Source: a virus | Taxonomy: Duplodnaviria; Caudoviricetes | Virus record (IMG/VR): IMGVR_UViG_2740892280_000002 | Coordinates: 15,512 to 79,511 of that record | Direction: 5' to 3' (one strand) | DNA: 64,000 bases | Part shown: positions 1-64,000 of the stretch, piece after piece | Layout of the letters: every line of letters begins with the position of its first letter | How positions within the stretch are numbered: position 1 is the stretch's first letter | Program-made: the position numbers and the translations under genes | Notes under the pieces: model-generated | Told to the model about the DNA's origin: nothing | Database searches by the model: none | What the model saw: the letters and a program-made list of their open reading frames with translations, nothing else

Positions 1-16
1 GCAGCTCAAGAAGCGT

Positions 17-982
17 ATGAAGATGCGCAAGAAGTCGAAAGAAGAGCTTGAGCTCCTCGGGAAAAACTTCCTTTTGACGGATCGCTTTATGTGGCCCGCC
101 GACGAAGAGGGCTCAAACAAGATCATCAACATGATCGATACGCACTTCGGCAAGGATACCCCGCCCGACGTTATCGTATTCGATCCGCTCGCGAACATCT
201 TCGACGGGAAGTCGGAAAACGACAACGTCGATATGAAGAACTTTCTAACGAAGCGGATCGAATACATCCGCAACGCGGTCAACCCTGATGCCGGCGTTAT
301 CCTTGTCCACCATGCGAACAAGGTCAAAGCGGAGGATATGAAGTCCGACCCGTTCAACGCTATTCGCGGCGCTTCGTCCCTTCGCGGCTACTATTCCTCG
401 GCGGTCTTTATCTGCAAGCTCGACCTTGAAGGCGACGACCCGACCCGGCGTATCTGGTTCGACTTCCGCTCGGAAGAACCGCCCGCGCCGAAGGATATCG
501 AGCTCCGGAAGGATAACGGCGAATTCGTCGAGAAGGCTCCGCCGAAGAACTCCCAGGAGAGTCGCGCGGAGAAGGATCGGAACTTCCTCGAAAACGTTAT
601 CCTCGGGCAGTCCGAACAGTCGATGTACTACACGCCGTCGCAGTTCGCCGAGACCTACGGAGCGACCGGCGGTATGGGCTCCGCGAAATCGATCAAAAAG
701 AAGCTTCTAGAGCTCGCAAAGTCCGGGGTTATCAAGTTCTTTGACGGCTCCGCGCTCGGCCTAGAGCCAGTCTCAAAACGCGATTACGGCTATATTTGGG
801 TTCCGGGTCTCCGCCATCCTAACGGAGATACGGAGGACGTTGATCAGGTAACCGGCGAATACAAGCTAAGCGAGGCTTTCGTTAAGCCTACGCACTTCCT
901 TGAGCCGGTCTCTAGCTCGTTTATTCCGCTTCCGCCCGACTTCGCGCAATCCCTCTATGACAAACGAAAGGATCTAAATTGA
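17..982 (+). CDS. RepA/AAA_25-type replicative helicase, C-terminal part (frame is open upstream; probably truncated by the window edge)
   Basis: Walker B-like VIVFDPL, VILVHH and AIRGASSL motifs of RepA-family SF4 helicases; no Walker A in the visible part. Confidence 0.75.
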   Translation: MKMRKKSKEELELLGKNFLLTDRFMWPADEEGSNKIINMIDTHFGKDTPPDVIVFDPLANIFDGKSENDNVDMKNFLTKRIEYIRNAVNPDAGVILVHHANKVKAEDMKSDPFNAIRGASSLRGYYSSAVFICKLDLEGDDPTRRIWFDFRSEEPPAPKDIELRKDNGEFVEKAPPKNSQESRAEKDRNFLENVILGQSEQSMYYTPSQFAETYGATGGMGSAKSIKKKLLELAKSGVIKFFDGSALGLEPVSKRDYGYIWVPGLRHPNGDTEDVDQVTGEYKLSEAFVKPTHFLEPVSSSFIPLPPDFAQSLYDKRKDLN

Positions 983-1338
983 CGCTCGAATCCCTCCCGT
1001 CGCAAATCGTTGTTGGCTATCAGACTGTCGGGGTCTACGTCGATGAAATGATCCCAGCGAGCAACGTCGCGGCCTATAGCGCCGCGCACTCACGGATCCA
1101 TATCGATTCCTCGGCGCATCATACAAACGAGGATATCGTCAACTCGGTTATTCACGAGGTTCTTCACGCCTGTTTCTATACCTCCAATCTCTCACGGCTT
1201 GATCCTGGTGAGCATGAGGAAATGACCGTGACAATGCTCGCAAACTCGCTAACCCAGGTTTTCCGCGACAATCCGGATTTCCTTGACTGGGTCCGCTTCT
1301 CAATCGAGAAAACAAATTGTAGCCAAAAACAGAATTAG
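979..1338 (+). CDS. HExxH zinc metallopeptidase-like phage protein
   Basis: VIHEVLHAC motif plus downstream EE; 4-nt overlap with upstream stop. Confidence 0.6.
   Translation: MTLESLPSQIVVGYQTVGVYVDEMIPASNVAAYSAAHSRIHIDSSAHHTNEDIVNSVIHEVLHACFYTSNLSRLDPGEHEEMTVTMLANSLTQVFRDNPDFLDWVRFSIEKTNCSQKQN
1319..1328 (+). repeat. First copy of dispersed GTAGCCAAAA motif
   Basis: Exact + copies at 1319,1636,3222,4498,6469,7542,8687,12009,22520,29936,34943,48511,49757,61063; exact - copies at 14637,17055,18899,25043,25604,26266,31810; about ten 1-2 mismatch variants. Confidence 0.9.
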
Positions 1339-1340
1339 CC

Positions 1341-1369
1341 CTGTACAGGATTTGCCGGATCGGTTACGA
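1341..1369 (+). promoter_or_regulatory. Early-type promoter CTGTAC-N17-TTACGA
   Basis: Same CTGTAC -35 box and 17-nt spacer as the leftward cassettes at 11575, 15372, 17003, 19615. Confidence 0.5.
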
Positions 1370-1419
1370 CTCTCTCTATCGAAAACGAACGCGAAACAAC
1401 GCGATTTAGGAGAGAGAAG

Positions 1420-1632
1420 ATGTTTGTAGTTCGCAACCGTTCCGGCTACCTGGCCCTTGAAAACGGCGAGTTTTTCTTCGCCAAGAATCCGAACAAAGCT
1501 TTCAAGTTTTCTACGCTTTCCGAGGCAGACGGTTACGCCTCCGAATACGGCGGATCTGCCGAACCTTCCTCCGCTCCGCGCTTCCGCCGGAAGAACGACA
1601 AGCGCTCGCTCGCCTTCTCCCTTGCTGCCTAA
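1420..1632 (+). CDS. hypothetical protein
   Basis: AGGAGAG RBS before ATG; 70 aa. Confidence 0.6.
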   Translation: MFVVRNRSGYLALENGEFFFAKNPNKAFKFSTLSEADGYASEYGGSAEPSSAPRFRRKNDKRSLAFSLAA

Positions 1633-1665
1633 CGAGTAGCCAAAAAAGGAAAGGCGGTTACGCCA

Positions 1666-2964
1666 ATGTCAACGCTTAAGTCAGACGGGATCGTCCTCTC
1701 CTCGGAGCAGGAGACCGCCGTCAAGAAGTTCCGCGATTGGTGGCGCGGCAAAGAAGGCAAGACCTTCTATCTCGCCGGGTACGCCGGTACGGGTAAATCA
1801 ACCGTTGCAAAGATCATGGCCGAGGGTAAAGGTCGGATCGGATACGCGGCTCCGACCCATAAGGCGGCGGCTGTTCTCCGGTCCAAAGGGATCGCAGGCG
1901 CGGGGACGATCCATTCCTTTATCTACATTCTCGAAGAGCCTCGGCGCGAGGACTTTGCGACGGATTGGGAATACGAAAAGGCGCTGATCGCCTTCCTTGA
2001 CTCCCCGGAATTCGCCCTCCAACCCGAAGACTCGCTCGACGAATACGACCTGATCGTCGTCGACGAATGCTCGATGGTAGATCAGAAGACGCTCGACGAT
2101 CTCGAAAAGTTTGCGCCTCGGATCTTGGCGATGGGCGACCCCGGCCAGCTCCCGCCTGTTGGAGGACCCGGAGCCTTTACCTTCCGGGAGCCCGACGCGA
2201 TCTTGACGCAGGTTCATCGTCAGGCGGAGGATAACCCGATCCTGGCACTTGCGACGCAGGTCCGGCTTACGGGCCAGTATGGCGCCTTTGACGATATCCC
2301 GATTATTTCGGCATACGATCACAACGCGGTCGACTGGTTCCTCAATAACGCTGACCAGGTTGTCGCGGGCTTCAACAAGACCCGGCGCGAGGTCAACTTC
2401 CGGGTACGGCGCTTGCGCGGTATTGACGACTTTTGGCCTGTCCCCGGAGATCGGATGATCTCTCAATCGGGAGCGATTATTCACAAGCGCGTCGACCCGT
2501 CCGAGGTTGATCTTTCTTCAACTCTTCGTGGCCTCGGCTTCGAAGACGATACGCAGGACGGCCTCTTCAACGGCGAGGAAGTCGTGATCGAGAAGGTCGT
2601 GCGAGACAAGAATAATCAGGTGATGGAACAGCCTGAATTTCGATCAATCGGCTCTCAGGATTTCAGGTTCAAATCGGCGTATGCGGACATTCGCAAGCTC
2701 GATAAGCCCGGCGTCTATATGGCGAATTGTGTTACAGATTGGTGGAAACCTGACGTCTCCGCGAACCCTCGAAAATGGAGGGGTTTCGTCCATCTCGATT
2801 ACGCTTACGCGATTACGGCGCACAAGAGCCAGGGCTCGGAATGGGAGCGCGTCGCTATCTACGACGACGGCTTCGCGGCCCGGAATATCGAGGATCGGAA
2901 AAAGTGGCTCTATACGGCTGTCACCCGAGCCTCCAAGGCGCTCGCTATCATCAGGTCAAACTGA
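1666..2964 (+). CDS. Dda/RecD-like SF1B helicase
   Basis: GYAGTGKST Walker A, AAPTHKAA, VVDECSMV Walker B, GDPGQLPPV, YAITAHKSQGSEW, LYTAVTRA. Confidence 0.9.
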   Translation: MSTLKSDGIVLSSEQETAVKKFRDWWRGKEGKTFYLAGYAGTGKSTVAKIMAEGKGRIGYAAPTHKAAAVLRSKGIAGAGTIHSFIYILEEPRREDFATDWEYEKALIAFLDSPEFALQPEDSLDEYDLIVVDECSMVDQKTLDDLEKFAPRILAMGDPGQLPPVGGPGAFTFREPDAILTQVHRQAEDNPILALATQVRLTGQYGAFDDIPIISAYDHNAVDWFLNNADQVVAGFNKTRREVNFRVRRLRGIDDFWPVPGDRMISQSGAIIHKRVDPSEVDLSSTLRGLGFEDDTQDGLFNGEEVVIEKVVRDKNNQVMEQPEFRSIGSQDFRFKSAYADIRKLDKPGVYMANCVTDWWKPDVSANPRKWRGFVHLDYAYAITAHKSQGSEWERVAIYDDGFAARNIEDRKKWLYTAVTRASKALAIIRSN

Positions 2965-2994
2965 CGGAGCCTTCTAGCGGTCGTCTTAATACGG

Positions 2995-3053
2995 AAAAAA
3001 TATCCTATCCTTGCCCGCTCCAACTAAGAAGGGCTAGGATGGGATATATTTTT
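2995..3053. repeat. 59-nt hairpin repeat, copy 1 (identical to 31493-31551)
   Basis: aaaaaatatcctatccttgccc-gctccaactaagaa-gggctaggatgggatatattttt; ~22-bp imperfect stem with A tract before and T tract after. Confidence 0.95.
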
Positions 3054-3400
3054 CCTCCTTGTATTTATCCGACCTAGCTCGGTCGCTTTCGCTTCCCGCC
3101 CTATCCGCTTCGGGTAAACCTACGCTATCGGGCGTGACCGAGCTAACGCAGAGTGCGCGCAAGAAGGCTCATCGAAAATAAAGGGTGCTAGGCAGGCGAG
3201 AAGCGTTTCTAGGCTATCGTTGTAGCCAAAAAGATAAGAACGGCTGCGGAGCACCTGTTATTTTTTGATATTGGGTATGATTTGGCATTCTCCGAGGGGT
3301 CAAAAGCGAGAGGGAGAGCGAATAGCGGCTACATCGGCCCTCTTGATAGGGTTTTCGAATTTGGCTACAAGCGGCCAACGCAACCGGAAAGGAGCAACAA

Positions 3401-4501
3401 GTGAAATTTGAAATCGGCAAGGAAAGCCTCTCGGCGGCAATCGGAATGATCGTCTCCGTCCTCGACAAGAAAGCGACCGTCCCGCTCTTCGGCATGGTCA
3501 ACATTGTGTCATACCTCCCGGAAGGGAACAGCGATCTCGGCAAGATCGAATTGTATGGGACGAATGGGATCTCGGAGATCCGGACAACGCTCGAAGCGAC
3601 GGTCGGCGAAGCTGGTCGGATTGCAGTCTCCGGGGAAGTCCTCGGAGGGATCGTCAAGAAGCTTCCGAGTAAACCGGTCAAGGTTGAGATTGACTCAAGT
3701 ATCATGAACGTCAAGTGTGGTCGCTCAAAGTTCAAGGTTACGACCTTGCCCGAGCTCGCTCCGAGCTTGATCGATATGAGCGATGCCGAAGTCGTCTTCA
3801 AGGCTCCCGAGGATTCGTTTATCCCGGCTCTCAAGATGGTTGCCTTCGCAATGTCCGACGACGCGGCGAGGCATTATCTCAATGGTGTCCATATCGATTT
3901 CGAGGACGGCAAGGCGAACCTTGTTGCAACGGACGGCCATCGTCTCGCTCGCAAGGTTATCGAGGTCGACGGCGTTCCTGGGAAAGCCTACACGCTCCCG
4001 CGCCCGGCGGTCGACTTCCTCTCGAAGTATGCCAACGGCGAGGTAACCGTCTCCCTTTCCGCGAACAAGATCACGGTCGGCTTCCTCGGCGGGGTCTATA
4101 CCTCGAATCTGATCGACGGGACCTTCCCCGACTATCGGCGGGTTATTCCGGAGACAACGAAAGAGGTCGCGGAGATCGACAAGGACGAACTCTCGCGGAC
4201 GATCTCTCTCGTTACGGCTACCTCGGAAGCCAAGACGCGGGCGGTCCGGCTCTCGCTTAGCGAGGGGACGCTCGTAACGAACGCGGCAGCGGGCGGGAAC
4301 GAAGGCAAGGACGAAATCGAAATCGACTATGCCGGCCCTCCGATTACTGTCGGCCTAAACGGGAAGTATCTCGCGGAGATCCTCTCCTCGGTTGAAACGC
4401 CCGGCGTCTATTTCGGCGTCAACGATCCGAGCACTCCGATCAAGATCATCCCGACAGATGACGCGGCCTTTACGGCGATCTGTATGCCGCTTCGAGTGTA
4501 G
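3401..4501 (+). CDS. dnaN: DNA polymerase III beta subunit (sliding clamp)
   Basis: 366 aa; RHYLNGV, VATDGHRLA, LIDGTFPDYRRVIP, GLNGKYL and C-terminal MPLRV typical of DnaN; GGAG RBS with GTG start. Confidence 0.95.
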   Translation: MKFEIGKESLSAAIGMIVSVLDKKATVPLFGMVNIVSYLPEGNSDLGKIELYGTNGISEIRTTLEATVGEAGRIAVSGEVLGGIVKKLPSKPVKVEIDSSIMNVKCGRSKFKVTTLPELAPSLIDMSDAEVVFKAPEDSFIPALKMVAFAMSDDAARHYLNGVHIDFEDGKANLVATDGHRLARKVIEVDGVPGKAYTLPRPAVDFLSKYANGEVTVSLSANKITVGFLGGVYTSNLIDGTFPDYRRVIPETTKEVAEIDKDELSRTISLVTATSEAKTRAVRLSLSEGTLVTNAAAGGNEGKDEIEIDYAGPPITVGLNGKYLAEILSSVETPGVYFGVNDPSTPIKIIPTDDAAFTAICMPLRV

Positions 4502-4522
4502 CCAAAAGGAGAAGAATTGATC

Positions 4523-4657
4523 ATGAGAGAGTTTCTTCTTGCCGTAGCGGTCCTCGGCCTTGTCGCAACCGACTTTTACGAAGGCTGGACGGTCGACGAA
4601 GGCGTAACGCTCGCAGTCGCCCTAATCGTAGGAGTGTTGATTTTCTTCGATGACTGA
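4523..4657 (+). CDS. small membrane protein (44 aa, not in ORF track)
   Basis: MREFLLAVAVLGLV...LAVALIVGVLIFFDD; AGGAG RBS; stop overlaps next ATG. Confidence 0.55.
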   Translation: MREFLLAVAVLGLVATDFYEGWTVDEGVTLAVALIVGVLIFFDD

Positions 4658-4895
4658 ACTTTTCGATCTCGGCCTAGGAGGGGATTTAACCCCTCCGAAA
4701 GCCTTCCCGGTCTACGGGCGGACTTCCTTCGGAGATCTCTCCGAATGCCCGTCCTGCGGCTTCAAAATCCCATTCAACGCAAAAGGCGACTTCGAGACGC
4801 TCGATCTCTTCGGAGAGGCGAAAGAGGTTCCGACCGATTGCCCGGCTTGTCGCGAGGAATACGACGCGGGAGCCAATCTTAGGAGGATCCATTGA
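4650..4895 (+). CDS. zinc-ribbon protein
   Basis: CPSC and CPAC pairs. Confidence 0.6.
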   Translation: MTELFDLGLGGDLTPPKAFPVYGRTSFGDLSECPSCGFKIPFNAKGDFETLDLFGEAKEVPTDCPACREEYDAGANLRRIH

Positions 4896-5317
4896 TCGTT
4901 GATCATTACGCCAAGCTTACGGAAAAGCTCGCATCGGTTGATTGGGGGAAACTCCGAAACCAGACGCTTTACCCTGCGGAGCGAATTATCGCTCTTAGGG
5001 ACTCCGGCGGCTCTCTTGTCTACATCGCGGAGCTTTCCAAGGGATCGCTAGCAACCTCGGCGGATCTCTCCGCAAACGACTTTGAGACGCTTTTCAAAGA
5101 CCCGGCAACGGTCCCGACCTGGGCGGCTACGGCGCTCCAAAAGCTTGGCTATATCGATCAGGATGACTTCCTCGGGATCGACAACGTCCAGCACCAGGCG
5201 CTCCGGGATTCAAGGATCAAGACAGCCCTTCGCCTTATCCGGTCTTACTCCGACTTGATCGGCGTTGAATTGACCGGAGAACAGCTCGCTCATATCGAGC
5301 GGATGGAGGGGAAATGA
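4892..5317 (+). CDS. hypothetical protein
   Basis: 4-nt overlaps on both sides within operon. Confidence 0.6.
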   Translation: MIVDHYAKLTEKLASVDWGKLRNQTLYPAERIIALRDSGGSLVYIAELSKGSLATSADLSANDFETLFKDPATVPTWAATALQKLGYIDQDDFLGIDNVQHQALRDSRIKTALRLIRSYSDLIGVELTGEQLAHIERMEGK

Positions 5318-6465
5318 AGCCCTCCTACCGCGTCCCGACCGTTGCGGAGGTCAAGGCAAGGGAAGGCGAGAACGGCTACAAGGTCGCGTCCTTCTTTGCC
5401 GGTTGCGGCGGGTCTTCGTTCGGCTACCGGCTCGCCGGGTTCAAGGTCGTCTATGCAAACGAATTCGTAGAGGAGGCACGCAATGCCTACGCCGCAAACG
5501 CCGGGGAAGGGACAATCATCGATGGCCGAGATATACGGTCCGTCGATCCGCAAGATGTACTCTACGCAGCAGACCTTGAGGAGGGAGAGCTTGATATCCT
5601 CGACGGATCACCTCCCTGCGCAAGCTTTTCCATGGCCGGTGCAAGAGACCGATTGTGGGGAAAAGAAAAGAACTACTCCGACGTCAAACAACGAACTGAC
5701 GATCTCTTCGATCACTATGTCCGGATGGTTGATGGAATCCGACCGAAAGTCTTCCAAGCGGAAAACGTCGCAGGAATGGTCAGGGGATCTTCGGTCGGAC
5801 ACTTCCTTAACGCCCTCGACGACTTCGAGCGAGCAGGATACGACGTTGAAGCCCGACTCGTTAATTTTGCATTCCTCGGATGCCCACAAAGTCGTGTTCG
5901 ACTATTTTTCCAAGGCGTTAGAAGAGATCTGGTCGAAGAGTTTAATGTCCGGCCATCCTTCCCGAAGCCCCTCGGATATACCTACTCAATCGCCGACGCC
6001 TGCCCGTGGGTTGTTCCCGATCTTGGCGATACCGTCGAACTAGATAGATCAGAAAGTCTGATCAATCAGGCTGGCATTGATTTGAGCGTCGAATTAGCGT
6101 CACGCATGGATCGTCAAATGACCGACCCGTCAAAAGCGTATGCGGTCGGCGAAGAATGGCTCAAACTCAAGCCCGGCGAGCAGTCGGATCGGTTCTTCCA
6201 ATTGGTCCGCTGCGATCCCGACAAGCCTGCGCCGACGATTACAGCGACGGGCGGTCACCCGTCTGCGGCCTCGGTAACCCACCCTTACGAGAATCGGAAA
6301 TTCTCGATTGCTGAAGTCCGGCGGCTATCCGGCTTCCCTGACGACTTCGTCTTTACCGGATCTTACATGCAGCAGTTTGAACGCGCTGGGCGTTCGGTCC
6401 TTCCGTTCGGGATGATGCGGCTTGCCGATACCATCGAATCCGAAATCCTCGACAGGCTTGTCTAG
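5314..6465 (+). CDS. C5 cytosine DNA methyltransferase family; possible carboxymethyltransferase
   Basis: Motif I FAGCGG, catalytic GSPPC, ENV, QSRVR; motif X reads GRSV instead of GN(A/S)V. Confidence 0.9.
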   Translation: MKPSYRVPTVAEVKAREGENGYKVASFFAGCGGSSFGYRLAGFKVVYANEFVEEARNAYAANAGEGTIIDGRDIRSVDPQDVLYAADLEEGELDILDGSPPCASFSMAGARDRLWGKEKNYSDVKQRTDDLFDHYVRMVDGIRPKVFQAENVAGMVRGSSVGHFLNALDDFERAGYDVEARLVNFAFLGCPQSRVRLFFQGVRRDLVEEFNVRPSFPKPLGYTYSIADACPWVVPDLGDTVELDRSESLINQAGIDLSVELASRMDRQMTDPSKAYAVGEEWLKLKPGEQSDRFFQLVRCDPDKPAPTITATGGHPSAASVTHPYENRKFSIAEVRRLSGFPDDFVFTGSYMQQFERAGRSVLPFGMMRLADTIESEILDRLV

Positions 6466-6487
6466 CTTGTAGCCAAAAGGAGAAAAA

Positions 6488-6667
6488 ATGATCTTGTTCG
6501 AATTCAATCGCTGGCGTCGTGCCATCGATCTCCGGAAGCGGCGGGCTGCTGCCGCGATCCGGGTTGTTGAGCATACGCGGGCTCAGCGGCATATCGCTGC
6601 TCAATCTGCATACGAATATTACGTCGAGCTCGCCGAGGAGCTTGATCAGGTAGAGGGGAGGGCCTGA
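6488..6667 (+). CDS. hypothetical protein (59 aa)
   Basis: GTAGCCAAAAGGAG RBS, ATG 6488, TGA overlapping next ATG. Confidence 0.55.
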   Translation: MILFEFNRWRRAIDLRKRRAAAAIRVVEHTRAQRHIAAQSAYEYYVELAEELDQVEGRA

Positions 6668-6837
6668 TGATCAAACGCCTCAAGCGATGGTTTAAGCGCC
6701 GGGAGCTAAAGGATCTTCTCCGGATGGCCGTCGTCTACAAGTTCCGGGCTCTCCTAAACGGCGATCACGCAACGGCTAAGCGCTACGATCAGATCGTAAG
6801 GAACATCCGACAAGAGCTCCGGGAACTCGAAGCATGA
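6667..6837 (+). CDS. hypothetical protein (56 aa)
   Basis: Translationally coupled on both sides (TGATG, ATGA). Confidence 0.55.
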   Translation: MIKRLKRWFKRRELKDLLRMAVVYKFRALLNGDHATAKRYDQIVRNIRQELRELEA

Positions 6838-7208
6838 ACGGCGTTCAATTCGTTTTCGTCTTCGGCTCTAACCTTGCTGGCCGGCACGGCAAGGGAGCCG
6901 CCCTCTACGCAAAGCAACACTTCGGCGCGGAATACGGCGTCGGGGTAGGGCGGACCGGCAACGCTTACGCTATCCCGACAAAGGATAGAGAGCTCCGGAC
7001 GCTCTCTCTTGAGGTTGTCGAGGAGGGTATCAAGGCGTTTATTGAATACGCCCGCGAGCGAGCTCGGGAAGCGCCCTATGAGATCTTCATCCTAACGCCT
7101 ATCGGTTGCGGGCTAGCGGGTCATGCTAAGGCGAATATCGCCGAGATCTTCAAGCGGCTCAGCTTGCCGGAAAACGTGCTCTTGTCGAATACCTGGGTTA
7201 CCGACTAG
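6834..7208 (+). CDS. A1S_2505-like phage non-structural protein
   Basis: FVFGSNLAGRHGKGAA, YAIPT, TPIGCGLAG signature recalled for this family. Confidence 0.7.
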   Translation: MNGVQFVFVFGSNLAGRHGKGAALYAKQHFGAEYGVGVGRTGNAYAIPTKDRELRTLSLEVVEEGIKAFIEYARERAREAPYEIFILTPIGCGLAGHAKANIAEIFKRLSLPENVLLSNTWVTD

Positions 7209-7437
7209 GCCCTGCCCAAATCCCGGCTCTCGCGAGCGGCTTAACGAAATGCTCGCGGTTGCCGGTCAACTTCTCGGCGAGGGCGTCGATAGCGTCTAGG
7301 ACGTCTTGAGCGGCGCGGTACTCAGGCGATCCGATCTTCGCCTCGGTAGAGACCTGGATCGCTCCCGCTCGCCCTTCCTTGAGCCTCCCTAGGGCTTGAT
7401 CGGTATGGATGACGCGGCGCTTTGATCGTTGCGACAT
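7198..7437 (-). CDS. small protein (79 aa) on the opposite strand, preceded by a LexA box
   Basis: MSQRSKRRVIHTD...IDALAEKLTGNREHF; AGAGAAG RBS; SOS box 21 nt upstream. Confidence 0.6.
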   Translation of the reverse strand: MSQRSKRRVIHTDQALGRLKEGRAGAIQVSTEAKIGSPEYRAAQDVLDAIDALAEKLTGNREHFVKPLARAGIWAGPSR

Positions 7438-7457
7438 GCTAGCTTCTCTCGATTTGT

Positions 7458-7472
7458 GTTCACTATCTGTTC
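7458..7472. promoter_or_regulatory. alphaproteobacterial LexA (SOS) box
   Basis: GTTC-actatct-GTTC is an exact match to GTTC-N7-GTTC, intergenic. Confidence 0.7.
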
Positions 7473-7507
7473 TAGTGCTCGCAGTCGCATATTTCAACAC
7501 TCAATCG

Positions 7508-7536
7508 CTTGACTGCCTCGGGTCGTTCAAGTAACC
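7508..7536 (+). promoter_or_regulatory. sigma70-type promoter CTTGAC-N17-GTAACC
   Basis: Perfect alphaproteobacterial -35 CTTGAC; -10 box weak; followed by GTAGCCAAAA and RBS. Confidence 0.45.
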
Positions 7537-7568
7537 AAAACGTAGCCAAAAACGGAAAAGGAGATACA

Positions 7569-8165
7569 ATGAAAACCACCCATATGATGATCGACCTTGA
7601 GACGCTCGGAACCGTCGCCGGGATGAAGATCCTCTCTTTCGCCGCGACGCCCTTCTTTGAAGGGGAAGGCACGCGCCTTGAGGTCGGCGACCCTCTCTAC
7701 CGGCGGATTGATCGGGACAAATACGCGAAGCCGGTCGAGGACCGCGAGAACTTCGTCAATGAGGATTGGCAGGAAGATTCGCGAACGCTCGCTTGGTGGG
7801 ATCAGCAGTCCGAGGAAGCCCGGCGCGAAGCCTTCTCCGGGACCGAAGCGCCCGAGACCGCCCTTGTTGAGCTCGCGGCCTTTATCCGGCGGCACAAGCC
7901 GAAAACGGTCTGGTCGAAGGGCTTTATGGATCTCTCCATGCTCGAATACGCCTTCTACAAATTCGGCATCGAATGCCCTTGGCACTACCAGGCTCCGCGC
8001 TGCCTTCGGACAAAGCTCCGGACAACCGGCGAGCTTGGTATCGAGCCCGGTCACGACGTCCGGTGGAGCGAGGACTTTGTCGCCCACGACCCGGTCTGGG
8101 ATAACAAGCTCCAGATTGCCGAGCTTGAGGATCTCTACCGCTTCTCCGATATGGTCCTCGCATGA
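7569..8165 (+). CDS. DEDD (DnaQ-like) 3'-5' exonuclease
   Basis: HMMIDLETLG exo I motif, WSKGFMD, CPW..RCLRT, H-x4-D; ATG 7569 follows AAGGAG. Confidence 0.8.
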   Translation: MKTTHMMIDLETLGTVAGMKILSFAATPFFEGEGTRLEVGDPLYRRIDRDKYAKPVEDRENFVNEDWQEDSRTLAWWDQQSEEARREAFSGTEAPETALVELAAFIRRHKPKTVWSKGFMDLSMLEYAFYKFGIECPWHYQAPRCLRTKLRTTGELGIEPGHDVRWSEDFVAHDPVWDNKLQIAELEDLYRFSDMVLA

Positions 8166-8587
8166 TCGGAGCTGGCCCTAAAAAGCCGATCCTCCCGAGG
8201 TCGATCCGGTCCCCTGACGATAACTTCGTCGGGGACTGCGTCGCAACAGCCCTATGGAATACCGGTGGCGTTGTCGTCGTCTCGGAGAAATTCGAGCGGT
8301 CGAGAAACCTACTCTATGGCGCAGCCGAGGTCTTGAGCCGTTGCGAGATACCCTTTTCGTTCAAGAAGAGCCGTAACGCGATTACGATCCTGCCTGATAG
8401 CTACCGGATCTTCCTCGGCTTTTCCTACCTCGACGCACGGCCGGAAGTCTCGGTCGCCGGGACGTTGCGGGTTATCGTCTTCGATCCTGATATGCCGAGC
8501 CTCTTCGGTCCTAGGCTTAACAGCTACCGGAGATGGCGGGAGTATGCCGAGGTACAGGATCTCAAGCTCGGGAGGGTAAAGCCTTGA
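8162..8587 (+). CDS. hypothetical protein
   Basis: ATGA overlap with upstream gene. Confidence 0.55.
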   Translation: MIGAGPKKPILPRSIRSPDDNFVGDCVATALWNTGGVVVVSEKFERSRNLLYGAAEVLSRCEIPFSFKKSRNAITILPDSYRIFLGFSYLDARPEVSVAGTLRVIVFDPDMPSLFGPRLNSYRRWREYAEVQDLKLGRVKP

Positions 8588-8705
8588 TCCCGCTCTCCCT
8601 GATCTTCCCCCTATTGCCGACAGGCATCCCTGGCCGCGTAGGGTATCGCAAGCTAAAGGCGGAGGCGCTCTCGGCGTCTCCTGATCGTAGCCAAAAGGAG
8701 AAAAA

Positions 8706-8921
8706 ATGAGCATCGATCCGGAGGGAATGGAAGCCCTCAAGGAAAACGTAAGGAGCGGGCTTATGCTCGGGTTTGCAATCGGTCAGAAGATCGCCTTGAC
8801 GATCAAGGAATGCGCCGAGGACCCGGACAAATACGAGCCTGGGCTTATCAGCAAAATGTGGTCCGACGTCGAGGCAATCGACGAAGTCATCGAAGCGGCA
8901 AAGGAGTCCGTAAGCGCATGA
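8706..8921 (+). CDS. hypothetical protein
   Basis: GTAGCCAAAAGGAGAAAAAATG leader, identical to that at 6469. Confidence 0.65.
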   Translation: MSIDPEGMEALKENVRSGLMLGFAIGQKIALTIKECAEDPDKYEPGLISKMWSDVEAIDEVIEAAKESVSA

Positions 8922-9082
8922 AACAGTCATTCAAAGACAAGCTCGAAAAGAGCGCTGAAATCGGAGCGACGCTCGGCGTTTGCGCAGCGGCCTTTGTCTT
9001 CGTCTCCGGCGCGATCTTTATCGCGAGCGCAGTCGCCGGTACTCCGGCCTTTATCATCCTCAAGATCTTCGGAGGTCTTTAA
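8918..9082 (+). CDS. small membrane protein (54 aa)
   Basis: Hydrophobic C-terminal two thirds; coupled start and stop. Confidence 0.55.
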   Translation: MKQSFKDKLEKSAEIGATLGVCAAAFVFVSGAIFIASAVAGTPAFIILKIFGGL

Positions 9083-9408
9083 TGGCCTTCTTTGATCGGT
9101 TTAAAAACCCCGAGGGCGAGGAGCTTGAAGTTACCGGCCCGGACTATCCGGAGGGCTTCTCTTTGGCAAACCTCGAATGGGAGGAAATGCAGACCCGGTC
9201 GGTTAGCCTGATCTTCCGCGACGGCTCAAGGCTTGCTTACGAGCGGATCAAGTCGGTTGCCCAGGTTGCCGATTTCGTCTTTATCGAGCGCGAGCATGAG
9301 GGAAAGACGGTCATCGAGCGATACCATATCGATATCGTTGCATCGTTCCGGGAGACGATTACGCCGACCGTGCCCGAAGAGCCAATCGACGGGGAGGGCG
9401 ACGAATGA
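9082..9408 (+). CDS. hypothetical protein (108 aa)
   Basis: GGAGG RBS, TAATG coupling. Confidence 0.6.
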   Translation: MAFFDRFKNPEGEELEVTGPDYPEGFSLANLEWEEMQTRSVSLIFRDGSRLAYERIKSVAQVADFVFIEREHEGKTVIERYHIDIVASFRETITPTVPEEPIDGEGDE

Positions 9409-9731
9409 GCGACGCTCCCCGCGTAACCCCCGGCGATATCGAGGCGGCGATCTCTTCCGAGCACTTCTTTACCGCGCTCGAAGGCGTTGACGGCCATTTT
9501 AGGGGTGGCCCGGAGGCGCAAGCGATCAAGGACGCTAAGACCCTAGGGCTCCTGACGATCTGCGTCCTTGTCCTCGACAACGGCTTTACGGTCCTCGGCA
9601 AGAGCGCTTGCGCGTCCCCGGAGAACTTCGACGCATTTATCGGTCGGAAGCTCGCACGCCAGGACGCGGTCAACCAGATCTGGCCGCTCCTCGGTTTCCG
9701 GCTTCGAGATCATATCCAATCGGCTATCTAG
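9405..9731 (+). CDS. phage Gp49/Gp66-family protein
   Basis: LTICVLVLDNGFTVLGKSACASPENFDAFIGRKLAR..IWPLLG signature. Confidence 0.85.
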   Translation: MSDAPRVTPGDIEAAISSEHFFTALEGVDGHFRGGPEAQAIKDAKTLGLLTICVLVLDNGFTVLGKSACASPENFDAFIGRKLARQDAVNQIWPLLGFRLRDHIQSAI

Positions 9732-9737
9732 ATCCGA

Positions 9738-9765
9738 AGGCTCGCTCTAACCGGCGGGCCTTTTT
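9738..9765 (+). terminator. intrinsic terminator
   Basis: aggctcgc/gcgggcct stem followed by TTTTT. Confidence 0.65.
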
Positions 9766-9824
9766 CCTTCCCGCTCTTCTTGCTAGAAGTTGTGATGCGA
9801 AACGACTCAATCCGAGGGGCGGAA

Positions 9825-10175
9825 ATGGAAGCTTTCATTTATGCGCTAGCTGCGACCGCTATCGGCGGCATGACCGTCCTAGGCTACAAGCAGCCGAAAC
9901 ATTTCCATAGAATTGCACCATTTATCCTAATGGCAACACTCTCATACATTCTTGCGATTAGTATTAGTAGGATGGGGTTTGAAGAGGGGTTAAAGGCTGC
10001 TCATAAGATTTATGAGGTAAAGGGAGAGTTTAGTGAGGAGCCCTTCGATAGCTTTTATAATAAGCATATCTCTCAGATCGGTACGATCTGCCTTTTCGTA
10101 TTCCCCTATACGTTTATCGTTTGGTTTTTTCCTGAGATATTTGATCTCAAAGAGGACGAGAAGCAGGGCAAATAA
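9825..10175 (+). CDS. AT-rich membrane protein, paralogue 1
   Basis: Three hydrophobic segments; homologous to next ORF (FIY.LA..AI...T.LGYK.P..F.R.A). Confidence 0.7.
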   Translation: MEAFIYALAATAIGGMTVLGYKQPKHFHRIAPFILMATLSYILAISISRMGFEEGLKAAHKIYEVKGEFSEEPFDSFYNKHISQIGTICLFVFPYTFIVWFFPEIFDLKEDEKQGK

Positions 10176-10534
10176 TGGAAACGTTCATATATTCTTTGGC
10201 AGGGCTTGCAATCGTTGCTCTCACGAGCCTCGGATACAAGAACCCGAGGGACTTTAGCCGGGTCGCAATCTATATTTACTTGACGCTATTCATGTTCATA
10301 CTTGGCGTTTACGCTATAAGATTCGGATTTAACTCCGGTTTTCGCTCGGCGCATAAGATGTATGACGTTAAAGAGTTTCTTCTACCAAGCAAAATAGAGG
10401 AATTTTACGATCCGATTATAACACAACTAACCTACATCGCATTTGGTCTTATTGTTTGGATGACATTTGTCTCGCTCTTTCCATACATCTTCGATTTAGA
10501 CGAAACCAAGAAAGACGAAACCAAGAAAGACTAG
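10175..10534 (+). CDS. AT-rich membrane protein, paralogue 2
   Basis: Same layout incl. GF..G.(K/R).AHK.Y.VK; ends in a 15-nt tandem repeat (DETKK x2). Confidence 0.7.
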   Translation: METFIYSLAGLAIVALTSLGYKNPRDFSRVAIYIYLTLFMFILGVYAIRFGFNSGFRSAHKMYDVKEFLLPSKIEEFYDPIITQLTYIAFGLIVWMTFVSLFPYIFDLDETKKDETKKD

Positions 10535-10538
10535 GCGT

Positions 10539-10570
10539 AAAAAAACCCGCTCCGAGGCGGGTTTCTTCTT
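10539..10570. terminator. bidirectional intrinsic terminator
   Basis: aaacccgc-tccgag-gcgggttt with A tract upstream, between convergent operons. Confidence 0.75.
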
Positions 10571-10802
10571 AGTCGGCAAGCTTGTAATCGAGCGTATCTT
10601 CACGGATCGGGTTCGCCTGTTTGAACTCGGCAACGGTCTCAAAGAGCCCTGTACGGCGACGGCACCACGGGTCTTCTCCGATAAACGTCCAGCCTTCCTT
10701 GAGGAGGACGTCGTGAAAGGGAACATCGCCGCAATCGTCGGTCAGGTCGTAGTCGGCGACAGCCGGGTGGTTTTGGATCGTCTTGGATAGCTTACGCGCC
10801 AT
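10569..10802 (-). CDS. hypothetical early protein
   Basis: Last gene of leftward operon; ATG 10802 chosen. Confidence 0.55.
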   Translation of the reverse strand: MARKLSKTIQNHPAVADYDLTDDCGDVPFHDVLLKEGWTFIGEDPWCRRRTGLFETVAEFKQANPIREDTLDYKLAD

Positions 10803-11019
10803 TTTTTTGAACCTTCTCAACAAACGCCTTGCCGATTGCGACCCACTGATCGAGCGTCATATCGACTAGGCAAGGGGTATAGACCGACTCCGTTTCGTAG
10901 ATGCCGGCGGTTTCGAGATCGTCGTAGGAGAAGATCCAGTAGCTCTGCCCGATAGGCTTCCAGAGATCGAGGTAGGGCGAGCCTACCTCTTTCAGGATCT
11001 TCTTTGTGGTTAGTCGCAT
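10792..11019 (-). CDS. hypothetical early protein (75 aa)
   Basis: 3' part of track ORF 10792..11370; start MRLTTK overlaps upstream stop. Confidence 0.55.
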   Translation of the reverse strand: MRLTTKKILKEVGSPYLDLWKPIGQSYWIFSYDDLETAGIYETESVYTPCLVDMTLDQWVAIGKAFVEKVQKNGA

Positions 11020-11222
11020 TTGACCAATCCCCGGCGGATGCAACGGGTAAGGGCAAGGGAAGACATCCACTTGATCCCGGCATCTTTGATCTGGAGCATC
11101 GTTTCGTCGTCGAAGTTGTCGACCATCTTTACGAGCCGGTCGTAAGCCGGGGACTCGACGCCTACCCGGTTGATCTTGGCGTAACCGGCGCGGAGCTCGG
11201 CGATCTGTTTTTCGGTAAACAT
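11010..11222 (-). CDS. hypothetical early protein
   Basis: Coupled to neighbours, AAGGA RBS. Confidence 0.6.
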   Translation of the reverse strand: MFTEKQIAELRAGYAKINRVGVESPAYDRLVKMVDNFDDETMLQIKDAGIKWMSSLALTRCIRRGLVKCD

Positions 11223-11422
11223 CAGGCGATTTCCTTGAGCTTCTCTTCGGCGGCTTCGCGGGTAGGGAAGGGCTTGTAGCCGGGGTAAAGGGTCTTACCG
11301 TCCTTCTTGATCCGGAAGCCCTGGGAGACGATCTCGAAGCCGGTCGGGTCAAAGACCTGGGTAAGCGCAACCGTCGTTTTGCCGTTGCTCCAAGCCTTCT
11401 GCTCTACGATCTCGTAAGCCAT
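11222..11422 (-). CDS. hypothetical early protein
   Basis: AAGGAAGAG RBS. Confidence 0.6.
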   Translation of the reverse strand: MAYEIVEQKAWSNGKTTVALTQVFDPTGFEIVSQGFRIKKDGKTLYPGYKPFPTREAAEEKLKEIA

Positions 11423-11432
11423 TTTCTCTTCC

Positions 11433-11546
11433 TTACTTCGTGATGCCGGCGAGGCGACGGGCGGCGATTGCGGCGGGCGTATCCCGGATGATGATCATTT
11501 GAGCGAGCTGTGCGTCGGTTAGCTTCTTGGTCGGGCGCTTGGTCAT
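11433..11546 (-). CDS. small basic protein (37 aa)
   Basis: GGAGAG RBS right after promoter cassette. Confidence 0.55.
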   Translation of the reverse strand: MTKRPTKKLTDAQLAQMIIIRDTPAAIAARRLAGITK

Positions 11547-11574
11547 GTCGTTCTCTCCGTCGTTGTTGAGATTG

Positions 11575-11603
11575 ACTATAAGTGCCGTAGCCAAACTGTA
11601 CAG
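11575..11603 (-). promoter_or_regulatory. early promoter CTGTAC-N17-TATAGT
   Basis: Repeated cassette with shared CTCAACAA..ACGGAGA leader. Confidence 0.65.
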
Positions 11604-11648
11604 TGTAAATCGCACAAGAATTCTGTTTTTGTCGACAGGCTAGGGAGC

Positions 11649-11975
11649 TTAAAGCTCCCGCGCCTCTACGATCTGGAATTCCGACCAGGCACCGCGCTTT
11701 ACGAAGCCGTCCCGAGCCTTCTCGGCGAGGTCGAGGCGGGCGGAGGTTGAGAGGATGACCCAAAGCGTCGTGTCCATCATTTCGATCTCGCGCTTGATTT
11801 CGGCGAGGCGTTCCGCCGGGTATCCGAGGGAAGTCATCTCGGCAAGCTCCCGCTCGCGGATCGCCTTGTAGACTTCTCCCGGACGGGCGAGGACGGCGTG
11901 GGAGGTTGCGCGTTTGGTAGAGAACGTTGCGGTTTCGCCGTTCGGCTTGGTAACTTCAAAGGTCTTCTTGGTCAT
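11649..11975 (-). CDS. hypothetical early protein
   Basis: GAGAGAG RBS; hairpin gggagct-taa-agctccc at the 3' end. Confidence 0.65.
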   Translation of the reverse strand: MTKKTFEVTKPNGETATFSTKRATSHAVLARPGEVYKAIRERELAEMTSLGYPAERLAEIKREIEMMDTTLWVILSTSARLDLAEKARDGFVKRGAWSEFQIVEAREL

Positions 11976-12123
11976 GTCGTCGTCTCTCTCGTTTGATGTT
12001 GATTACGTGTAGCCAAAAACAGAAAAGCTGACCAGTGCGATTTCTGAAAAACGCACATTGATTGCGCCGTTACCGGAATCGTGTACCTAATACCGAGGGT
12101 TGAAGTTTGTTGAGGGGCGAGAA

Positions 12124-12984
12124 ATGTCAGAGGAAGAAAGTGTCGACGATGACAAGGAAGCAAAGAGCGAAAAAGGCAGCGGCTTAGACACGGTCGAGCG
12201 CCTCAACAAAATGGGCGGCAAAGACGGGTTGCTTGAACGCTTATTTGGCGGAAGTGTCGACATTCTCGGGGGTAAGTTAACGGCGCTTACAGCATGGGCG
12301 TTTGAAGAGAGGCAGGCAAATACTCGCTCGCATGTTGAAGCTGTCCAGGCGAAAAACCCGGAGCTTATCGATATAACACCCAACCTAAAGACCATCGAAT
12401 ACTTTCACGAATGGCAAAAGAAGGCGGAAAACGTCGGGCCTGACGATGCAGACGCAGCACTCTGGCGTGGCATACTTGAAGATATATTGCGGGGTGAGGA
12501 TAGATTTCAGTCAGATATAATTGACATTGCTAAAAAAATAGACGCGAAAGATTTTGAAATTCTTCGGAAGGTGCGTCAGGGCGGCATAAGAATAACTCAC
12601 GATGCTAGAATAGATCGTTTAATTAGACTTGGCTTGATACAAATTTCTACATCAAATATGATTTTGGGGCAGAGCCTTTTGCTAGGTTCGCTTTTCGCGA
12701 TTGCGTATTTGCTCAAGTTCGTTTCGGATTATGTCGTCGGGGACGGGAGTTTAGATGCTGCGATAGGCGCGGCTATGCTTATGCTCTTCCCAACTTTTCT
12801 CCTGTTTACAAGTATTCGAATGATAAGGTGGAGAAAAGAACGGGCACAATCAAGGGCTAGGCTGTTAAAGGAGAGGGTATTATCCGCGTCAGAGCGTTAT
12901 TATGATTACTATTTTAACGCAAACTACGCAGAGATATCCCCTGTAGGTCGAATATTAATGGAAATGACAGATAGGTATTCATAG
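12124..12984 (+). CDS. AT-rich moron; Abi-alpha (DUF4393)-like N-terminus plus two transmembrane helices
   Basis: ITPNLKT..WQKKAE..ALWRGIL..IIDIAKKIDAKDFEIL resembles the Abi-alpha pattern; opposite strand to neighbours. Confidence 0.45.
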   Translation: MSEEESVDDDKEAKSEKGSGLDTVERLNKMGGKDGLLERLFGGSVDILGGKLTALTAWAFEERQANTRSHVEAVQAKNPELIDITPNLKTIEYFHEWQKKAENVGPDDADAALWRGILEDILRGEDRFQSDIIDIAKKIDAKDFEILRKVRQGGIRITHDARIDRLIRLGLIQISTSNMILGQSLLLGSLFAIAYLLKFVSDYVVGDGSLDAAIGAAMLMLFPTFLLFTSIRMIRWRKERAQSRARLLKERVLSASERYYDYYFNANYAEISPVGRILMEMTDRYS

Positions 12985-13069
12985 TTATATAATCATTCTT
13001 CCGATGGTAGCCGGGTAAAGACGCATTGACGTTATTCTTCACCCGGCTGGCTCTTGGCTGCTCGTAAAC

Positions 13070-13372
13070 CTAACGAACAAGCTCGACCGGCATCCCCCAG
13101 CGGTCGGCGAGGTACTCGATAACGATGACCGCCTCCTCGCGCGTCCGGCAGTCCGTAAGCGCGTCAACGCCTCCGGCCTTTAGGTGGAGGTAGACCGACC
13201 AGAGCTCCGCGTCCTCGGGCTCGCAAGGCTCGAATTGGGTTCCCTCTTGGTCCTCTTCGGAAACGTCCCTGACGCAGTTCAATTCGAGCGTGTCGTAGAT
13301 CGATAGCTCCTCGGCGGTCGGCTCCCGTTCTCCCGGCCAGCAGTTGTAGAGGACAGCGTTAGTTAGGTTCAC
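13070..13372 (-). CDS. hypothetical protein (100 aa)
   Basis: GGAGGG RBS with GTG 13372. Confidence 0.55.
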   Translation of the reverse strand: MNLTNAVLYNCWPGEREPTAEELSIYDTLELNCVRDVSEEDQEGTQFEPCEPEDAELWSVYLHLKAGGVDALTDCRTREEAVIVIEYLADRWGMPVELVR

Positions 13373-13766
13373 TTGCTGCCCTCCGTGCTTCGAATTGAAC
13401 CCACGCCGCAGCCGCTTGGAAGAGAGCGGCGGCAGGGCTATCGCCGATCCCATGATAACCTGGCCCCATATCGATATCGGCGCGGAAACCGCTTACGCGC
13501 GAGACCGGGTCGACATACGGGTAAATCTCGATATCGGGCTGCGTATATTTGAGCTCCTCAAGCCAGGAATTCCAGCGCCGGACGGCTAGGTCCATATCGC
13601 TTGCGAAAGGCCCTCTACGACCGCAAGAGAAGCATTTGACTGCGGTCTTTCGCTCTCCCGGCTTTTCCGTAAACTGGTCGACCGAGGCGAGGGTATTTTT
13701 CGACCCGCACTTCGGGCAGGGGTTCGCGTCGTCGCGAATATTAAGCTGAAACTTTGGTTCGATCAT
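13359..13766 (-). CDS. Lar-like restriction alleviation zinc-ribbon protein with C-terminal extension
   Basis: CPKCGS..VKCFSCGRRGP..AVRRWN pattern; GGAGG RBS. Confidence 0.6.
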   Translation of the reverse strand: MIEPKFQLNIRDDANPCPKCGSKNTLASVDQFTEKPGERKTAVKCFSCGRRGPFASDMDLAVRRWNSWLEELKYTQPDIEIYPYVDPVSRVSGFRADIDMGPGYHGIGDSPAAALFQAAAAWVQFEARRAASEPN

Positions 13767-14082
13767 TGATCCAGCCCTCCGTTTGATGTTCGCGCCAAGC
13801 GCCATTTGTGATCCGATCCCAGAAGCCGGCACCGCCTTCGCATTCCGATTTGTACGGGATAACCGAGTGGTGCAATTCCCTTTGAAGCATCTTCCCGCGA
13901 GCGTGGTCGTCCGGGTAGATCGCGCAGCTACCTAGCTCCTTAAGTACCCACGGCGGAGGGAGTTTCGGCCACTCCTTGAGGGAGCCGAGGAGATCGTAGT
14001 GAACCGGCGCCATCTGCTCGAAAGACGCGGCCTTGTAGCTTTCGGGTAGGTCGGTAGCGAGTTGGAAGCGTTCCACGATCAA
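13741..14082 (-). CDS. hypothetical protein
   Basis: GGAGGG RBS, operon position. Confidence 0.5.
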   Translation of the reverse strand: MIVERFQLATDLPESYKAASFEQMAPVHYDLLGSLKEWPKLPPPWVLKELGSCAIYPDDHARGKMLQRELHHSVIPYKSECEGGAGFWDRITNGAWREHQTEGWINDRTKVSA

Positions 14083-14321
14083 CCCTCCACGCAGGCGTAG
14101 GTAACGAGCCCGTCAATCGTCTGCCAGTATGGGTTTTGAGCCTCGGCGACTTTGCCGTATTGAGCGCAGTACGCGGCAGCTTTGGCGTTCGCGTCCTTGA
14201 GCGTCGGCAAGCGAACCATGCTAAGCGTTAGCCCGTTCTCTCCGAGCGTTCCGACCGTCGAAACCTGCTGGCAACCGGCAAGCGAGAGCGCGAGAAGCGC
14301 TAGCGAAATCATCCTTTTCAA
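14079..14321 (-). CDS. small lipoprotein
   Basis: MKR + hydrophobic stretch + LAGC lipobox; AAGGAGG RBS. Confidence 0.75.
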   Translation of the reverse strand: MKRMISLALLALSLAGCQQVSTVGTLGENGLTLSMVRLPTLKDANAKAAAYCAQYGKVAEAQNPYWQTIDGLVTYACVEG

Positions 14322-14333
14322 ATCGTCACCTCC

Positions 14334-14621
14334 TTAGCCGTTGAAAATGTTGTTTTCTTTGGTGATGCAGACGTCGCGCCCTTCCGGCTGAGAGTCGATC
14401 CGCTTCGTAATGCCTTCGAGCAAGGCGTCGGAGACCGACTTCGCAAACGTTGCCTCGAATTCGTTCGCGCTCGGCTTTTTGAGGTTCTCGGCCTGCGCCT
14501 TTTCAAACGCGGCGATAAGCTCGTGACCGGTCACCCCGTCGCAGGCTTCGGCTTCCGTCCCGCAAGCTGCGAGGACGGTTAAGAAGAGGATCGCGGACGC
14601 GGTCTTGATGGTCTTTTTCAT
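14334..14621 (-). CDS. small lipoprotein
   Basis: MKK + hydrophobic stretch + LAAC lipobox. Confidence 0.75.
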   Translation of the reverse strand: MKKTIKTASAILFLTVLAACGTEAEACDGVTGHELIAAFEKAQAENLKKPSANEFEATFAKSVSDALLEGITKRIDSQPEGRDVCITKENNIFNG

Positions 14622-14653
14622 GTTGTTCCTTTCTGTTTTTGGCTACGCTCTGG

Positions 14654-15073
14654 TCAAAAAACGACCGGCTCGTATGCCTCTTCTGCGTTGTAAGTGTTGA
14701 TGTCTCGAAAGTCGGCGAGGACCTTGAATTTAGAGAGATCGATAGCCGACTCGAAGTCGCGGGACCACCCTTCGTCAAAGGACGAATAGCGGGCGGAGGA
14801 TACGGTTACGTTAGGCGTATTGCCCGGCTTGGAAGCGCCGAAGATCGCCTGCGAAGGGATATCCTGCCAGCCGTCGATAAGGATGACGTAAGGGGCATAG
14901 GAGTAGACCATACCGCGCGCCTTGCGAGCGCCCTTCCTAACGTAGGAGATCTTTACCGCGCTATTGTATTGCGCCCACTTCTCCCGGCTATGGCGGAGGA
15001 GCCAAACGTGCTTGACGACGACGTTCCCGAGACCGCCCTTAGTGATAAGGGTTGCCTTGATACCTTTGGACAT
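14654..15073 (-). CDS. hypothetical protein
   Basis: AAGGAGAG RBS. Confidence 0.65.
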   Translation of the reverse strand: MSKGIKATLITKGGLGNVVVKHVWLLRHSREKWAQYNSAVKISYVRKGARKARGMVYSYAPYVILIDGWQDIPSQAIFGASKPGNTPNVTVSSARYSSFDEGWSRDFESAIDLSKFKVLADFRDINTYNAEEAYEPVVF

Positions 15074-15084
15074 TATTACTCTCC

Positions 15085-15345
15085 TTACGAATAGACGACG
15101 ATGTAGGGGACGCGCGCGCCGACCTTGAAACGGGTTTCGTTGATCATCTCGACCTCAAAAACCTGGTACTCTTCCGGGGACGTATTCTCTGCGCAATCGA
15201 CCCGGACGTAGTCGGCGACGAAGCCAACCGGCCCGCCCTGGGTTGCGTAGAACCAGCGATCAAGACCCGGATGCCAAGCGGCGAAACGGTTGAGGTCGCC
15301 GTCGTTGACGTAGGTCGGGTTGCTTTCGTTAACTTGGTGAAACAT
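15085..15345 (-). CDS. hypothetical protein
   Basis: First gene after promoter cassette, GGAG RBS. Confidence 0.6.
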   Translation of the reverse strand: MFHQVNESNPTYVNDGDLNRFAAWHPGLDRWFYATQGGPVGFVADYVRVDCAENTSPEEYQVFEVEMINETRFKVGARVPYIVVYS

Positions 15346-15371
15346 CGTCTATCTCCGTTTGTTGAGACCGA

Positions 15372-15400
15372 CTTATAAGTGCGCCGCGAACGCTGTACAG
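15372..15400 (-). promoter_or_regulatory. early promoter CTGTAC-N17-TATAAG
   Basis: Cassette homologous to 11575-11603. Confidence 0.65.
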
Positions 15401-15428
15401 AGAAAACGCACAAGATTTCTGTTTTTGG

Positions 15429-15650
15429 CTATGATTTGTCCAAAAACCCAGGGCGCAGTTGGGCGGTTGGTATAGGAGCCCAGGCGCGAACGCGAGCGCC
15501 AAAATTAGCGCCGTAGTAGAAGGCGTAGGGCTCATCCCATACGAGCTTGTCCTGAAGCCTCCCGATAAAGATCCCGCCTTCGCTCGCTAGGAAGATCGCA
15601 TCCTTATCCTTCGGGCATTCGTCCAACTTCCGGCTAAGGATGATACTCAT
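15429..15650 (-). CDS. hypothetical protein (73 aa)
   Basis: 3' part of track ORF; GGAGG RBS; ATGA overlap. Confidence 0.5.
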   Translation of the reverse strand: MSIILSRKLDECPKDKDAIFLASEGGIFIGRLQDKLVWDEPYAFYYGANFGARVRAWAPIPTAQLRPGFLDKS

Positions 15651-15973
15651 AGCTCTACCTCCAATCGTTCCGGCTTGCCGGACTTGAGTCGGGACGCCTC
15701 GCGGAGCGCCCAGGCGGCAAAAACGACAGGCACGTATTTGACGGTAAAGCCTTCGCCGTAGACGCGGTCGCAAAGAGCCTTCGCCGTTGCCTCCGACCTG
15801 TTGAACTGCGGAGCTGGCGGGTCGCCTCGGTAAGGCCCGGAGAGAGGGTAGAAGAACGCGAGACCCTTTTCCGGATGAATGACCCAGTATTTGTCGACGA
15901 TGCACTCTCCGTCGCGCGGGGTTGCCGCGAGAGTTTCCGAGATAAAGAAGAGGTGTTCGGCGCACTTGCTCAT
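15647..15973 (-). CDS. hypothetical protein
   Basis: Coupled overlaps. Confidence 0.6.
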   Translation of the reverse strand: MSKCAEHLFFISETLAATPRDGECIVDKYWVIHPEKGLAFFYPLSGPYRGDPPAPQFNRSEATAKALCDRVYGEGFTVKYVPVVFAAWALREASRLKSGKPERLEVEL

Positions 15974-16164
15974 TGGATTTTTACCCCTCGGTCGTTCTTT
16001 TCAGCAACGTGGATAACCTGCTCCGGCGTCCCGTTGCTTTCGACGGCGATCACGCCCCAGCCGGTAAACGCGGCTAAAAATTCGTTCGCCTCTTCGTCGG
16101 TGTTGAAAGTGATCGTCAGGAACTTCCGCCCCATCACGATTATCTCTCCGGTTCCTTTAGCCAT
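15970..16164 (-). CDS. hypothetical protein
   Basis: AGGAG RBS. Confidence 0.6.
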   Translation of the reverse strand: MAKGTGEIIVMGRKFLTITFNTDEEANEFLAAFTGWGVIAVESNGTPEQVIHVAEKNDRGVKIQ

Positions 16165-16173
16165 GTTCGTCTC

Positions 16174-16386
16174 CTAGTTTATCTTTTCGGCTACAATCTG
16201 CTGAGCCTTCCAAAGGCTCGAAACGTTGTCGAAGGGGATCTTTTCCCCGTCGTAGGACTCCCGCCATACGACGAATTCGTCGGGGAAGTCGAAAGATGCG
16301 GTGATGTGAAATTTTCGACCGCCGGAGCGAGCTGACCATCGCCAGCCGAGCTCGCTCGCCGTTGCCTCGAATTGGATCGCGGTCAT
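16174..16386 (-). CDS. hypothetical protein
   Basis: GGAGG RBS. Confidence 0.6.
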   Translation of the reverse strand: MTAIQFEATASELGWRWSARSGGRKFHITASFDFPDEFVVWRESYDGEKIPFDNVSSLWKAQQIVAEKIN

Positions 16387-16670
16387 GATGCCTCCGCGTG
16401 GTCAGCATATGAGAAATACTTGGCTGCCGCCTTAAGCGAGCCGTCCTTCCGGACCTCGCGAACGGCAACCGAGTCCGTCGAGCGGTGCGTCTCGGGATTA
16501 GACCAGATCATCGCGCAAGAGCAGGCGTGCTCGAAGCTCTCCGCGTCGTATTCGAAGAAATCGCCGGAGAGGGTAAGGACGTGATAAACGAACCCGCCAG
16601 CGATACCGCGCGCTACGCGGCCTTCGGCGGCTTCGCGGGTCATCAGGCGGGAAAGAGGGAATTCGGTCAT
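16383..16670 (-). CDS. hypothetical protein (95 aa)
   Basis: GGAGG RBS before ATG 16670. Confidence 0.55.
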   Translation of the reverse strand: MTEFPLSRLMTREAAEGRVARGIAGGFVYHVLTLSGDFFEYDAESFEHACSCAMIWSNPETHRSTDSVAVREVRKDGSLKAAAKYFSYADHAEAS

Positions 16671-16687
16671 AGGAACCTCCAAGAGGG

Positions 16688-16975
16688 TTAGAAATTGACT
16701 TCGATCAGCGTCTTGTTTTTCGCGTTCCGGCGAAGAACCTTTGCGCGGATCAGGCAAGTGATTGCCTTTGCGTAATCGTTCTCGCTCGGCTCGATCCCGG
16801 AGAGGGCGTCGCCGATTTTCTTGATCCGCTCGATAGGAAGAGCTGCGAAGAATTGAGCCCGGAAGGCTTGAGAGATCGCGTACTCGACAGGGGTGTAATC
16901 CCGGTTTGTAAGGTACTCGGCGAAGAGCTCGTAGGTCTTGGCTTCTTCCGGGTAGCGTTTAGAAAAGTCGGTCAT
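16688..16975 (-). CDS. hypothetical protein
   Basis: First gene after promoter cassette. Confidence 0.65.
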   Translation of the reverse strand: MTDFSKRYPEEAKTYELFAEYLTNRDYTPVEYAISQAFRAQFFAALPIERIKKIGDALSGIEPSENDYAKAITCLIRAKVLRRNAKNKTLIEVNF

Positions 16976-17002
16976 TTCCGTCTCCGTCGTTGTTGAGATC
17001 TT

Positions 17003-17031
17003 ATGTAGACGGAATCGGAAAAGCTGTACAG
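17003..17031 (-). promoter_or_regulatory. early promoter CTGTAC-N17-CTACAT
   Basis: Cassette homologous to 11575 and 15372. Confidence 0.6.
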
Positions 17032-17157
17032 ATGAAAATGCACGAAAAATATGTTTTTGGCTACATTGTTTTCTGGCAGTAATCGCTCCGCCATTTTAGG
17101 TTCGGAGCGTCAAAGGGGCTTATCTCTTTGGCAAACTAGAAAGGGGGTGACGCACTG

Positions 17158-17235
17158 ATGAAAATCCGGCAAGTCCGGTTCAAGCTCAAGTTCTTCGGCT
17201 TCGCAATCGAAATCAACTTGAGATTTGAACGCTAA
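17158..17235 (+). CDS. 25-aa cationic/hydrophobic peptide in a type I toxin-like mRNA architecture
   Basis: MKIRQVRFKLKFFGFAIEINLRFER; RBS region 17144-17155 is perfectly complementary to 17283-17294; hairpin 17242-17267. Confidence 0.55.
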   Translation: MKIRQVRFKLKFFGFAIEINLRFER

Positions 17236-17326
17236 GGGCGAGGGGCCGGGGATAAAACCCCGGTCCCACCGGATCTAAGAAGGTGCGTCACCCCTTGCCT
17301 AGATAATACGACCAACTCCCCAAAAT

Positions 17327-17902
17327 TCAAGCGTAGCCGACCGCGTCCGAGGGAATCGGTAGGATGATGAAACCGCAGTTCGGCTCCTTGTAGATGACCT
17401 CGGAAGAGATATCGCAGTCGCATTCCCCGTAATAGTCCTGGCTGTACGATATCGAGACCTCGACTAGGAACCGCTCGCCGATAGAGATCCCGTGCTCAAG
17501 CATAAAGTTGATGGCCGGGAAATCTATCCCATACCGACAGTCCCCACCGATAAGCCCGAGAAGACCGTCCGGACCTTCCGCAGCCTCATAGGCCGGTAGG
17601 TTGACGGCGTAGCGCCGACCGTCGCCGATAGGTAGCATATACGGGAGTTTCCCTAAGTCCCCGTCAATCGACGGCTCACCCTGATCGGAGATTGCTTCGC
17701 ACCAAAGCCAGGACGGGCAGGAGCTAGAGGAGGAGGCGACCGACTCCTGCCGATAGATCACCTTCTCGATAACCTGAGCAGGTGTATAGCGGGTAGCGCC
17801 GGGGATATACGCGGATTGCTCCAAGATCCTGCGAGCGACGTCCGAGAGGCGTCCTATGCCTGGGGCATAGATCGGGCGCTCGAAGCGCTTAACGGCTTTC
17901 AT
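17327..17902 (-). CDS. hypothetical protein
   Basis: AGAGG RBS before ATG 17902. Confidence 0.6.
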   Translation of the reverse strand: MKAVKRFERPIYAPGIGRLSDVARRILEQSAYIPGATRYTPAQVIEKVIYRQESVASSSSSCPSWLWCEAISDQGEPSIDGDLGKLPYMLPIGDGRRYAVNLPAYEAAEGPDGLLGLIGGDCRYGIDFPAINFMLEHGISIGERFLVEVSISYSQDYYGECDCDISSEVIYKEPNCGFIILPIPSDAVGYA

Positions 17903-18024
17903 AGGGTTACCTCTTGATTGGATAGGGGAAAAGGCTCGGCGGCGTCTAGGCACCTGTCCTAGACGCTTCTATCGCCGTTGCCGGTTCGTCAGAGTGAGGC
18001 TAAATCCGGTCTCAAGTTGGTTTG

Positions 18025-18297
18025 CTAGAGACCTTGTGTCACCGCCTCGCGGGCGAGTAGCTCGCGGATACGTTCCATTGCTGCAGTCTGGTTGTCGACG
18101 CCGAGGGCAACCCAGATTTGAGAGAGGGCGGTAGTCTTCGCCTGGGCAGCTACCCCGTCGCTCGTATAGCCTTGAGCCCAATGTGGCCGGAGTTGCTCAA
18201 GCGAGGAGATCTCCCGCTCGGCGTTTTGAAGCTGCCGCGCAAGATCCTCGACGTAGTCCGCCGGGTAGAAAACGACTGCACGATCGGTCTCTAACAT
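18025..18297 (-). CDS. hypothetical coiled-coil protein
   Basis: Overlap-coupled operon. Confidence 0.55.
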   Translation of the reverse strand: MLETDRAVVFYPADYVEDLARQLQNAEREISSLEQLRPHWAQGYTSDGVAAQAKTTALSQIWVALGVDNQTAAMERIRELLAREAVTQGL

Positions 18298-18518
18298 GGC
18301 GTTGTCCCGTCGAGCAGCTCGTCGAGTTCCTTCTCGACCTCGGTAACTCGGAGAAATTCGAATGGCATCGCGTTGTTATTCTCCCGCGAGAGAGCCAGGT
18401 CGACCTTTGCGTCGATCAGCCGGCTGATGGTCTCGGTAATCTTCCGTGTCCGCTCCGGAGGGCCGATAGGCGTCCGGTCGAGACCGTCGCTATTTGAAGG
18501 GAAGACAATGAGGCTCAT
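18291..18518 (-). CDS. hypothetical protein
   Basis: AAGGAG RBS. Confidence 0.55.
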   Translation of the reverse strand: MSLIVFPSNSDGLDRTPIGPPERTRKITETISRLIDAKVDLALSRENNNAMPFEFLRVTEVEKELDELLDGTTPC

Positions 18519-18880
18519 TTGCACAGCTCCTTAATCCGCTTGACTAAATCCATATTGGTCGCGATCCGCGACTTAGCGATCATCTGGTCGGCATGGTCCG
18601 GCGCCATCTTGTTGAGAACGTATTTCCGCTCGGTATGGGAGGCCGCTTCGAGCGCGGTAATCGCGAGGGCGAGCACTCCGAGCTTTTCCCGTTCCCGGTC
18701 AAGGAAGGTCTGCTCGACGATCCGGACAAACTCGGCGGATGCTTCGTCGAGCTCATATTCCGGGTTGATCTCGAAGCGACCGTCGCGGGTAAAGCGAACG
18801 ACCCAGGTATCTGCCGAGAAAGACAGGGTCCTCATATCGAAGCTCTCTCCGGCATCGAAATATCCAATTGTCTCCTGCAC
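18515..18880 (-). CDS. hypothetical protein
   Basis: GTAGCCAAAAACAGAAAAGGAG leader, GTG start. Confidence 0.6.
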   Translation of the reverse strand: MQETIGYFDAGESFDMRTLSFSADTWVVRFTRDGRFEINPEYELDEASAEFVRIVEQTFLDREREKLGVLALAITALEAASHTERKYVLNKMAPDHADQMIAKSRIATNMDLVKRIKELCK

Positions 18881-18927
18881 GTTGCTCTCCTTTTCTGTTT
18901 TTGGCTACGTTCCCGGCAAGGGAAGGC

Positions 18928-19572
18928 TTATGCCTTCCCTTCTCTTTCGTCCTTGAGGATGCCGGCGATTGCGATGATTTCGGCGAGGCGGGTCAGCTTG
19001 CCGTTGAAGTAAAAGAAGTGGCGGACAAAGGTCGTGCCGTATTCGTTGGTAACGTAATGGGCGGTAACCGTAACCGGCAGGCCGTTGAACATCCGAGCGA
19101 CGTCGAGGTTATGAAGGAAACGCTCTTTGCGCTCTTCGAGGGTCATTACGACCGAGGCGCGGATCTCTTCCTCTTTCGCTTTGGCTTCGTCCTTAACCGG
19201 AGCGTTGATCGGGGTTGCTTTCGCGAGGTCGCGGAGGTTCATCAGGTCGGAAACCTGCTGCCAGAAGTCGCCGAAGATCGCGGCGTGCTTCTTTTCGCGG
19301 ACCTGGTGGAGGTCAAACGGGGTTTCGTTTGCCGCGAAGAACTCGCCGCGCTCTTGGTGCATTTCCTGGGTCCACTGCTCCGCGCCGTTGTGCGGAGCGT
19401 TCTTGCAAAGACCGTCGTGGTGCAGGTCGTGGATATAACCGTAAGCGCGGTTGAGGTTTTCGAGAGCGCGTTTCTGAGCGGCCTTCGAAGCGAAACCGGC
19501 TTCGATCATTTCTTCAGCTTCGGCGGTCATCTTGACGATCTGTTCTACCTTGTAAGCGTTGCGGTCGGTCAT
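18928..19572 (-). CDS. hypothetical early protein
   Basis: GGAGAG RBS after promoter; phage-typical codon use. Confidence 0.75.
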   Translation of the reverse strand: MTDRNAYKVEQIVKMTAEAEEMIEAGFASKAAQKRALENLNRAYGYIHDLHHDGLCKNAPHNGAEQWTQEMHQERGEFFAANETPFDLHQVREKKHAAIFGDFWQQVSDLMNLRDLAKATPINAPVKDEAKAKEEEIRASVVMTLEERKERFLHNLDVARMFNGLPVTVTAHYVTNEYGTTFVRHFFYFNGKLTRLAEIIAIAGILKDEREGKA

Positions 19573-19614
19573 TTCGTTCTCTCCGTTTTGGCTATCGCCG
19601 TTTCGATGACCTCT

Positions 19615-19643
19615 TGTAACCGAAATCAGAAATAGATGTACAG
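19615..19643 (-). promoter_or_regulatory. early promoter CTGTAC-N17-GTTACA
   Basis: Same -35 and spacing as other cassettes. Confidence 0.5.
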
Positions 19644-19647
19644 TGAG

Positions 19648-19670
19648 AAAATGAACTTTATGTTCATTTT
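19648..19670. promoter_or_regulatory. palindromic operator candidate
   Basis: AAAATGAAC-tttat-GTTCATTTT, perfect 9-bp arms abutting the -35 box. Confidence 0.5.
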
Positions 19671-19873
19671 TTATCAGGAGGGGGGAAAACGTGTCTCCAA
19701 GCCTCGCGGCATCCGATCTCTTGCGGTGTTTCTTTGACGCGCCAGCCCTGACCGTCGATATCGATGACGGTTAGGACGATTGCGCCGCAGTCTTCGCTCT
19801 CGACGACCGAAACGATGTGGAACGGATTGAGGTAGACCGGGAGACCTGTCGTCGCAGAAGATAGCCTAAGCAT
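19664..19873 (-). CDS. FlbD-like small protein
   Basis: MLRLSS..G.PVYLNP.HIVSV....V.LT...G..WRVKETPQEI resembles the FlbD pattern. Confidence 0.5.
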   Translation of the reverse strand: MLRLSSATTGLPVYLNPFHIVSVVESEDCGAIVLTVIDIDGQGWRVKETPQEIGCREAWRHVFPPPDKK

Positions 19874-20084
19874 CGGGAGCCTCCGGGAACTCGGCCCAGT
19901 GCGTCGCGTTGACAAATTCCGTCGTCTCGGCAATTCCGACCGCGTAGAAGTGCTCGCCGTTCCAGAAGCCCGGAAGCGTCGTTTTGTTCCCGGCGGTTGC
20001 CGCGCGACCGATCAAGACCTGCTTGTATTGCGCCGGTCTTTTGCCGGAGACGACCGGTATCCAATTGATTGCCGTCATACTCAA
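19866..20084 (-). CDS. DUF551-like phage protein
   Basis: WIPV...RP, G.WNG, THWAEFPEAP. Confidence 0.7.
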   Translation of the reverse strand: MSMTAINWIPVVSGKRPAQYKQVLIGRAATAGNKTTLPGFWNGEHFYAVGIAETTEFVNATHWAEFPEAPDA

Positions 20085-20722
20085 GCTCCGCGCTCCTCGG
20101 CCTTCCAGGCGCTTTCGCCGTTCGGGCGCTTGAAGCGGGTAAGCTTGTAGCCTGCCGCCGTCGCGACCCGACCGAGGGTAGCGTTTGCGCGCGGCCAGCC
20201 GGTTGCTTCGGCGAGCTCGGCTTTCGTTACGCCTTTCTCGCGGAGGGCCAGGTCAAAGACGATCCGCTTTTTTGTCCCCGGCTTCGGGAGCTTAGGAGCG
20301 TCGGAGACAGGCGCGGAGGCTTTCGGGGTAGTCTCGGTCGGCTTGATAGCTTCTTGCTCTTCGTAGACCTGCCCTAGGTCCTCCTCGGCTGCGACCGAGA
20401 GGGTTTCCGATCCGATGATCTCGATTGCTCCGTCGAGGGCTGTTTCCGGCTCCGGCTCCGGCTTCGCGATCTCGATAAGGTCGCAGCCTTCCTCGGTAAG
20501 GATCACGTTAAGGCCGCCTGCGATCCCTTCCGAGATATCGGCAAGCTCGATCTCTTCGACCGGCTTCTCGATAGCGTCAAAATCGGCGAGCGCCGCGATG
20601 ATCCGCTTGCCGCCGGTCTTGCGGTCCGAAAAGCGCTTGATCGGGTCCGCTTCGGAAATCGAGTTGAAGATTTTGACCTGAGCTGTTGCCTTGACGTTGG
20701 TAAAGAATTCGAGGGCGTTCAT
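20081..20722 (-). CDS. DUF3489-like winged-HTH protein
   Basis: C-terminal PGTKK.IVFDL..REKGVTKAELAEATGW pattern. Confidence 0.6.
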   Translation of the reverse strand: MNALEFFTNVKATAQVKIFNSISEADPIKRFSDRKTGGKRIIAALADFDAIEKPVEEIELADISEGIAGGLNVILTEEGCDLIEIAKPEPEPETALDGAIEIIGSETLSVAAEEDLGQVYEEQEAIKPTETTPKASAPVSDAPKLPKPGTKKRIVFDLALREKGVTKAELAEATGWPRANATLGRVATAAGYKLTRFKRPNGESAWKAEERGA

Positions 20723-20886
20723 TTCGTCTCTCCGTGTTTGAAAATCAACGTTATGCGACTTTTACGGCGAGTCCGTGTAGCTGTCCATAACCAAAATTAA
20801 AATTAGTGTTCATTTTTAGATTTGCGTTTTTGGCGACGAATCTTTAGACAAACCACCGGCAAACGGCCATGAGAGAAAGGAATCAA

Positions 20887-21585
20887 ATGACAACGAAGAG
20901 CGCAAAGGTAGGAAGCTGGAGCTTTGAGCGGACTTCTATCGCGGAAGAGTTTGACGCCCACGTCCGCCGGCATCTCCCTTGGTATGACCTTCTTAGCGAC
21001 AAGGTCGCTGATATAGCCGCCGGGTATCTCCCGGCGAACGGCGCTCTACTTGACTGCGGCTGCTCTACCGCCGATCTCGCGATCCGGATGCAAGACGTCT
21101 TCAAGTCCCGCGATGCGAGCTACGTCGGCGTTGATGTTTCCGAGGAAATGGTCGAGATCGCGACCGAGAGGCTCGACTCCGACGAATACCGGATCAACTT
21201 CCAGCTTGAGGCGGTCGATGTTTTCGAAGAGCTTTCACGGAAGCCGGAGGCTTACGACGTGATCGTAGCGAACCTGTTCATCATGTTTCTTCCGCCGGAG
21301 GATCGCAGGTTCTTTATTTCGAAATCCGTTTCCGCGCTCAAGAGGGGCGGAATCCTGATTGTCGTCGACCGTATCGAGCCCGAGGGCGGTTATCTTTCGA
21401 GCGTCCTTTCCCGGTCGACAATGGCCGACAAGATGCGAGCCGGGACTCCGCTTGAAGAGATCGCGGCGAAAGAGGTTTCCCTAATCGGCGTTCAACGCCC
21501 GACCAACCCGAATATTTACTCGGGCTTCAAGCAGTTTTTCCAGTTCGGCGACTTTGTCGGCTACGTCCTCGAAAACAACTACTAA
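20887..21585 (+). CDS. CmoA-like class I SAM-dependent enzyme
   Basis: WSFE..IAEEFDAHVRRHLPWYD, LLDCGCSTA, GVDVSEEM, GGILIVVDR, K.SL.GV resemble CmoA. Confidence 0.7.
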   Translation: MTTKSAKVGSWSFERTSIAEEFDAHVRRHLPWYDLLSDKVADIAAGYLPANGALLDCGCSTADLAIRMQDVFKSRDASYVGVDVSEEMVEIATERLDSDEYRINFQLEAVDVFEELSRKPEAYDVIVANLFIMFLPPEDRRFFISKSVSALKRGGILIVVDRIEPEGGYLSSVLSRSTMADKMRAGTPLEEIAAKEVSLIGVQRPTNPNIYSGFKQFFQFGDFVGYVLENNY

Positions 21586-21655
21586 CCCGCACTATTATTC
21601 CCCGCGCTCGGGCGCAGCTTACCCTCGCCGCAAACGATAAACCTGAGGTTTTGAA

Positions 21656-22099
21656 GTGGTAGGAAAAGCAATAAACCCGAGCACGGGGAAGCGTGTCCGG
21701 ACCGGCGGGCGCGAGAAGGGTACACCTAACAAGACGGCGAAAGAGCTCCGGGACGCAATCGCGAAAGCCGGTCTTGTCAATTTCTATTCCCAAATCATGA
21801 ACGGCGAGCCGCTCAAGGTCTCAAGGCTTGATGTCCTCGCCGGTAGTCAAACGCCTGTCCCGCTTGGCTTCAAGACGAAGCAAGAAGCGAAGGAAAACGC
21901 TGTCTGGATCCTCCCGACAATCGATCAGCGGATCAAGGCGGCAGATACACTAATCAAGCGCGTCTTGCCGGAGCTAAAAGCCGTCGAGATGGAAATCGAA
22001 GGCCAGCTCGATAATCCTTCTGCCGGTGGCCCGTCCCTTACTCTTGTCCTCGCTCAACAAGAAGCGAAAGAGGAGAGTGAAGATGACGAAGACGATTGA
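21656..22099 (+). CDS. terminase small subunit (probable)
   Basis: RTGGREKGTPNK motif; upstream of the large subunit. Confidence 0.65.
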   Translation: MVGKAINPSTGKRVRTGGREKGTPNKTAKELRDAIAKAGLVNFYSQIMNGEPLKVSRLDVLAGSQTPVPLGFKTKQEAKENAVWILPTIDQRIKAADTLIKRVLPELKAVEMEIEGQLDNPSAGGPSLTLVLAQQEAKEESEDDEDD

Positions 22100-22523
22100 T
22101 TTCTATCAGGTTGGCTATCTAGCCGCCTCTGATGAGTACCAGGACGAAATCGACCGTCTTCAGGCCGATGTAGATCGCCTTGAGGCTGAAAACCGCTTCT
22201 GGACCACCATCGCCGGGGGGTTGCTTCGAGATCCGAAGGAAGGCGACCTCGGCGAGGCTCTTTGTCTCGTAGGCCGGACGAAGCCGGAGGCTTGGATCTC
22301 CGCGCCCGGTTCCGAGGCGCACTTTCCAGTCTGCCTGTCTTTTTCCAATTCGTCGGTGCCTGGGGAGGTCGCGCACTACTTCCATAAAGATCGCGTCGTC
22401 TCGAAAGAAGCAGCTCTCCGCTGGGTTGTCGGCGAGATCGTTCTCCGGATCGCGGAATTTACTCCGCTCGCGCTCCTCGGGCTCGTTTGCCTTCTTTGGG
22501 GCATTGTCTCGTTCGCCTCGTAG
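22083..22523 (+). CDS. hypothetical protein with coiled coil and C-terminal TM
   Basis: GGAGAG RBS; lies between terminase subunits. Confidence 0.5.
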   Translation: MTKTIDFYQVGYLAASDEYQDEIDRLQADVDRLEAENRFWTTIAGGLLRDPKEGDLGEALCLVGRTKPEAWISAPGSEAHFPVCLSFSNSSVPGEVAHYFHKDRVVSKEAALRWVVGEIVLRIAEFTPLALLGLVCLLWGIVSFAS

Positions 22524-22535
22524 CCAAAAACGAAA

Positions 22536-23975
22536 ATGCAGCTACAGCTATTCCCGAAACAAACGCTAGCCTTTACATCGCTAGCTACCGAGATCCTTTA
22601 CGGCGGCGCAGCAGGCGGCGGCAAGTCCCACCTGATGCGCGTCGCGGCGGTCGCTTGGTGTATCGATGTGCCGGGTATTCAGGTCTATATCTTCCGGCGT
22701 CAATACGGCGACCTTTTCGCCAACCATATGGAAGGCCCGAGCGGGTTCCTTTCCCTCCTCTCCGAGTGGGTCGAGGCCGGTTACGTCAAGATCAACTTGT
22801 CGGATAACAAGATCCGTTTCTGGAACGGGTCGGTAATTCACCTCTGCCACTGCCAGCACGAAAAAGACCGGTTCAAATATCAGGGCGCGGAAATCCACGT
22901 CCTGATGATCGATGAGCTGACGCACTTTACCGACAAGATCTATCGCTTTCTCCGTAACCGCGTCCGCTTGTCCGGTCTTGATATCCCGGCAAAGTACAAG
23001 GGCCTGTTTCCGCGTATCCTCTGCGGCTCTAACCCCGGCGGCGTCGGTCATACGTGGGTCAAGTCGACCTTTATCGACCCGAAGCCGGAGCTTGAGATTT
23101 ACCGCGCGTCGGACGACGAAGGCGGGATGCTTCGCCAGTACATCCCGGCGAAGATGTCCGATAACCCGAAGCTTGCCGAGGATGACCCGGATTACGAGAA
23201 GCGTCTAAAGGGTCTCGGTGATGAAGCGCTTGTCCGGGCAATGAAGGACGGCGACTGGAATATCGCTCTCGGCGCGTTCTTCGCAGACGTTTGGAAGCCT
23301 GGGCGGATTATCCTCCCGCACTTCAAGATCCCGAATACATGGCGTGTCGACCGGTCTTTTGACTGGGGTTCCGCGAAACCGTCCGCAACGATCTGGTGGG
23401 CCGAAACAGACGGGACCGAGGTCGAGATCCCCGGTCGAGGTCCGTTCGCCTTCCCGCGCGGGTCACTTATCGCGATCTCGGAGGACTATACGTGGAACGG
23501 AAAGCCGGACGAAGGTCTGCGCCTTCATTCGACCGAGCTCGCGCGTCGTATCAAGGAGATCGAAGGCAAGCTCGGGCTATCGCAGATGATCCACCCAGGC
23601 CCGGCGGACAACGCGATTTATGATGTTCAAGACGGCAAGTCGATTGCATCCGAAATGGAGAAAATCGGCGTCCGCTGGATCCGGTCCGACAAGTCTCCCG
23701 GCTCCCGTGTCAACGGGTGGGATCACATGCGCAAGATGCTCAAGAACGCGGCTCCGACCGATGAAGAGGGTAACGCTCTCCCGGTCGAGGAGCCAGGGCT
23801 CTGGGTCATGGACAATTGCCGGCATATTATCCGAACACTTCCCGCGCTCCCGCGTGACGAGAACAAGCCGGACGATATCGATACGAAGGCCGAAGACCAT
23901 ATCGCCGATGCCGCCCGTTATCGCGTTGCCGCGCCTAAGAGGTCGGTTACAAGCTCCAAGCTTGGCGGAACCTAG
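22536..23975 (+). CDS. terL: terminase large subunit
   Basis: YGGAAGGGKS Walker A, IDELTHF Walker B, SNPGG, FDWG nuclease motif, EDHIADAARY. Confidence 0.95.
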   Translation: MQLQLFPKQTLAFTSLATEILYGGAAGGGKSHLMRVAAVAWCIDVPGIQVYIFRRQYGDLFANHMEGPSGFLSLLSEWVEAGYVKINLSDNKIRFWNGSVIHLCHCQHEKDRFKYQGAEIHVLMIDELTHFTDKIYRFLRNRVRLSGLDIPAKYKGLFPRILCGSNPGGVGHTWVKSTFIDPKPELEIYRASDDEGGMLRQYIPAKMSDNPKLAEDDPDYEKRLKGLGDEALVRAMKDGDWNIALGAFFADVWKPGRIILPHFKIPNTWRVDRSFDWGSAKPSATIWWAETDGTEVEIPGRGPFAFPRGSLIAISEDYTWNGKPDEGLRLHSTELARRIKEIEGKLGLSQMIHPGPADNAIYDVQDGKSIASEMEKIGVRWIRSDKSPGSRVNGWDHMRKMLKNAAPTDEEGNALPVEEPGLWVMDNCRHIIRTLPALPRDENKPDDIDTKAEDHIADAARYRVAAPKRSVTSSKLGGT

Positions 23976-24211
23976 AAGTTGACCTTAACAGCCTCTAGCA
24001 CACGTTTCTTTGCCTCCTCGACGCCAATCCCGGCGAAGAGGGCGGCAGGCAGGTCCCGGTTGTTATAAAGCGAGTACCAGGAGTCCGGGTTTCCGATATA
24101 CCGCCCGAGGATTATATGACCGCGAGCGAGCTGATAGGTCCAATATTCAACGCCTGCGGCCGCATCGCGGGAATAGGTCCACGGGTCAATCGGCGTAAAG
24201 TCCGTTTTCAT
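23972..24211 (-). CDS. hypothetical protein
   Basis: End of leftward operon; GGAG RBS. Confidence 0.5.
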   Translation of the reverse strand: MKTDFTPIDPWTYSRDAAAGVEYWTYQLARGHIILGRYIGNPDSWYSLYNNRDLPAALFAGIGVEEAKKRVLEAVKVNF

Positions 24212-24488
24212 CAATATCTCCGACGTAATAGGCGACAGCCTCAAGAACGACCTTGCCGCGTTTGTGAATTATGCTGATCGGGTAATCCTTGCGCCTTCCG
24301 CGCCCTTTGATCTCTCGACCTGGGGCGGGTAGGGCTCGGATTTCTGGGAGGCTCGTATCGTATCCCCGGACAAGGTAGTGACGCTCTTCCTCGCCTTCGA
24401 AAACAACGCGGTAACGCGCCGGGCGCTGGCCCTTACTTGGCTCAAAAGTTACCGTCGCGGTTTTGAACTTGTCCCAGGCGAAGTTCAT
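24186..24488 (-). CDS. hypothetical protein
   Basis: Coupled overlap. Confidence 0.55.
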   Translation of the reverse strand: MNFAWDKFKTATVTFEPSKGQRPARYRVVFEGEEERHYLVRGYDTSLPEIRALPAPGREIKGRGRRKDYPISIIHKRGKVVLEAVAYYVGDIDENGLYAD

Positions 24489-24625
24489 GTAAAGATCCGG
24501 GAAACAAGGCCGTAGCCGATAACGACCGAGGCGATTGTAAAAAGACCTCCGAACATACCGAGGGTGGTCCAGACGATTGCTTCGATGGCCGTAAAGCTTT
24601 CCGTGTTTTCCGTATCCTTAGACAT
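24485..24625 (-). CDS. small membrane protein (46 aa, not in track)
   Basis: MSKDTENTESFTAIEAIVWTTLGMFGGLFTIASVVIGYGLVSRIFT; fills operon gap. Confidence 0.5.
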   Translation of the reverse strand: MSKDTENTESFTAIEAIVWTTLGMFGGLFTIASVVIGYGLVSRIFT

Positions 24626-25031
24626 GTGCAAACGAGCTCCGGAGACCGCCGAAGAGATCCGGCTCGTTATTCGCGGGCTCGCCGTATTGGAGGATCATCA
24701 TTCCGTGGTCGAGCGCGACCTGGATCATGTCTTTCGTTCCGGAATTACCGGGGAAGGCGACAAGCGTCGAGTCCGGGTAGCCGAAGGCCATTTCGCGGTT
24801 TCGGATCGGTCCCGCGCCTTTGCCGAAGCGGTCCCAGTCCGCCTTGACGGTTACGACCTGAACGCCGTTAGCGATTGCCCAATCCTTCGCAAAGGTATCG
24901 ACCCCGCGCGCGCCACCGTTTACGAGCCGGGTAATCGGTCCGCTTCGGCTTGCGTGTAATTTCGAGAGGGTTTCGGAGACGAAAGGACCGTCGTCGTAGT
25001 CACGGCCTCCGGTTACAATAACATTCAGCAC
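24618..25031 (-). CDS. SLOG family (YspA/DUF2493) protein
   Basis: VIVTGGRDY, NGGARGVD, ADWD..GKGAGPIRN, VAFPG..GT. Confidence 0.85.
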   Translation of the reverse strand: MLNVIVTGGRDYDDGPFVSETLSKLHASRSGPITRLVNGGARGVDTFAKDWAIANGVQVVTVKADWDRFGKGAGPIRNREMAFGYPDSTLVAFPGNSGTKDMIQVALDHGMMILQYGEPANNEPDLFGGLRSSFAHV

Positions 25032-25048
25032 GAAAATTCTCCTTTTGG

Positions 25049-25222
25049 CTACACGTTGGTCAAGTCATCGATTGCAATCGTTAGGCCGATAGAATCGTAG
25101 TCGGGTGTTTTGCTGATCTCGATTGCGCCGGAGATAACCCCGGCTCCGAGGAGCGTAAGAATTGTCAGGATCAGGATCGCTTCGACGATTTTCCCGGCGA
25201 GGTAACGCTTAAATTCGCTCAT
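25049..25222 (-). CDS. small membrane protein
   Basis: One TM helix. Confidence 0.5.
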   Translation of the reverse strand: MSEFKRYLAGKIVEAILILTILTLLGAGVISGAIEISKTPDYDSIGLTIAIDDLTNV

Positions 25223-25227
25223 GTCTC

Positions 25228-25500
25228 TTAGGCCGCTTTCGCGGCCATCCTTTCGCAATTGTCGAAAACGGCTTCAGCTTCACCTTGCCATTTGCTAAGC
25301 AAATCAAGCTGCGACGCCTCAAACCGCCCGTGTACTTTCGGCCCGGTCGTATAGATCCGGTCACGGTCCTCTTTGATTGCCCTGATCGTCTTTGCGGCGA
25401 TCTCGCGGACAGCGAAGCAGTTCTCTTTTGATTGAACGCCAAAGCGGAGCTCGCGGTATGCGTTCTCAAGGGCGACTACTTTTCCAAATATGCTAGGCAT
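25228..25500 (-). CDS. hypothetical protein
   Basis: ACGGAGA RBS leader as in other cassettes. Confidence 0.6.
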   Translation of the reverse strand: MPSIFGKVVALENAYRELRFGVQSKENCFAVREIAAKTIRAIKEDRDRIYTTGPKVHGRFEASQLDLLSKWQGEAEAVFDNCERMAAKAA

Positions 25501-25625
25501 CTCGTTTCTCCGTGTTGTAGCCATTTACCGAAGATTCGGGACGGTTGTCCATACCCAAAAACAGAAAAACAGCGCGGGGAGCGCTGCTTCTCTAAAATTC
25601 AGCTTTTGGCTACAGTTGCCGCAAG

Positions 25626-25826
25626 CTAATTGACGCTTGACCTTGCGAGGAGCGCCTCCGCGTCGCGGATATCTGCGCGTGCGACGCTAGCCATAAATTC
25701 GGTCGTCTCCTCCCTCAGGACACCGCGACCGGAAAGGATGTCGACAAGGTCGGCGTATCTTGTCGCCCAGGTTGAGAGTTGCCGAATGCAGGCCGCAGCG
25801 TCTTCGGGAATTGGCAAATTGCTCAT
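25626..25826 (-). CDS. hypothetical protein
   Basis: AAGGAGG RBS. Confidence 0.6.
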   Translation of the reverse strand: MSNLPIPEDAAACIRQLSTWATRYADLVDILSGRGVLREETTEFMASVARADIRDAEALLARSSVN

Positions 25827-25959
25827 TAGATCCTCCTTGCGTCCGGGATCGTCGCGTTAACGGCAGCGTTAAACGCGAGGTAGTCACTGTTTGAGAGGGC
25901 GAAGGCCCGGCGGATCAAAAACTTGATCAGCCGGAGCCGGAAGGGGTCGCGTTTCACGA

Positions 25960-26232
25960 TCAAGCGGCGCGGTTCCTGATGCCCTTGGTCGGGTGATAGG
26001 AAAATTCGCGCCCGGCAATCTTGACCGGATCGGGGATGCAGGAGATCGGGCGCTTGCCGGTCGCGATATCGTCGGCGCGGCGCATCTTCTTGAGGCTTGA
26101 AGTCCGACCCGGATGGATATCCTTGCGGGCGCGGTAAGCGGAGGCTGCGCCGATCCGCTTGATGACCTTGTTTGCCTCGCTTTTGCTTTTGCTTTTGCCG
26201 GTCGGGAGGAGGTTCGTAAGCAGCTTGAGCAT
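25960..26232 (-). CDS. small very basic protein
   Basis: K/R rich; AAAGGA RBS; follows FinO-domain gene. Confidence 0.6.
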   Translation of the reverse strand: MLKLLTNLLPTGKSKSKSEANKVIKRIGAASAYRARKDIHPGRTSSLKKMRRADDIATGKRPISCIPDPVKIAGREFSYHPTKGIRNRAA

Positions 26233-26233
26233 G

Positions 26234-26617
26234 TCAGTGTCCTTTCTTCGTTTCGTTTTTTCCGATTTTGGCTACTTTCGAGCGACTGATAAGCGAACGT
26301 TTAAGGCGTTCCTTGGCAGTATCGCGCTGCTTGGCAGTAACCTTGCCGCTAGGCGTTACCGACAGGTCGTATCGGTGATAGCCCGAGAGGATTGCGCGGT
26401 AATAGGAGCGTTTGCTCGTATACCGCTTGAGAGCGAAGTGGGTAACTCGCCCGGAGACGTCCGGGTAAAGCTTGCGGATATCCTTGTAGATCCCGACCTT
26501 GAGCGGGATTTTTGCCCGGCTCTTATCGAGGATAAAAACATCCGGGTGATCGTCTGCGAGGCGAGCTAGAAAAGCGTCTGCCTCAGACTTGATCTTGTAA
26601 TAGGTCGCCTTGTTCAT
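26234..26617 (-). CDS. ProQ/FinO-domain RNA chaperone
   Basis: PLKVGIYKDI, ALKRYT...Y, G..RYDL...P.G.VT..Q...A are ProQ/FinO core motifs. Confidence 0.85.
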   Translation of the reverse strand: MNKATYYKIKSEADAFLARLADDHPDVFILDKSRAKIPLKVGIYKDIRKLYPDVSGRVTHFALKRYTSKRSYYRAILSGYHRYDLSVTPSGKVTAKQRDTAKERLKRSLISRSKVAKIGKNETKKGH

Positions 26618-26657
26618 TGTCTCCTCGCGTTTTCGATATTGGCTACGTCTGAAGCGT

Positions 26658-26686
26658 TTATAGATTCCGGTTTTGTCTACGTCAAG
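26658..26686 (-). promoter_or_regulatory. sigma70 promoter CTTGAC-N17-CTATAA
   Basis: Near-perfect alphaproteobacterial RpoD consensus upstream of the FinO-domain gene. Confidence 0.7.
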
Positions 26687-26741
26687 CGACTGGGTTAATG
26701 TGAGTGCGTTGGTAGAACATTCACGAAGAGGAGTTGAGCAA

Positions 26742-27053
26742 ATGAACGAAGTAGCGCGCGCCGCATACCTGATTGAGGCTGTCGATTATATCGCCGAGCT
26801 TACGGCGGCTATCGGCAGGCTGCCCCTCGACTCCGTACCCGAGGACCTGCGGAACCTTCGCGAGGAAGCTGGTGCTTTTGTTGAGGTTCTCGAAGAAAAC
26901 GGCGTCAACGACCTCAACGAGGTTATGGCCGAAGATGAGCCTTGCGGCTGCTGTTCCGACGACGAAGTCGAAACCTCCCTCGAAGAGTTTCTTAGCGAGT
27001 GTGCGGGCTCGGTCGAGGGCGAGGGCGTGATCCTGGTTTTCTATCCGGAATAA
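26742..27053 (+). CDS. acidic hypothetical protein
   Basis: GAGGAG RBS; CGCC cluster. Confidence 0.6.
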   Translation: MNEVARAAYLIEAVDYIAELTAAIGRLPLDSVPEDLRNLREEAGAFVEVLEENGVNDLNEVMAEDEPCGCCSDDEVETSLEEFLSECAGSVEGEGVILVFYPE

Positions 27054-27092
27054 GCGGATTTTTTGTCGGCTACCTGTAGCCAATAACTTAAG

Positions 27093-27119
27093 GAGCGGGC
27101 CGAGAGCTCGCTCTTTTTT
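27093..27119 (+). terminator. intrinsic terminator before portal gene
   Basis: gagcgggc/gctcgctc stem plus T6. Confidence 0.6.
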
Positions 27120-27133
27120 GTTACGAGGAAGCA

Positions 27134-28747
27134 ATGCAGCATCAGACGGGTATTGAAACAGTCGCAGCGTCCTACGCTCACTCAATCGAGGACTGGGTCG
27201 CCTGCCGCGATGCAAGCAACGGTCAGCGTGAAGTCCACCGAAAAGGCGAGGTTTACCTCCCGCGCCTCGGCGGCCAGGACGCGGACGAATACAAAGCCTA
27301 TCTCCTACGCTCTACCTTCCTCGGAGCGTTCGGTCGGACCGTCGAAGCTTTCTCCGGAATGATCTTCCGGCGCGACCCGGTAATAAAGCTCCCCGGCAAA
27401 ATGGAGGAGTGGCAAAAGGATGTTACCGGGGACGGTATCGATCTCGTGTCGTTCGCTTCTATGGTCGTCGATGAATCTCTAATTACCGCCCGATCCGGCA
27501 TCCTGGTCGACTTCCCGTCGACCGATGGATATGGCGACTTGACTATCGCTGAAGCCGAGCGCTTGAAGCTTGTTCCGTTCCTTCGCCTCTATACCGCCGA
27601 GTCTATCGTTAACTGGCGCTTCGGCGACCTCCCGAACGGCGGGTATGGCGTTGTCAAGGTCGTGCTCCTTGAACATGTCGAGGAGGAGTCCGTCTCTAAC
27701 GAATTCGAGACGGTTGAGCTCCGGCAGTACCGTGTTCTTGACTTCCATGAGGGAGAGTACCGGCAGCGTATCTACCGGCAGGATCAAAAAGGCGCAACGA
27801 AGCGCCGGACAGGGGTCGTAGACGCGAACCGGGAGGAGAAGCCGACCGGAGAGACGCCGAACGCCGACAGCCTGTATACGGGCCAGAAAATCTCTGGCTA
27901 TCATCTGTATGAGGTTTTCCCGCAGATCGGCGGGAAGCGTCTCAACTATCTACCGTTTACGTTTATCAACGTCCGGACGCTAACGGCGAATGTCGAAAAG
28001 CCGCCTATGCTTGATCTGGTCAACCAGAACTTTCAGCACTACCGGATCTCGGCTGACTACTATCACGGCCTGCACTATGTCGGGTTGCCGACCCCGTACA
28101 TTACCGGCGTCTCTGCCGACGAAGCTCCGACCCAGATCGGTCCTTCGCAGATCTGGCATCTAAGCAACCCGGAATCAAAGGTCGGTTACCTACAGGTTGA
28201 CGCTGCGGGCTTCCAATCTCTTCGTGAAGAAATGGTCGCTATCGAGGGTCGTATGGCTGCGATGGGCGCTCGCATGCTTGCGCCGGAAAAGAGCGGCGTC
28301 GAAGCTGCCGAGACGCTCAATATCAAGAGCCGGGGAGAGCACTCGACGCTCTCCAAGATTTCGGGAACCGTCTCGCGCGGTATCGAGCAGGCTTTGATTA
28401 TCGCCCGCGACTGGATGAGCACCTCCGGCGAGGTTGTCTTCGAGCTCAATAAGGACTTTGTCGCAGCGACTTTGACCTCCGGGGATATTACCGCGCTCCT
28501 CGGCGCTTGGCAGGCCGGGGCGATCTCTAAAGAGGTTCTCTTCGATAAGCTCAAGCAGGGCGAGATCATCCGCGAGGATGTTGAATTCGAAGACCATGAA
28601 GAGGCTATCGAAGAGGGCGCGGAAGATCTCGCCGGTATGTTCGGCGCTACTGAAGAAAGCCAAGACCAGGCTGGGAGCCGGTCGCCGGCAGGAGAGCAGG
28701 ATGAGGAAGCTCTCGTAGATCAGGAAGATCCTGAAGGCTCGGAGTAG
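27134..28747 (+). CDS. portal protein (DUF4055-type)
   Basis: YLPR, YLLRSTF.G...RTV, PFTF, PPMLDL..QN..HY..SADY, GA(R)ML; position after terminase. Confidence 0.9.
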   Translation: MQHQTGIETVAASYAHSIEDWVACRDASNGQREVHRKGEVYLPRLGGQDADEYKAYLLRSTFLGAFGRTVEAFSGMIFRRDPVIKLPGKMEEWQKDVTGDGIDLVSFASMVVDESLITARSGILVDFPSTDGYGDLTIAEAERLKLVPFLRLYTAESIVNWRFGDLPNGGYGVVKVVLLEHVEEESVSNEFETVELRQYRVLDFHEGEYRQRIYRQDQKGATKRRTGVVDANREEKPTGETPNADSLYTGQKISGYHLYEVFPQIGGKRLNYLPFTFINVRTLTANVEKPPMLDLVNQNFQHYRISADYYHGLHYVGLPTPYITGVSADEAPTQIGPSQIWHLSNPESKVGYLQVDAAGFQSLREEMVAIEGRMAAMGARMLAPEKSGVEAAETLNIKSRGEHSTLSKISGTVSRGIEQALIIARDWMSTSGEVVFELNKDFVAATLTSGDITALLGAWQAGAISKEVLFDKLKQGEIIREDVEFEDHEEAIEEGAEDLAGMFGATEESQDQAGSRSPAGEQDEEALVDQEDPEGSE

Positions 28748-29345
28748 GGGAGAATTTCTCGGTCTCGTTACCGACAACGTCCCAGCCGGGCGCTGCCGAT
28801 CGTGCAAACATTTCAAGCCTTGGAACGTCGCCGCATAGAGAGACGATATCGTCACGAATTCGGTCCGGTTTGCGAGAATGCTCGCGGACCGGGTCGACGA
28901 CAAGGCGGCGGACCGATTTAGAAACCCTCTTCGGCTTGCCGCGAGTTGCGAATAGGCATAGCTCGGGGTTTGCTCGCGTCCAATATCCCATGCCGACGTG
29001 AAACGATTTATCGACGAACGCACGGCCGGAAATAAGCGCGTTCCAATCGAAGCGCTTGCGCAGCTTTACCCAATTGAAAGCGACAGTCTTAAACTCGAAA
29101 CCCCACGCCTCGATTACTTCGAGCGTATGGGGGAGCATGTGATCAAGTCCCCAAATAAAAAGCGCCGCGTCTTTAGCACACCAATCAGCGACCGGGATCG
29201 CCTTGATATCGTCGAGCGTCATACAGTCGTAGTGCTGCTCGGGCGAGCGCGCTTTCCCCTTTGTCGACCAAGTCAAATGTGTCCACGCCGGGTCGGCATA
29301 AATCACCTGATAGTCGTTGCGGGGAGGGGTAGGGAATAACTCCAT
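28647..29345 (-). CDS. MT-A70 family amino-methyltransferase
   Basis: VIYADPAW, Y..MT.DDIKAIPV, LFIW, AWGF.FKT, WVK, GMGYWTR.N.E, HSRKP, EMFAR, GWD..GNE. Confidence 0.9.
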   Translation of the reverse strand: MELFPTPPRNDYQVIYADPAWTHLTWSTKGKARSPEQHYDCMTLDDIKAIPVADWCAKDAALFIWGLDHMLPHTLEVIEAWGFEFKTVAFNWVKLRKRFDWNALISGRAFVDKSFHVGMGYWTRANPELCLFATRGKPKRVSKSVRRLVVDPVREHSRKPDRIRDDIVSLCGDVPRLEMFARSAAPGWDVVGNETEKFSPTPSLQDLPDLRELPHPALLPATGSQPGLGFLQ

Positions 29346-29390
29346 CTCTTGCCTTTTCTTTTCTCTCTTCCTCCTTGTATTATCGGCGCT

Positions 29391-29603
29391 ATGGCAGGCT
29401 TTCAGGTAATCTCCGGCGGTAAAGACGGAGACGAAAAAAAGGAAAAAACTCCGTCGCAATGGGTATGCCCCAATTGCAATGGATCTGCTGCAATTCCGGC
29501 AGTCTTCGCCCCTATCGTCCGAGAGGGGAAAGTCGTAGACGGCACAGATCGATTTATATGCGCCCTCTGTTTGTCAGACGGCCATATCGTTCAAGTTTCC
29601 TAG
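29391..29603 (+). CDS. small zinc-ribbon protein
   Basis: CPNC and CALC pairs. Confidence 0.55.
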   Translation: MAGFQVISGGKDGDEKKEKTPSQWVCPNCNGSAAIPAVFAPIVREGKVVDGTDRFICALCLSDGHIVQVS

Positions 29604-29609
29604 TAATTG

Positions 29610-29818
29610 GCAATCGTTCCGAGAGAGGCTTCTGCTAGCTTCATCGCTTGGTCCCTTGTACTTTTCGCGCCCCCGCTCAAAGGTTCGCGCTACTCGTACC
29701 CTAGCCAAGTCCCCTAGACCGCTTTCGCCTTTAGGATCGACCCTGACGGGATGCAACTTTTCCAATCCGGTCGCTTGTCGAGAGTGGGTTTCTCCGTTGC
29801 CTTCATCGCCAAGTGACG
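29610..29818 (-). ncRNA. candidate structured non-coding RNA (~210 nt)
   Basis: Promoter at 29825-29853; nested stems; GC-GAAA-GC tetraloop on the minus strand. Confidence 0.35.
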
Positions 29819-29824
29819 AGCGAG

Positions 29825-29853
29825 ATATAGACAAAATCGGAAACGGTTACAAG
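29825..29853 (-). promoter_or_regulatory. sigma70 promoter CTTGTA-N17-CTATAT
   Basis: Exact alphaproteobacterial -10 CTATAT, 4/6 -35, 17-nt spacer. Confidence 0.55.
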
Positions 29854-29954
29854 TATTCCTGACGCGCAGCCTTGCGATAGAATCTGCATACGCCAAGGAA
29901 ACGGGGAAATTCTCCTGGTTTTCGTCGCGCATCTAGTAGCCAAAAAGGGAATTT

Positions 29955-31088
29955 ATGGAAACCGCTAACGAGAGGATTGAAAACTCCGCGATCCGTCACG
30001 CGATCTTTTTGGAGCGCTACAAGACCGGGACGGTTCGGCGTATAATCGAGCTTCTCGGCGAGGTCGACGCGGATATCGTTTCTCAGATCCGAAGGCTTGA
30101 GGAGAGCTATACGCGGCGGCGGCTCGAAGCGGTTCTAAACTCAATCCGCGAGATCAATGCAAAGGCTTACCGGGAGCTCGCCGCGCGCCTTGGCGAAGAG
30201 CTCGAAGAGTTTGCAACCGGGGAGGCAGACTTCGCCCTCGGCAAGCTCTCCGAAGGGCTCCCGACCGAGCTCCGGACGGTTATCGAATTCGCTTCCCCGG
30301 CTACCGAAATCCTCTTCGTTTCCGCCGAAAATAAATTCGGAAACGCCCTAATCCAAGGGCGTGAACTTTCGTCTTGGTTTGATCAGATCGCGGACGCGGA
30401 TTTCGGTCGGTTTCAGCAAGCTCTACGCCTTGGTTTCGTCGAGGGTGAGAGTATCGACAAGATGGTTCGCCGGATTACCGGGACGCGCCCGCTCAACTTC
30501 AAGGATGGAGCGCGCGAGGTTAGCCGGAGACAGGTTCGCGCCTTGGTTCGGACCGCTATCAATACGGCCTCGACTAACGCCCGCGAGGAGGTTTACAAGG
30601 CCAACGAGCCCTTGATCAAAGGCGTCCGCTGGGTATCAACCCTCGACGGTCGGACTTCGGCGATTTGCAAGGCTCGCGACGGAAAGCTCTACTCTTTCGA
30701 CAAAGGGCCGAGGCCCCCGGCTCACTTCAATTGCCGGTCAACAACGACCCCGGTTCTCAAGTCCTGGCGCGAGCTAGGTTTTGACAAGGATGAACCTGCG
30801 CGCGGCGTTCGCCCGTTTATCCGGGATACCCGAAAGCTCAAGGATATTCCGAAGAGCGCTCGCGATCAGCTTGTCGGTCGGGTTCGCGCCGATGAGACTT
30901 ACGAGACCTGGCTCCGTAAGCAGCCGAAGGGATTTCAGGAGGAGGTCTTAGGTCCAACAAAAGCGCGGCTTTTCCGGCAAGGTCGACTAACCCTCGACAA
31001 GTTTGTCGACGAAGGAACGACCCGAGAATATACGCTCCAAGAACTTCGCCGAAGGTATCCTGACGCTTGGCGTGCTTCATTTGGTTAA
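29955..31088 (+). CDS. minor head protein (SPP1 gp7 / Mu F family)
   Basis: LVRTA, WVSTLDGRTS.ICK.RDG, PPAHFNCRST. Confidence 0.9.
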   Translation: METANERIENSAIRHAIFLERYKTGTVRRIIELLGEVDADIVSQIRRLEESYTRRRLEAVLNSIREINAKAYRELAARLGEELEEFATGEADFALGKLSEGLPTELRTVIEFASPATEILFVSAENKFGNALIQGRELSSWFDQIADADFGRFQQALRLGFVEGESIDKMVRRITGTRPLNFKDGAREVSRRQVRALVRTAINTASTNAREEVYKANEPLIKGVRWVSTLDGRTSAICKARDGKLYSFDKGPRPPAHFNCRSTTTPVLKSWRELGFDKDEPARGVRPFIRDTRKLKDIPKSARDQLVGRVRADETYETWLRKQPKGFQEEVLGPTKARLFRQGRLTLDKFVDEGTTREYTLQELRRRYPDAWRASFG

Positions 31089-31159
31089 GCTCGCCGAAGT
31101 CTGCTAGGTTTTATCTAGTTCGCTTCGTCTCGATGCGTAACTTTCTCTCCTCTCCGTCT

Positions 31160-31193
31160 AACCTCCTGTCGTTCGCGGCGGGAGGTTTTTTTT
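31160..31193 (+). terminator. intrinsic terminator
   Basis: GC stem with TTCG loop and T8 tail. Confidence 0.75.
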
Positions 31194-31231
31194 GGTTTAT
31201 ACACCTGACGGATCTCGCTATTTTCACCGCT

Positions 31232-31453
31232 ATGGACGCAGAAGAATTCAAAACGCGAGCAAAAGACGCAATGGGCGGGACCGGGTGGCAGAAACGCCTC
31301 GCGACGGCGCTCGGCGTATCCCTTCAAACGACTAGCCGATGGGCTACGGGTAAGCTCCCTGTCCCTATCTACGCGATTGCGGTTATCGAGCTACTCGAAG
31401 AGCTCAAGGCGCAACGCCTTCCGGTCCCGAGCCGGTTCCGTCGCCGAGACTGA
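31232..31453 (+). CDS. XRE-family HTH regulator
   Basis: QKRLATALGVSLQTTSRWATGK.PVP. Confidence 0.75.
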   Translation: MDAEEFKTRAKDAMGGTGWQKRLATALGVSLQTTSRWATGKLPVPIYAIAVIELLEELKAQRLPVPSRFRRRD

Positions 31454-31492
31454 GAAACTCCGTCGTCGTTCGTCGGACCGTCAATTCAATTA

Positions 31493-31551
31493 AAAAAATA
31501 TCCTATCCTTGCCCGCTCCAACTAAGAAGGGCTAGGATGGGATATATTTTT
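31493..31551. repeat. 59-nt hairpin repeat, copy 2 (identical to 2995-3053)
   Basis: Exact sequence identity read from both sites. Confidence 0.95.
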
Positions 31552-31869
31552 TACTATTTAATTTCCTTCCCTCCTCACCCGCGCCTTTGTCGCTACGGGT
31601 AAACCTTCGCTAGGCGCGGGCGAAGAGTGACCGACCGAACGACTTAGGACCCAATCGAAAACGTCACGAGGATTAATTTTTAGGGGTGCTAGGCAGGCGC
31701 TATTCAGAAATTGGCTACGACGATAGCTCCAACCCCTTAAGCGCTCTCTATGGCCGTTTATTTTGTATTCCTGAAATGTGTTGGTCTGGATTTGTCTCAA
31801 AGATTGATTTTTTGGCTACAAGTCGTTATCTGATCCCCGGCAACGACCCGAGGAAAGGAGATTTCGATT

Positions 31870-32841
31870 TTGAGCAATACCGTCATCACAACCGGCCATT
31901 TGGAGGATTACGCGAAAAGAGTCGGGGAACTTGACCGGGCAGGTTTTGAAGGGGAGAGCGATCAGGTTTTTGAAAAGCTACTTGTCACCGGTTGGATACC
32001 TCCCGTGCCGGCCAGGAACGCGGCGGAGACAATTACCGCTTTCAACTCGCTCTATTTCCTCTCGACTGGCAAGCGAATTCCCGATCTCCGAATCCCGGTA
32101 GCAAAGGGGCTTAGCTCCCGGCGGCAGGATCTCGTTTACCGTGAATTGATCCCCGAGCTAATTTCCGCAATCGAAGAGAACGCTTCGACCGGAACTCCGA
32201 TCACGCGCATTCTCAACAATCGCGGCCTAAAAACGCCGACCCGGTCGGTTCATTCTCAGCAATGGATGCCGGGGAAACTTCAGTACCATTTGAAGCAGGC
32301 GCTTTGCTACGACGACGACGGCGAGCTCGAAGAGTGCCTCGAAAATTACAACGTCCTCGCACAGGTTGAGGCGCGCGCCTCTGTCTCGAAGCGCGATATT
32401 CGGGAGGCGATCAAAGAGACGGTTGTCGAAATCTTCGAGGAAGTTTCGCTCGAAGGCGGCGGATGGCAGGACGCTTTGGAGCGCGTTCGCGAGTCCGGGG
32501 TCAAAAAAGTAAACGGCGAGGAGTGGTGTAGCCGGAGCCTTCTCGGCTTCGTTAACTGGCTCAAGGGCGAGGGCGTCAAGCTACCGAAACTCTATTCCAA
32601 GGCGAAAGGTGAAACCAAGGGCGATCAAAATATCCGGAAGAACCACAAGAACGTGATTTCGGCAATGGAGCGTGCCGGTATTCGTAAGGCCGATATTCTC
32701 GCCGACCTGAGGTCGAGGCAGGTCCCCTACCTCGGCGGTCGCGGTCGAGGGAAGGGCGTAAAACTCTGGTCGGAAAGCTACTGGGGACAATGGGAACGCG
32801 GCTGCAAAAAGCTCGGGCTCAAGATTCCAGATTTCAAATAA
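31870..32841 (+). CDS. unknown basic protein with recombinase-type DNA-binding motifs
   Basis: ITRILNNRGLKTP..W resembles the IA..LN..G..T..W motif of large serine recombinase DNA-binding domains; no catalytic domain seen; AAAGGAG RBS, TTG start. Confidence 0.45.
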   Translation: MSNTVITTGHLEDYAKRVGELDRAGFEGESDQVFEKLLVTGWIPPVPARNAAETITAFNSLYFLSTGKRIPDLRIPVAKGLSSRRQDLVYRELIPELISAIEENASTGTPITRILNNRGLKTPTRSVHSQQWMPGKLQYHLKQALCYDDDGELEECLENYNVLAQVEARASVSKRDIREAIKETVVEIFEEVSLEGGGWQDALERVRESGVKKVNGEEWCSRSLLGFVNWLKGEGVKLPKLYSKAKGETKGDQNIRKNHKNVISAMERAGIRKADILADLRSRQVPYLGGRGRGKGVKLWSESYWGQWERGCKKLGLKIPDFK

Positions 32842-32940
32842 TTGTAGCCAAATTTCGAATTGTCGATACGGGCACCTTACGACAACGGTACGCCGATACC
32901 CGGCGTGCCGCTGCGCGGTTTACCTCCTGTGGAGAAGTCA

Positions 32941-33702
32941 ATGCCTGACGATATCGAGAACAAAGAGAAAGAAAACGAGACCAAGATCGACCTGAACGAC
33001 CCGGCTGTCGTCGCTGCTATCGAGGCGGCTGTCAGCGCGAAAATCGAGCCGATCAACGCGAAGAAAAACGAAATCCTGGACGAAAAGAAAAAGCTTCAGG
33101 CAAAGCTCGAAGCTTTTGACGGCGTCGACCCGGAAGAATTCAAGGCGCTCAAGGCCGCGATGGCCGAGAAGGCCGAAGAGGACGCCAAGGAAAAAGGCGA
33201 CTGGCAGGCGATCCTTGATCAGCGCGAAACCAAGTATCAGACCCAGCTCGAAAAGGTTACGACCGAGCTGACCGGTCGCGCCGAACGCGCCGAAAAATTT
33301 GCAAAGGACCTGATCGTCAAGACCGAGCTGACCTCCGCTCTTGTCAAGGCGAAGGTCTCCGAGCCGTTCATGGGCGCGGTCGAAATGCTCCTCCGCGACA
33401 AGATCACCGTGTCCGAAGATGAGGCCAAGGGCTTCAAGGCATTTGCCGAAATCGACGGCGATCATGTCAACGTTGCTGAGTTTGTCCGGCTCTGGTCCGA
33501 ATCCGAAGAGGGCAAGCACTTCGTGTCCGCTCCGGCAAACGGCGGCGGCGGCGGCGGCGTCAAGCCGGGCGCGAATTCCGGTCGCTCGAATCCGTGGAAG
33601 GCGGACTCGAAGAACCTGACCGAGCAGGCGAAGATTTTGCGGACCGACCGCGCGCTTGCCCGTCAGCTTCAGCGCGAGGCAGGTGTCGCCGTAACCGCAT
33701 AA
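32941..33702 (+). CDS. capsid scaffolding protein
   Basis: Acidic coiled coil, Gly-rich linker, NPW and terminal helix; directly upstream of major capsid gene. Confidence 0.8.
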   Translation: MPDDIENKEKENETKIDLNDPAVVAAIEAAVSAKIEPINAKKNEILDEKKKLQAKLEAFDGVDPEEFKALKAAMAEKAEEDAKEKGDWQAILDQRETKYQTQLEKVTTELTGRAERAEKFAKDLIVKTELTSALVKAKVSEPFMGAVEMLLRDKITVSEDEAKGFKAFAEIDGDHVNVAEFVRLWSESEEGKHFVSAPANGGGGGGVKPGANSGRSNPWKADSKNLTEQAKILRTDRALARQLQREAGVAVTA

Positions 33703-33727
33703 AGCCTGGACGAAAATTTAAAAAGGG

Positions 33728-33759
33728 TAAGCCGCTGATTTTTCAGCGGCTTATTTTTT
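33728..33759 (+). terminator. intrinsic terminator between scaffold and capsid genes
   Basis: taagccgctga-tttt-tcagcggctta perfect 11-bp stem plus T tract. Confidence 0.65.
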
Positions 33760-33908
33760 GTCCGCTGTATCCGTCAAGTAAATTTCAAATCAAGAGGAAC
33801 AGAAACCTTATTCCGGCCTGCGGCCTACTTTGTTTGTTCCATTCGATACATGTCGGTCCTGTGGATTTGGCAGCTAAGTGAAGTTGGCTATTATTGAAAG
33901 GAAATAAA

Positions 33909-34940
33909 ATGGCCGCTACCAAGATTGCAGACATCATTGAACCGGAAGTGTTCAACCCGTATGTCATCGAACGCTCCGCCGAGCTCTCCGCGCTCTTCCG
34001 TTCCGGTATTATCTCCAACGATCCGGAGCTCAATGTCCTGGCTATGGCCGGTGGCACCTTGATCAACATGCCGTTCTGGAAGGACCTCGACGGCGAAGAC
34101 GAAGTGCTCTCCGACTCCAACCCGCTGACCGTCAACCGGATCCAGTCCGGTCAGGACCTTGCCGTCCTGCACGCTCGCGGTAAGGCTTGGGGCGTCAACG
34201 ATCTGGCGAAGGCTCTCTCCGGAGACGACCCGATGGCCGCTATCGGCGATCTGGTCTCCGAATACTGGGCTCGCCGTTGGCAGAAGCTTCTTGTCGCGAC
34301 CCTGCAGGGCGTCTTCGCCGACAACGTTGCGAACGACTCCAGCGATCTGGTCCTGGCAGCCGGCAGCGAAGATACCGACACGACCGGTATTATCCGCCTG
34401 ACCTCCGACGTCGTTGTCGACGGCAAGTTCCTGCTCGGCGACGCCCAGGAAAAGCTGACCGCTATCGGCATGCACTCGACCGTCTTCGCCGGTCTGGTCA
34501 AGGCCAAGCTGATCGACTACGTGACCGTCGACGCTGCCGGTAACGTGATCGCCCAGGGCGCACACGGCGACCCGGCGGAGCGCACCTTCTCCATGCCGAC
34601 CTACATGGGTCTGCGGGTTATCGTCGATGACGGCTTCCCGGTTCGTAACGGTGCAACCTCCGGCAAGGTCTATACCTCCTACCTGTTCGCTCAGGGCGCG
34701 ATTGGCTTCGGCCAGGGTGAAGCTCCGGTCCCGACCGAGACCGACCGCGACTCCCTCGCAGGTGAGGATGTCCTGATCAACCGCAACCACTTCGTCCTGC
34801 ACCCGCGCGGCATCAAGTGGACCGGTGCTACCCAGGCCGGAACCTTCCCGACCAACGCCGAGCTGGCGAACGCCTCCAACTGGGATCGCGTCTACACCAA
34901 GAAGAACATCCGCTTGGTGGCCGTCGAAACCAACGGCTAA
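33909..34940 (+). CDS. major capsid protein
   Basis: T.IADII.PEVF.PYV, G.LINMPFW.DL, TYMGLRVIVDD, R.HF.LHPRG.KW; strongly biased codon use. Confidence 0.9.
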   Translation: MAATKIADIIEPEVFNPYVIERSAELSALFRSGIISNDPELNVLAMAGGTLINMPFWKDLDGEDEVLSDSNPLTVNRIQSGQDLAVLHARGKAWGVNDLAKALSGDDPMAAIGDLVSEYWARRWQKLLVATLQGVFADNVANDSSDLVLAAGSEDTDTTGIIRLTSDVVVDGKFLLGDAQEKLTAIGMHSTVFAGLVKAKLIDYVTVDAAGNVIAQGAHGDPAERTFSMPTYMGLRVIVDDGFPVRNGATSGKVYTSYLFAQGAIGFGQGEAPVPTETDRDSLAGEDVLINRNHFVLHPRGIKWTGATQAGTFPTNAELANASNWDRVYTKKNIRLVAVETNG

Positions 34941-34963
34941 TTGTAGCCAAAAACCGAAAAATT

Positions 34964-34988
34964 GGGCGGGGATTTCCCCGCCCTTTTT
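34964..34988 (+). terminator. intrinsic terminator after capsid gene
   Basis: gggcgggga/tccccgccc stem plus T5. Confidence 0.75.
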
Positions 34989-35031
34989 GTTTCCGGCTAA
35001 AATTCAACAACTCAAGAAATTGGAGACGAAT

Positions 35032-35373
35032 ATGGGAATGATCTCGTTTCGGCATCTTCGGAACGCCGTGAAAAAAGCCGCTAAAGAACCGGAGGCGGAA
35101 GTCGCCGAGGACGCTGAAAAGTCTGTCGAACCGGAGACAGCGCCAGCGACAGCCGAGCCACAGAGCGAGCCTGCTCAGGCTGTTCTTTTGCCTGATCCGG
35201 CGGCGACCGAGCCCGCGAAGGTCGAAACCCTCGAAGAGCAGCTCGCGGCGATGAAAAAGGCCCAGGTGCTCAAGTTTGCGAAAGAAGCAAGCATCGAGGT
35301 TGACGAAACCCTCGGCGTCGTCGAGCTCCGCGCCTTTGTTCTCAAGGCAAAGGAGGGTGTAGATGCCGCTTAA
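35032..35373 (+). CDS. hypothetical head-associated protein
   Basis: GGAG RBS; A/E/P-rich linker and small C-terminal helical domain. Confidence 0.55.
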   Translation: MGMISFRHLRNAVKKAAKEPEAEVAEDAEKSVEPETAPATAEPQSEPAQAVLLPDPAATEPAKVETLEEQLAAMKKAQVLKFAKEASIEVDETLGVVELRAFVLKAKEGVDAA

Positions 35374-35698
35374 CCCGCTTTCCCGCGCTCTAACCGGCGT
35401 CAAGTTCCCGAACGGCGAGCACTTCCCGGCGGCGACGCCGGAAGGGGTCACTGTCGGCCTCGACGCGCAGACGGTTGCCGCGCGGACCGGCGGACCGATC
35501 TCCGGCGGTCTCTACCATGTCGCGAATACCGTCTATGCGCACATTGCTCTCGGCGATGCGGCTGTCGACGCGGATGTGACCTCGATGCTCCTTGCTCCCG
35601 GCGAGCGTCCGCTCGTAATTCCGGACGGCGTTTTCGCTTCCGTGATCAAATCGACCGGCGAGCCGGACGGCATCGTCCGCATGACAAGGATGATCTAA
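35363..35698 (+). CDS. putative virion structural protein
   Basis: AAGGAGG RBS; beta-rich; position. Confidence 0.55.
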   Translation: MPLNPLSRALTGVKFPNGEHFPAATPEGVTVGLDAQTVAARTGGPISGGLYHVANTVYAHIALGDAAVDADVTSMLLAPGERPLVIPDGVFASVIKSTGEPDGIVRMTRMI

Positions 35699-36082
35699 AT
35701 GGCCGGGTATTCTCGGACCTACCAGGCGGAGGCTCTTGCGAATATCCGTAGCAAGAGCCTCGAAATCGCGCTCTACGTCGACGACCCGACCTCGGCCTCA
35801 ATCGGGACCGAGGTAACCGGCGGCGCTTACGCGCGCCCGGCGATTACGTTCGGCTCTCCGGTCGATGTTGGCGACGGGACGGAAATTTCAAATAACGGCA
35901 ACGTCATTTTTCCGCAGGCAACGACGGACTGGGCCTCCGGCGCGGCAATCACTCACTACGAGATCCGTGAAGTCGGCGGAGGCGCAGTTTTCTACGGTCC
36001 TTTCGACTTCTCGCGCGTGATCCGGACCGGCGACTTTTTCCGGGTCGATGCTGGAAATATCACTCTCAAGGAAGCGGATTAA
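35699..36082 (+). CDS. small beta-rich fibre/decoration protein
   Basis: IALY..DP....GTEV.GG.YAR..I.F...FP.AT.DW..ITH pattern common in phage fibre proteins. Confidence 0.7.
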   Translation: MAGYSRTYQAEALANIRSKSLEIALYVDDPTSASIGTEVTGGAYARPAITFGSPVDVGDGTEISNNGNVIFPQATTDWASGAAITHYEIREVGGGAVFYGPFDFSRVIRTGDFFRVDAGNITLKEAD

Positions 36083-36085
36083 TCA

Positions 36086-37099
36086 ATGGGCTTTGTCAGG
36101 GCTAAGCGTTCGCATGGGGTTGCCGGATACGGGAATACGTTTAGTGACGCCGACACCCTGACCGCTTCCGCTTCCGTTATTGGCGGGGCTTCCGTCTCCG
36201 GCTCCGCCAACTATTCGGCGTCCGCGTCGGGTTACGTCTCTCGGTCTCCAATGACCTCCGGAGAATATCGAGAGCCAGCAATCCGGCGCGCGGCGGTCGT
36301 TTCAACCCCGCTTGTCACCTTCTCCTCTCCAATCCCAGGAGGCGGCGTAGATGTCTACGATGAAGGGAATCTTGTTTTGCATAGCGTTCGCGAGCTCGAC
36401 TTTAGGGGTAGCGAGGTTTCCGCGACCGATCTCGGCGGCGGAAGGGCTGGCATCTTCGTTCCATCGCTAACATTTAATCCCGCCTTGCAGGTTCGATTTG
36501 CTGGCGGGTTATTCAACGGGCAGAGCGTAGCCGAGGCTGGCTATATCGCCTCCGGCCTAACGATCTCCTGGGCATCCAACGATCCGGTTAACGCGCCGAT
36601 TACCGGCTTTGACAGCCTAACCCTTGGCTCCGCGCCGATTGCCCTCGATGGCGGCGGCAACGCAACAAACGGCGGTGTTTATACCGGACCGGTTGACGAA
36701 GCGTCTGCCGGAGCAGGTTTGTCCGTTCGCTTAATCTCCTCGCTCGGGACTTCAACGCTTGCGCAAGCCCTAAGCTGGCAGTGGCGGATCTATCACGGGA
36801 ATGATCCGAGCCCAACTATTGATGAGGCTGGTATTCTCGCTCTTCCGAGTACGTCGCTATCAGGATCTCGCGCTGGTACGCGGGCATTCTCGGCGGCTGC
36901 GGGCAATCACAAGTGGATTGCCTACCCGGCTGCCTACGGCCTCGCTACGCGCTTCTGGGATACGGCGACCGGCTTCGACGTTCCCTTCGAAGCTCCGCTC
37001 TCCGTCGCGGTCACGAATTCATTTGGCGCAATGACAAGCTATCTCGCCTACCGGTCAACTTTCCAGCTTGGCGGCGCGATCAGCATAAGGGTTGAATAA
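36086..37099 (+). CDS. putative virion structural protein
   Basis: S/G/A/T-rich beta protein in structural operon. Confidence 0.6.
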   Translation: MGFVRAKRSHGVAGYGNTFSDADTLTASASVIGGASVSGSANYSASASGYVSRSPMTSGEYREPAIRRAAVVSTPLVTFSSPIPGGGVDVYDEGNLVLHSVRELDFRGSEVSATDLGGGRAGIFVPSLTFNPALQVRFAGGLFNGQSVAEAGYIASGLTISWASNDPVNAPITGFDSLTLGSAPIALDGGGNATNGGVYTGPVDEASAGAGLSVRLISSLGTSTLAQALSWQWRIYHGNDPSPTIDEAGILALPSTSLSGSRAGTRAFSAAAGNHKWIAYPAAYGLATRFWDTATGFDVPFEAPLSVAVTNSFGAMTSYLAYRSTFQLGGAISIRVE

Positions 37100-37614
37100 T
37101 GGCAGCAATCCCCGGAGCGGTCCCGGTTGGTGGTTTTATCGGCCCGACCGACGATACAGACGTTTACCCGACGATTGATCCGCTTTACGGGGTCGATGGT
37201 CTCCGCTCTGTCCCTGATCATGCGACTCGTGACGCGATCCCGCCTCTCCGCCGTAGGGCGGGGATGGTTGTCGTTACGCAGAACGATCTTCAGGGCTGGC
37301 AATTGGCTGGGGATCTCGTAACCTGGGTTCCCTTCGCGCAGTCTCGGACGAAACGTGTAACGTTTACGAGCACTCGTGAAATTGTAATCTCCGGCGTTGA
37401 TCAGCCTCCGCTCGCCGAGGTCTATATCACTCGGCTAGATCCGCTGCCGTTTACGTTCGATACACAACCCTTTGACGTTGCGCAATTCGACTGGCTCGAC
37501 AGGGTTACGTTCCTTCGAAACGCCAACTTTACCAGTATTTTTGATGAGGTTTTGAAGACTCTTACTATTCGACTACCGGGCTCGGGCTCGGGCATCGTCG
37601 TTTATAACGTATAG
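37099..37614 (+). CDS. putative virion structural protein
   Basis: RDAIP..RRR.GM.V motif; TAATG coupling. Confidence 0.6.
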   Translation: MAAIPGAVPVGGFIGPTDDTDVYPTIDPLYGVDGLRSVPDHATRDAIPPLRRRAGMVVVTQNDLQGWQLAGDLVTWVPFAQSRTKRVTFTSTREIVISGVDQPPLAEVYITRLDPLPFTFDTQPFDVAQFDWLDRVTFLRNANFTSIFDEVLKTLTIRLPGSGSGIVVYNV

Positions 37615-37621
37615 GGTCGCA

Positions 37622-40600
37622 ATGGCTAACTTTCCCTTGTCTAAAGATGATTTTGACTCGCTTTTCAACGTCACTGACAGGGCGACAAGTTCTCTTGCGA
37701 CTGACTTCAATCTCGGCGACGCTTCGATCATCGTAACGGACGGCGATCTCTTCCCGTCCGGTCGGCACGTCGTTACGGTCGACGATGAGCAGGTTATTGT
37801 TGCTTCGCGTTCCGGAAACGTCCTTACGGTCGAGGCTGGTGGGCGAGGGGCGTTCGGCACGCCTGTAACGGCACACTCATTCTCGACGCAGATCTCCGTA
37901 AACATGATCGCCGGCATCTGGAATACGATGACCGGAACAATCCTCGACATGCAGGAAACCCTCTGGGTCTGGCGCCTCCCGGTCCTTAGTCGGGCGATTG
38001 CGATCCCTCCCGGCGCGGTCTCGACCGGCGATAGCTACATAGTTGCTTCCGGCGGCGTTAGCGCTTGGCTAGGGCGCGACGGGGATATCGCGACTTTCAA
38101 CGGCTCCGCCTGGGACTTTGTAACGCCCGAGCTCGGCTTCGCTGCTTGCGTTGCTGATGAGGGGGCGCTCGTTTTCTTCGACGGGTCCGCGTGGAAAAGC
38201 GCGGGCTCCGTAAACTCCGTTTTCGGTCGCTCGGGGGATATCACGGCCGAAAGCGGCGACTACAACGCCGGTCAAATCAGTTTCGACAACGTAGAGAGCG
38301 GCTTGACTGCTACGGACGCGCAATCGGCTATCGACGAAGTTGCCGCGCGCGTAGCACCTCTTGAAACAGCTCCTCCTGCCCATAGCCATACCGTCGGTGA
38401 TATTACTGACGCCGGAACGATGGCAACCCAGGATGCAAACTCCGTAGCAATTACCGGTGGGACGATCTCCGGGGCGACCGTCGATAGCCGCAACGTCGGA
38501 GCTGACGGTGCCAAGCTTGACGGCATCGCTGCCGGAGCGACCGCGAACGCTACTGACGCATTTCTCCTTGATCGCGGTAATCATACCGGCACGCAGCCGG
38601 TTAGCACTATCGACGGGCTCTCGTCAGCGCTCGGCGATGCAAGCTCTCACGCGGCGAGGACGGATAACCCTCACGCAGTTACGAAAGCGCAAGTCGGCCT
38701 TGGGAACGTATCAAACGATGCGCAGATCCCGCTCGCGCAAAAAGGAGCTCCGAACGGCGTCGCGGAGCTTGATGCAACGGGTAAGGTCCCGGCGGCTCAG
38801 CTCCCCTCCTACGTTGATGATGTCTTGGAGGTTCCGGACTATACGGCGCTCCCGATTACCGGAGAGGCTGGCAAGCTCTATGTCACGATCAACACGAATG
38901 TAACCTACCGCTGGTCGGGGACGACCTATGTCGAGATCTCCGCGAGCGTAGCACTCGGCGAGACGGCGGACTCCGCCTATCGAGGGGATCGCGGCAAGAT
39001 CGCATATGATCATAGCCAACAGGTCGGCGGAAACCCTCACGGGGTTACAAAGTCCGAAGTCGGCCTAGGAAACGTCGACAATACTTCGGACGCAAGCAAG
39101 CCGGTTTCAACCGCGCAACAAACGGCGCTCGATACAAAGGTCGACAAGGTCGCCGGGTATGGACTTTCCGAGGAGGACTTTACCTCGACGCTTCTCGCAA
39201 AGGTCAATGGTATCGCGGCAGGAGCGACGGCAAACTCCTCCGATAGCGTTCTCCTTGATCGCGCGAACCATACCGGGGAGCAGGCGATTTCGACCGTTAC
39301 GGGCCTGCAAGGGGCTATCGACGCAAAGGTCGACGTTGTCCCTGGCAAGCAGCTTTCTACCGAGGATTATACGACCCTCGAAAAAACGAAGCTGGCCGGC
39401 ATCGAGGATGGCGCTACCGCCAACTCGACAGACGCTTTCCTGCTCGATAGGTCAAACCATACCGGTACGCAGCCGATCTCTTCGATTGAGGGATTACAGG
39501 CGGAGCTTGACGGTGGAGGAGCTCACGCTTTCCGGACGGATAACCCGCACGGGGTAACAAAGGCCCAGGTCGGCCTTGGCAACGTTACCAATCAGGCGCA
39601 GATCCCCCTTTCCGAAAAAGGGTCTCCGAACGGCGTCGCCGAGCTAGACGCAACCGGCAAAGTCCCGGCGGCTCAGCTTCCGTCATATGTCGATGAGGTC
39701 GTCGAGTTTGCGACAGCAGGGGACTTCCCGGCGACCGGGATCGGCGGCGTGATCTATATCGCGACCGATACAAACAAGACCTATCGGTGGACAGGCACGC
39801 TTTACGTCGCGATTTCCAGCGACGTCGCGCTCGGCGAAACGGCCTCGACCGCCTATCGCGGCGACCGTGGCAAGATTGCTTACGATCACAGTCAAGCGGT
39901 AGGCAATCCGCACGGAACGACAAAGGCGGATATTGGCCTCGGGAACGTCGACAACGTTTCAAGCGCATCTCTTAGGGATCGCTCGACGCATACGGGCACT
40001 CAAACCCTAGCGACGATCTCTAACGCGGGAACAGCCGCCGGGCTAAACGCCGGGTCTTCAATCGGAAACGTTCTGCTTATCGAAAACAACGCCGGGACGC
40101 CGTCCCTCCCGGCTATCGACGGATCACGACTCCTCAACATCGGCGGCGGAGGGGGAGGTGGTGGAGGTAGCTCTATGGAATTCCGCGTCAGGTATATCTC
40201 TGACGGGTTCTTTATCGTCCCGGCTGGTATCTACATGATTTGGGTTACCGCCATCGGCGGCGGAGGTGGCGGAGCATCCGGAACAGGTGCAGTTTCTACA
40301 AACGTATCCGGCGGCGGTGTCCGGTATGGTGGCAATGCAGGAAAAAACGGTGCTGCTTGTTTGCTAATGCCTGTTCGGGTTACCCCAGGCGATAACTTCC
40401 CGATAACAATCGGACGCGGTGGGGCTGGTGGTGTTCAACCAGCCGTGGCTAACACGAACGTAGCCGGTGTTGCTGGTGGAACTACAATCGCCGGTAATAT
40501 CATCCTCCCAGGTGGAGAAGCTGGTGAAAATGCGTCAACTTCAATATTTACAGACGAATTGCTTTTGTCCGTTATTACCGATTTCGATAGAACGGATACA

Positions 40601-41014
40601 AGACTATTCCATAATTTCGGTGGAGTTTTCAGCCCATTCATCGGGAACACAACATACCGAAATAAAGATAGCGATGTAAACAGCGCTATCTACTATCGAG
40701 CTGCTTATGCTTTTGGCAATACGGGAGAGTCTGGAGCTTGTTACGGCCACCACACTTACCCGCAGGTTTCAGGTATTTCCTACTCCGGGACCGGCGGCCC
40801 AGGCTCCCCGTTTAGCTTTGCGCGCGGCGCTGATGGTGGTCGTGGGGTTATCTCCAACGCAGCGAGCCCGGCGATAGGAGGGGACGGTCAAAATGCTAAC
40901 CTTTGGGGATGCGGTGGCGGAGGCGGGGGCGCGGCCCAGTCTACAACAGGTCAAGCAATCTCTATCGGCTCTGGCGGTCGAGGTGCTGATGGGATGGTCG
41001 AGATCTACTACTAG
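37622..41014 (+). CDS. long fibre protein: DUF2793-like domain, duplicated shaft repeats, Gly-rich tip
   Basis: PP....GD.YIV...AW.G..G.IA.F.G.AW.F..P..G near 37980-38205; NPH.VTK.QVGLGNV and LDR.NHTG.Q repeats; GGGGG-rich C-terminus. Confidence 0.8.
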   Translation: MANFPLSKDDFDSLFNVTDRATSSLATDFNLGDASIIVTDGDLFPSGRHVVTVDDEQVIVASRSGNVLTVEAGGRGAFGTPVTAHSFSTQISVNMIAGIWNTMTGTILDMQETLWVWRLPVLSRAIAIPPGAVSTGDSYIVASGGVSAWLGRDGDIATFNGSAWDFVTPELGFAACVADEGALVFFDGSAWKSAGSVNSVFGRSGDITAESGDYNAGQISFDNVESGLTATDAQSAIDEVAARVAPLETAPPAHSHTVGDITDAGTMATQDANSVAITGGTISGATVDSRNVGADGAKLDGIAAGATANATDAFLLDRGNHTGTQPVSTIDGLSSALGDASSHAARTDNPHAVTKAQVGLGNVSNDAQIPLAQKGAPNGVAELDATGKVPAAQLPSYVDDVLEVPDYTALPITGEAGKLYVTINTNVTYRWSGTTYVEISASVALGETADSAYRGDRGKIAYDHSQQVGGNPHGVTKSEVGLGNVDNTSDASKPVSTAQQTALDTKVDKVAGYGLSEEDFTSTLLAKVNGIAAGATANSSDSVLLDRANHTGEQAISTVTGLQGAIDAKVDVVPGKQLSTEDYTTLEKTKLAGIEDGATANSTDAFLLDRSNHTGTQPISSIEGLQAELDGGGAHAFRTDNPHGVTKAQVGLGNVTNQAQIPLSEKGSPNGVAELDATGKVPAAQLPSYVDEVVEFATAGDFPATGIGGVIYIATDTNKTYRWTGTLYVAISSDVALGETASTAYRGDRGKIAYDHSQAVGNPHGTTKADIGLGNVDNVSSASLRDRSTHTGTQTLATISNAGTAAGLNAGSSIGNVLLIENNAGTPSLPAIDGSRLLNIGGGGGGGGGSSMEFRVRYISDGFFIVPAGIYMIWVTAIGGGGGGASGTGAVSTNVSGGGVRYGGNAGKNGAACLLMPVRVTPGDNFPITIGRGGAGGVQPAVANTNVAGVAGGTTIAGNIILPGGEAGENASTSIFTDELLLSVITDFDRTDTRLFHNFGGVFSPFIGNTTYRNKDSDVNSAIYYRAAYAFGNTGESGACYGHHTYPQVSGISYSGTGGPGSPFSFARGADGGRGVISNAASPAIGGDGQNANLWGCGGGGGGAAQSTTGQAISIGSGGRGADGMVEIYY
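38568..39960 (+). repeat. internal tandem duplication in fibre gene (876-nt offset)
   Basis: Module DR.NHTGTQ..TDNPH..KG.PNGVAELDATGKVPAAQLPSYVD..YRGDRGKIAYDHSQ begins at 38570 and again at 39446. Confidence 0.85.
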
Positions 41015-41613
41015 AGCTCAATACTCCCTACGAGCTCGTCATCTTGGAAGGCATCGAGACGGATACTCCCCTCGATGCTCCCTTTAAAATCAAAAAGCCG
41101 GACGGAGGTATAGACGCCGTCGCTTGTACGGACAGGAAGTAGATCAAAGGCCATAATCTCGTGCGGCTGGTATACCGAGCAATCTTTTATCAGGACCGTG
41201 CAGCGATCTGTCTCCGGATCGTCCAAATAGCCGCTCCTCGGAAGGAGCTCGGAAAACATAGCCTTTTGAGCGTCGCTAACGTAGTCGTGCCAGACAAATC
41301 TCCCGGACGGTAACCCAGCACTAACCGCGCCTCTTGATGCCTCAATCTGAGTGTAATGATCCGGCCCGAAAATCAACGAAAGATCCGACGCTCTTCTCGT
41401 AATCTCTTTAACAATTTGGATCATGTCTGAATGAGTGTTTAACAACCTTTCGATTTTCTTTGCTATTGAAAGGTTAGGTTCGTCGACACCCCTTTCCCAT
41501 CTACTTATCGTCGCTTGCGTAACGCCTAACTCGACGGCTAAAGCCTCTTGTTTGTATTGATTAATCTTCCGCCAACGGCGGAGTTTATAGCCAATATGTC
41601 TTTTTTCAGGCAC
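41011..41613 (-). CDS. XRE HTH regulator with C-terminal PAS-like domain (AT-rich, antisense)
   Basis: KLRRWRK....KQEALAVELGVTQATISRWERG. Confidence 0.8.
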   Translation of the reverse strand: MPEKRHIGYKLRRWRKINQYKQEALAVELGVTQATISRWERGVDEPNLSIAKKIERLLNTHSDMIQIVKEITRRASDLSLIFGPDHYTQIEASRGAVSAGLPSGRFVWHDYVSDAQKAMFSELLPRSGYLDDPETDRCTVLIKDCSVYQPHEIMAFDLLPVRTSDGVYTSVRLFDFKGSIEGSIRLDAFQDDELVGSIEL

Positions 41614-41915
41614 AGCGCATATTTCCGTATTTTTTTCGGTTTGCTTCGAATTTGGCTCCTACTTAGAAAGCTTTCAGGGGGTGTCAATACAACTAGACGG
41701 TGGGGTAATGATTTCAAAAGAAGAGGCGGAACAAATCCTTGTGATGCTGCGCCTGGCAGTAGAATTCGGCTTTTCCGACAACGTAGAGTGTGTTGCGCTA
41801 ACTTTAATCAAGACAGCGATTAAGGACATTGAGGGGCTTCTAGAGGATTAGATTTTCTACCATTGGATGCGGGAGGTTAGATTGACACTTAGGTTTCAAT
41901 TAAGGCTCCCCATCC

Positions 41916-42230
41916 ATGACCGTAAGCGCAGAAACTCTCTTTATGGCTATCTTTGGCTCGCTTCTCTCCGTTGTGGTTGGAGCGATTACCGTAAATTTTA
42001 AAGAACTCCGGTCATTTAAGGATGATGTTCTCGCGAATTACGCAAGACGAAGCGAGATCAATACGGTCACAAACGAATTTCGCTCAGAAATCAAGGAGAT
42101 GCGCGAGTATTTCCATAATATGATGGAGAAAAGCACTTCCGAGCTCAAGGAGAGTATGAGGGAGTCCGAGGATAGAAATCGAGAGCGTCACGAACAACTT
42201 TTGAAAGCTTTTACGAGCAGCAAGGGTTAA
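41916..42230 (+). CDS. single-TM coiled-coil protein (holin-like candidate)
   Basis: N-terminal TM followed by charged coiled coil. Confidence 0.5.
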   Translation: MTVSAETLFMAIFGSLLSVVVGAITVNFKELRSFKDDVLANYARRSEINTVTNEFRSEIKEMREYFHNMMEKSTSELKESMRESEDRNRERHEQLLKAFTSSKG

Positions 42231-42233
42231 ACT

Positions 42234-45200
42234 ATGGGCATCGGATCGTCCTCTCTTAACAAGTCCCCGGCTACGGGGACTACGAGCGCTCGTGTAGGCG
42301 GTATCGCTTCGTGGGAAAGCTTCTCGAATGCCGGGTCGAGCGACAACCTTTACGCGGAGTCGCAAAGCCTAGCTCAGGGTGAAACCTCCAATCTGCTTTA
42401 TGTCAGGGGTTTCGACTTTGCTCTTGATCCCGGCTCAGAAATCCTCGGTATCGAAGTCTCTGTAGAGGCTTCGGAGTCCGGCGGCGATGCCGTTATCGAC
42501 CTTATCCAGATCGCGGATTCCAGTGGTGCTCTTATCGGCGGAAATATCGCTGCCGGGGAAGACTTCGGCGCGGGAGCAAAGGTCGCGAGCGATTGGTCCG
42601 CTCTCCTTGAGGTTGGTGCACTAAGCCAGAATTTCGACACGTCCGTTTCTTACGGAAATAGCACGAGCCTGTTCGGTGCAACCCTTGACGCGGTTACGGT
42701 CAACTCGCCGAATTTCGGTGTCAAAATTGGGGTTACAAAGACCGGAGTCGAAAGCGGACAGGTATTTGTCGACCGGGTCGGGGTAACTATTCATTACCGC
42801 ACCGACAAACTTCTATCCGTCGCCGAGAGGGTCGTTTCCCTTACCGGTAACATTCAAAACGTTTCTGCTGGCGCGTTCCGAGCCTCTAGCGGGATAACTA
42901 CTTTTGAGGTCCCGACGTTCTTCGCGGCTATCGAGGCCGGGGTCTCTCCGATTATCCCGGCTGCAAAGCTGGTCGTATCCGGGTTTGCACCGACAACTGA
43001 ACGTGACCAAAACGTTATTGCTGGAATTCGCTCCGCAGGCGCTTTTGGGTTTGTTCCTGACATTGACGTTGACGCTCTCGTTACGGCGGGGACTTCGGCA
43101 ACCTCCTTGATTGGTTTCGTGCCGGAAGACGTCCAGGTAAACATATACAGGACGGCCAGGGCCGGAGCTCTCGACCTTTATCCCTTCGGCGCGTTAACGG
43201 TTGCCGACGCTCAGCCATCTGTAGCGCGCGGCGTTGTTGACGTATCGGGCTTTGAGCCGCTCCCTATCGTTGATCACTTCGTTACAGCTAGCGCTAGCTC
43301 GGTCGAAACGAGACCTGCCACCGCTTCGGTTTCTGCTGGTGCGCACCTTCCGACTGAAGCTGGAAGAGTTGGCGCTTACGGCTTGGTTTCAAGCGTTACC
43401 TCAGACGCCTATCTAACGACCTCTCTCTCGGTCGCAGACGTTCTAGGTCTTGACGCGAAAGCATCCTCCGACGCGATACTTTCGGCGAGTGCCTCTAGCG
43501 TCACGGTCCTCGGCCTTCAAGCTGATGTAACCTCCGACGCATTCAATAAACCGGAAACCGGTTCTATTGGGGCTTTCGGTCAAGTACAGGGTCACAGAAA
43601 CGGGCATAAGCTTACCCTTCCCACAATCGGTGGAACTCTCGTTTCCGGTGCTCTCGGTAGTATTAGCGCGGACGCGAAACTTACCGCTAGCTCAAGCAGC
43701 ACTTCTATTGCCGGTCTTCAAGCTGGCTTTAGAAATGGACATACGCTCTCGACGCTACTGATGCCGGTTACGGTCGTCGGGTACTCCCCTGCGGTCTCGG
43801 CAGACGCGAAGCTTGTTTCGCTTTTGCTAGGCTCGGAAACGGTCTCGGGTGTTCAGCCTGAATTTCATGTCGCGGCGAATTTTTTCCCGAAGACTAGCGG
43901 GCTTTCGGTTACCCCTCTAGCGCCGACAACCCGTCGAGGGCATCGCGTTCGGGTCGATGAATATTCGATCCGCGCATATGGCTTTTTCGCGAACGTCGTC
44001 GCCGATCAGTTTATCGCGGCCTCCGCTACATCGGCCGATATTGCTGGGGAAGTTGCGACGCTCCGGGCGAGCCGGGTTTTGTCTACTTCAAAGTCGACTA
44101 TTGAAGTTACCGGGAACAGTCAGAACGTTTCTGCCGGAGCCGTTCTTTCAAGTGCTACGTCAGGTCTTGACGTCCTCGGGGCAAAGGCTGGTGTCGTATC
44201 TACCGCCTTTGCTACGCCGACTTTGGGGCAGATCCGCCTTATCGGGCATCGGCTTGACGTTCGCGCGAGTCATACGCTTCAAGCGCTCAACTCGCCTTCA
44301 GCAATTGAAGGGTATACCGGCAGCGCAACGGCTACCGTAAAGGCGAGCACCGTAACAGGAGGCGTAACGTTTGCTGGAAAGCAGGCGCTTGCTCGCGTCG
44401 ATGCCCAGATCGAAGCTTTCTCGACTTCCACCGAGATTATCGGGAAGGCACCGCGACTTATTCAGGCTCAGCGCGTCCGCGTTGGAGGCGACGCGATTAA
44501 TGCCCTCGGACAAAACGCTCTTGTCCGGTCGGATGCGTTTAGAACCGTTCGCGCTGCCCCTTACTCGGTCATGGGGCGTAAAGCTTCGGTTGAGGCGGAT
44601 ACCTCTTCGAGGGCTCGCCTCGGCGTCGTAGCGTTCGCACCGACAAGCCCAGTTAACGCTGACCTTAAGCTCGGCCATGTGCTAGCTGCATCCGATAGCT
44701 TTGTCGGCGTCTTTGGCAGTCTGTTGGACGTAAAAACGGACGCGAAGCCGAATACCTCCCAGGCCATCGTTTCGGTGGTCGGTCAGGTTCCGGACCTTAA
44801 TCTGAGCAAAACGGCAACGGCGGCAAATAGCGCTCTTTCGATAGCCGGGCTCCCCGGCGGTATTAGTGCCGGCGGTACGCCTCGGGTAGGGCTCGGGGTC
44901 ATATCCGCTTCCGGGGTCGCTCCTAGCCTTCGAGCCTCCGCACGTAACCGCGCTTCGCGGTCTCTAACGGTTGTTAGAGGCGTGGAGGCAAGCGTCGCCT
45001 TTGGCGTCGTTCTTTCCGTTGCGGAGAGTCTTCTCGAAGTATCTTCCGGGAGGGCAAACGCCTCATACGGCCACGTCAAGGTAGCTAACCGTGGCGGAGC
45101 TCGTATTGCTCAGCTCCCTCCGGCGTCTCTTGAGTCCGATGCCAAGCCGAACGAAGCAAAAGCGCCGATCAGAGTTGAAATATCGGGGACTCCCCCGGCT

Positions 45201-45767
45201 TATATCAACGGCCACGTACTTGCTGCCGCTACGGCTCTAAACGTTAGGGCTACCGGGTTTCTTGGGGGCGTGGTCGCAGACGGGAAAACTTACCCGTTAG
45301 CCGGTCGCGTTAGGTTGGCCGGTATCGACGGCAAAGTTACCGCCGACGCTCAAGCCCTTGTCTCGACGGAATACGTTGCCCTCGGTGGTCAACCCGTTAC
45401 GCTTTCCGCAGATGCAAAACGTGAAGCGTCTCCCGGAGCGGTAACGGTTTCGGCCTTCTCCGGGAACGTTCTTGCCGACGCAGTAGGGCTCCCGTTGGCT
45501 GGCAGGGTAGGGGTTGCCGGTCAAGAGCAGGCGGTTATCGTCGGCGGAACCTACGAGGCGCAAGCGAGCAACGTCGCGTTTAGTAAGCAGAGCGCTTCGA
45601 TCAGCGCCGGTTCGGTTCCGGGCGTAAGATCCTCCGCCCTCTCGGTCGCTGGTATCGGCGCAGCGATCTACGTAATGGCGCCACCGCATCGCCGGATAGA
45701 TCCGGAAGCCGAGATCCGGAGCATCTATCCGGGTAACGAGGAGCGGCAGATCAAGGTCGCCGTATAA
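42234..45767 (+). CDS. large virion protein with degenerate ~22-aa beta repeats
   Basis: SDA/ADA recurring at 22-aa spacing; A/S/V/G/T rich; C-terminal PPHRRI..EAEIR. Confidence 0.7.
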   Translation: MGIGSSSLNKSPATGTTSARVGGIASWESFSNAGSSDNLYAESQSLAQGETSNLLYVRGFDFALDPGSEILGIEVSVEASESGGDAVIDLIQIADSSGALIGGNIAAGEDFGAGAKVASDWSALLEVGALSQNFDTSVSYGNSTSLFGATLDAVTVNSPNFGVKIGVTKTGVESGQVFVDRVGVTIHYRTDKLLSVAERVVSLTGNIQNVSAGAFRASSGITTFEVPTFFAAIEAGVSPIIPAAKLVVSGFAPTTERDQNVIAGIRSAGAFGFVPDIDVDALVTAGTSATSLIGFVPEDVQVNIYRTARAGALDLYPFGALTVADAQPSVARGVVDVSGFEPLPIVDHFVTASASSVETRPATASVSAGAHLPTEAGRVGAYGLVSSVTSDAYLTTSLSVADVLGLDAKASSDAILSASASSVTVLGLQADVTSDAFNKPETGSIGAFGQVQGHRNGHKLTLPTIGGTLVSGALGSISADAKLTASSSSTSIAGLQAGFRNGHTLSTLLMPVTVVGYSPAVSADAKLVSLLLGSETVSGVQPEFHVAANFFPKTSGLSVTPLAPTTRRGHRVRVDEYSIRAYGFFANVVADQFIAASATSADIAGEVATLRASRVLSTSKSTIEVTGNSQNVSAGAVLSSATSGLDVLGAKAGVVSTAFATPTLGQIRLIGHRLDVRASHTLQALNSPSAIEGYTGSATATVKASTVTGGVTFAGKQALARVDAQIEAFSTSTEIIGKAPRLIQAQRVRVGGDAINALGQNALVRSDAFRTVRAAPYSVMGRKASVEADTSSRARLGVVAFAPTSPVNADLKLGHVLAASDSFVGVFGSLLDVKTDAKPNTSQAIVSVVGQVPDLNLSKTATAANSALSIAGLPGGISAGGTPRVGLGVISASGVAPSLRASARNRASRSLTVVRGVEASVAFGVVLSVAESLLEVSSGRANASYGHVKVANRGGARIAQLPPASLESDAKPNEAKAPIRVEISGTPPAYINGHVLAAATALNVRATGFLGGVVADGKTYPLAGRVRLAGIDGKVTADAQALVSTEYVALGGQPVTLSADAKREASPGAVTVSAFSGNVLADAVGLPLAGRVGVAGQEQAVIVGGTYEAQASNVAFSKQSASISAGSVPGVRSSALSVAGIGAAIYVMAPPHRRIDPEAEIRSIYPGNEERQIKVAV

Positions 45768-45865
45768 GCACGATCGGCATGGCGCGGGGTTATTTTTTGT
45801 CCCCGCGCCTATACCCGTAGGTTGTTCATAGCAAATCCCAATCGGCAACAATCTTGGAGTTTTCT

Positions 45866-46312
45866 ATGGCAGTGGGTGCATTTACGGTCGTCAACGATGC
45901 GCTTGAGCGTATTCTGAACGGCACTGTCGACCTCGACAGCGATACTTTTTACGCGGCTCTGATTACCGAAGCGCATACCGCTGCGGTTACCAATTCGACC
46001 TGGGCGGATATCTCCGCCTCCCATGCTTCCGGCACGAACTACTCTCCGGTTGACCAGTCCTTGACCGTCGCCGAAGCTGCGGGCGTTGTCACCGTCGACT
46101 CCAATGACGCGAACTTCGGCAACAACGTCACGGTTGAAGCGAAATACTGCTACATCCTGGCTGGTGATGAGGCGGCTCCGGCGGCTGGCGACGCTATCAT
46201 CGGCTATGTCGATCTCGACGACTCCTCCGGCACCGCGACGATCTCCTCGACCTCCGGTGACTTCGTCGTTAGCTGGAACGCCTCCGGCCTGTTCACCGTC
46301 CAGCGTCAGTAA
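45866..46312 (+). CDS. putative fibre/filament subunit
   Basis: GGAG RBS; capsid-like biased codon use; DLDSDTF.AAL, WNASGLFT. Confidence 0.65.
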   Translation: MAVGAFTVVNDALERILNGTVDLDSDTFYAALITEAHTAAVTNSTWADISASHASGTNYSPVDQSLTVAEAAGVVTVDSNDANFGNNVTVEAKYCYILAGDEAAPAAGDAIIGYVDLDDSSGTATISSTSGDFVVSWNASGLFTVQRQ

Positions 46313-46331
46313 TCTTTAGGAGCCGGTAGGT

Positions 46332-46832
46332 ATGGCACTCTTTACCAAAGACCCTGACGCTTATCTCGATTACTCGGTCGATTGGAAAGCGTGGATGCCT
46401 ACCGGCTCCAAGATTGTCTTTTCCGAATGGGAGGTCCCTAGCGGATTGACGCTAGGGCACCAATCCCATGCCGATACGTCCGCGACGGCGTTCATTCTCG
46501 GAGGAGTTTCCGGAGAGGTCTATTCGATCCGGAACAGGATCTATGTCGACGCATTTACGACGACTGGCGGGGATATTTCGGCGGATGCCACCCTCGGTCG
46601 ATTTGTTTTCGGGTCCGCTAACCCGTCGACTATTTTCGGCGTCGTTCAAAAGATCGTCGTCTCCGGCTTTGCCTCGCCGTCCAACAACGGCGTGTTTTCC
46701 GTCGTCTCGGTTGGCGCGGACTACATCGAGGTCGAAGAAGCGCTTCAAGATGAAACGGCGGGTCAGCAGGTCGCGGTCTCCGGTGGCTTGATAGACGACC
46801 GGTCAATGAGAATCCGTATTAGGGAAAAGTAA
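46332..46832 (+). CDS. fibre adaptor-type protein with internal insertion
   Basis: KDPDA.LDY.VDW..W, GG..G..Y.I.NRI, DRSMRI.I.E; ~80 aa insertion between the last two motifs. Confidence 0.65.
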   Translation: MALFTKDPDAYLDYSVDWKAWMPTGSKIVFSEWEVPSGLTLGHQSHADTSATAFILGGVSGEVYSIRNRIYVDAFTTTGGDISADATLGRFVFGSANPSTIFGVVQKIVVSGFASPSNNGVFSVVSVGADYIEVEEALQDETAGQQVAVSGGLIDDRSMRIRIREK

Positions 46833-47341
46833 TGGCCTTCGACGCGACGGTAGGTGGCCCGGACGCTACCAGCTACGCCTCAACCGATGAGGCAGATGAT
46901 TTCTTTGCGGATCGCAATGCGCCCGCTTGGAACTCCGCTTCATTTGAAGACCAGGAAGCGGCGCTATCACTCGCAACGGATTACCTTGAAACCGAGTATA
47001 TCGGTCGGTGGGCCGGATCTATTGCCTCGCCTTCGCAACGCCTTTCTCACCCGCGTAGAGGGGTTGTAGACCCCGAGGGGAGGGCGATCCCGGCGAACGT
47101 AATCCCGGAGCCTGTCAAAAGGGCGACGTTTGAGCTCGCGGTGCTATCACTTTCCGGCGAAGACCTATTCGCCCGTAATGAAGATGATGCACGTGTCCTT
47201 GAGGTTGAGGAGACTGTCGGGCCTATCACGACAAAAACCAAGTATCAAAGCGCGGTCGGCATTTCCCGTATCTTTCCGCAGGTCGAGCGATTTATCCGCC
47301 CGTTACTCTCAAACCGACGCGGCAAGCTCGTGAGGACCTGA
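46832..47341 (+). CDS. head-tail adaptor (often labelled DnaT-like)
   Basis: SYAS..EAD.FF..R, AL..ATDYL, W.G, Q.L..PR, IP..VK.A..ELA. Confidence 0.8.
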   Translation: MAFDATVGGPDATSYASTDEADDFFADRNAPAWNSASFEDQEAALSLATDYLETEYIGRWAGSIASPSQRLSHPRRGVVDPEGRAIPANVIPEPVKRATFELAVLSLSGEDLFARNEDDARVLEVEETVGPITTKTKYQSAVGISRIFPQVERFIRPLLSNRRGKLVRT

Positions 47342-47712
47342 TGGGATTATCAAGGGATCGCGTAAGACAGGTGGTAGAGCGCGCTTTTGCTTCCGGTGGG
47401 GACTTGATCCGTCCGGGTATCCTTCGCCTGCCTACCACTGAATATGACCGATCAACAGGCAAGACCGTAAAGACGTATGTGGAGCATAAGTGCCGCGTAC
47501 TCCCGGACGGCTTAGCCTCAAAGGGCGGGGTCAACAAACAGGAAGAGCTTGGCGTCCTGCCCGGAGATAGGAAAATGTTTGTCGCCGAGCTCGCGGTCGA
47601 GCCCGAAACAAAGTCTGTTCTTGAAGTTGATGGAAGGGCGTTCAAGGTCATTCTTGCTAGCGACGTAAGCGCAGGCTCCGGCGCTCTTTTCGAGCTGTAT
47701 GTGAGAGGCTAA
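47341..47712 (+). CDS. head closure / head-tail joining protein
   Basis: Size, position, GDRK motif. Confidence 0.6.
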   Translation: MGLSRDRVRQVVERAFASGGDLIRPGILRLPTTEYDRSTGKTVKTYVEHKCRVLPDGLASKGGVNKQEELGVLPGDRKMFVAELAVEPETKSVLEVDGRAFKVILASDVSAGSGALFELYVRG

Positions 47713-48104
47713 TGGTTTCCCGGATCGACATGAGCGAGTTTAGCCGCGCTGCTGTCGCGGATCTTGCGGAAGATGTCCAAGGCGATCTTGAGACCTACGT
47801 CAAACGAGGGTCGCTCCAGGCCCTAAGCTCGATTGTTGAGGCGAGCCCGGTTAACGAGGGGCGTTTTCGTTCCGGCTGGATTACGACGGCAAACGCAACA
47901 AGCAACTACGCGCCTCCTCCTGGGCAGGAATCTTACCCGAATGACGCCGTGTCTAAGGGCTCTTCGGTCATCAAATCCCTTAAAGGCTTCCCGGTCGTTT
48001 ATATTCAAAACAACGTCGAATATGGCCCATTCCTAGCGGACGGATCATCGGCGCAGGCCCCAGCGGGCTTTGTTGAATTGGCTGTAGAGGCGGCTTTTGC
48101 ATGA
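47712..48104 (+). CDS. HK97 gp10-like neck protein
   Basis: SPV..GRFR.GW, I.NNVEY...L..G.S.QAP.GFV. Confidence 0.8.
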   Translation: MVSRIDMSEFSRAAVADLAEDVQGDLETYVKRGSLQALSSIVEASPVNEGRFRSGWITTANATSNYAPPPGQESYPNDAVSKGSSVIKSLKGFPVVYIQNNVEYGPFLADGSSAQAPAGFVELAVEAAFA

Positions 48105-48508
48105 GCGTTGCAACAATCCGGCGAGAGATTGAAGGCGTCTTCGGAGACGAATTTCCGTCTGCGTACCCGAATGTTGCAATCACATACGAAAATACAGGCT
48201 TTGATCACGATCCGGAATCTTTCTGGCTTCGTCTAACGATCCGAACGAATGAGCCAAGACGGCAAGATATCGGCGCGTCAAAAGGACTTTACCTGACGAC
48301 CGGCGTCGCCCTCTTTCAAATTTTCGTTCCTGTCGGCCAAGGGACCGGCGAAGGATTGGAAATTGCGGACGCGATTGATGACATTTTTCGCGCCCGCGAG
48401 ACCGAGCACATAAGGTTTCGGGCCTCAACCGCGATTCCGGTCGGGGTTTCAAATAGCTGGTACCAGGTCAACGTATCAGTTCCGTTCCGTGCTTATTTTT
48501 TCAAGTAA
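48101..48508 (+). CDS. tail terminator protein
   Basis: I.YEN..F, G....QIFVP.G.G, WYQVNV.VPF. Confidence 0.8.
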   Translation: MSVATIRREIEGVFGDEFPSAYPNVAITYENTGFDHDPESFWLRLTIRTNEPRRQDIGASKGLYLTTGVALFQIFVPVGQGTGEGLEIADAIDDIFRARETEHIRFRASTAIPVGVSNSWYQVNVSVPFRAYFFK

Positions 48509-48535
48509 GCGTAGCCAAAATCGAAAGGTTAAGAC

Positions 48536-49753
48536 ATGGCTGTAACTGATTATGGAGCTGGCGCGGATACGAGCCGATTTCAGCTCCGGATTTTCGAGGA
48601 AACGAAGTGGGGCAAGACTCCCGGCTTTGGAGGTGAGCCCGGTTCGGCACCGAAGTTTACCGACTTGCGCAATACCGGCGAAAGCCTGAACCTAAGCGAG
48701 TCTTCGACGCAGTCCGAAGAAATCCGCGACGACCGGTCGATCACTGACTTGATCCGGACCGGTTTCGAGGCTGGCGGCGACGTCAACTTCGAAGCATCCT
48801 TCGGAACATACGACCCGCTCCTCCGAGCAGCCGTCTTCGGCGAGTGGACTCCTGCCGTCTCCCTGACTGGTCCGGTTACAATCGGGACGGACGGCGTCAA
48901 CGGAACTCTTTCCGACGACGACGCAACAGGCGTTCTTGGCGGGCTTACTGCCGGCCAGTTGATCCATATCTCCGGGCTTACAAACGCGAGCGAGGACGGC
49001 TTCTATTCGGTTGTTAGCGTAGATAGCGCGGACGCCGTTTCGATCTTCCCGAACCCGACCGATATCGTCAGCGATCCGGCGGTAACGGTCAAGACCGGCG
49101 GAATGGTCCGTAACGGCGTGACCGTCAACTCGTTCTCAATCGAGAAGCAATTCGGCGACGTTGGTCAGTTCTTCCTCTATCAGGGGATGCTGGTTAGCTC
49201 TATGGAGCTCAACTTCAATGCCGAGGAAGTTCTTGCGGGTACGTTTACGTTCCTCGGGAAGAATGGCGCTAACGCAACCTCTACCTACGGCGACGGCTCT
49301 CCGACCCCGGCTTCGACGACCCCGGTTATGAACGCCGTCAACCACGTTGCGTCCCTGCGCGAAAGCGGCGTCGAGCTTTCGTCTTCGAATAGCTTTATTC
49401 GGACGTTCTCGATTTCGCTCGACAACGGTCTCCGTGGTCAGAAGGCAATCGGCGATGCCGGAAACGTCGGTGTCGGCCTCGGTCGCGTCAACCTGACCGG
49501 CTCCCTTGAACTCTATTTCAAGGATGGCGCGCTCTACACGAAGTTCATCAATGAGACCGAAATCTCGCTCGACCTGACGGTCACGGATCGCCTGGGTAAT
49601 AGCTACATCTTCACGCTTCCCCGCGTGAAGTTGACTAACCCGCAGATCTCGGCGGGTGGGCCTGATGAGGACGTTATTGCGACGTTTGAGTATCAGGCTC
49701 TGCGCGACCCGGTAACCGGAGCGACGATCCAGATCGACCGTTTTGCGGCCTAA
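48536..49753 (+). CDS. major tail tube protein
   Basis: R.TGESL...SEEIR.DR, GGDVNFE, FSIEKQF.D, LTGSLELYF.D..LY.KF. Confidence 0.85.
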   Translation: MAVTDYGAGADTSRFQLRIFEETKWGKTPGFGGEPGSAPKFTDLRNTGESLNLSESSTQSEEIRDDRSITDLIRTGFEAGGDVNFEASFGTYDPLLRAAVFGEWTPAVSLTGPVTIGTDGVNGTLSDDDATGVLGGLTAGQLIHISGLTNASEDGFYSVVSVDSADAVSIFPNPTDIVSDPAVTVKTGGMVRNGVTVNSFSIEKQFGDVGQFFLYQGMLVSSMELNFNAEEVLAGTFTFLGKNGANATSTYGDGSPTPASTTPVMNAVNHVASLRESGVELSSSNSFIRTFSISLDNGLRGQKAIGDAGNVGVGLGRVNLTGSLELYFKDGALYTKFINETEISLDLTVTDRLGNSYIFTLPRVKLTNPQISAGGPDEDVIATFEYQALRDPVTGATIQIDRFAA

Positions 49754-49780
49754 TTCGTAGCCAAAATCAGAAGATTGTAT

Positions 49781-49815
49781 AAGCGGGGAAGGGGAAGCCT
49801 TTCCCGCTTTTTTTT
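49781..49815 (+). terminator. intrinsic terminator after tail tube gene
   Basis: 12-bp stem plus long T tract. Confidence 0.75.
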
Positions 49816-49839
49816 CGGATAAAACCTCAAGGAGATGGC

Positions 49840-50232
49840 ATGGATATCGGGAAATTTCGGACGAACAAAGAAGCTGAAATCGAAGGCGCGTGGGTCGATA
49901 TCGGCGACGGCTGCAAGGTCAAGGTCGCTCGGGCGAACAACTCCGAATACACGAAGAAAATGCAGAAGCTTTCGAAGCCGCATGCAGCCCAGGCCCGCGC
50001 TGGCAACCTCGGCGAAGAGCTTGCAACCGAGATCCTCTGCGAGGCAATGGCCGAGACGATCCTTCTTGATTGGGAAGGTCTCAAAGACGGCGGCAAGGTC
50101 GTCCCGTATTCGACGAATGCGGCTTTTGAGATCCTTCGCGACGTTCCGGACTTCCGGAGCTTCATTTTCGATCTCGCTTCCGAGGCGGCTGTCTTCCGTA
50201 ACGAGATTAATGAGGACGCCAAGGGAAACTAA
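49840..50232 (+). CDS. tail assembly chaperone (gpG-like)
   Basis: ILLDWEGL, VPYS; position between tube and tape measure. Confidence 0.85.
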   Translation: MDIGKFRTNKEAEIEGAWVDIGDGCKVKVARANNSEYTKKMQKLSKPHAAQARAGNLGEELATEILCEAMAETILLDWEGLKDGGKVVPYSTNAAFEILRDVPDFRSFIFDLASEAAVFRNEINEDAKGN

Positions 50233-50558
50233 AAAGCGTTCTCGAATGGCAGCTTGAATGGGGCGAAAGCCTAGAGCAGCTTGAGCGATTTGCGGAGAAA
50301 AGCGGACATGTACCGCGAGCCCTCGCAAATCGCCCGGACTTATTCGAGGACGTTCGGTGGGTATGGGATGCATTCAAAAGGCTATCGCCAGCGCGGTCGT
50401 TCGCTTTCGGTCAGCCACAGCCTATCCAGTTTTCCGAGATCGAGGCTTATTGTCGGTTATTCGGTATCGACGACGGCGAAGATTTGGCATTCTTGGTAGA
50501 GGCAATCGCCGAGTTAGATGATCTCTTTATTTCGAAGATGATGAAGAAGGCGCGATAA
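50223..50558 (+). CDS. -1 frameshift extension of tail chaperone (gpGT-like)
   Basis: Slippery G GGA AAC at 50223-50229 just before the TAA; -1 frame open to TAA 50556-50558 (LEWQLEWG..WDAF.RLS..R..PI.FSEIEAY). Confidence 0.8.
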   Translation, partial: GKLKSVLEWQLEWGESLEQLERFAEKSGHVPRALANRPDLFEDVRWVWDAFKRLSPARSFAFGQPQPIQFSEIEAYCRLFGIDDGEDLAFLVEAIAELDDLFISKMMKKAR

Positions 50559-50575
50559 TTCCTATCGCGCCTTTT
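50547..50575 (+). terminator. intrinsic terminator
   Basis: aaggcgcgata/tatcgcgcctt perfect stem plus T tract. Confidence 0.6.
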
Positions 50576-50610
50576 GCTGTTGGATAATTCCCTAAGTATT
50601 AGGGGATTAT

Positions 50611-53250
50611 TTGATGACGAATACAGAACGTCGAATTAGCGTAGTAATCGATGCGTCGAGAGCTGAAGCAGGCGCGCGTCGTGTTACCTCGGCCCTAAAC
50701 GATATCCGAGGCGCTGGTGAGCGTGCGGAGAACGGTCTAAACCGGACGGAAAACGGTGTCCGGCGTCTCAATCGCTCCTCCGGCGGACTTATCTCATCTC
50801 TCGGTCAGGTTAGAGCAGCTCTCGCAGGTGTTGGGGCAGCTCTCGGTCTTCGAGAGATCGCTCGTATTGCCGACACCTACCAACTGATTGACGCCCGCCT
50901 CAAACTCGCTACGGGATCGGCCCAAAAGGCAAGCGTCGCTTTTGCCGAGCTTCGGGCTTTGGCGGACGATACCGGGCAGAGCTTTTCCGGCACGGCGGAG
51001 CTCTTTACGAGCCTTCAAAGAGCGACTGCGGACCTCGGGACAAGCCAAGAAGACTTGATGTCGACGACGCGGACGATCAACAACCTTGTGCGCGTCTCCG
51101 GCGCTGACGCTCAATCCGCAGCAGCGGCTATTACGCAGCTTTCTCAGGGCCTTGCTTCCGGCACTCTTCGCGGCGACGAATTCAACTCGGTAGCCGAGCA
51201 GCTCCCTGCCATTCTTGAGGTTATCTCTCAAGCGACCGGCAAGACGCGAGGAGAGCTTCGGGAAATGGCTGCTCAAGGCCAGATTACGGCGGAGCTTGTC
51301 CTTACCTCTCTTCTCGGTGCGGCTGACGGCGCTCAGGCTCTTGCGGACGGTATGGGGCAGACGATTGGTCAGGCTTACCAAAGAGCAACAAACGCAGTCG
51401 AAGCTTTTATCGCAGCTCTCTCGCAGAACACGGGTTTCGCCAATCTCTTGAAGGCGGCTTTAAACGGGCTCGCGTCATCTTTCGACTTCCTGACAGCAAA
51501 CGTCGATACGGTTGTTAAGCTTCTCCAAGCAGGCGCTTTTGCGGCGGCTCCTGCGATATTCCTTCAGATCGCTTCGGCGGCTCGCGTTGCTGGGGCGGCT
51601 ATCGCTATCGCGTTCTCGGCTAACCCTATCGGCCTTCTGATTACAGCAATCGGGCTTGCTGCCGGCGTTCTTACGGCGTTCCGGGATGATATCGAAATCG
51701 TTGCCGGGACGGGGATAACGCTCGGCGATGCGATGACGGTCGCGTGGGGATACGTCAAGGACGCGATCTCGGCAGTCGGCGAGGCTGTTCAAGGCGCTGG
51801 AAATTACATTTCTGAAATCGCCTCGGCTGCGGAAAGCTTGATCCCCGGTATCGGTGAAGCCTTCAAAACAACCGGCGAGACAATCGCCCAGGTCGTCCGT
51901 GGCTGGTACAATCTTGTAATCGGCGCGTTTATCGGTATTCCGCAGGCTGCGGCGTCCGCTCTTCAACTTATGGTCAAGGTCTTCGTAACGGCGTTCAGTC
52001 GGGTCCGTGAAATTACACTCGCGGCAATGAATGACGTCAAAAACATCATTGCCACACTTGGTCAGGATACGAGTTTCTCTAACCTCAAGGCCGAAATCGA
52101 AAAGGGTTTTGATACCGGGTTTTCAGAAGGCGCTACGGCTATCATTGATACCGCCGTGGGTAACCTGACGCGAGACTATGTCGGCGAGGCGGCTTCCGAG
52201 CTTCAAGCGGTCGCGGACGCGGCGAAATCAGAGCTTGATAGCCGATTGGTCAATGCCCGTAATTCTCGTCAGGCTAACGAGTTTGCGGCGGCGGACTCCG
52301 CTTCCGTTGATGCCTTCAACTCTCAAGGACAAGCGGCTGGCACGAACTACTTCGGAGACAATACCGACCGGATCAATCAAGAGACTGCTGCAATCCTCAA
52401 TCAGGCGGGAGCCCGTGGCGCGAACGCTAGCGCGGCAAGCGCCGAGGGGGCGGCAAAGAAAGCTGCCTCTATGGTCGAGGATTTGACACGTGAAAACGAA
52501 CTCCTACAGCAGGTTCAACAGGGGAGATACTCCTCGCTTGAGACGGCTCAGCAAGAGCTTGCGATCCGTAAGCAGTTGACCGGAGCGACCGAGCAGCAGA
52601 TCCAGAAGGTTATCGAGCTTAAGGCGGCAAACGACAACCTCAAGACCTCGCTTGAAAACCAGCGTCAGCTCGGGGAGCAGATCGGCTCTACCATCGCTTC
52701 CTCTTTTGAAGATGCGATTTTCTCGGGGAAGTCTTTGCAGGAAGTCCTTAAGGGCTTGGCCCTTGATCTTGCAAAGCTGATTTTCCGCGCGACTGTCGGT
52801 AGGGCGATCACAAATTTCTTCGGCGGCCTCTTCGGCGGCGGCGGCGGACTACCTCTGCCGTTTGCAAACGGCGGCGCGTTTATGAACGGCCATGTCGTTC
52901 CCTTCGCTAATGGCGGCGCGTTCGTCAACCGCCCGACCCCGTTCCCTATGACCGGCGGACGTACCGGCTTGATGGGCGAGGCCGGTCCGGAGGCGATTAT
53001 ACCTCTTGCGCGCGGTCGAAACGGCAAGCTGGGCGTTCAGATGAGCGGAGCAGCGAGCGAAACAAGAACAACCGGCGGGAACGTTATTAGTTTTGGCGAC
53101 GTCAACGTTACGGTTGAAGGCAACAACAGGGACGGCGCGGAGATCGGCGAGGAGGCATCTCGCGAATTCATGCGTCAGGTTGAGCAGAAGATGGATGAAC
53201 GTATCTTCAACGCTCAGCGTCCCGGCGGTCTACTTCATAAGGTTGCCTGA
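50611..53250 (+). CDS. tape measure protein
   Basis: AD.YQ.I.ARL.L, QL.QGLASG.LRGDEFNSV.EQ; C-terminal FA.GG, GLMGEAGPEAIIPL. Confidence 0.95.
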   Translation: MMTNTERRISVVIDASRAEAGARRVTSALNDIRGAGERAENGLNRTENGVRRLNRSSGGLISSLGQVRAALAGVGAALGLREIARIADTYQLIDARLKLATGSAQKASVAFAELRALADDTGQSFSGTAELFTSLQRATADLGTSQEDLMSTTRTINNLVRVSGADAQSAAAAITQLSQGLASGTLRGDEFNSVAEQLPAILEVISQATGKTRGELREMAAQGQITAELVLTSLLGAADGAQALADGMGQTIGQAYQRATNAVEAFIAALSQNTGFANLLKAALNGLASSFDFLTANVDTVVKLLQAGAFAAAPAIFLQIASAARVAGAAIAIAFSANPIGLLITAIGLAAGVLTAFRDDIEIVAGTGITLGDAMTVAWGYVKDAISAVGEAVQGAGNYISEIASAAESLIPGIGEAFKTTGETIAQVVRGWYNLVIGAFIGIPQAAASALQLMVKVFVTAFSRVREITLAAMNDVKNIIATLGQDTSFSNLKAEIEKGFDTGFSEGATAIIDTAVGNLTRDYVGEAASELQAVADAAKSELDSRLVNARNSRQANEFAAADSASVDAFNSQGQAAGTNYFGDNTDRINQETAAILNQAGARGANASAASAEGAAKKAASMVEDLTRENELLQQVQQGRYSSLETAQQELAIRKQLTGATEQQIQKVIELKAANDNLKTSLENQRQLGEQIGSTIASSFEDAIFSGKSLQEVLKGLALDLAKLIFRATVGRAITNFFGGLFGGGGGLPLPFANGGAFMNGHVVPFANGGAFVNRPTPFPMTGGRTGLMGEAGPEAIIPLARGRNGKLGVQMSGAASETRTTGGNVISFGDVNVTVEGNNRDGAEIGEEASREFMRQVEQKMDERIFNAQRPGGLLHKVA

Positions 53251-53597
53251 TGCCGATAACGTTTAATCCGTCGTTTGCGCCGTCTTATCCGGCGCAAGAA
53301 CAGGTCGAATTTAAGGTCTTGGAGGCTCCTTTCGGGGACTCCTACCGGCAACGCGCGCCGGACGGCCTAAATTCGACAGAGGAGAGCTACAAGCTCCGGT
53401 GGGAGGTGTTACCCCTCGCCGATGGCGAGGCGATCTATAGCTGGCTCCTAGCGAGGAAAGGCGTCGAAGCCTTCGAGTTTACGATCCCCGGCGATAGCGG
53501 TCCAAAGGTCTGGACCTGTCAGAAGCTTAGCCGATCCCGCTCCGGTCCGAACCACGTAACGGTCACGGCCGATTTTCGCAGGGAGTATGATCTATGA
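53250..53597 (+). CDS. minor tail protein M-like (distal tail)
   Basis: FGD.Y.QR..DGLN, L....G.EAF.F. Confidence 0.85.
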   Translation: MPITFNPSFAPSYPAQEQVEFKVLEAPFGDSYRQRAPDGLNSTEESYKLRWEVLPLADGEAIYSWLLARKGVEAFEFTIPGDSGPKVWTCQKLSRSRSGPNHVTVTADFRREYDL

Positions 53598-54307
53598 CGC
53601 AGTCGGCGAAGGTTACCGGGGCAACTCAAAAGCTTACGCTTGATGCAATCGTAGAGCTTATCGAGATCGATATCGACGGCTTTTCCGAGCCTGTCTATAT
53701 CACCCCCGGCCCGCTAAACGGCGCTCCGGTCAAGTTTGGCGGAAAGATCTATCATCCTGTCCCGCTCGAAAGCCGAGGGTGGGAAACCAACGGGCAAGGG
53801 CAGATGCCTCGCCCTATCGTGCGCGTTGCCAACACGAACAACCTATTTTCGGGGCTGGTGCAGAACTTCGACGATCTTGTCGGCTCCGAGGTTCGTCGCG
53901 TTCGGACACTCGCCCGCTTCCTCGATGGTCAACCCGACGCTGACCCTAATGCAACCTTTCCGGTTGACGTCTTCCGGGTCGAGCGGAAGCTAACTCAAAA
54001 CAAGCTCCTAGTTGAGCTTGAGCTTACGGCGGCGTTTGACCAGGAGGACCGTAAACTCCCCGGTCGGCAGGTGATTAGAAACACCTGCACGCAGCGATAT
54101 CGCGCATACAGTACGGCGACGGGAACTTTCAACTATGACCGTGCAACTTGCCCATACTTCGGCTCAAAATATTTCAATATTTCAGGAGCTCCTGTTTCGG
54201 ACCCGTCGCTAGACCGCTGCGGTAAACGGCTATCCGATTGCAAGCTCCGCTTCGGCAACAACGCGACGCTGCCGACCAGGGCGTTTCCCGGAACAGGTAA
54301 ATACTGA
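53594..54307 (+). CDS. minor tail protein L-like
   Basis: Y.P.P....G, GQ.PRP...V.N, R.RT.A.FLD, C...YR, C.Y.G, C.K.L..C..RF. Confidence 0.9.
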   Translation: MTQSAKVTGATQKLTLDAIVELIEIDIDGFSEPVYITPGPLNGAPVKFGGKIYHPVPLESRGWETNGQGQMPRPIVRVANTNNLFSGLVQNFDDLVGSEVRRVRTLARFLDGQPDADPNATFPVDVFRVERKLTQNKLLVELELTAAFDQEDRKLPGRQVIRNTCTQRYRAYSTATGTFNYDRATCPYFGSKYFNISGAPVSDPSLDRCGKRLSDCKLRFGNNATLPTRAFPGTGKY

Positions 54308-55026
54308 TGTTCTCTTCCAAGGCTATCGCAGAGGCGAAAGACCACGCGCGCAAGACATTCCCGGAGGAAATGGTCGGATATATCTCCGGCGACAAATTCG
54401 TGCCGCTAACCAACGTCGCCGACGATCCCGTAGAGGATTTCGAAGTAAGCCCGGTCGAGTGGTTTAAGGCATCTGACGTTGCCGAGGTCTTGATCCATTC
54501 CCATACCAACGGAAACGACTTTCCGTCTCGTATCGATATGGAATCCCAGATCGAAATGGGTATCCCTTGGGGGATTATCGTAACCAACGGCACGGAAGCC
54601 CGAGACCCTTTTTTCTGGGGCGATACGCTTCCCCGCGAAGGGTTGATCGGGCGCGTTTTTCGCCACGGCGTTACCGACTGCTACTCGCTAATCCGAGACT
54701 ACTTCCGAAGCGAAAAAGACGTCGTTATTCCGGATTTTCCACGCTCGCACAAATGGTGGGACAACGGCGAAAATATGTATCTTGAGGGGTTTGAAAAAGC
54801 CGGGTTCGTCGAGATACGAGAGGACGAAGTTCAGCCGGGGGATTGCTTCCTGATGAAGGTCGGGACGCAGGTCCCTAGTCACGCCGGGGTCTACCTCGGC
54901 AACAATACTATTCTCCATCACCTACCCGCTAGACTTTCAAGATCAGAGCCCTTCGGAGGGTGGCTGAAATTGGTAAGTCACTGGGTTAGGTATGTAGATG
55001 CTTCGGACGGTTTACCTTCACGGTAA
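54307..55026 (+). CDS. tail assembly protein K-like (JAB + NlpC/P60)
   Basis: PEE, IHSH....S..D; F..GVTDCY.L.RDY, HAGVYLG...ILHH. Confidence 0.9.
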   Translation: MFSSKAIAEAKDHARKTFPEEMVGYISGDKFVPLTNVADDPVEDFEVSPVEWFKASDVAEVLIHSHTNGNDFPSRIDMESQIEMGIPWGIIVTNGTEARDPFFWGDTLPREGLIGRVFRHGVTDCYSLIRDYFRSEKDVVIPDFPRSHKWWDNGENMYLEGFEKAGFVEIREDEVQPGDCFLMKVGTQVPSHAGVYLGNNTILHHLPARLSRSEPFGGWLKLVSHWVRYVDASDGLPSR

Positions 55027-55585
55027 GTTAGCGAAAGAATTCGGGAAGAAATTCGAGTTTGACGCGAATGATATTGCTGAGATCGGCAGAGCTCTAAACG
55101 CAGTCGTTCCGGGTTTCCGGAAATATGCAATAGACCGGCACTTTCGTATTGTTCGCGGAAATCTTAAGAGCGGCTTTGATATCGATGAAAGCCAGCTAAC
55201 CCTTTCGCTTGGCAATACGTCCGAGATCCACATCTTCCCGGCGGTCAAAGGGTCAGGCGGCAACAACGCCCTCCTTGGGATTGTAAAGGTTGTCGCCGGC
55301 ATCGCTCTCCTCGGTGTTGGTTACTTCCTTCTCGGCGGTACGTTGGCGACCGTCGCTATGGGCCTCGGCGCCAGCCTTGCCTTGTCCGGGGTTGCGTCCC
55401 TCCTAACGCCTCAAGTCCCTCAGCAAGAGCAGCGCGAAGAGCCTGGAAATCAAAACAGCCACCTTTTCAACGGCGCGACGAATACGACGCGGCAAGGGGC
55501 TCCCGTTCCGCTCGTTTACGGAAAAATGAGAACCGGCTCGCACGTCGCCTCTGCCGGCATCACACTTGAAGAGATTCCTGTATGA
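54998..55585 (+). CDS. tail assembly protein I-like
   Basis: RTVYLHG.L...FG, F.G..N...QG.PVPL.YG....GS. Confidence 0.9.
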   Translation: MLRTVYLHGKLAKEFGKKFEFDANDIAEIGRALNAVVPGFRKYAIDRHFRIVRGNLKSGFDIDESQLTLSLGNTSEIHIFPAVKGSGGNNALLGIVKVVAGIALLGVGYFLLGGTLATVAMGLGASLALSGVASLLTPQVPQQEQREEPGNQNSHLFNGATNTTRQGAPVPLVYGKMRTGSHVASAGITLEEIPV

Positions 55586-58500
55586 ACGCCCCTGTTTTAC
55601 ATCGGAACATTATCGGCTCTGGCGGCTCCGGCGGCGGTAAAGGCGGTAGTGGAGGAAGTCGGACACCGGTCGAGGATAGAAACACTCTCCGGTCACGTGC
55701 GACCGTCCGCGCAATCGATATCATCTCAGAAGGTGCTATCGGCGGGCTCGTTGACGGCGCGAAATCTATCTTTTTCGATGATACTCCGCTCCAAAACGAA
55801 GACGGTTCTTTCAACTTCGAAAACGTCTCATGGACGCTTCGGAAGGGTACGCCAGATCAGGATTACATTCCGGGGTTTTCCTCCGTTGAAACCGAGCGCG
55901 GCGTCGGTATCGAGCTCAAGAAAACCGCTCCGCTTGTTCGCCAGATCGTAGATCCCGACGTCGATGCTGTTCGCGTCGCTATTCGTGTTCCGCGCCTTAC
56001 TCTTGCGAACAAAGAGAACGGGGACATTCACGGAACCGAAGTCGAGGTCGCAATCGACATTCAATCGTTCGGCGGGTCCTACAAGCAGGCGACCGTTGTC
56101 CGGATTGCGGGCAAGACTACAAGCCCGTATGAGCGCCAGGTCGTCGTAAACCTCCCGGCGGGCGGAGCTCCTTGGAATATCCGCCTGCGGCGTCTAACTG
56201 CTGACGATCAAACTTCGGAGATCTCCCGGCAAACGTACTGGTCACGCTATACCGAGATCCTCTACGAAAAACTCTCCTACCCGGACTCTGCTCTTGTCGG
56301 TCTAATCCTAGATGCAGAGTATTTCGGTGGAACGATCCCGAAGCGCTCCTATGAAATCTACGGGATTGAGGTCCGTATTCCGTCCAACTATGACCCGATT
56401 GCGCGGACCTATTCCGGGATCTGGAATGGAACATTCAAGACGGCTTGGACGGATAACCCGGCCTGGGTCTTCTATGACATCCTGACAAACGACAGGTATG
56501 GCTTAGGCGAGTTTATCGACACGTCTCAAGTCGATAAGTATGCCCTCTATTCAATCGCGCAATACTGCGATGAATTGATCCCGGACGGCTTCGGAGGAAC
56601 CGAGCCGCGCTTTACCGTAAACGCTGTCATCAATACGAGACAGGAAGCTTACAACCTGATCTCTCAGATCGCGTCTTCGTTCCGGGCAATGCCGTACTGG
56701 CGGACCGGGGCGGTTACGGTCGCTCAGGATAGCCCGAAAGATCCGGTCAAGCTTGTTACGCAGGCCGACGTTATCAACGGCGAATTTAACTACTCCGGCG
56801 TCGGCCTTAAAGCCAAGCCGACAGCCGTCGCCGTAACTTGGAACGATCCCGAATTCCAGTTCAAGCAGACTGTTGAATTCGTCGAGGATCAGGAGGAGAT
56901 CGCTCGCCTCGGGTGGCGTCAAAGAGACGTTCACGCATGGGGTTGTACGTCTCGCGGCCAAGCGCACAGGTACGGGAAATGGATTCTCGATACGGCGCGT
57001 TACGAGACGGAAACCGTAAACTACCGGGCGTCGCTTGATCATACCGATATCGTCCCCGGCGACGTTATTCTAGTTGCCGACCCGTCCTACGCTGGCGTGC
57101 GTTACGGCGGGCGCTTCGTTTCCGTCGACGGCTCCTCGGTCGTTCTCGATGCTCCAATCGAGATAGAGGAAAATCAAACCTACACGATCATCGCCGAGCT
57201 GCCCGATGGCGTAATCGAGGAGCGTAATCTCGTTACGACGCCGGGCGAGACGGATACATTTACGCTTGCGAGCCCGTTCTCGGTCGAGCCTCAAACCGAG
57301 GCGATGTACATCGTTCGCTCAAACGACGTAAACCCGCGACCGTTCCGCGTCCTTTCAATCCGGGAAGCAGAGGCAAATATCTATGAGGTCACGGCGCTCT
57401 TTTATGACGCGACGAAATACGCTCGCGTAGAGCAGGGGGTCTTCCTTGAGACTCCGAGCTTCTCCGACCTCCCGACCGGCCCGGTTGGACGTCCCGGCGA
57501 GATCAACACGGAGGAATATCTCTATAGAAGCATCAACACCGTAAAGGCGGGGATTTCTGTTTCCTGGGCTCCGTCCGACGACAGCCGTGTGCTTTATTAC
57601 GAGCTCCAAATCAAAAGGCCGAATGAACCTGTCTTCGAAAGCATCTATCAAGGCTCTGTCCCGACCGCCGAGGTTTACGATGCCCAATTCGGGCAGTGGC
57701 AGTTCCGCGTCCGCTCTATTACGGCGTTCGGGCAGTTGTCGGCTTGGAGAACTAGCGACGCCGTCCTTGTAGCGGGCCTAGAAGAGCCTCCGGCGGACGT
57801 TGACGGGTTCCGCGTCCAGGTCCTTGGTGATACCGCCTTCCTGCGCTGGAATGGTAATACGGAGCTAGATCTAGCTGGTTACGAGATCCGCTTCTCCTCG
57901 GTTCGCGTTAGCGAAGGCGCGACGTGGGGAACGTCCCAGGTAATCGTTACCAACGTCCCGCCCTCGGCGACTACGGTCTCTCTTCCCGTTAACGTCGGCT
58001 CCTATTCGATCAAGGCTTTCGATACTTCCGGCAAATACTCCCGGAATGCAGCCTTTATCGACAATCAGATTTCGATCAATGAAAACTACAACGCTGTTCA
58101 TAGGATTGTTGAGCATCCGGATTGGAGCGGGGTTTACGGTCCCGATATGACCGTGGTCCTCGATGAGCTGCGTATGGTCGACGGCGTAAGCGAGGCAACC
58201 TACATTCTTGCTGAGCAGTTTGATCTCGGCGAAGTCTTTACGAGCCGCGTAACTCCTCGGATCGTGTCCGGTATCATCAATTACGCAAACGTTATGTCGA
58301 GCTGGGCGCGGCTCTCGGACCTGCTTTCTCTCGCGAACAACGATCCTGACGATGTTACTGTTTCCCTTGAGATCCGGACAACGAACGACGACCCGTCGCT
58401 AACCCCGGTTTGGACGGAATGGGAGCCTCTTATCGTCGGCGATTATACCGCGAGGGCTTTCGAGTTTCGCCTAACCCTTAAATCTATGCGGGAGCGCGTA

Positions 58501-58788
58501 ACGCCGAGTATCCGGGAGCTCGAAATCGAAATCGATATGCCGGACCGGACGCATGGAGAGAAGGATCTAGCCTGCCCTGTTGAAGGGCTTCGGGTTACCT
58601 ATTCCCCGGCCTTCCGCAACGATCCGGCAATCGCGATTGCGGCTCAAGGGCTTGAAACGGGCGATTATTACCTGATCACCAACAAGGGCGATACTGGCTT
58701 CGATATCCAGTTTTTCAATGCGTCAGATGTAGCCATTTTCAGAACTTTTGACTACATCGCAAAAGGCTACGGCAAGAAGGTTAGCTAA
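55582..58788 (+). CDS. tail tip / host specificity protein J-like
   Basis: ISEG.I.G, KLSYP.SA, Y.G.W.GTFK.AWTDNPAWV.YD, GC.SRGQA.R.GKW, FN3 repeats. Confidence 0.95.
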   Translation: MNAPVLHRNIIGSGGSGGGKGGSGGSRTPVEDRNTLRSRATVRAIDIISEGAIGGLVDGAKSIFFDDTPLQNEDGSFNFENVSWTLRKGTPDQDYIPGFSSVETERGVGIELKKTAPLVRQIVDPDVDAVRVAIRVPRLTLANKENGDIHGTEVEVAIDIQSFGGSYKQATVVRIAGKTTSPYERQVVVNLPAGGAPWNIRLRRLTADDQTSEISRQTYWSRYTEILYEKLSYPDSALVGLILDAEYFGGTIPKRSYEIYGIEVRIPSNYDPIARTYSGIWNGTFKTAWTDNPAWVFYDILTNDRYGLGEFIDTSQVDKYALYSIAQYCDELIPDGFGGTEPRFTVNAVINTRQEAYNLISQIASSFRAMPYWRTGAVTVAQDSPKDPVKLVTQADVINGEFNYSGVGLKAKPTAVAVTWNDPEFQFKQTVEFVEDQEEIARLGWRQRDVHAWGCTSRGQAHRYGKWILDTARYETETVNYRASLDHTDIVPGDVILVADPSYAGVRYGGRFVSVDGSSVVLDAPIEIEENQTYTIIAELPDGVIEERNLVTTPGETDTFTLASPFSVEPQTEAMYIVRSNDVNPRPFRVLSIREAEANIYEVTALFYDATKYARVEQGVFLETPSFSDLPTGPVGRPGEINTEEYLYRSINTVKAGISVSWAPSDDSRVLYYELQIKRPNEPVFESIYQGSVPTAEVYDAQFGQWQFRVRSITAFGQLSAWRTSDAVLVAGLEEPPADVDGFRVQVLGDTAFLRWNGNTELDLAGYEIRFSSVRVSEGATWGTSQVIVTNVPPSATTVSLPVNVGSYSIKAFDTSGKYSRNAAFIDNQISINENYNAVHRIVEHPDWSGVYGPDMTVVLDELRMVDGVSEATYILAEQFDLGEVFTSRVTPRIVSGIINYANVMSSWARLSDLLSLANNDPDDVTVSLEIRTTNDDPSLTPVWTEWEPLIVGDYTARAFEFRLTLKSMRERVTPSIRELEIEIDMPDRTHGEKDLACPVEGLRVTYSPAFRNDPAIAIAAQGLETGDYYLITNKGDTGFDIQFFNASDVAIFRTFDYIAKGYGKKVS

Positions 58789-58791
58789 AGA

Positions 58792-60003
58792 ATGGCACAG
58801 GCAAATCTCGGGACGATTGACCCGTCGACCACTAGCGGAACGGATCTTTCAACCCTCCTGAGCAATTTCGACGACGCGGTTACCTCCGGCCACTCTGGGG
58901 CGGCGCGTCCGGCTTACGCTCTCCAAGGGATGACCTGGACGCAGATCGTTTCGGCCTCCCAGCACAACATCATGTATTACGACGGCGACGCCGATATCGA
59001 ATTCGGACGGTTTGACGTTGCAAACAATCGCCTGACGATGCGGCCATACGATCTAGCGACAATCGCAGGTGTTACGGCGGGAGGCGATATCGCTTCAAAC
59101 GGAACCTACTTCCGGGGCGGTGGTAAGCGGGCTATTCAGTTCTCGGATAGCCTGCTCCGTCTCAACCCGGACGGCGATTTCGCAAACGGTATCTTTACAC
59201 CGGGCCTGATCCGGGCGGACGGCGGGGCGTTAGTTGACTCGGTTCGCGGGATCAAGAACGTAACCGGCGATTACGGAACCGTTCAGACCGTCGGCGCTGG
59301 GATTGGTAGCTGGGCCGGTTACAACATCGACGGCAATGCCGCATTTATGTCGAACGGAAGCGGCTACGGGCTCTACGACGACGTCAACAATCAATGGGGT
59401 GTTCTTTGCACTCCTGCCGGTAATACCGACCTTTACGCAGGCGGGGCAGTCAAGGTAACCGCTGACGCTTCGGGCGCGATTGTTCAAGGTCGACTCCACG
59501 CTACCGATCAAATGTACGTCGGCAACAACGGCGGCGGCGATAGCTGGATCCAGTTCTACGACGACAACTCGAATACGTGGCGTTATTTCGGGTGGGACGA
59601 CTCCGCGAATTCCTTCGTCTACGAAGACAACGCAGGAGCCATCAAGTCGATTGGTGCGGCGAATTTTGTCGAGCTGACTCGCGGATCTGGCTGGGCTCAA
59701 AATACTCGCTACAACATAAACCACAACCTCGGCACTACGCCAAACTTTGGCTACGCCTTCCTCAGGTGCAAGACCTCCGAATTCGGATGGTCCGCCGGGC
59801 AGTGGGCGGCGACGGGCACGACCGATAGGTCAAACAACGATGGGAGCCAGTTGGATTTCGGCATCACGATTGGATGGAGCAGCACCCAGGCATGGGTAAA
59901 GACCGGGACCGAGGGGCCGTACCTTCGTCGTCTCGATACGAACGGCTGGATGAAGCCAACAGCAGCAAACTGGGAAATTAAAATCTTGGTCGGGAGTGTG
60001 TAA
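58792..60003 (+). CDS. tail fibre / receptor-binding protein
   Basis: N-terminal anchor with HSG..RP; G/N/W-rich beta shaft; follows J. Confidence 0.75.
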   Translation: MAQANLGTIDPSTTSGTDLSTLLSNFDDAVTSGHSGAARPAYALQGMTWTQIVSASQHNIMYYDGDADIEFGRFDVANNRLTMRPYDLATIAGVTAGGDIASNGTYFRGGGKRAIQFSDSLLRLNPDGDFANGIFTPGLIRADGGALVDSVRGIKNVTGDYGTVQTVGAGIGSWAGYNIDGNAAFMSNGSGYGLYDDVNNQWGVLCTPAGNTDLYAGGAVKVTADASGAIVQGRLHATDQMYVGNNGGGDSWIQFYDDNSNTWRYFGWDDSANSFVYEDNAGAIKSIGAANFVELTRGSGWAQNTRYNINHNLGTTPNFGYAFLRCKTSEFGWSAGQWAATGTTDRSNNDGSQLDFGITIGWSSTQAWVKTGTEGPYLRRLDTNGWMKPTAANWEIKILVGSV

Positions 60004-60473
60004 TGCGAATTTACGTCAAGGAAGATGGATACCTCGATAGTATCCATTACCCATTCGTCGAGAAAGACGGAACCGAGATTTATGCGGAGATTGAAGATCA
60101 ATCTTTGATCCTTGTTGAAGGTGCGCCGGAGCCTGAAAACGGGCTTATGAGGTGGGATTTCGAAGAGGGGAAATGGCTTGAGCCTAGCCCTGAAGTCCGT
60201 AGGGCGGCGATGCCAAGCCTTACCAAGAAGGCGTTCAAGTTTGGTTTGATCGACAACGATATCGATCCCGCCTTGATCGATAGCTATATCGATAGCATCG
60301 CGGACCAAAAGGAACGTATGAAGGCTCGCGTAAACTGGGACGATACAACGACCGTTTCGCGGACCGATGAAATGGTTGTAGCCATTTCCGCAAGTCCTGA
60401 ATTCAATCTTTCTCCTGAGCAGGTCGACGCCATGTGGTCGGACGCCTACCAAAACTACATGGCGGTCATCTAG
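60003..60473 (+). CDS. tail fibre assembly/chaperone-like protein
   Basis: WDFEEGKW, SLT...F..GL, V.R....V position after fibre. Confidence 0.6.
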   Translation: MRIYVKEDGYLDSIHYPFVEKDGTEIYAEIEDQSLILVEGAPEPENGLMRWDFEEGKWLEPSPEVRRAAMPSLTKKAFKFGLIDNDIDPALIDSYIDSIADQKERMKARVNWDDTTTVSRTDEMVVAISASPEFNLSPEQVDAMWSDAYQNYMAVI

Positions 60474-61018
60474 TGCAAATCCTTCTCTGGTTCCTCGCTC
60501 TTCCCGTCTTCATGCTCGCAAATCGCTTTTGCGGGGGTGGCTGGCCGCGTTTATCCGATCCCTTGCCGGGTAGGGCTCTATATTGGGTCTCGCCTGTCCT
60601 TGGCCTGATTGCGGGCCTCTTCTGGGGATGGCAACTCGGCGTTATTGTCGGCGTTGGTTTTTGGCTTTGGCGGATGACCGGCTGGGGTCTTTGGTTTGAT
60701 CTCCATCGGGATGATGAAGAACAGAAAAACGACAAAAGGCATGACGACTTATTCGTAAAGGCGATCAACGCGATTTCGTTCGGCTCGGACTATGTCGCCC
60801 TCTTCTGGCGGCACGCCTTGTTCTTCCTCCCGGTCCCGCTCGCGTGGTTCTTTCTCGCCGGTAACCCTTTCGTAGCTCCTCTTTACGCGGTCGCCTTCGG
60901 CGTCCTCGCTGTTGGCGCTTACGAGCTCCGCTGGCATACCTCTCTCGGCAATACCCTTTCCGAGATGTTGGTCGGCGGTCTTTGGTGGCTCTTTATCGCG
61001 TTCCTGCTGATCTCCTAA
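60473..61018 (+). CDS. multi-pass membrane protein
   Basis: Four to six hydrophobic W/G-rich segments; upstream of endolysin. Confidence 0.65.
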   Translation: MQILLWFLALPVFMLANRFCGGGWPRLSDPLPGRALYWVSPVLGLIAGLFWGWQLGVIVGVGFWLWRMTGWGLWFDLHRDDEEQKNDKRHDDLFVKAINAISFGSDYVALFWRHALFFLPVPLAWFFLAGNPFVAPLYAVAFGVLAVGAYELRWHTSLGNTLSEMLVGGLWWLFIAFLLIS

Positions 61019-61040
61019 GCTAACTCGATATTCCTTCCGG

Positions 61041-61085
61041 ACGCTCCTTTCGCCGTAGGTTTGTAGCCAAAAGCGAAAGGAGCGT
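61041..61085 (+). promoter_or_regulatory. RBS-sequestering hairpin of the endolysin gene
   Basis: acgctcctttcgc / gcgaaaggagcgt perfect 13-bp stem; 3' arm holds AAGGAG; loop contains GTAGCCAAAA. Confidence 0.8.
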
Positions 61086-61090
61086 TTCGT

Positions 61091-61915
61091 ATGTTTACGC
61101 TAAGCGATCTCAAGAAAATTGCGCCTACCGGGCGCGTGTCGATTATGCGAGGCATCGTCGACAACCGGCACATTCTCTTTGATGCCGGGATAAATACGCC
61201 GAAGAGGCTCGCGCACTTTCTTGCGCAAGCGGCTCACGAAACTGCCGGGTTCCGGACGTTGGAGGAGTATGGCGGCTCAGCCTACTTCACGAAGATGTAC
61301 GACCCGTTTGCGCCGAGTGCGCGGGGGCGGAAGCGGGCGAAGCGTCTCGGTAATACTCAGCGCGGCGACGGAGCCCGTTTCCATGGTCGCGGGATCTTCC
61401 AATACACGGGACGGTATAACTACCGCGTCGGTGGCCGGGCGATTGGCGTCGACCTTGAGCGCTACCCGGAAAAGGCGTCGCTCCCGGTTAATTCGGTCAA
61501 GCTTGCGGTCCACTACTGGAATTCGCGCGGGCTCAACCGTTACGCTGATAGGGCGGACACGGCCGCAGCGGTCAAGACGATCACGAAGCGGATCAACGGC
61601 GGCTACAACGGCCTCTCTGATCGCCGCGAGTATTTCCGCCGGGCCTGCAAAGTCCTCGGGGTTGAAATCAAGGTCGCCGGTAAATCGGTAACGAGCTCAA
61701 ACGTCGTCAAGGCGGGTATGGGTCTCGGTGGCTTTGGCCTCGCCGGTATTGCCGAGCAGGTCTCCTCCGGTCGTCAGATTGTTGACGGAACGTCCGCGAT
61801 TTCCCAGTCGCTTGGTTTCGATCCGGTCCTCGGTATCGGGGCGCTCGTGATCGTCGGCCTGGTCGGGTTCATCGTCTATGACCGGTGGTTCAAGTCCCGC
61901 TATGAGGGGGTCTAA
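61091..61915 (+). CDS. endolysin, glycoside hydrolase family 19, with C-terminal hydrophobic segment
   Basis: AHFLAQ..HET.GF..LEE, GRG..Q.TGR.NY, IT..INGG.NGL.DR. Confidence 0.92.
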   Translation: MFTLSDLKKIAPTGRVSIMRGIVDNRHILFDAGINTPKRLAHFLAQAAHETAGFRTLEEYGGSAYFTKMYDPFAPSARGRKRAKRLGNTQRGDGARFHGRGIFQYTGRYNYRVGGRAIGVDLERYPEKASLPVNSVKLAVHYWNSRGLNRYADRADTAAAVKTITKRINGGYNGLSDRREYFRRACKVLGVEIKVAGKSVTSSNVVKAGMGLGGFGLAGIAEQVSSGRQIVDGTSAISQSLGFDPVLGIGALVIVGLVGFIVYDRWFKSRYEGV

Positions 61916-61918
61916 GCC

Positions 61919-62266
61919 TTGCTCGGCGGCAAAGTTATAGAGGTTCTGGTCAGGGCGCTTCCATACGTCCTGGCCGGCATCCTCGCAATCTTCGTTCTCT
62001 TCAAGATTGAGGAGAACGGGAGATTAAAAGCGGATCTCAAAACCGCGAAAGCGGAACTTGCTGCGACTTATGAAGCTGCGGCGAAAAAGGATCTGATTAT
62101 CGAGGCGGATCGCAAGCGGGCGCTCGAAGACTTCCACACAATCCGAGAAATGGAGCGCGAGATCGATGGTCTCGAAACCTACCTTGAAAAAGACCCGAGC
62201 CGTAATCGCGAGTGCCTTGATAGCGCTGACGTTGAGCGCCTGCGCCTCATCTTCGGTGACGACTAA
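61919..62266 (+). CDS. i-spanin (Rz-like)
   Basis: N-terminal TM, coiled coil, C-terminal Cys; follows endolysin. Confidence 0.75.
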   Translation: MLGGKVIEVLVRALPYVLAGILAIFVLFKIEENGRLKADLKTAKAELAATYEAAAKKDLIIEADRKRALEDFHTIREMEREIDGLETYLEKDPSRNRECLDSADVERLRLIFGDD

Positions 62267-62462
62267 GCTCGACCCTCTACCTCCGATCCCGGCTGATCTT
62301 GAGATCTGTTTCGAACAGGCTGTCGGGATCTCTCCGGGGGCAAAATCAAAGGCTGAAGTGATGCGGTTACTCGCTCGCCTTAAGCGCTCCGAGGTCGAGA
62401 AAAGCAAGTGCGGCAAGCGCTTAATTTCCCTCTACGAAAGTGCACGCACTACCGTTCAGTAA
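62166..62462 (+). CDS. o-spanin (Rz1-like lipoprotein)
   Basis: LIALTLSAC lipobox, Pro-rich PLPPIPA, two more Cys; overlaps i-spanin in another frame. Confidence 0.8.
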   Translation: MVSKPTLKKTRAVIASALIALTLSACASSSVTTKLDPLPPIPADLEICFEQAVGISPGAKSKAEVMRLLARLKRSEVEKSKCGKRLISLYESARTTVQ

Positions 62463-62486
62463 GCTGAAACGAAAGGACACCTATCA

Positions 62487-63512
62487 ATGGGGATTTCTGC
62501 CCTCGAAGCAAAAGAGGCTTACGACCAGTGCGGGAGCTATACGGAGGCGGCGAAGATGCTCGGCGTTCATCCGACGACTGTAATGCGGACGATCCGCCGG
62601 GCCGAAGCGACAACCGAAGCAGGCTTCGAAACTCCAGATCTTCCGTCCTCGGTAGCTCCTGTTGAGGAGATTATCGAGCGGCAGATGAAGGCGTACAAGC
62701 GCAAGAGGATCGCAGCCGAAGCCCGGTCTATGGTCGACGTTCAGATCAGGATCGACGGCCCTTATGGTATCGCGCACGGTGGCGATCCTCACCTCGACGA
62801 CAACGGCGCGAACTGGCCTCGACTTCTCCGCGATCTTGAGTGCATCAAGAAAACCGAAGGGCTATTCGGCGCGAACGTCGGCGACGTTACAAACAACTGG
62901 ATCGGTCGCCTTGCCGCGCTCTACGCAAACCAGAATACGACCGAAAACGAAGCCTGGAAACTCGCAGAGTGGTTCATCGAAGAACTCTGCCCGCTCTACC
63001 TTGTCGGCGGCAATCACGACGTCTGGGCCGGAGGCAAAGATCCGCTCAAATGGATGATGGGTCAGCAGCCGGGCGTTCAAGGAGACCACGGGGTCAGGCT
63101 CCGGCTCAAGTCTCCAAGCGGGCGCGATTGCCTGATCAACGCGCGTCACGACTTCCCCGGTAGGTCTCAATACTCGCCGACGTTCGGGCCTGCCAAGGCG
63201 GCGTTTAAGGGTCACGCCTACCATATCCTGACTTGCGGCCATACCCACGTTTCCGGCTATCAAATCGTCAAAAACTCCTTCAACGGGACCGTTTCTCACG
63301 CTCTCCGCGTCGGTGCCTACAAGCAGTTTGACGACTTCGCCGACAAGCTCGGTTTCGATGATCATCACGTCTTCGAATGCCCGGTTACCGTGATCAACCC
63401 GGAAGCCGATGACGAGCGGAAATTCGTCAAGGTTTTCTTTGATCCGGAGGAGGGCGCGGATTACCTCAACTTCGCCCGCACTCGCTACAAACAAGCCAAG
63501 ACAATCCACTAA
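62487..63512 (+). CDS. N-terminal HTH plus calcineurin-like metallophosphoesterase
   Basis: AAKMLGVHPTTV; GD.H, GD, GNHD, H, GH.H motifs. Confidence 0.8.
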   Translation: MGISALEAKEAYDQCGSYTEAAKMLGVHPTTVMRTIRRAEATTEAGFETPDLPSSVAPVEEIIERQMKAYKRKRIAAEARSMVDVQIRIDGPYGIAHGGDPHLDDNGANWPRLLRDLECIKKTEGLFGANVGDVTNNWIGRLAALYANQNTTENEAWKLAEWFIEELCPLYLVGGNHDVWAGGKDPLKWMMGQQPGVQGDHGVRLRLKSPSGRDCLINARHDFPGRSQYSPTFGPAKAAFKGHAYHILTCGHTHVSGYQIVKNSFNGTVSHALRVGAYKQFDDFADKLGFDDHHVFECPVTVINPEADDERKFVKVFFDPEEGADYLNFARTRYKQAKTIH

Positions 63513-63526
63513 CGGAGAGGTGGCTA

Positions 63527-64000
63527 ATGCGTTGTAACTATTGCGGAACGAACGTGGATCAACCTTGTATTTCCGAAGCGGAAGCCCGAGCGGAGTGCAA
63601 GATGGACGACGATACTCTCGCGGCTTTTGACGAAGAGGCTTCGGTCTACGTTATGACCACCCGCGAGGTCCCTACGGCGGCTGACGTCTTTTCCGAGCTC
63701 CCGAAATACGAGGGCGACGAAGACGCTTTGATGGCGGTCTTTCGCGATGCGGTCGACCAATGCCTCAAAGGAAAAGGTGACGAGCGCCACGGTCACGGAA
63801 ACTCCCTGACCGATCAACCGATCTATACGATTGTTCGCGGGATGGGCGCAGACGTCGGCAAGGGCGGTCTGATTTTCCAGGCGGCTAAGAAGATGATGGA
63901 GGCGGCGCAAATGCCTCCGGATCGCGCTTATCGGGAGATCCTCGGCGCTCTCGTTTACGCCAACGTCGCGGCTGACTTTGCCCGGCGAGGGGAGTGGTAA
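63527..64000 (+). CDS. conserved phage protein (GKG.ERH family), function unknown
   Basis: A..QC..GKG.ERH....QPI, QA.KK..EA, E.LGA..Y; GGAGAGG RBS. Confidence 0.55.
   Translation: MRCNYCGTNVDQPCISEAEARAECKMDDDTLAAFDEEASVYVMTTREVPTAADVFSELPKYEGDEDALMAVFRDAVDQCLKGKGDERHGHGNSLTDQPIYTIVRGMGADVGKGGLIFQAAKKMMEAAQMPPDRAYREILGALVYANVAADFARRGEW

Follow-up and report, generated by a model that had tools for sequence, protein, structure and literature searches.

The window, by which we mean the whole 64,000-nt stretch analyzed, covers positions 15512-79511 of a provirus record of 79,511 bp (G000). The phage, from a marine alphaproteobacterium, is temperate, and an integrase gene lies at the left end of the record. 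From the helicase and dnaN genes through the terminase, head, and tail genes to the endolysin gene, the window carries one short recurring sequence, GTAGCCAAAA, with 21 exact copies (14 on the plus and 7 on the minus strand), each exactly where the initial annotation had placed it; the whole 79.5-kb record contains 25. The same annotation held that such a 10-mer should arise well under once by chance and that positions 6469 and 8687 share an identical 22-mer, and both statements are borne out: dinucleotide shuffles give a mean of 0.03 copies per window and a maximum of 1, and when one mismatch is allowed there are 36 matches in the window versus 2.5 expected. The most frequent extended form, GTAGCCAAAAACAGAAA, has three exact copies in the window.

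A bipartite, oriented 17-mer

Alignment of the 25 exact copies reveals that the full element is a bipartite, asymmetric 17-mer, GTAGCCAAAA-N3G-AA-A, in which positions 0-9 are invariant, positions 10-12 are variable, position 13 is G in 18 copies, and positions 14 and 15 are A in 25 and 24 copies, respectively. The aligned copies show no dyad symmetry, nor is a -10 box conserved at a fixed distance from them. A weight matrix of the 17-mer finds 47 sites in the record at a score of at least 13 versus 1 in a reversed-sequence control, and we place the genome-wide total at approximately 40-47 sites (Table 1 gives window coordinates). Rfam covariance models give no match at the gathering score anywhere in the window.

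Table 1. Motif copies, variants, and weak inverted copies in the window (relative, the Roseibium prophage; SD, Shine-Dalgarno sequence)
Position	Strand	Form	Context
1319..1335	+	motif GTAGCCAAAAACAGAAT	overlaps final codons of upstream gene; -35-like TGTACA 23 nt past motif start; orthologous copy in relative
1636..1652	+	motif	3 nt past upstream stop, 13 nt ahead of helicase start; kept in relative, homology breaks directly after motif
3222..3238	+	motif	non-coding element between helicase and dnaN; followed by T-run
3262..3278	-	weak inverted copy ATACCCAATATCAAAAA	faces 3222; score 16.3; stronger in relative
3352..3368	-	variant GTAGCCAAATTCGAAAA	antisense to dnaN; kept in relative
4498..4514	+	motif	TAG is dnaN stop; GGAG spacer is SD
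6469..6485	+	motif	3' of C5-methylase gene; GGAG spacer is SD; ATG 3 nt past 17-mer; homology with relative stops at motif
7542..7558	+	motif	ahead of exoribonuclease gene; SD downstream
8687..8703	+	motif	GGAG spacer; 22-mer identical to 6469
11620..11636	-	variant GTCGACAAAAACAGAAT	upstream of leftward promoter module (TGTACA / TATAGT)
12009..12025	+	motif	before plus-strand AT-rich gene 12125-12984 within leftward block; kept in relative
14630..14646	-	motif	between two leftward genes; SD downstream
15416..15432	-	variant ATAGCCAAAAACAGAAA	TAG is upstream stop; upstream of leftward promoter module
16178..16194	-	variant GTAGCCGAAAAGATAAA	overlaps 3' end of upstream gene
17048..17064	-	motif	upstream of leftward promoter module
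18892..18908	-	motif	between hairpin and SD of next leftward gene
19616..19632	+	variant GTAACCGAAATCAGAAA	antisense to neighbors; followed by TGTACAG
20821..20837	-	variant GTCGCCAAAAACGCAAA	divergent region between DUF3489-like and methyltransferase genes
22520..22536	+	motif	TAG is upstream stop; final base starts large-terminase ATG
25036..25052	-	motif	TAG is upstream stop; GGAG spacer is SD
25551..25567	+	weak inverted copy ATACCCAAAAACAGAAA	far side of terminator hairpin
25597..25613	-	motif	leads directly into terminator hairpin
26259..26275	-	motif	overlaps 3' end of ProQ/FinO gene
26630..26646	-	variant GTAGCCAATATCGAAAA	ahead of ProQ/FinO gene
26664..26680	-	variant GTAGACAAAACCGGAAT	
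27076..27092	+	variant GTAGCCAATAACTTAAG	ahead of portal gene
29936..29952	+	motif	2 nt ahead of Mu-F-like head gene
31803..31819	-	motif	antisense to neighbors, in second non-coding twin element
32844..32860	+	variant GTAGCCAAATTTCGAAT	3 nt past upstream stop
34943..34959	+	motif	2 nt past major capsid stop; leads directly into terminator
34984..35000	-	weak inverted copy	far side of 34943 terminator; score 12.9, at control level
48511..48527	+	motif	between T-run and tail-region gene (405 aa)
49757..49773	+	motif	3 nt past stop of 405-aa tail-region gene; followed by terminator
61063..61079	+	motif	before endolysin (glycoside hydrolase 19) gene; 3' half pairs into 13-bp hairpin

Twenty-two of the 30 strongest sites lie wholly outside coding sequence, and another 4 overlap the upstream gene only by the stop-codon TAG (26 of 30 together, vs p=0.084 per random 17-mer), in agreement with the earlier description of nearly all copies as marking a gene boundary and often supplying the upstream stop. 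Twenty-eight of the 30 are co-oriented with the next downstream gene, and two strong copies (G000 1591 and window 31810) are antisense to all annotated neighbors. Approximately 20 of the 30 end within 20 nt of a start codon, the distance from motif to start codon ranging from 0 to >160 nt. In about seven copies the variable spacer, GGAG or similar, is itself the ribosome-binding site, with the gene start 6-8 nt on, and the motif there must therefore lie inside the mRNA; about half of all copies contain or adjoin a ribosome-binding site. At least four copies (3222, 25604, 34943, and 49757) run directly into a terminator hairpin with no gene between, three terminators are flanked on both sides by inward-facing copies, and many copies are placed after terminators rather than before them.

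A sigma-70-like promoter lies downstream of the motif at no fewer than six places (including L216 8651 and window 1319, 11627, 15423, and 17055), and the spacing from motif start to -35 box is either 21-23 nt or 34-35 nt, that is, one helical turn apart. At 11627, 15423, and 17055 a -35-like TGTACA 34-35 nt past the motif start is followed by a -10-like TATAAG, TATAGT, or CATAAG. The initial annotation had noticed copies upstream of leftward promoters, which these three are, and had given the distance as 32-33 nt; whether one obtains 32-33 or 34-35 nt depends on the counting origin.

Conservation and the tandem-HTH repressor

A syntenic Roseibium prophage with approximately 73% nucleotide identity contains 27 weight-matrix sites in 40 kb, versus 1 in its own control, and conserves the arrangements of motif followed by promoter. 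At 13 orthologous sites the core is 94% and the AA 100% identical, whereas the spacer is 63% and the flanks are only 53-56% identical. Given that the relative keeps the core and the AA while spacer and flanks diverge, the motif is, as judged from these alignments, a selected two-block site with purifying selection on both blocks, the pattern expected of a protein-binding site; the general idea of a site for a specific phage protein, already put forward in the initial annotation, gains support from it.

The repressor gene (G000 6726-7529) lies 8 kb to the left of the window. Its product has two HTH_3 domains in one chain (Pfam) and an S24-like domain, its AF2 model shows a pair of helical HTH domains plus a beta domain, and its best fold matches are 186 CI, lambda CI, and LexA. 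A predicted early rightward promoter (TTGACA, 16 nt, TACAAC) adjoins the gene, and its -35 box is covered by the motif-like GTTGACAAAAACGGAAG (weight-matrix score 16.7, two core mismatches). The corresponding site of the relative, GTTGACAAAATCGGAAA, is changed only at one free spacer position and at position 16. There is no co-oriented site between the switch region and the repressor gene.

The motif and a tandem-HTH repressor occur together in G000, L217/L241/L257, L243, and, weakly, L218, and both are absent from the helicase relatives L220 and L246, a co-occurrence that rests on three or four related phages. In L243, all six sites have A or C in place of G at motif position 0, and the first recognition helix of the repressor differs. 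Overall, the repressors of motif-bearing phages are 32-66% identical, yet the motif hardly changes, although immunity specificities usually diverge faster than that. The phyletic pattern of the motif is also matched by the first early gene product (168 aa; possibly a winged helix, with low model confidence) and by a RuvC-like protein, either of which could be the motif binder instead of the repressor.

Candidate functions of the motif array

We tentatively hypothesize, with slightly less than even confidence, that the array consists of dispersed operator ("stoperator"-like) sites of a phage regulator, which would probably be the tandem-HTH repressor. We infer that this immunity repressor, with its CI/LexA fold and two tandem XRE-type HTH domains, would be the likeliest binder of the 17-bp site: one chain may set two unlike HTH domains into two successive major grooves, at the GTAGCC block and the GAA block, with centers approximately 11 bp apart and an A-tract minor groove between them. 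A 17-bp site without dyad symmetry would follow from such a chain. The motif-like site over the -35 box of the early promoter would then be an ordinary operator, and the consensus copies at gene boundaries would be orientation-dependent roadblocks or silencing sites in the lysogen, as are L5 stoperators; the boundary copies may also serve as dispersed operators, as do those of the P1 C1 repressor. The excess of copies, their intergenic co-orientation, and the two-block pattern kept in the relative argue for this reading, as do the presence of a repressor and an integrase, the overlap of a motif-like site with the predicted early promoter, the stretch free of co-oriented sites between the switch region and the repressor gene, the phyletic pattern, the covariation in L243, and the precedents discussed below. 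Against it count the position of consensus copies away from promoters and the deviation of the sole clear promoter-overlapping site at two core positions, the near constancy of the motif among divergent repressors, the two other proteins with the same phyletic pattern, the small number of related phages behind the co-occurrence, and the half of the copies at a ribosome-binding site, which would suit an RNA-level role. Copies directly before terminators would moreover be redundant as roadblocks.

The initial annotation did not recognize the motif as a described element, which is true of the sequence itself; its kind has been described, and the precedents that fit best are dispersed repressor operators without symmetry, namely the L5 stoperators and the P1 C1 operators. 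Repressors of the L5 type are monomeric and use two DNA-binding domains to bind asymmetric 13-mers oriented with transcription (PMC9283540). G000 resembles the Cluster A phages (L5 gp71, TipsytheTRex) in having a single short asymmetric site repeated dozens of times over a temperate phage genome, mainly in short intergenic spaces, often touching start or stop codons and oriented with transcription, and in a repressor whose one chain contains two DNA-binding domains. In Cluster A, one copy also lies at the early promoter (PMC9283540); a possible counterpart in G000 is the motif-like site over the predicted early promoter. The site described here differs in being 17 bp long, in two blocks, and unrelated in sequence, and the host is an alphaproteobacterium rather than an actinobacterium. 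The repressor (CI/LexA fold, two XRE HTH domains, S24-like domain) matches the L5 type neither in sequence nor in fold: PDB searches by sequence and by fold yield CylR2, 186 CI, lambda CI, and LexA and include no L5-type or TipsytheTRex repressor among their matches, and it is therefore at most an analogue of the Cluster A immunity repressor and not a family member. In phage P1, the asymmetric 17-bp operators of C1 are dispersed in 22 copies (PMC8546580), and G000 resembles this phage in the length and asymmetry of the site, in its dispersal over a large temperate phage genome, and in the Gram-negative host. Most G000 copies, however, have no promoter. The P1 operators are located at the promoters of single operons, and C1 is not known to be related to XRE/CI proteins. 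The start-associated sequences (SAS) of Cluster K mycobacteriophages are copies of a conserved motif of 13 bp directly upstream of many start codons, with the ribosome-binding site included; we reject this kind of element for G000, in which the spacing to the start codon varies and several copies are followed by a terminator and no gene. The T1-like phages (T1, TLS, and Stevie) carry 16-21 copies of oriented intergenic repeats of 21-22 nt, in which the 5' ATAGCAC and the 3' TAAAA are conserved and the stretch between them varies, and which have no explained function (PMC4319613, PMC11447400). The G000 motif is likewise asymmetric, mainly intergenic, two-block, and pointed with transcription; in contrast, T1-like phages are virulent and without a repressor, and their repeats precede start codons by approximately 76 nt, whereas half of all G000 copies abut the ribosome-binding site. 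Twenty years on, these very similar repeats are still unexplained.

A different possibility, which we regard as unlikely, is that the motif acts at the RNA level, as a transcribed GUAGCCAAAA-N4-AA between cistrons that a phage protein (for example, a translational repressor similar to RegA of T4, an endonuclease similar to RegB, or a factor for stability) binds or cuts, thereby setting how the neighboring genes are translated or how their mRNA decays; a processing site and an RNA-binding-protein site were both among the options of the initial annotation. Strict co-orientation with genes, the closeness of most strong copies to start codons with a spacer that is often the SD, the copies in 3' untranslated regions directly upstream of terminators, and the phage genes for a ProQ/FinO-domain protein and a 3'-5' exoribonuclease are all in keeping with this, and a protein that binds single-stranded RNA would account for two-block conservation no less than one that binds DNA. 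However, the motif-like site on the -35 box of the predicted early promoter precedes any transcript and is kept in the relative, the spacing to the start codon ranges from 0 to >160 nt, two strong copies are antisense, no conserved RNA structure surrounds the copies (the flanks are approximately 55% identical), and there is no Rfam match. FinO-domain proteins, furthermore, are known to recognize terminator hairpins and not linear motifs.

We consider it distinctly unlikely that the motif stimulates host RNA polymerase at phage promoters as a promoter-associated element, whether UP-like, a binding site for an activator, or a replacement for the -35 region. Such a role would account for the promoters at two spacings one helical turn apart and for the conservation of these arrangements in the relative; TAGCCA in the motif is similar to TTGACA, and its A-rich 3' half resembles an UP element. 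The 21-nt oriented repeats of TLS and T1 have been discussed as promoter-boosting elements (PMC11447400). Most copies, however, lie too close to the start codon for a promoter to fit in between, and no sigma factor or RNA polymerase gene is found among the approximately 70 proteins scanned. The suggestion of the initial annotation that the motif is a phage promoter core is likewise disfavored by the SD in the spacer, where the motif is transcribed, by the lack of a -10 box conserved at a fixed distance, and by the terminators directly after at least four copies.

An ops-like or nut-like elongation-control signal, read in the transcription bubble or the nascent RNA, would load an antitermination or processivity factor for read-through of intergenic terminators in lytic growth. 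Despite the strict transcriptional polarity of the motif and the copies that precede terminators or face each other across them, we find this very unlikely: no NusG/RfaH-like, N-like, or Q-like protein is present among the proteins scanned, known systems require one site per operon and not one per gene, and many copies follow terminators. A further point in its favor, though possibly a coincidence, is the GTAGC shared by the motif core and the Escherichia coli ops element GGCGGTAGnnTG.

Two homologous non-coding elements (window approximately 2995-3370 and 31493-31820) would, if transcribed rightward, contain the exact complement of the motif core in UUUUGGCUAC-type tracts at 3359 and 31810. 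That the motif is an RNA docking sequence present on nearly all phage transcripts, with which small RNAs from these twin elements would pair, together with ProQ/FinO, at all of the approximately 40 sites between cistrons beside ribosome-binding sites, so as to gate translation genome-wide as a single small-RNA regulon, seems to us more doubtful still. Least probable of all is a module-boundary linker, a short homology for recombination between related phages with no regulatory role: when G000 is compared with the Roseibium prophage, 4 of approximately 28 points at which homology breaks fall within 7 bp of a motif (approximately 0.4 expected) with unrelated genes beyond, but alignments extend to the last conserved intergenic block, so the coincidence is partly built in, and a linker needs neither an invariant AA four bases past a free spacer nor strict polarity.

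Implications of a proposed dispersed-operator array

To our knowledge, genome-wide oriented arrays of repressor sites have been established experimentally only in Cluster A mycobacteriophages, and dispersed operators in P1. If the dispersed-operator reading is true, such an array would have arisen independently in a marine alphaproteobacterial prophage and would be built on an ordinary CI/LexA scaffold via HTH-domain duplication, and whole-prophage roadblock silencing would be a convergent strategy and not an actinophage curiosity. The compact asymmetric 17-bp operator and its single-chain repressor would also provide an operator-repressor pair for Alphaproteobacteria, and the motif would be a sequence handle for locating more members of a poorly sampled phage lineage.

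A conserved bipartite motif

The 21 exact copies of the 10-mer GTAGCCAAAA that the initial annotation counted in the window (14 on the plus strand and 7 on the minus strand) were recovered, and its claim that this number is far above chance holds, given that dinucleotide shuffles of the window contain 0.03; with up to one mismatch, the window contains 36 matches compared with 2.5 expected. The window corresponds to bases 15512–79511 of an IMG/VR provirus record; the whole 79,511-bp record contains 25 exact copies. An alignment of these copies reveals an element that is longer than the 10-mer and composed of two blocks: positions 0–9 are fixed, the spacer at positions 10–12 is variable (most commonly ACA, GGA, or TCG), position 13 is G in 18 of 25 copies, positions 14 and 15 are AA (25/25 and 24/25, respectively), and position 16 is mostly A. 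Using a matrix of this 17-mer, 47 sites in the record score at least 13, compared with one in the reversed-sequence control; an earlier, wider matrix placed 40 sites in the record above the control maximum. The GTAGCCAAAANNNGAAA pattern has at least 117 matches in IMG/VR, which are single and chance-like, and tblastn with the phage proteome revealed none from a relative.

Among isolated phages, no close relative emerged from nucleotide or protein searches, with terminase and capsid matching best at 50–59% identity. The closest homolog of the repressor (66% identity) is encoded by a syntenic prophage in an uncultured Roseibium MAG, of which 40 kb were recovered and which shares ~73% nucleotide identity with the record. 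This Roseibium prophage contains 16 exact 10-mers and 27 matrix sites, compared with one in the control, and the ~4 kb of flanking host chromosome contain one weak match. At 13 orthologous sites, identity is 94% in the core, 100% at positions 14–15, 63% in the spacer, and 53–56% in the flanks. This comparison shows purifying selection that acts on the two blocks and leaves the spacer between them free, suggesting that the site is read by a protein.

A more distant syntenic contig (L243), whose repressor is 32–33% identical, contains sites of the (A/C)TAGCCAAAA type and CTAGACAAAATCGAAAT; none of its six sites has G at position 0, and the first recognition helix of its repressor differs. The repressor of another relative (L218) is 35% identical and has an identical first recognition helix, and this relative contains only two or three degenerate copies of the motif. 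The four helicase relatives (L219, L220, L221, and L246) do not contain the motif, and two of them (L220 and L246) also lack this repressor. The same phyletic pattern is common to the repressor, a 168-aa early protein, and a RuvC-like protein. The motif is not enriched in terminase relatives from IMG/VR and GTDB genomes (at most 59% identity) or in 80 IMG/VR loci encoding generic single-HTH CI relatives. In L246, which is a distant relative, GCGGGTAA occurs 13 times in a 500-bp noncoding stretch, counting both strands, most likely an iteron-type replication origin; this clustered, origin-like block was rejected as an analog of the motif. Relatives of the phage (L243, L244, and L218) have tRNA-like ends with a GGGATTCGAACCC-type T-arm, suggesting that they integrate into tRNA genes.

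The repressor and the switch region

The 15.5 kb of the record that lie to the left of the window encode an integrase, ThyX, ribonucleotide reductase, dUTPase, the repressor, and a divergent early operon, and the window encodes helicases, DnaN, a C5 methylase, an exoribonuclease, a ProQ/FinO protein, the large terminase, portal, head, and tail proteins, and an endolysin. The 267-aa repressor, encoded 8 kb to the left of the window, consists of two HTH_3 domains followed by a peptidase S24-like domain. Its structural model contains helical HTH domains at residues 13–67 and 79–131 plus a beta domain, and the closest folds are 186 CI, lambda CI, and LexA. In an alignment inspected by eye, the repressor has Asp and Arg at the catalytic Ser and Lys positions of LexA (GFDM and IRRL, where LexA has GxSM and VKRL). 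Given that the S24-like domain apparently lacks the Ser/Lys dyad, RecA-stimulated self-cleavage is unlikely, and induction of the phage may require an antirepressor. Full-length homologs of the repressor number a handful among billions of proteins. The 168-aa protein is the product of the first early-operon gene; it has no Pfam family and is 37–69% identical across three related phages. In a low-confidence model, its C-terminal third has a helix–helix–helix–strand–strand order that could be a winged helix; searches of the ESM Atlas and fold searches with this protein returned nothing significant.

The region separating the repressor gene from the early operon contains a good predicted promoter (TTGACA, 16 nt, TACAAC). 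The sequence of the −35 box and spacer, GTTGACAAAAACGGAAG, corresponds to the motif altered at two core positions, and these alterations create the −35 box. This site scores 16.7, well above the control maximum, and the Roseibium prophage has GTTGACAAAATCGGAAA in the same place. Given that the site is upstream of any transcript from the predicted early promoter, its position argues for recognition of the motif in DNA form, at least in this case. The stretch from the switch to the repressor gene has no co-oriented motif site. The repressor gene is followed by a terminator hairpin, then GTAGACAAAAATGAAAG (a variant of the motif), then another hairpin with TACAAG in its loop; the dUTPase–RNR–ThyX genes come next, without a clear promoter of their own, and the layout in the Roseibium prophage is the same. 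A site in this region was considered as a promoter; its status is uncertain, with the −10-like hexamer located in a terminator-hairpin loop, and it was excluded from the evidence.

Placement relative to genes, promoters, and terminators

Based on crude gene calls from codon usage, hand-corrected at two places, 91% of the record is coding. Of the 30 strongest sites, 22 are wholly noncoding, the TAG of the motif is the upstream stop codon in four further sites, and four overlap just the last codons of a gene; 28 of the 30 are co-oriented with the next downstream gene. The ribonucleotide reductase gene contains the single site that is genuinely internal, conserved there as coding sequence. Of the 30 strongest sites, ~20 have a start codon within 20 nt of their end. 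The reported fusion of the motif to Shine–Dalgarno (SD) sequences is borne out, with a GGAG spacer being the ribosome-binding site in several copies, including two with a common 22-mer. This arrangement would be compatible with an RNA-level site, which we consider unlikely given the early-promoter site that appears to be read as DNA. Pairing with the 3′ end of 16S rRNA, considered by eye, is ruled out because the conserved AA does not keep a constant register with the SD sequence.

Predicted sigma-70-like promoters follow the motif at five sites, as might be expected of a promoter-associated UP or activator element; other copies are followed directly by terminators, and we regard this alternative as quite improbable. 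That the motif is a phage-promoter core, one of the options in the initial annotation, is itself unlikely, because copies with a ribosome-binding site as their spacer belong to the 5′ untranslated region, and because the motif has no conserved −10 box and terminators come directly after some copies. A scan for consensus promoters and terminators was uninformative, with counts no higher than in shuffled sequence. Visual inspection led us to drop several further readings, namely IHF, CtrA, LexA, and DnaA boxes and a sigma-54 promoter on the opposite strand.

Three leftward promoter modules are composed of the motif, 4–5 nt, GTGCG(A/T)TTT, a −35-like TGTACA within CTGTACAG, 16–19 nt, a −10-like hexamer (TATAAG, TATAGT, or CATAAG), and TCTCAACAA...GGAG, and the module is kept in the Roseibium prophage. 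An GTGCGATTT box is likewise located 3′ of the motif at a further site. Within a leftward block, the opposite strand contains an AT-rich gene encoding 286 aa with hydrophobic segments, which is missing from the Roseibium prophage, where the motif and ~35 nt beyond it are kept; the gene looks like a moron, possibly for exclusion or abortive infection.

The terminator hairpins directly after four copies, three terminators beyond which a weaker copy lies inverted, and four sites that a terminator precedes instead bear on a third alternative, an elongation-control signal. We judge it very improbable, and none of the ~70 proteins searched with Pfam was a sigma factor, an RNA polymerase, or a NusG-like, N-like, or Q-like protein. 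The members of a noncoding homologous pair have several blocks in common, among them an identical 59-bp hairpin with A/T tails; its motif copies are antisense to the flanking genes, and the pair has no Rfam match. Homology with the Roseibium prophage ends within 7 bp of the motif at four places, with unrelated genes beyond, and the motif therefore marks mosaic joints; that it is purely a recombination linker is scarcely credible alongside selection that points to a protein-read site.

Coordinates of the motif sites and associated features (L216, left part of the record; G000, whole record)
Feature	Sequence	Position	Strand
Repressor gene	L216	6726–7529	−
First early-operon gene	L216	7661–8167	+
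Hairpins and GTAGACAAAAATGAAAG 3′ of repressor gene	L216	6620–6725	−
Site excluded as promoter	L216	6675	
Motif, then predicted promoter	L216	8651	
Motif, then predicted promoter	Window	1319, 11627, 15423, 17055	
Motif, then terminator hairpin	Window	3222, 25604, 34943, 49757	
Terminator, then motif	L216	10977, 14146	
Terminator, then motif	Window	18899, 61063	
GGAG-spacer copies with common 22-mer	Window	6469, 8687	
Leftward promoter modules	Window	11560–11640, 15360–15435, 16990–17065	−
Leftward promoter module	Roseibium prophage (L257)	16427, 19535	
GTGCGATTT box 3′ of motif	Window	12009	
286-aa gene	Window	12125–12984	+
Noncoding homologous pair	Window	2995–3370, 31493–31820	
Motif copies within the pair	Window	3269, 3359; 31709, 31810	
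Homology breaks at motif	G000	17156, 21995, 24215, 30945	
Homology breaks at motif	Window	1645, 6484, 8704, 15434	
GCGGGTAA cluster	L246	13545–14040	Both
tRNA-like end	L243	8440–8520	
tRNA-like end	L244	1420–1470	
tRNA-like end	L218	13900–13950	

Dispersed operators as the preferred reading

We tentatively favor, at somewhat less than an even chance, the reading that the motif constitutes a candidate dispersed asymmetric operator array. The two HTH domains of one repressor chain would span the 17-bp site, with its blocks centered ~11 bp apart. Genome-wide, intergenic, transcription-oriented sites are the hallmark of L5 stoperators, and the monomeric L5 repressor carries two DNA-binding domains (PMC9283540); the motif is distributed and oriented in the same way, and the repressor described here also has two HTH domains per chain. 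The sites also resemble the 22 dispersed asymmetric 17-bp operators of P1 (PMC8546580) in asymmetry, length, and dispersal. This repressor has no homology to the L5 type, making the system at most an analog and not a member of that family. The operator reading has weak points: consensus copies occur away from promoters, the motif is oddly stable although the repressors diverge, and ribosome-binding sites are close to many copies. It is possible that a protein other than the repressor binds the motif. Oriented repeats of unknown function have been described in T1-like phages (PMC4319613, PMC11447400). The statement in the initial annotation that the motif is not a described element is correct for the sequence, for which a literature search with the 10-mer returned primers only, but not for the kind of element, given the known L5 stoperators and P1 operators. 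If the operator reading is true, the motif would represent an alphaproteobacterial phage version of such systems, in which the repressor has a CI/LexA fold and its HTH domain is duplicated.

Follow-up and report, generated by a model that had tools for sequence, protein, structure and literature searches.

Two gene-free gaps and their relatives

The window analyzed here is a 64,000 nt stretch of an alphaproteobacterial prophage (IMG/VR record IMGVR_UViG_2740892280_000002, 79.5 kb; lysogen assembly GCA_001403915.1), and it contains two gene-free gaps of about 420 bases each. The first follows the gene for a Dda-like helicase (1666-2964) and precedes dnaN. The second begins directly 3' of a small HTH gene (31232-31453, with 31232 as its true start; 73 aa), which is itself preceded by a separate strong predicted terminator (31160-31187), and leads into the scaffold/capsid operon. 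An earlier note on this DNA described a structured element of about 300 nt as duplicated between the two gaps, and both repeat finding and a search of the genome against itself bear this out: the 59 nt hairpin at 2995-3053 is 100% identical to 31493-31551, a pair without equal in the 79.5-kb record. Beyond it, a two-copy alignment reveals further common blocks in the same order, including GGGTGCTAGGCAGGCG at 3183-3198 and 31684-31699 (offsets of 188 and 191, as the note had given them), a GGCTA..TAGC hairpin, a TTATTTT tract, and TTGGCTACAAG (3362-3372 and 31812-31822). Identity between the copies is perfect in this first hairpin (H1) and patchy outside it. The features of both gaps, among them two further hairpins (H2 and H3) and a motif repeated across the genome (GTAGCCAA), are as follows.

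2995-3053, no strand assigned: H1 copy 1, a stem of ~22 bp with a 14-nt loop, A-run on the left and T-run on the right
3076-3144, no strand assigned: H2 copy 1, a GC-rich two-tier hairpin, AGCTCGGTCGC/GTGACCGAGCT plus CGCCC/GGGCG; folds
3183-3268, no strand assigned (own sense strand minus): H3 copy 1, inverted repeat GGGTGCTAGGCAGGCG (3183-3198) / CGGCTGCGGAGCACCT (3241-3256), flanked by an A-run (3174-3182, left) and a T-run (3258-3266, right)
3213-3239: extended motif copy in H3 copy 1, GGCTATCGTTGTAGCCAAAAAGATAAG
3343-3400, plus strand: predicted promoter and leader of the dnaN operon, -35 TTGATA (3343-3348), 17-nt spacer, -10 TACAAG (3366-3371)
3361-3372: reversed motif copy TTTGGCTACAAG, covering spacer and -10 of the predicted dnaN promoter
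3390-3394: dnaN ribosome site AGGAG, with the GTG start at 3401
31493-31551, no strand assigned: H1 copy 2, a 59-nt hairpin identical to copy 1
31569-31629, no strand assigned: H2 copy 2, GC-rich, CCCGCGCCT/AGGCGCGGG, extended by CTC.TC/GA.GAG; folds
31684-31767, plus strand: H3 copy 2, 5' arm GGGTGCTAGGCAGGCGCT (31684-31701), 3' arm AGCGCTCTCTA (31740-31750), T-run 31757-31764
31711-31728: reversed motif copy in H3 copy 2, TTGGCTACGACGATAGCT
31804-31869, plus strand: predicted promoter and leader of the scaffold/capsid operon, -35 TTGATT (31804-31809), -10 TATCTG (31827-31832)
31810-31826: reversed motif copy TTTTGGCTACAAGTCGT, constituting the spacer of the predicted scaffold/capsid promoter
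31855-31860: scaffold/capsid ribosome site AAGGAG, with the TTG start at 31870

An uncultured Roseibium genome contains a related prophage whose proteins are 71-79% identical to those of the window phage. It carries both long non-coding gaps at the corresponding gene junctions, and H1, H2, H3 and the promoter occur there in the same order. The family therefore has four members, two window copies and two Roseibium copies, and the proposal of a non-coding, structured family is upheld. It is rare, being confined to two prophages among all collections searched: protein-guided searches returned the Roseibium prophage as the sole close relative, no similar DNA was found in deposited phages, and no collection searched held further members. 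Exact-block scanning of IMG/VR with GGGTGCTAGGCAGGCG produced two unrelated chance matches only, and the corresponding scan with the 22-nt block shared by the H2 hairpins gave zero matches, as did an exact scan of GTDB genomes with GCGGAGCACCTGTTATTTTT. A motif-pattern scan returned only single-copy chance matches, and a composite H3 pattern had zero matches in IMG/VR and one metagenome match, within a transporter-like gene.

The Rfam search that the note had suggested (Rfam 15, whole window) returned nothing at gathering score. Sub-threshold generic hairpin matches at E up to 10 fell on H1 only, for example to microRNA precursor models (13-23 bits against cut-offs of 42-108). No tRNA or tmRNA was found, and no conserved reading frame runs through either gap. 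Small conserved proteins were considered and rejected, as the matches occur in several frames and on both strands, which is expected from conservation at the DNA level. Between orthologues, 3212-3290 is 79% identical, a level equal to that of coding DNA compared with the Roseibium orthologue (75-78%), and the remainder of the copy 1 gap is ~50% identical. The stretch most conserved between orthologues comprises the H3 interior and one flank.

More distant relatives (MuF ~51% identical) retain, where MuF meets the scaffold gene, a very long hairpin together with a small HTH gene, and one of them (L137) is without a gap before its dnaN. Of the two cassettes, the one at the MuF-scaffold junction appears to be ancestral and the one before dnaN a later duplicate. 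H1 is identical within the window phage, similar within the Roseibium phage and unrelated across the two phages, a pattern that fits concerted evolution, and we propose that the two copies are held alike within each genome by gene conversion.

Hairpins H1 and H2

In each of the four copies no local fold is more stable than H1 (z -3.1 to -7.4). In the window phage its minimum free energy is -33.3 kcal/mol on the plus strand (z -6.7 against shuffles) and -32.1 kcal/mol on the minus strand (z -5.7). A- and T-runs flank it on both sides, the tails being TATTTTT(C/T) on the plus strand and TATTTTTT on the minus strand. These are the features of a bidirectional intrinsic terminator, a stable, GC-containing stem-loop with a T-run on each strand, and we infer that H1 is such a Rho-independent terminator, copy 1 of which would end the Dda-like helicase operon. 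A promoter within H1 (TTGCCC-18-TAGGAT) was also considered and set aside, its score lying inside the chance range.

The top of H2 is formed by a 22-nt shared block, CGCTTCGGGTAAACCTACGCTA at 3106-3127 and CGCTACGGGTAAACCTTCGCTA at 31591-31612, which agrees at 20/22 nt between the window copies. The T..A to A..T exchange previously pointed out is present, T3110-A3122 of copy 1 becoming A-T in copy 2, and folding of both copies places this block within hairpins of differing stems, again as described. The folds have z-scores of -2.55 (plus) and -2.51 (minus) in copy 1, and -3.07 (plus) and -4.21 (minus) in copy 2, and the minus strand is the more stable in both window copies (-34.4 vs -29.8, and -36.2 vs -28.4). 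No T-run follows H2 copy 1. A hairpin occupies the H2 position in 4/4 members with unrelated stem sequences, and in the two Roseibium copies the loops (UUAA vs GCGUGG) differ as well as the stems. Because the stems are unrelated, no automatic structural alignment of H2 was obtained. These results support H2 as a conserved hairpin in which structure is kept and sequence changed, the formulation of the earlier note, but strict two-sided covariation in H2 rests on the single T-A/A-T swap.

Two similar structured elements at the heads of two operons, each followed by the terminator-like H3, resemble the nutL and nutR sites of phage lambda, which are likewise two similar structured elements near operon heads and upstream of terminators. 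H2, with or without H3, might in that case be a cis-acting, put- or nut-like leader RNA of the plus strand, with which polymerase resists downstream terminators. Further strong terminators are predicted in the late region (at 27090, 31160, 33728 and 34964), splitting it into short units, and the persistence of H2 structure while its stems change would suit such a role. Phage HK022 also carries two RNAs of this kind, putL and putR, each of ~70 nt with two defined stem-loops, lying 3' of known promoters and alike between copies in structure and sequence, as here (PMC9378689). However, the promoter scan found no convincing plus-strand promoter between H1 and H2 or H3, and H1 should stop transcripts arriving from upstream; the predicted operon promoters lie 3' of the structured part, so that operon transcripts would be without H2 and H3. 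The differing loops of the two Roseibium copies (TTAA vs GCGTGG in the DNA) offer no common recognition surface, whereas a put- or nut-type element would be expected to share a structure or loops between both copies of one genome, and searches by sequence and by model, Rfam among them, gave no match. Several late genes also appear, from the predictions, to have promoters of their own. We consider the leader RNA very unlikely.

Inversion of H3

The third hairpin departs from the otherwise shared block order. Segments 3172-3268 and 31674-31768 are not collinear between the copies, and their alignment improves when one copy is reverse-complemented (z 6.9-8.7, against 3.4-4.9 direct). The reverse-complement alignment is the best in all four cross comparisons of copy 1 with copy 2, in window and Roseibium phages. 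Relative to copy 1, the H3 of copy 2 is inverted, a new observation here that corrects the note for the H3 part. When H3 is read in the orientation of the module, 54 of 58 cells pair, with eight G·U pairs compared to one on the other strand, and controls with slid partners reduce pairing to 31-52%. In copy 2, 13/15 pairs are kept, four of them as G·U, and the other strand keeps 10/15. A T-run follows H3 in module orientation in all four copies, and the distance from the 5' arm to TTGGCTAC is a constant 11 nt in each. Copy 1 has a favorable fold (z -3.75 plus, -4.38 minus), and the folds of copy 2 (c2) and its Roseibium counterpart (R2) are no better than shuffles (z +0.3 and -0.2). The stem-loop and T-run of a terminator are found on both strands of H3 copy 1 and only on the plus strand of H3 copy 2, and the strand preferences of the hairpins, as judged from folding energies, are inconsistent between copies.

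Several of these properties would be expected if H3 were a small RNA gene, specifying a single hairpin of ~85-95 nt that ends in a U-run and is transcribed from opposite strands, minus in copy 1 and plus in copy 2, with H1, H2 and the promoter as neighbors outside the RNA. Its upper part would carry UUGGCUAC, which is complementary to the GUAGCCAA core located beside the ribosome sites of ~30 phage genes, and pairing, with the phage ProQ/FinO protein as chaperone, would tune translation or stability of the messages. ProQ/FinO proteins, such as FinO with FinP, have been reported to bind terminator hairpins that are A-rich on the 5' side and end in a U-tail, features that H1 and H3 possess, and both phages encode a ProQ/FinO-domain protein. 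The consistent inversion, the paired cells with their bias in G·U, the T-runs and the fixed 11 nt spacing all favor this RNA, as does a promoter-like ATGCCA/CTGCCA-17-AAAAAT upstream of H3 in copy 1, conserved between orthologues and within the best-conserved stretch, although this promoter is only weakly predicted. Against it, the stems of c1 and R1 (copy 1 and its Roseibium counterpart) are nearly all Watson-Crick, so it is copy 2 that supplies the evidence for a strand, and there the sense strand coincides with the gene strand, the folds equal shuffles, and no convincing promoter lies upstream of H3. The two-part motif suits a protein better than RNA pairing, there is no complementarity beyond 8-10 nt, and part of UUGGCUAC is hidden within the apical stem. 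In contrast to FinP, the putative H3 RNA has no defined antisense target, and the proQ gene (26234-26617, minus strand) is 5 kb away from copy 2 and 23 kb away from copy 1. Recombination of the hairpin arms, inverting the loop, would also give an equal picture without any RNA gene. We regard a small RNA from H3 as a tentative possibility, and on balance unlikely. The fuller proposal, that a two-copy H3 RNA pairs through UUGGCUAC with GUAGCCAA beside the ribosome sites of ~30 genes with the help of ProQ/FinO, making the apparent operator network partly an RNA-RNA regulon that times the lytic program, is doubtful and in our view quite unlikely.

The earlier note had favored one minus-strand RNA of about 300 nt, running from near the start of the downstream gene through H3 and H2 to end at H1. 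The minus-strand T-run of H1, the greater minus-strand stability of H2 in both window copies and the reversed motif copies at the right end, which would be co-oriented with such an RNA, are in keeping with this, but the minus-strand T-run of H3 in copy 1 would end the RNA early. H3 of copy 2 pairs poorly on that strand (10/15), the strand preferences disagree between copies, copy 2 is without a conserved minus-strand promoter, and most of the 300 nt is only ~50% conserved between orthologues. Together with the inversion of H3, this makes a single long RNA highly improbable, and what survives of the minus-strand call is a partial fit to a possible H3-only RNA in copy 1.

At the other extreme, H2 and much of H3 could be functionless, the gap middle being left over from a terminator-promoter junction that was duplicated long ago, with gene conversion keeping the copies alike. 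The contrast between the perfect identity of H1 and the patchy remainder would follow, as would H1 being alike within phages and unlike across them, and conservation across about half of the gap does not exceed ~50%. A relic would not be expected to retain, in all four copies, an H2 hairpin built from unrelated stem sequences, wobble-preserving changes in H3, or coding-level identity at 3212-3290, and we find this reading decidedly unlikely.

Promoters, motif and the cassette model

Predicted sigma70 sites have the top plus-strand score in three of the four gaps and rank second in the remaining one; in copy 1, the predicted dnaN promoter is the highest in the gap. Scores are 6.0-8.8 bits, a range also reached by chance, and a stricter scan returned none. 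The Roseibium orthologues carry similar sites, with TTGACG-17-TACAAG at the equal position before dnaN and TTGAAA-17-TATCTC before the scaffold/capsid genes, where ATTGA and GTTATCT are conserved.

The GTAGCCAA motif that overlaps both predicted promoters, in reversed orientation, occurs genome-wide in the form (Y)GTAGCCAAAA-n-C-n-GAA, with 38 core copies in the 79.5-kb record, and the same motif is present at 0.5-0.8 copies per kb in the Roseibium prophage. It has two parts, a 10-mer followed after variable bases by C and GAA, and its copies are mostly at gene junctions and co-oriented with the neighboring genes. Several lie after stop codons and directly 5' of terminators, which argues against the motif being a promoter, and that interpretation was rejected. 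The GGCTA..TAGC hairpin and TTGGCTACAAG, listed by the note as blocks shared by the two gaps, are indeed present in both but prove to be copies of this genome-wide motif.

Such an arrangement is reminiscent of the operator-stoperator network of mycobacteriophage L5 and other Cluster A phages, with an asymmetric site in tens of copies that in L5 is read by a monomeric repressor through two domains (PMC9283540, PMC6550527). As in L5, the sites here are asymmetric, numerous, located at promoters and in short intergenic spaces, and oriented with transcription. The prophage repressor gene (L132:6726-7541, minus strand) specifies tandem HTH_3 domains and a Peptidase_S24 domain, and the two HTH domains parallel the two reading domains of the L5 protein. 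This repressor is the best candidate for the motif-binding protein. The comparison covers the motif inside the cassette and not the cassette as a whole, and the systems differ in motif sequence, host, and the S24 self-cleavage domain of the putative motif binder here. The motif is also found here in both orientations and within the loop of a terminator-like hairpin, which is not described for L5.

Taking these elements together, we suggest, with about even confidence, that each gap is a copy of a duplicated, composite operon-boundary control cassette rather than one long RNA gene, working partly at the RNA level and partly at the DNA level. All promoters and terminators in this model are predictions. 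H1 would halt transcription from the upstream genes and from the opposite side, and H3, a second hairpin with a T-run, in its own orientation and with one GTAGCCAA copy in its loop, would catch read-through. The dnaN operon or the scaffold/capsid operon would then restart at its own sigma70-type promoter, beneath a motif copy covering the spacer or -10, and a motif-binding protein may keep the two operons silent in the lysogen. To the conserved hairpin H2 the model assigns no role. It leaves unexplained the separate orientation of H3 and its strand-specific wobble pairs, and also the peak of conservation in the H3 interior and one flank.

The note's other suggestion, twin replication or regulatory sites, fares differently in its two halves. 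Regulatory sites fit best, given the predicted terminator at the left end and the conserved, motif-overlapped promoter-like site at the right, whereas nothing specific to an origin was found. Replication origins or specific priming sites, with hairpins forming on single-stranded DNA, would agree with the position of copy 1 in the replication module, between helicase and sliding clamp, and with the long perfect inverted repeats and AT-rich tracts of the gaps, but copy 2 is in the head-assembly module and the apparently ancestral site is the MuF-scaffold junction. Inspection of the sequences revealed no iteron array, and for sigma54, LexA (GAAC-N7-GAAC), DnaA and CtrA boxes only near-misses not common to all copies. 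An origin function is extremely improbable.

The cassettes are comparable to the PeSL (promoter-early stem-loop) cassettes of the T4-type phages RB49 and phi1, which Arbiol et al. (2010, PMC2839356) describe as small, repeated, non-coding units of a sigma70-like promoter and a stem-loop terminator at the boundaries of gene modules, with recombination between copies. All of these features recur here, promoter and terminator being predicted. By comparison, the cassettes here number two per genome, are ~420 nt each, place the terminator first and the promoter last, and add H2, H3 and an embedded genome-wide motif. Host and phage type are unrelated, and no mini-circles or module shuffling were seen.

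Until transcripts are mapped, these results will mainly interest specialists. Transcription of H3, if it occurs, would connect an RNA chaperone encoded by the phage with targets across the genome, a link of which we know no description. If the cassette model is correct, a temperate phage has gained a second copy of a terminator-operator-promoter unit at another operon boundary, placing the replication operon and the head operon under one switch with the copies kept alike by gene conversion. This would be a compact case, beyond the T4-like group, of regulation rewired through the duplication of a cassette.

Setting and distribution of the duplicated element

The window (bases 15512-79511 of the 79.5-kb IMG/VR provirus record) has the same DNA as part of a 2.0-Mb contig in assembly GCA_001403915.1, and an integrase gene lies in the record just left of the window. 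Among 5.8 billion proteins, the beta clamp encoded downstream of copy 1 has a single close relative (73% identical), in an uncultured Roseibium genome, and the contig around that relative is a syntenic prophage with counterparts of both copies, R1 and R2.

Gaps carrying the element, and neighboring or related genes (locus names mark the Roseibium prophage)
1666-2964: Dda-like helicase, upstream of copy 1
2965-3400: copy 1 gap, between helicase and clamp
3401-4501: phage DNA polymerase III beta clamp (dnaN), downstream of copy 1
26234-26617, minus strand: ProQ/FinO-domain protein (Pfam PF04352, E 8e-18), kept in the Roseibium prophage (L007:19773-20147, minus strand)
29955-31088: Mu-F-like head morphogenesis gene (MuF), upstream of copy 2, before the small HTH gene
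31454-31869: copy 2 gap, between the small HTH gene and a 323-aa gene
L005:9512-10000: R1 gap, 489 nt, between helicase and clamp
L008:4726-5146, minus strand of locus: R2 gap, 421 nt, between a 72-aa HTH gene and the gene before scaffold

The 59-nt identity described in the earlier note was confirmed (2995-3053 and 31493-31551) and is the sole such pair in the record. The other shared blocks are present in both gaps, in the same order and at the offsets it reported, but its GGCTA..TAGC hairpin and TTGGCTACAAG proved to be copies of a genome-wide motif. Neither gap has a reading frame conserved among copies, and peptide matches turn up in several frames of either strand, the pattern that DNA-level conservation would give. 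A tRNA search gave no match in the gaps and the Rfam search that had been proposed returned no family, even at E up to 10; the element is a member of no curated RNA family. The minus-strand RNA of about 300 nt first suggested for it is now very improbable, and a replication origin is the least probable reading of all. Searches by DNA similarity, DNA patterns and protein-guided scans found no further members in deposited phage genomes, IMG/VR, JGI metagenomes or GTDB species genomes. With these four members, in two phages, covariation statistics are limited; all four share the order H1, H2, H3 (successive hairpins) and promoter/leader, the last with a promoter-like sequence and the next gene's ribosome site.

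Beyond copy 2, the 323-aa gene (31870-32841) is followed by the scaffold and major capsid genes. It has no homologue besides itself among 5.8 billion proteins, and its product shares just 25% identity with the 367-aa protein that the Roseibium prophage has in this place.

Three hairpins

H1 begins 30-40 nt past the upstream stop codon and is, in all four members, a long hairpin flanked by A-rich and T-rich sequence, which we read as a putative bidirectional terminator. Folding energies for the plus and minus strands are -33.3 (z -6.7) and -32.1 kcal/mol (z -5.7) in the window copies, -55.4 and -55.9 kcal/mol (z about -7.3) in R1, and -40.8 and -48.3 kcal/mol in R2. Its sequence is identical in both window copies, and R1 and R2 have the loop ACTACGTA and a bulged A in common, while the two phages are unrelated here, a pattern that fits gene conversion keeping the copies alike within each genome.

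H2 is a GC-rich hairpin with no T-run. The earlier observation that its structure is kept while its sequence changes extends to all four members, whose stems are unrelated.

H2 stems
Copy 1: AGCTCGGTCGC/GTGACCGAGCT with CGCCC/GGGCG
Copy 2: CCCGCGCCT/AGGCGCGGG
R1: CCTTGCG/CGCAAGG with TCCGG/CCGGA
R2: ATCTCT/AGAGAT with GCT.CCGG/CCGG.AGC

Plus-strand fold z values are -2.6, -3.1, -3.5 and -1.4 (copy 1, copy 2, R1, R2), with similar values on the minus strand. In the 22-nt block common to both window copies, the T..A to A..T exchange fits a closing base pair. R1 and R2 have different loops, so no common recognition surface is seen.

In H3, the arms of an inverted repeat (TAGGCAGGCG ... CGCCTGC-like) enclose 43-47 nt with a motif copy, and a T-run follows. 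In a collinear alignment of the four regions, mean column identity is 62% and 31 columns are invariant; reverse-complementing copy 1 raises these to 70% and 42, including the run TTGGCTAC. Copy-1 versus copy-2 pairs score z 6.9, 8.7, 8.1 and 6.1 inverted against 4.9, 3.4, 4.3 and 4.9 collinear, whereas orthologous pairs score better in the same orientation. Judged by these alignments, H3 has an orientation of its own, inverted between copy 1 and copy 2; recombination between its own arms, flipping the interior alone, could give the same picture. In module orientation it reads 5' arm, exactly 11 nt, TTGGCTAC, (N)NCGATAGC, 12-13 nt, 3' arm CGCCTGCCTA, 5-6 nt, TTTATTTT.

The RNAalifold consensus has three helices, with standard pairs in 54/58 cells (31-52% with slid partners) and no pair changed on both sides among the four members. 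There are eight G·U pairs on the module sense strand versus one on the opposite strand. Of 15 pairs, 14, 14, 13 and 13 are canonical on the sense strand; for the opposite strand the counts are 14, 13, 10 and 10. An imbalance of this sort suggests a hairpin formed in RNA, read from the plus strand in copy 2 and from the minus strand in copy 1, with the caveat that the wobble pairs are nearly all in copy 2, whose sense strand is the gene strand. Copy-1 stems are almost wholly Watson-Crick, with A- and T-runs on both sides. Fold z values are -3.8 and -4.4 for copy 1, -1.8 and -2.8 for R1, and about 0 for copy 2 and R2; the predicted thermodynamic signal is confined to copy 1 and its counterpart R1.

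Identity between copy 1 and R1 (coding DNA, 75-78%)
H1: 47%
H2: 47%
Linker between H2 and H3: 52%
3212-3290: 79%
3240-3268: 90%

The 3212-3290 segment takes in the H3 interior and one arm, then the T-run and 20 nt beyond it. Read on the minus strand, it holds a possible promoter (ATGCCA/CTGCCA-17-AAAAAT) and then the first half of the hairpin, and on the plus strand the 3' arm, the T-run and a further degenerate motif copy; its conservation fits both readings. That the gaps are decaying relics seems improbable. A small RNA made from H3, ranked second and rather unlikely, would account for the orientation, T-run, fixed spacing and conserved flank, and would supply a partner for the phage ProQ/FinO protein. 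However, the promoter evidence for it is weak, the two-part motif is better suited to protein than to RNA pairing, and copy 2 and R2 have no folding signal.

Predicted promoters, a genome-wide motif and its candidate repressor

In every gap the right-hand motif copy lies over a sigma70-like site, the top plus-strand hit in three gaps and the second in the fourth.

Predicted promoters (-35, spacer, -10)
Copy 1: TTGATA (3343), 17 nt, TACAAG (3371)
R1: TTGACG, 17 nt, TACAAG
Copy 2: TTGATT (31804), 17 nt, TATCTG (31832)
R2: TTGAAA, 17 nt, TATCTC

They lie 29-51 nt upstream of the start codon, and their hexamers are conserved between orthologues while the spacers differ. All four are absent from a stricter consensus promoter scan, and so remain predictions.

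The motif GTAGCC(A/T)A, in fuller form (Y)GTAGCCAAAA-n-C-n-GAA, has 38 copies in the record and the same density in the Roseibium prophage. Nearly all lie at gene junctions, co-oriented with the genes, and many lead directly into a ribosome site. Several follow a stop codon and precede a terminator (34943 before 34964-34983, 49757 before 49783-49807, 27076 before 27090-27116, and, on the minus strand, 25606), an argument against the motif being a promoter. Copies of the form GTAGCCAA stand directly 5' of predicted intrinsic terminators, apart from one that is within a terminator loop, at 34943-34983, 49757-49807, 27076-27116, 25573-25622 (minus strand) and, left of the window, record positions 6643-6671; the motif-terminator pairing recurs in H3. 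The divergent gap before a CmoA-like gene (20723-20868; L007:13940-14107) has two degenerate inverted copies in both phages, CCATAACCAAAAT and TTGGCGACGA, the latter between the two hexamers of a predicted promoter (TTGCGT-17-TAGACA) with the geometry of the copy-2 promoter.

A repressor candidate in the record left of the window (6726-7541, minus strand; 271 aa) has two HTH_3 stretches and a Peptidase_S24 domain. We infer that it binds the motif, whose asymmetric two-part form (GTAGCCAAAA-n-C-n-GAA) would suit two DNA-reading heads. The motif, which also lies inside the cassettes, has a genome-wide layout resembling that of the operator/stoperator sites of mycobacteriophage L5, whose asymmetric sites are each read by two domains of a monomeric repressor (PMC9283540); the candidate here has two HTH domains.

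Proposed composite cassettes as transcription unit boundaries

The first-ranked reading, to which we give about an even chance, is that each gap is a composite control cassette: clear and ordinary roles can be given to its two ends, which keep their positions; the motif copies are what a repressor network would have; and H1 is identical within the genome, in line with gene conversion. It leaves unexplained H2, the orientation of H3 and the strand-specific wobble pairs of H3. The closest known kind is the PeSL cassette of T4-type phages, a repeated promoter plus stem-loop cassette (PMC2839356). The twin layout also recalls putL/putR (PMC9378689). A put- or nut-like leader is improbable.

Upstream of copy 2, a 128-aa ORF call (31067-31453) is too long and contains a strong predicted terminator (31160-31187); the real small HTH gene starts at ATG 31232. 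This gives a 73-aa protein with a weak YdaS/XRE-type HTH match and 83% identity to the Roseibium 72-aa protein; there is no clear ribosome site, and the message may be leaderless. Two terminators would thus bracket this head-module gene. Relatives further off (MuF about 51% identical) have a homologue of it at the MuF-scaffold junction, adjoining the longest inverted repeat of the locus (L136:7684-7756, L137:7199-7269); the stems of these repeats are unrelated, and the AT-rich loop ATAGATATA is common to both. Since L137 also has a clamp gene without a gap before it, the MuF-scaffold site looks ancestral and the copy before dnaN derived.

Further strong predicted terminators occur in the late region at 27090, 33728 and 34964. 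Predicted bidirectional terminators lie on either side of the capsid gene (33728-33753 and 34964-34983), and a promoter-like TTGGCA-16-TATTAT (33867-33894; 10/12 matches) ends exactly at the major capsid start codon. From the late-region terminators and this site, the phage seems to be built of short promoter-to-terminator units, with both cassettes as boundaries of that kind.

Follow-up and report, generated by a model that had tools for sequence, protein, structure and literature searches.

The window is a stretch of 64,000 nucleotides that forms part of a 79,511-bp IMG/VR provirus record, whose source is a temperate tailed prophage. The record is ~75% complete (CheckV) and is embedded in a bacterial contig of ~2 Mb, identical proteins having been found on a ~2-Mb contig. 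The closest related prophage was found in an uncultured Roseibium (Alphaproteobacteria), and megablast of window positions 1-25000 against deposited phages gave no match. An integrase-like gene, ThyX, a class II ribonucleotide reductase, a CI-like repressor and helicases lie 5' of the window. Two genes within it, both on the plus strand, are considered here, namely a predicted DNA cytosine C5-carboxymethyltransferase of the CmoX type (5314..6465, 383 amino acids) and a CmoA-like gene (20887..21585, 232 amino acids) that is predicted to encode a carboxy-SAM (Cx-SAM) synthase. The transferase gene is preceded by genes for a RecD-like helicase, the DnaN clamp, a zinc-ribbon ORF and a 141-aa ORF (4892..5317, plus strand) whose stop overlaps the CmoX start (ATGA). 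This last ORF has no Pfam, PHROG or protein Atlas match, occupies the place that ParB takes upstream of CmoX in other phages, and is kept at the same position in the Roseibium prophage with 40% identity. The CmoA-like gene is the first of a rightward block in which it is followed by a small ORF, the large terminase, portal and MuF.

The transferase ORF matches Pfam PF00145 (C5 cytosine DNA methylase) over the entire model (E 7e-48) and NCBIfam dcm at 2e-40, and it is the only C5 methyltransferase in the 79.5-kb record. The fold and motifs I, IV, VI and VIII are all present, with FAGCGG at residues 28-33, SPPC at 99-102, ENV at 150-152, QSRVR at 192-196 and ERAGRSV at 356-362. The codon of the catalytic residue, Cys102, lies at 5617..5619 (plus strand), as placed by motif position and by pairwise alignment with Cys98 of SpCmoX, the natural DNA cytosine C5-carboxymethyltransferase of Synechococcus phage S-B43 (Yang et al., Nat Commun, December 2025, PMC12783734). 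An initial annotation of this DNA, made from its letters and reading frames, had described intact catalytic motifs together with an arginine, Arg360, in place of the motif X asparagine, and both descriptions were borne out; the codon at 6391..6393 (plus strand) reads CGT. The same annotation had proposed alignment to known enzymes as a check that this arginine falls on the cofactor-pocket asparagine. In HMMER alignments, Arg360 does pair with the Asn of IGNSV in 3G7U, the Asn of IGNAV in M.HaeIII (1DCT) and Arg350 of SpCmoX (8YF3), and the last correspondence was also obtained by pairwise alignment. An arginine occupies this column in all of the best database homologues (120/120, 41-79% identity; consensus ERxGR[AS]VPP), which include annotated cytosine methyltransferases from Roseibium, Brucella and Azospirillum genomes. 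The arginine is thus a character of the clade rather than a chance substitution. A CmoX search of genome contigs gave three distant MAG matches only.

The functional meaning of this residue comes from SpCmoX, whose structure, 8YF3, is the top solved-structure match of the window enzyme (E 1e-58; full length, residues 14-382 against 11-372). In SpCmoX, R350 replaces N304 of HhaI and contacts the carboxymethyl group of Cx-SAM, mirroring the N374K substitution of M.MpeI; the wild-type enzyme accepts Cx-SAM only, while R350N accepts neither cofactor (PMC12783734). The two natural enzymes are 41.5% identical in global pairwise alignment, and the Cx-SAM contacts of SpCmoX correspond one to one, F25/E47/F48/D69/C98/R350 being F28/E50/F51/D73/C102/R360 in the window protein. 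Arg360 is accordingly annotated as the predicted carboxylate-binding residue, equivalent to SpCmoX R350 and HhaI N304. By homology, ORF 5314-6465 is an intact C5 cytosine methyltransferase homologue and a close relative of CmoX. Yang et al. collected 5,615 candidate CmoX sequences, from sources that included IMG/VR, on the basis of the SPPC motif and R350 (PMC12783734). Since the window enzyme has both SPPC with its catalytic Cys and an Arg at the R350/N304 position, it represents a new example of a known system. The relationship to M.MpeI N374K is looser. In both enzymes a basic residue stands at the motif X asparagine, which lets a C5 methyltransferase use Cx-SAM (PMC12783734), but N374K was obtained by engineering a Lys into a CpG methylase and retains the use of SAM, whereas in the natural clade of the window enzyme the Arg never varies and the member tested takes Cx-SAM only.

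The identity of the CmoA-like gene required a more extended comparison. Translation was assigned to begin at ATG 20887, which has a better ribosome-binding site than the alternative upstream ATG at 20869 and agrees with a 232-aa database cluster. Generic class-I methyltransferase Pfam families match the protein, and against the CmoA equivalog TIGR00740 it scores 68.6 bits in one search and 67.7 in another, both below the cut-off of 193.3. Taken as a single sequence, its TIGR00740 score is tied with that for CpaM, an unrelated methyltransferase model, and its best PDB match is YecO/CmoA (3e-13), followed by an O-methyltransferase (2e-11). Assignment to phrog_4752 was full length (E 3e-44), and this family also takes E. 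coli CmoA, the validated SpCmoA of S-B43 and the CmoA of Streptomyces phage TurkishDelight. The database relatives of the window protein were used to define a divergent CmoA group, for which the name subfamily B was coined in this analysis. Its invariant motifs are HVRxxLPWYD, KExSLxGxQRP and F(R/Q)FGDFVG, and its C-terminus is shorter than that of bacterial CmoA; the Arg of the QRP motif is Arg204. In a structure search with the subfamily-B profile, E-values ranged from 1e-26 to 3e-24 for the CmoA entries 4GEK, 4IWN and 1IM8, against 1e-14 for the family that came next. Alignment by hhalign of subfamily B with canonical and phage CmoA gave a probability of 99.95% (E 6e-38, 217 columns). An AlphaFold model of the window protein (pLDDT 81.7) has its best TM-scores with CmoA (0.79-0.81, the highest, 0.81, to 4GEK), although Foldseek E-values do not separate CmoA from the O-methyltransferases CysG and BelI.

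The homology to CmoA spans the whole length of the protein, including the lid. When residue roles are taken from Byrne et al. 2013 (PMC3663124), the window protein keeps Tyr39, Asp62, Gly64 and Phe137 of E. coli CmoA and has Asp at the position of Glu164; it likewise retains the basic Arg143, Lys185 and Lys198. The exception is Arg199, which in E. coli CmoA forms a salt bridge to the cofactor carboxylate and was proposed as a family signature (Byrne et al. 2013, PMC3663124). This column holds Glu in the window protein and throughout subfamily B. Glu also stands there in SpCmoA, which is experimentally active, so Arg199 is not required for activity; SpCmoA is in fact more active than E. coli CmoA (PMC12783734). 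Compared with the bacterial proteins (E. coli b1870, 4GEK/4IWN; H. influenzae YecO, 1IM8), the window protein shares full-length homology and the SAM-binding residues, but identity is only ~21-24%, Glu replaces Arg199, and the record carries no CmoB partner. The CmoA-like gene of the initial annotation is therefore a real CmoA homologue, full length and from a divergent subfamily, and not a canonical CmoA. Because the protein falls below the curated cut-off and is without Arg199, the case for its proposed role is built from profile homology and from the gene neighbors of its relatives. A role in tRNA modification was considered for this gene and rejected as unlikely, given that CmoB was not found in the record and tRNA genes were not found in the window.

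Gene association was assessed by scanning IMG/VR with two peptide patterns specific to subfamily B, which yielded 529 confirmed matches, from which 80 loci were kept. A search for related loci with the single CmoA protein had found none, and the subfamily alignment was needed to obtain matches. An Arg-type C5 transferase lies within 2 kb of the subfamily-B gene at 64 of the 80 loci. At 56 of them a transferase with ER.GR[AMS]V and a PPC motif was found within this distance (within 200 bp in 30 of the 56), and at 8 further loci a divergent transferase with RYERCGR(A/S)V is encoded directly upstream of the subfamily-B gene. No Asn-type C5 enzyme was found at any of the 80 loci, many of which also carry ParB and a CmoY-type ligase. 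At three loci (L026, L027, L028), the subfamily-B gene overlaps the 3' end of the transferase gene. Co-occurrence of Arg-type transferases with CmoA homologues, which the initial annotation had suggested examining across phages, supports a role for subfamily B in Cx-SAM synthesis. The production of Cx-SAM by the window protein is predicted from this association. In five of five IMG/VR records whose CmoX is ~42-49% identical to that of the window, a canonical (Arg199) CmoA is immediately adjacent.

The initial annotation had singled out the separation of the two genes as the standout feature of the locus. The CmoX stop and the CmoA start are 14,422 bp apart, and this layout is indeed unusual in comparison with adjacent cassettes, yet it is a shared feature of a prophage lineage and is not unique. 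The Roseibium prophage is syntenic with the window (TerL 83.5%, CmoX 79% and CmoA 67% identity) and has the same two genes 20.3 kb apart, which identifies the split as a character of the lineage. At locus L027, the order is ParB-CmoX-CmoA-terminase, and the CmoA-like gene of the window keeps its place before the terminase, an arrangement that fits the insertion of accessory genes between CmoX and CmoA. Mechanistically, nothing obvious follows from the split. Linkage is not required, since SpCmoX was able to draw on Cx-SAM made in trans by E. coli's own CmoA (PMC12783734); both genes would act through a diffusible cofactor, which makes a separation of 14.4 kb mechanistically irrelevant.

Taken together, these features make it very probable that the prophage carries a two-gene 5-carboxymethylcytosine (5cxmC) system of the published CmoA/CmoX kind. 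The CmoA-like protein, encoded at the head of the terminase block, would convert SAM and prephenate to carboxy-SAM. CmoX, encoded among replication genes after the DnaN clamp, would flip out the target cytosine, whose C6 would be attacked by Cys102, and the carboxymethyl group of Cx-SAM would then be transferred to C5. By analogy with the structure and assays of SpCmoX, Arg360 is expected to bind the carboxylate of the donor and to exclude plain SAM. The resulting 5cxmC on replicated phage DNA may protect it from restriction, and HhaI is blocked by this base (PMC12783734). The initial annotation had read the arginine and the CmoA-like gene as the signs of a 5cxmC anti-restriction mark, and it noted that natural phage pairs of this kind had recently been reported. 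That remark agrees with the S-B43 CmoA/CmoX pair (PMC12783734), and the reading is supported, as the system is that demonstrated for S-B43 and the window encodes a full-length homologue with conserved contacts.

Comparison with the two closest known phage systems defines what is particular to this prophage. The S-B43 proteins SpCmoX and SpCmoA resemble those of the window in transferase fold, SPPC motif, carboxylate-binding Arg, cofactor contacts and the encoding of a CmoA homologue by the phage, as well as in predicted product (5cxmC) and anti-restriction role. Apart from the 41.5% identity of CmoX noted above, the CmoA proteins are only 23% identical, and the S-B43 genes form a single cmoA-cmoY-cmoX operon instead of two loci 14.4 kb apart. 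The motif VIII-IX region also differs from that of SpCmoX, so the window enzyme need not share the GC target of SpCmoX. S-B43 is a lytic cyanomyovirus and has CmoY; the window derives from a temperate prophage with a CI-like repressor and from a record without CmoY, in which the glycine amide is therefore not expected. The best match to the window CmoX among deposited phages is the C5 transferase of TurkishDelight (44.5% identity; motif ERIGRAV), and the CmoA proteins of the two score about equally on phrog_4752 (165 bits for TurkishDelight against 152). In TurkishDelight, gp121-gp125 encode two ParB proteins, the C5 methyltransferase, a glutamine-amidotransferase ligase and a methyltransferase side by side, whereas ParB and the ligase are missing from the window.

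The missing ligase bears directly on the nature of the final product. No match to PF00733 (Asn-synthase) or PF02195 (ParB_N) was found in the 79.5-kb record; tblastn with two ligase types (SpCmoY and TurkishDelight gp124) and with three ParB proteins returned nothing from it, and neither a PP-loop (SGGxDS) nor an AMP-binding motif occurs in any of its frames. Likewise, 42 kb of the syntenic Roseibium prophage were examined, and none of the genes called there belongs to a ligase family. The idea that the ORFs without family conceal a ParB or a ligase was considered and rejected, there being neither homology nor motifs in its favor. As no CmoY was found in the record, modification probably ends at 5cxmC, which would be the final mark and not a handle for additional chemistry, a conclusion that is less certain than the identities of the enzymes. 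An alternative is that 5cxmC is only an intermediate, processed further, for instance into an amide of the CmoY kind, by an unrecognized enzyme whose gene lies in the window or in prophage sequence missing from the record. This is unlikely, given the null results for ligases in both prophages, and a ligase is absent from more than half of the published CmoX contigs as well (PMC12783734). It nevertheless draws on the finding that S-B43 virion DNA contains the glycine amide only and no 5cxmC, and on the presence of a ligase on 2,251 of the 5,615 CmoX contigs (PMC12783734); CmoA and ParBc are found on 4,257 and 1,660 of these contigs, respectively (PMC12783734). Moreover, many ORFs at 6.5-20.8 kb are without family assignment, and because the record is ~75% complete, a ligase could lie beyond it.

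Two other explanations challenge the assignment of one or the other enzyme. The CmoA-like protein might be an ordinary SAM-dependent methyltransferase acting on another substrate, with CmoX using Cx-SAM from the host or idling without it. The score below the curated CmoA cut-off, the Glu in place of Arg199, the lack of linkage to CmoX in this phage and the Foldseek tie with CysG are all in keeping with such a role, but the subfamily profile scores CmoA structures 12 orders of magnitude better than any other methyltransferase, Glu stands in this column of the validated SpCmoA as well, and at most of the loci examined the subfamily-B gene shares an operon with an Arg-type C5 transferase. Among 14 control genomes, only that of E. 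coli has a CmoA above the cut-off; the alphaproteobacterium Caulobacter is without one, which, as a weak proxy, suggests that such hosts may not provide Cx-SAM. With this evidence, an ordinary methyltransferase is very improbable. It is still harder to credit that CmoX, Arg360 notwithstanding, works as an ordinary C5 methyltransferase, using SAM to produce 5mC. All of its catalytic methyltransferase motifs are intact, as this would require, and cofactor specificity has been measured for one natural family member only. That member, wild-type SpCmoX, took Cx-SAM only (PMC12783734), however, and the cofactor contacts are all kept in the window enzyme, whose clade has the Arg without exception and whose genome still carries a CmoA homologue.

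A further proposal concerns subfamily B itself, which could differ in function from other phage Cx-SAM synthases and form a class of its own, marked by Glu in place of the product-holding Arg199 and by the invariant QRP. This proposal is tentative and rather unlikely. Faster product release that feeds genome-wide modification is one possibility, and another SAM analogue as the product is a second. If subfamily B were such a class, 5cxmC itself would be the terminal, unamidated mark in this prophage lineage, and the timing of the mark would be set by the placement of CmoX in the replication operon and of CmoA at the head of the packaging operon. Whichever way it functions, a subfamily without Arg199, the first-proposed signature of the Cx-SAM enzyme, offers a useful test of the residues that define Cx-SAM synthesis.

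Since a natural CmoA/CmoX pair has already been published, the chemistry proposed for the prophage is not new, and the known picture of it is unchanged. A literature search on CmoX found Yang et al. 2025 (PMC12783734) as the sole paper, and that paper makes no mention of prophages or temperate phages. The present locus widens the known range of the system to include a temperate prophage, the closest relative of which resides in an alphaproteobacterial (Roseibium) genome, and it provides a natural case that is without both ligase and ParB. It also appears to confirm that a rule applied to sequence only, namely an Arg at the motif X Asn combined with a CmoA homologue, picks out DNA carboxymethyltransferases. 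What still makes the locus interesting is its temperate setting, its CmoA from a divergent subfamily, and the lack of both ligase and ParB. Should the modification stop at 5cxmC, this phage would conveniently supply DNA that carries plain 5cxmC. Palindrome statistics for the genome did not reveal the target site of CmoX; they did show that several GC-rich palindromes are strongly avoided, which indicates that the mark does not make site avoidance unnecessary.

Of the 80 IMG/VR loci that carry the divergent subfamily-B CmoA, about 10 lack a C5 methyltransferase gene, as does L018, a scaffold in the ENA (ERZ23491156 scaffold_716). The loci named for this C5-less cassette are L018, L048, L049, L052, L073, L075, L077, L100, L110, and L114, and the genes, exemplified by L018:7395-10657, are ordered ParB, a 505-aa protein (phrog_5475), a 156-aa protein (phrog_32036), CmoA, and terminase. 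The 505-aa protein combines a ParB-like N-terminus with a domain of class-I methyltransferase fold containing a VLDFGAG motif, and is a candidate for another type of DNA transferase dependent on Cx-SAM. No non-C5 candidates were found according to Yang et al. (2025; PMC12783734).

At two other loci, a C5 methyltransferase (PF00145, E 1e-52; L069:1836-3499 and L076:10001-11190) lies immediately 3' of the subfamily-B CmoA gene. In its motif X, NGMSIPV, Met takes the place of the Asn or Arg of other enzymes. The Roseibium prophage (L017) contains a second CmoA-like paralogue (L017:6752-7420), located 2.6 kb upstream of its main CmoA gene and 36% identical to the CmoA-like protein of the window, where a single copy is present.

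Besides the C5 enzyme, the window encodes an MT-A70-type DNA methyltransferase (28647-29459, minus strand; PF05063 at 9e-23, phrog_359 at 1.5e-79), which is situated between the genes for the portal and MuF proteins and shares 83% identity with its Roseibium prophage counterpart. Three accessory genes encode a 124-aa protein shortly 3' of CmoX (6834-7208, plus strand; phrog_2072), which is also conserved in Roseibium, a Lar-like restriction-alleviation protein (13362-13832, minus strand; PF14354, phrog_599), and a YAcAr/SLOG-domain protein (24621-25031, minus strand; PF10686).

GC-rich palindromes are strongly avoided in the whole provirus record, which comprises window positions 1-64000 and 15.5 kb upstream. 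When both strands were counted and a maximal-order Markov model supplied the expectations, CCGCGG, CTCGAG, and CCCGGG were absent from this record (~111, ~85, and ~73 expected, respectively), CGATCG occurred 8 times versus 104 expected, and the observed/expected ratios of GTAC and GGCC were 0.37 and 0.57. The sequence GTAGCCAAAA is repeated, with 36 copies at no more than one mismatch between window positions 1319 and 61072 versus 2.5 expected. Most of them are located at gene boundaries in the direction of transcription, as exemplified by the one directly 3' of the CmoX stop codon (6469-6478).
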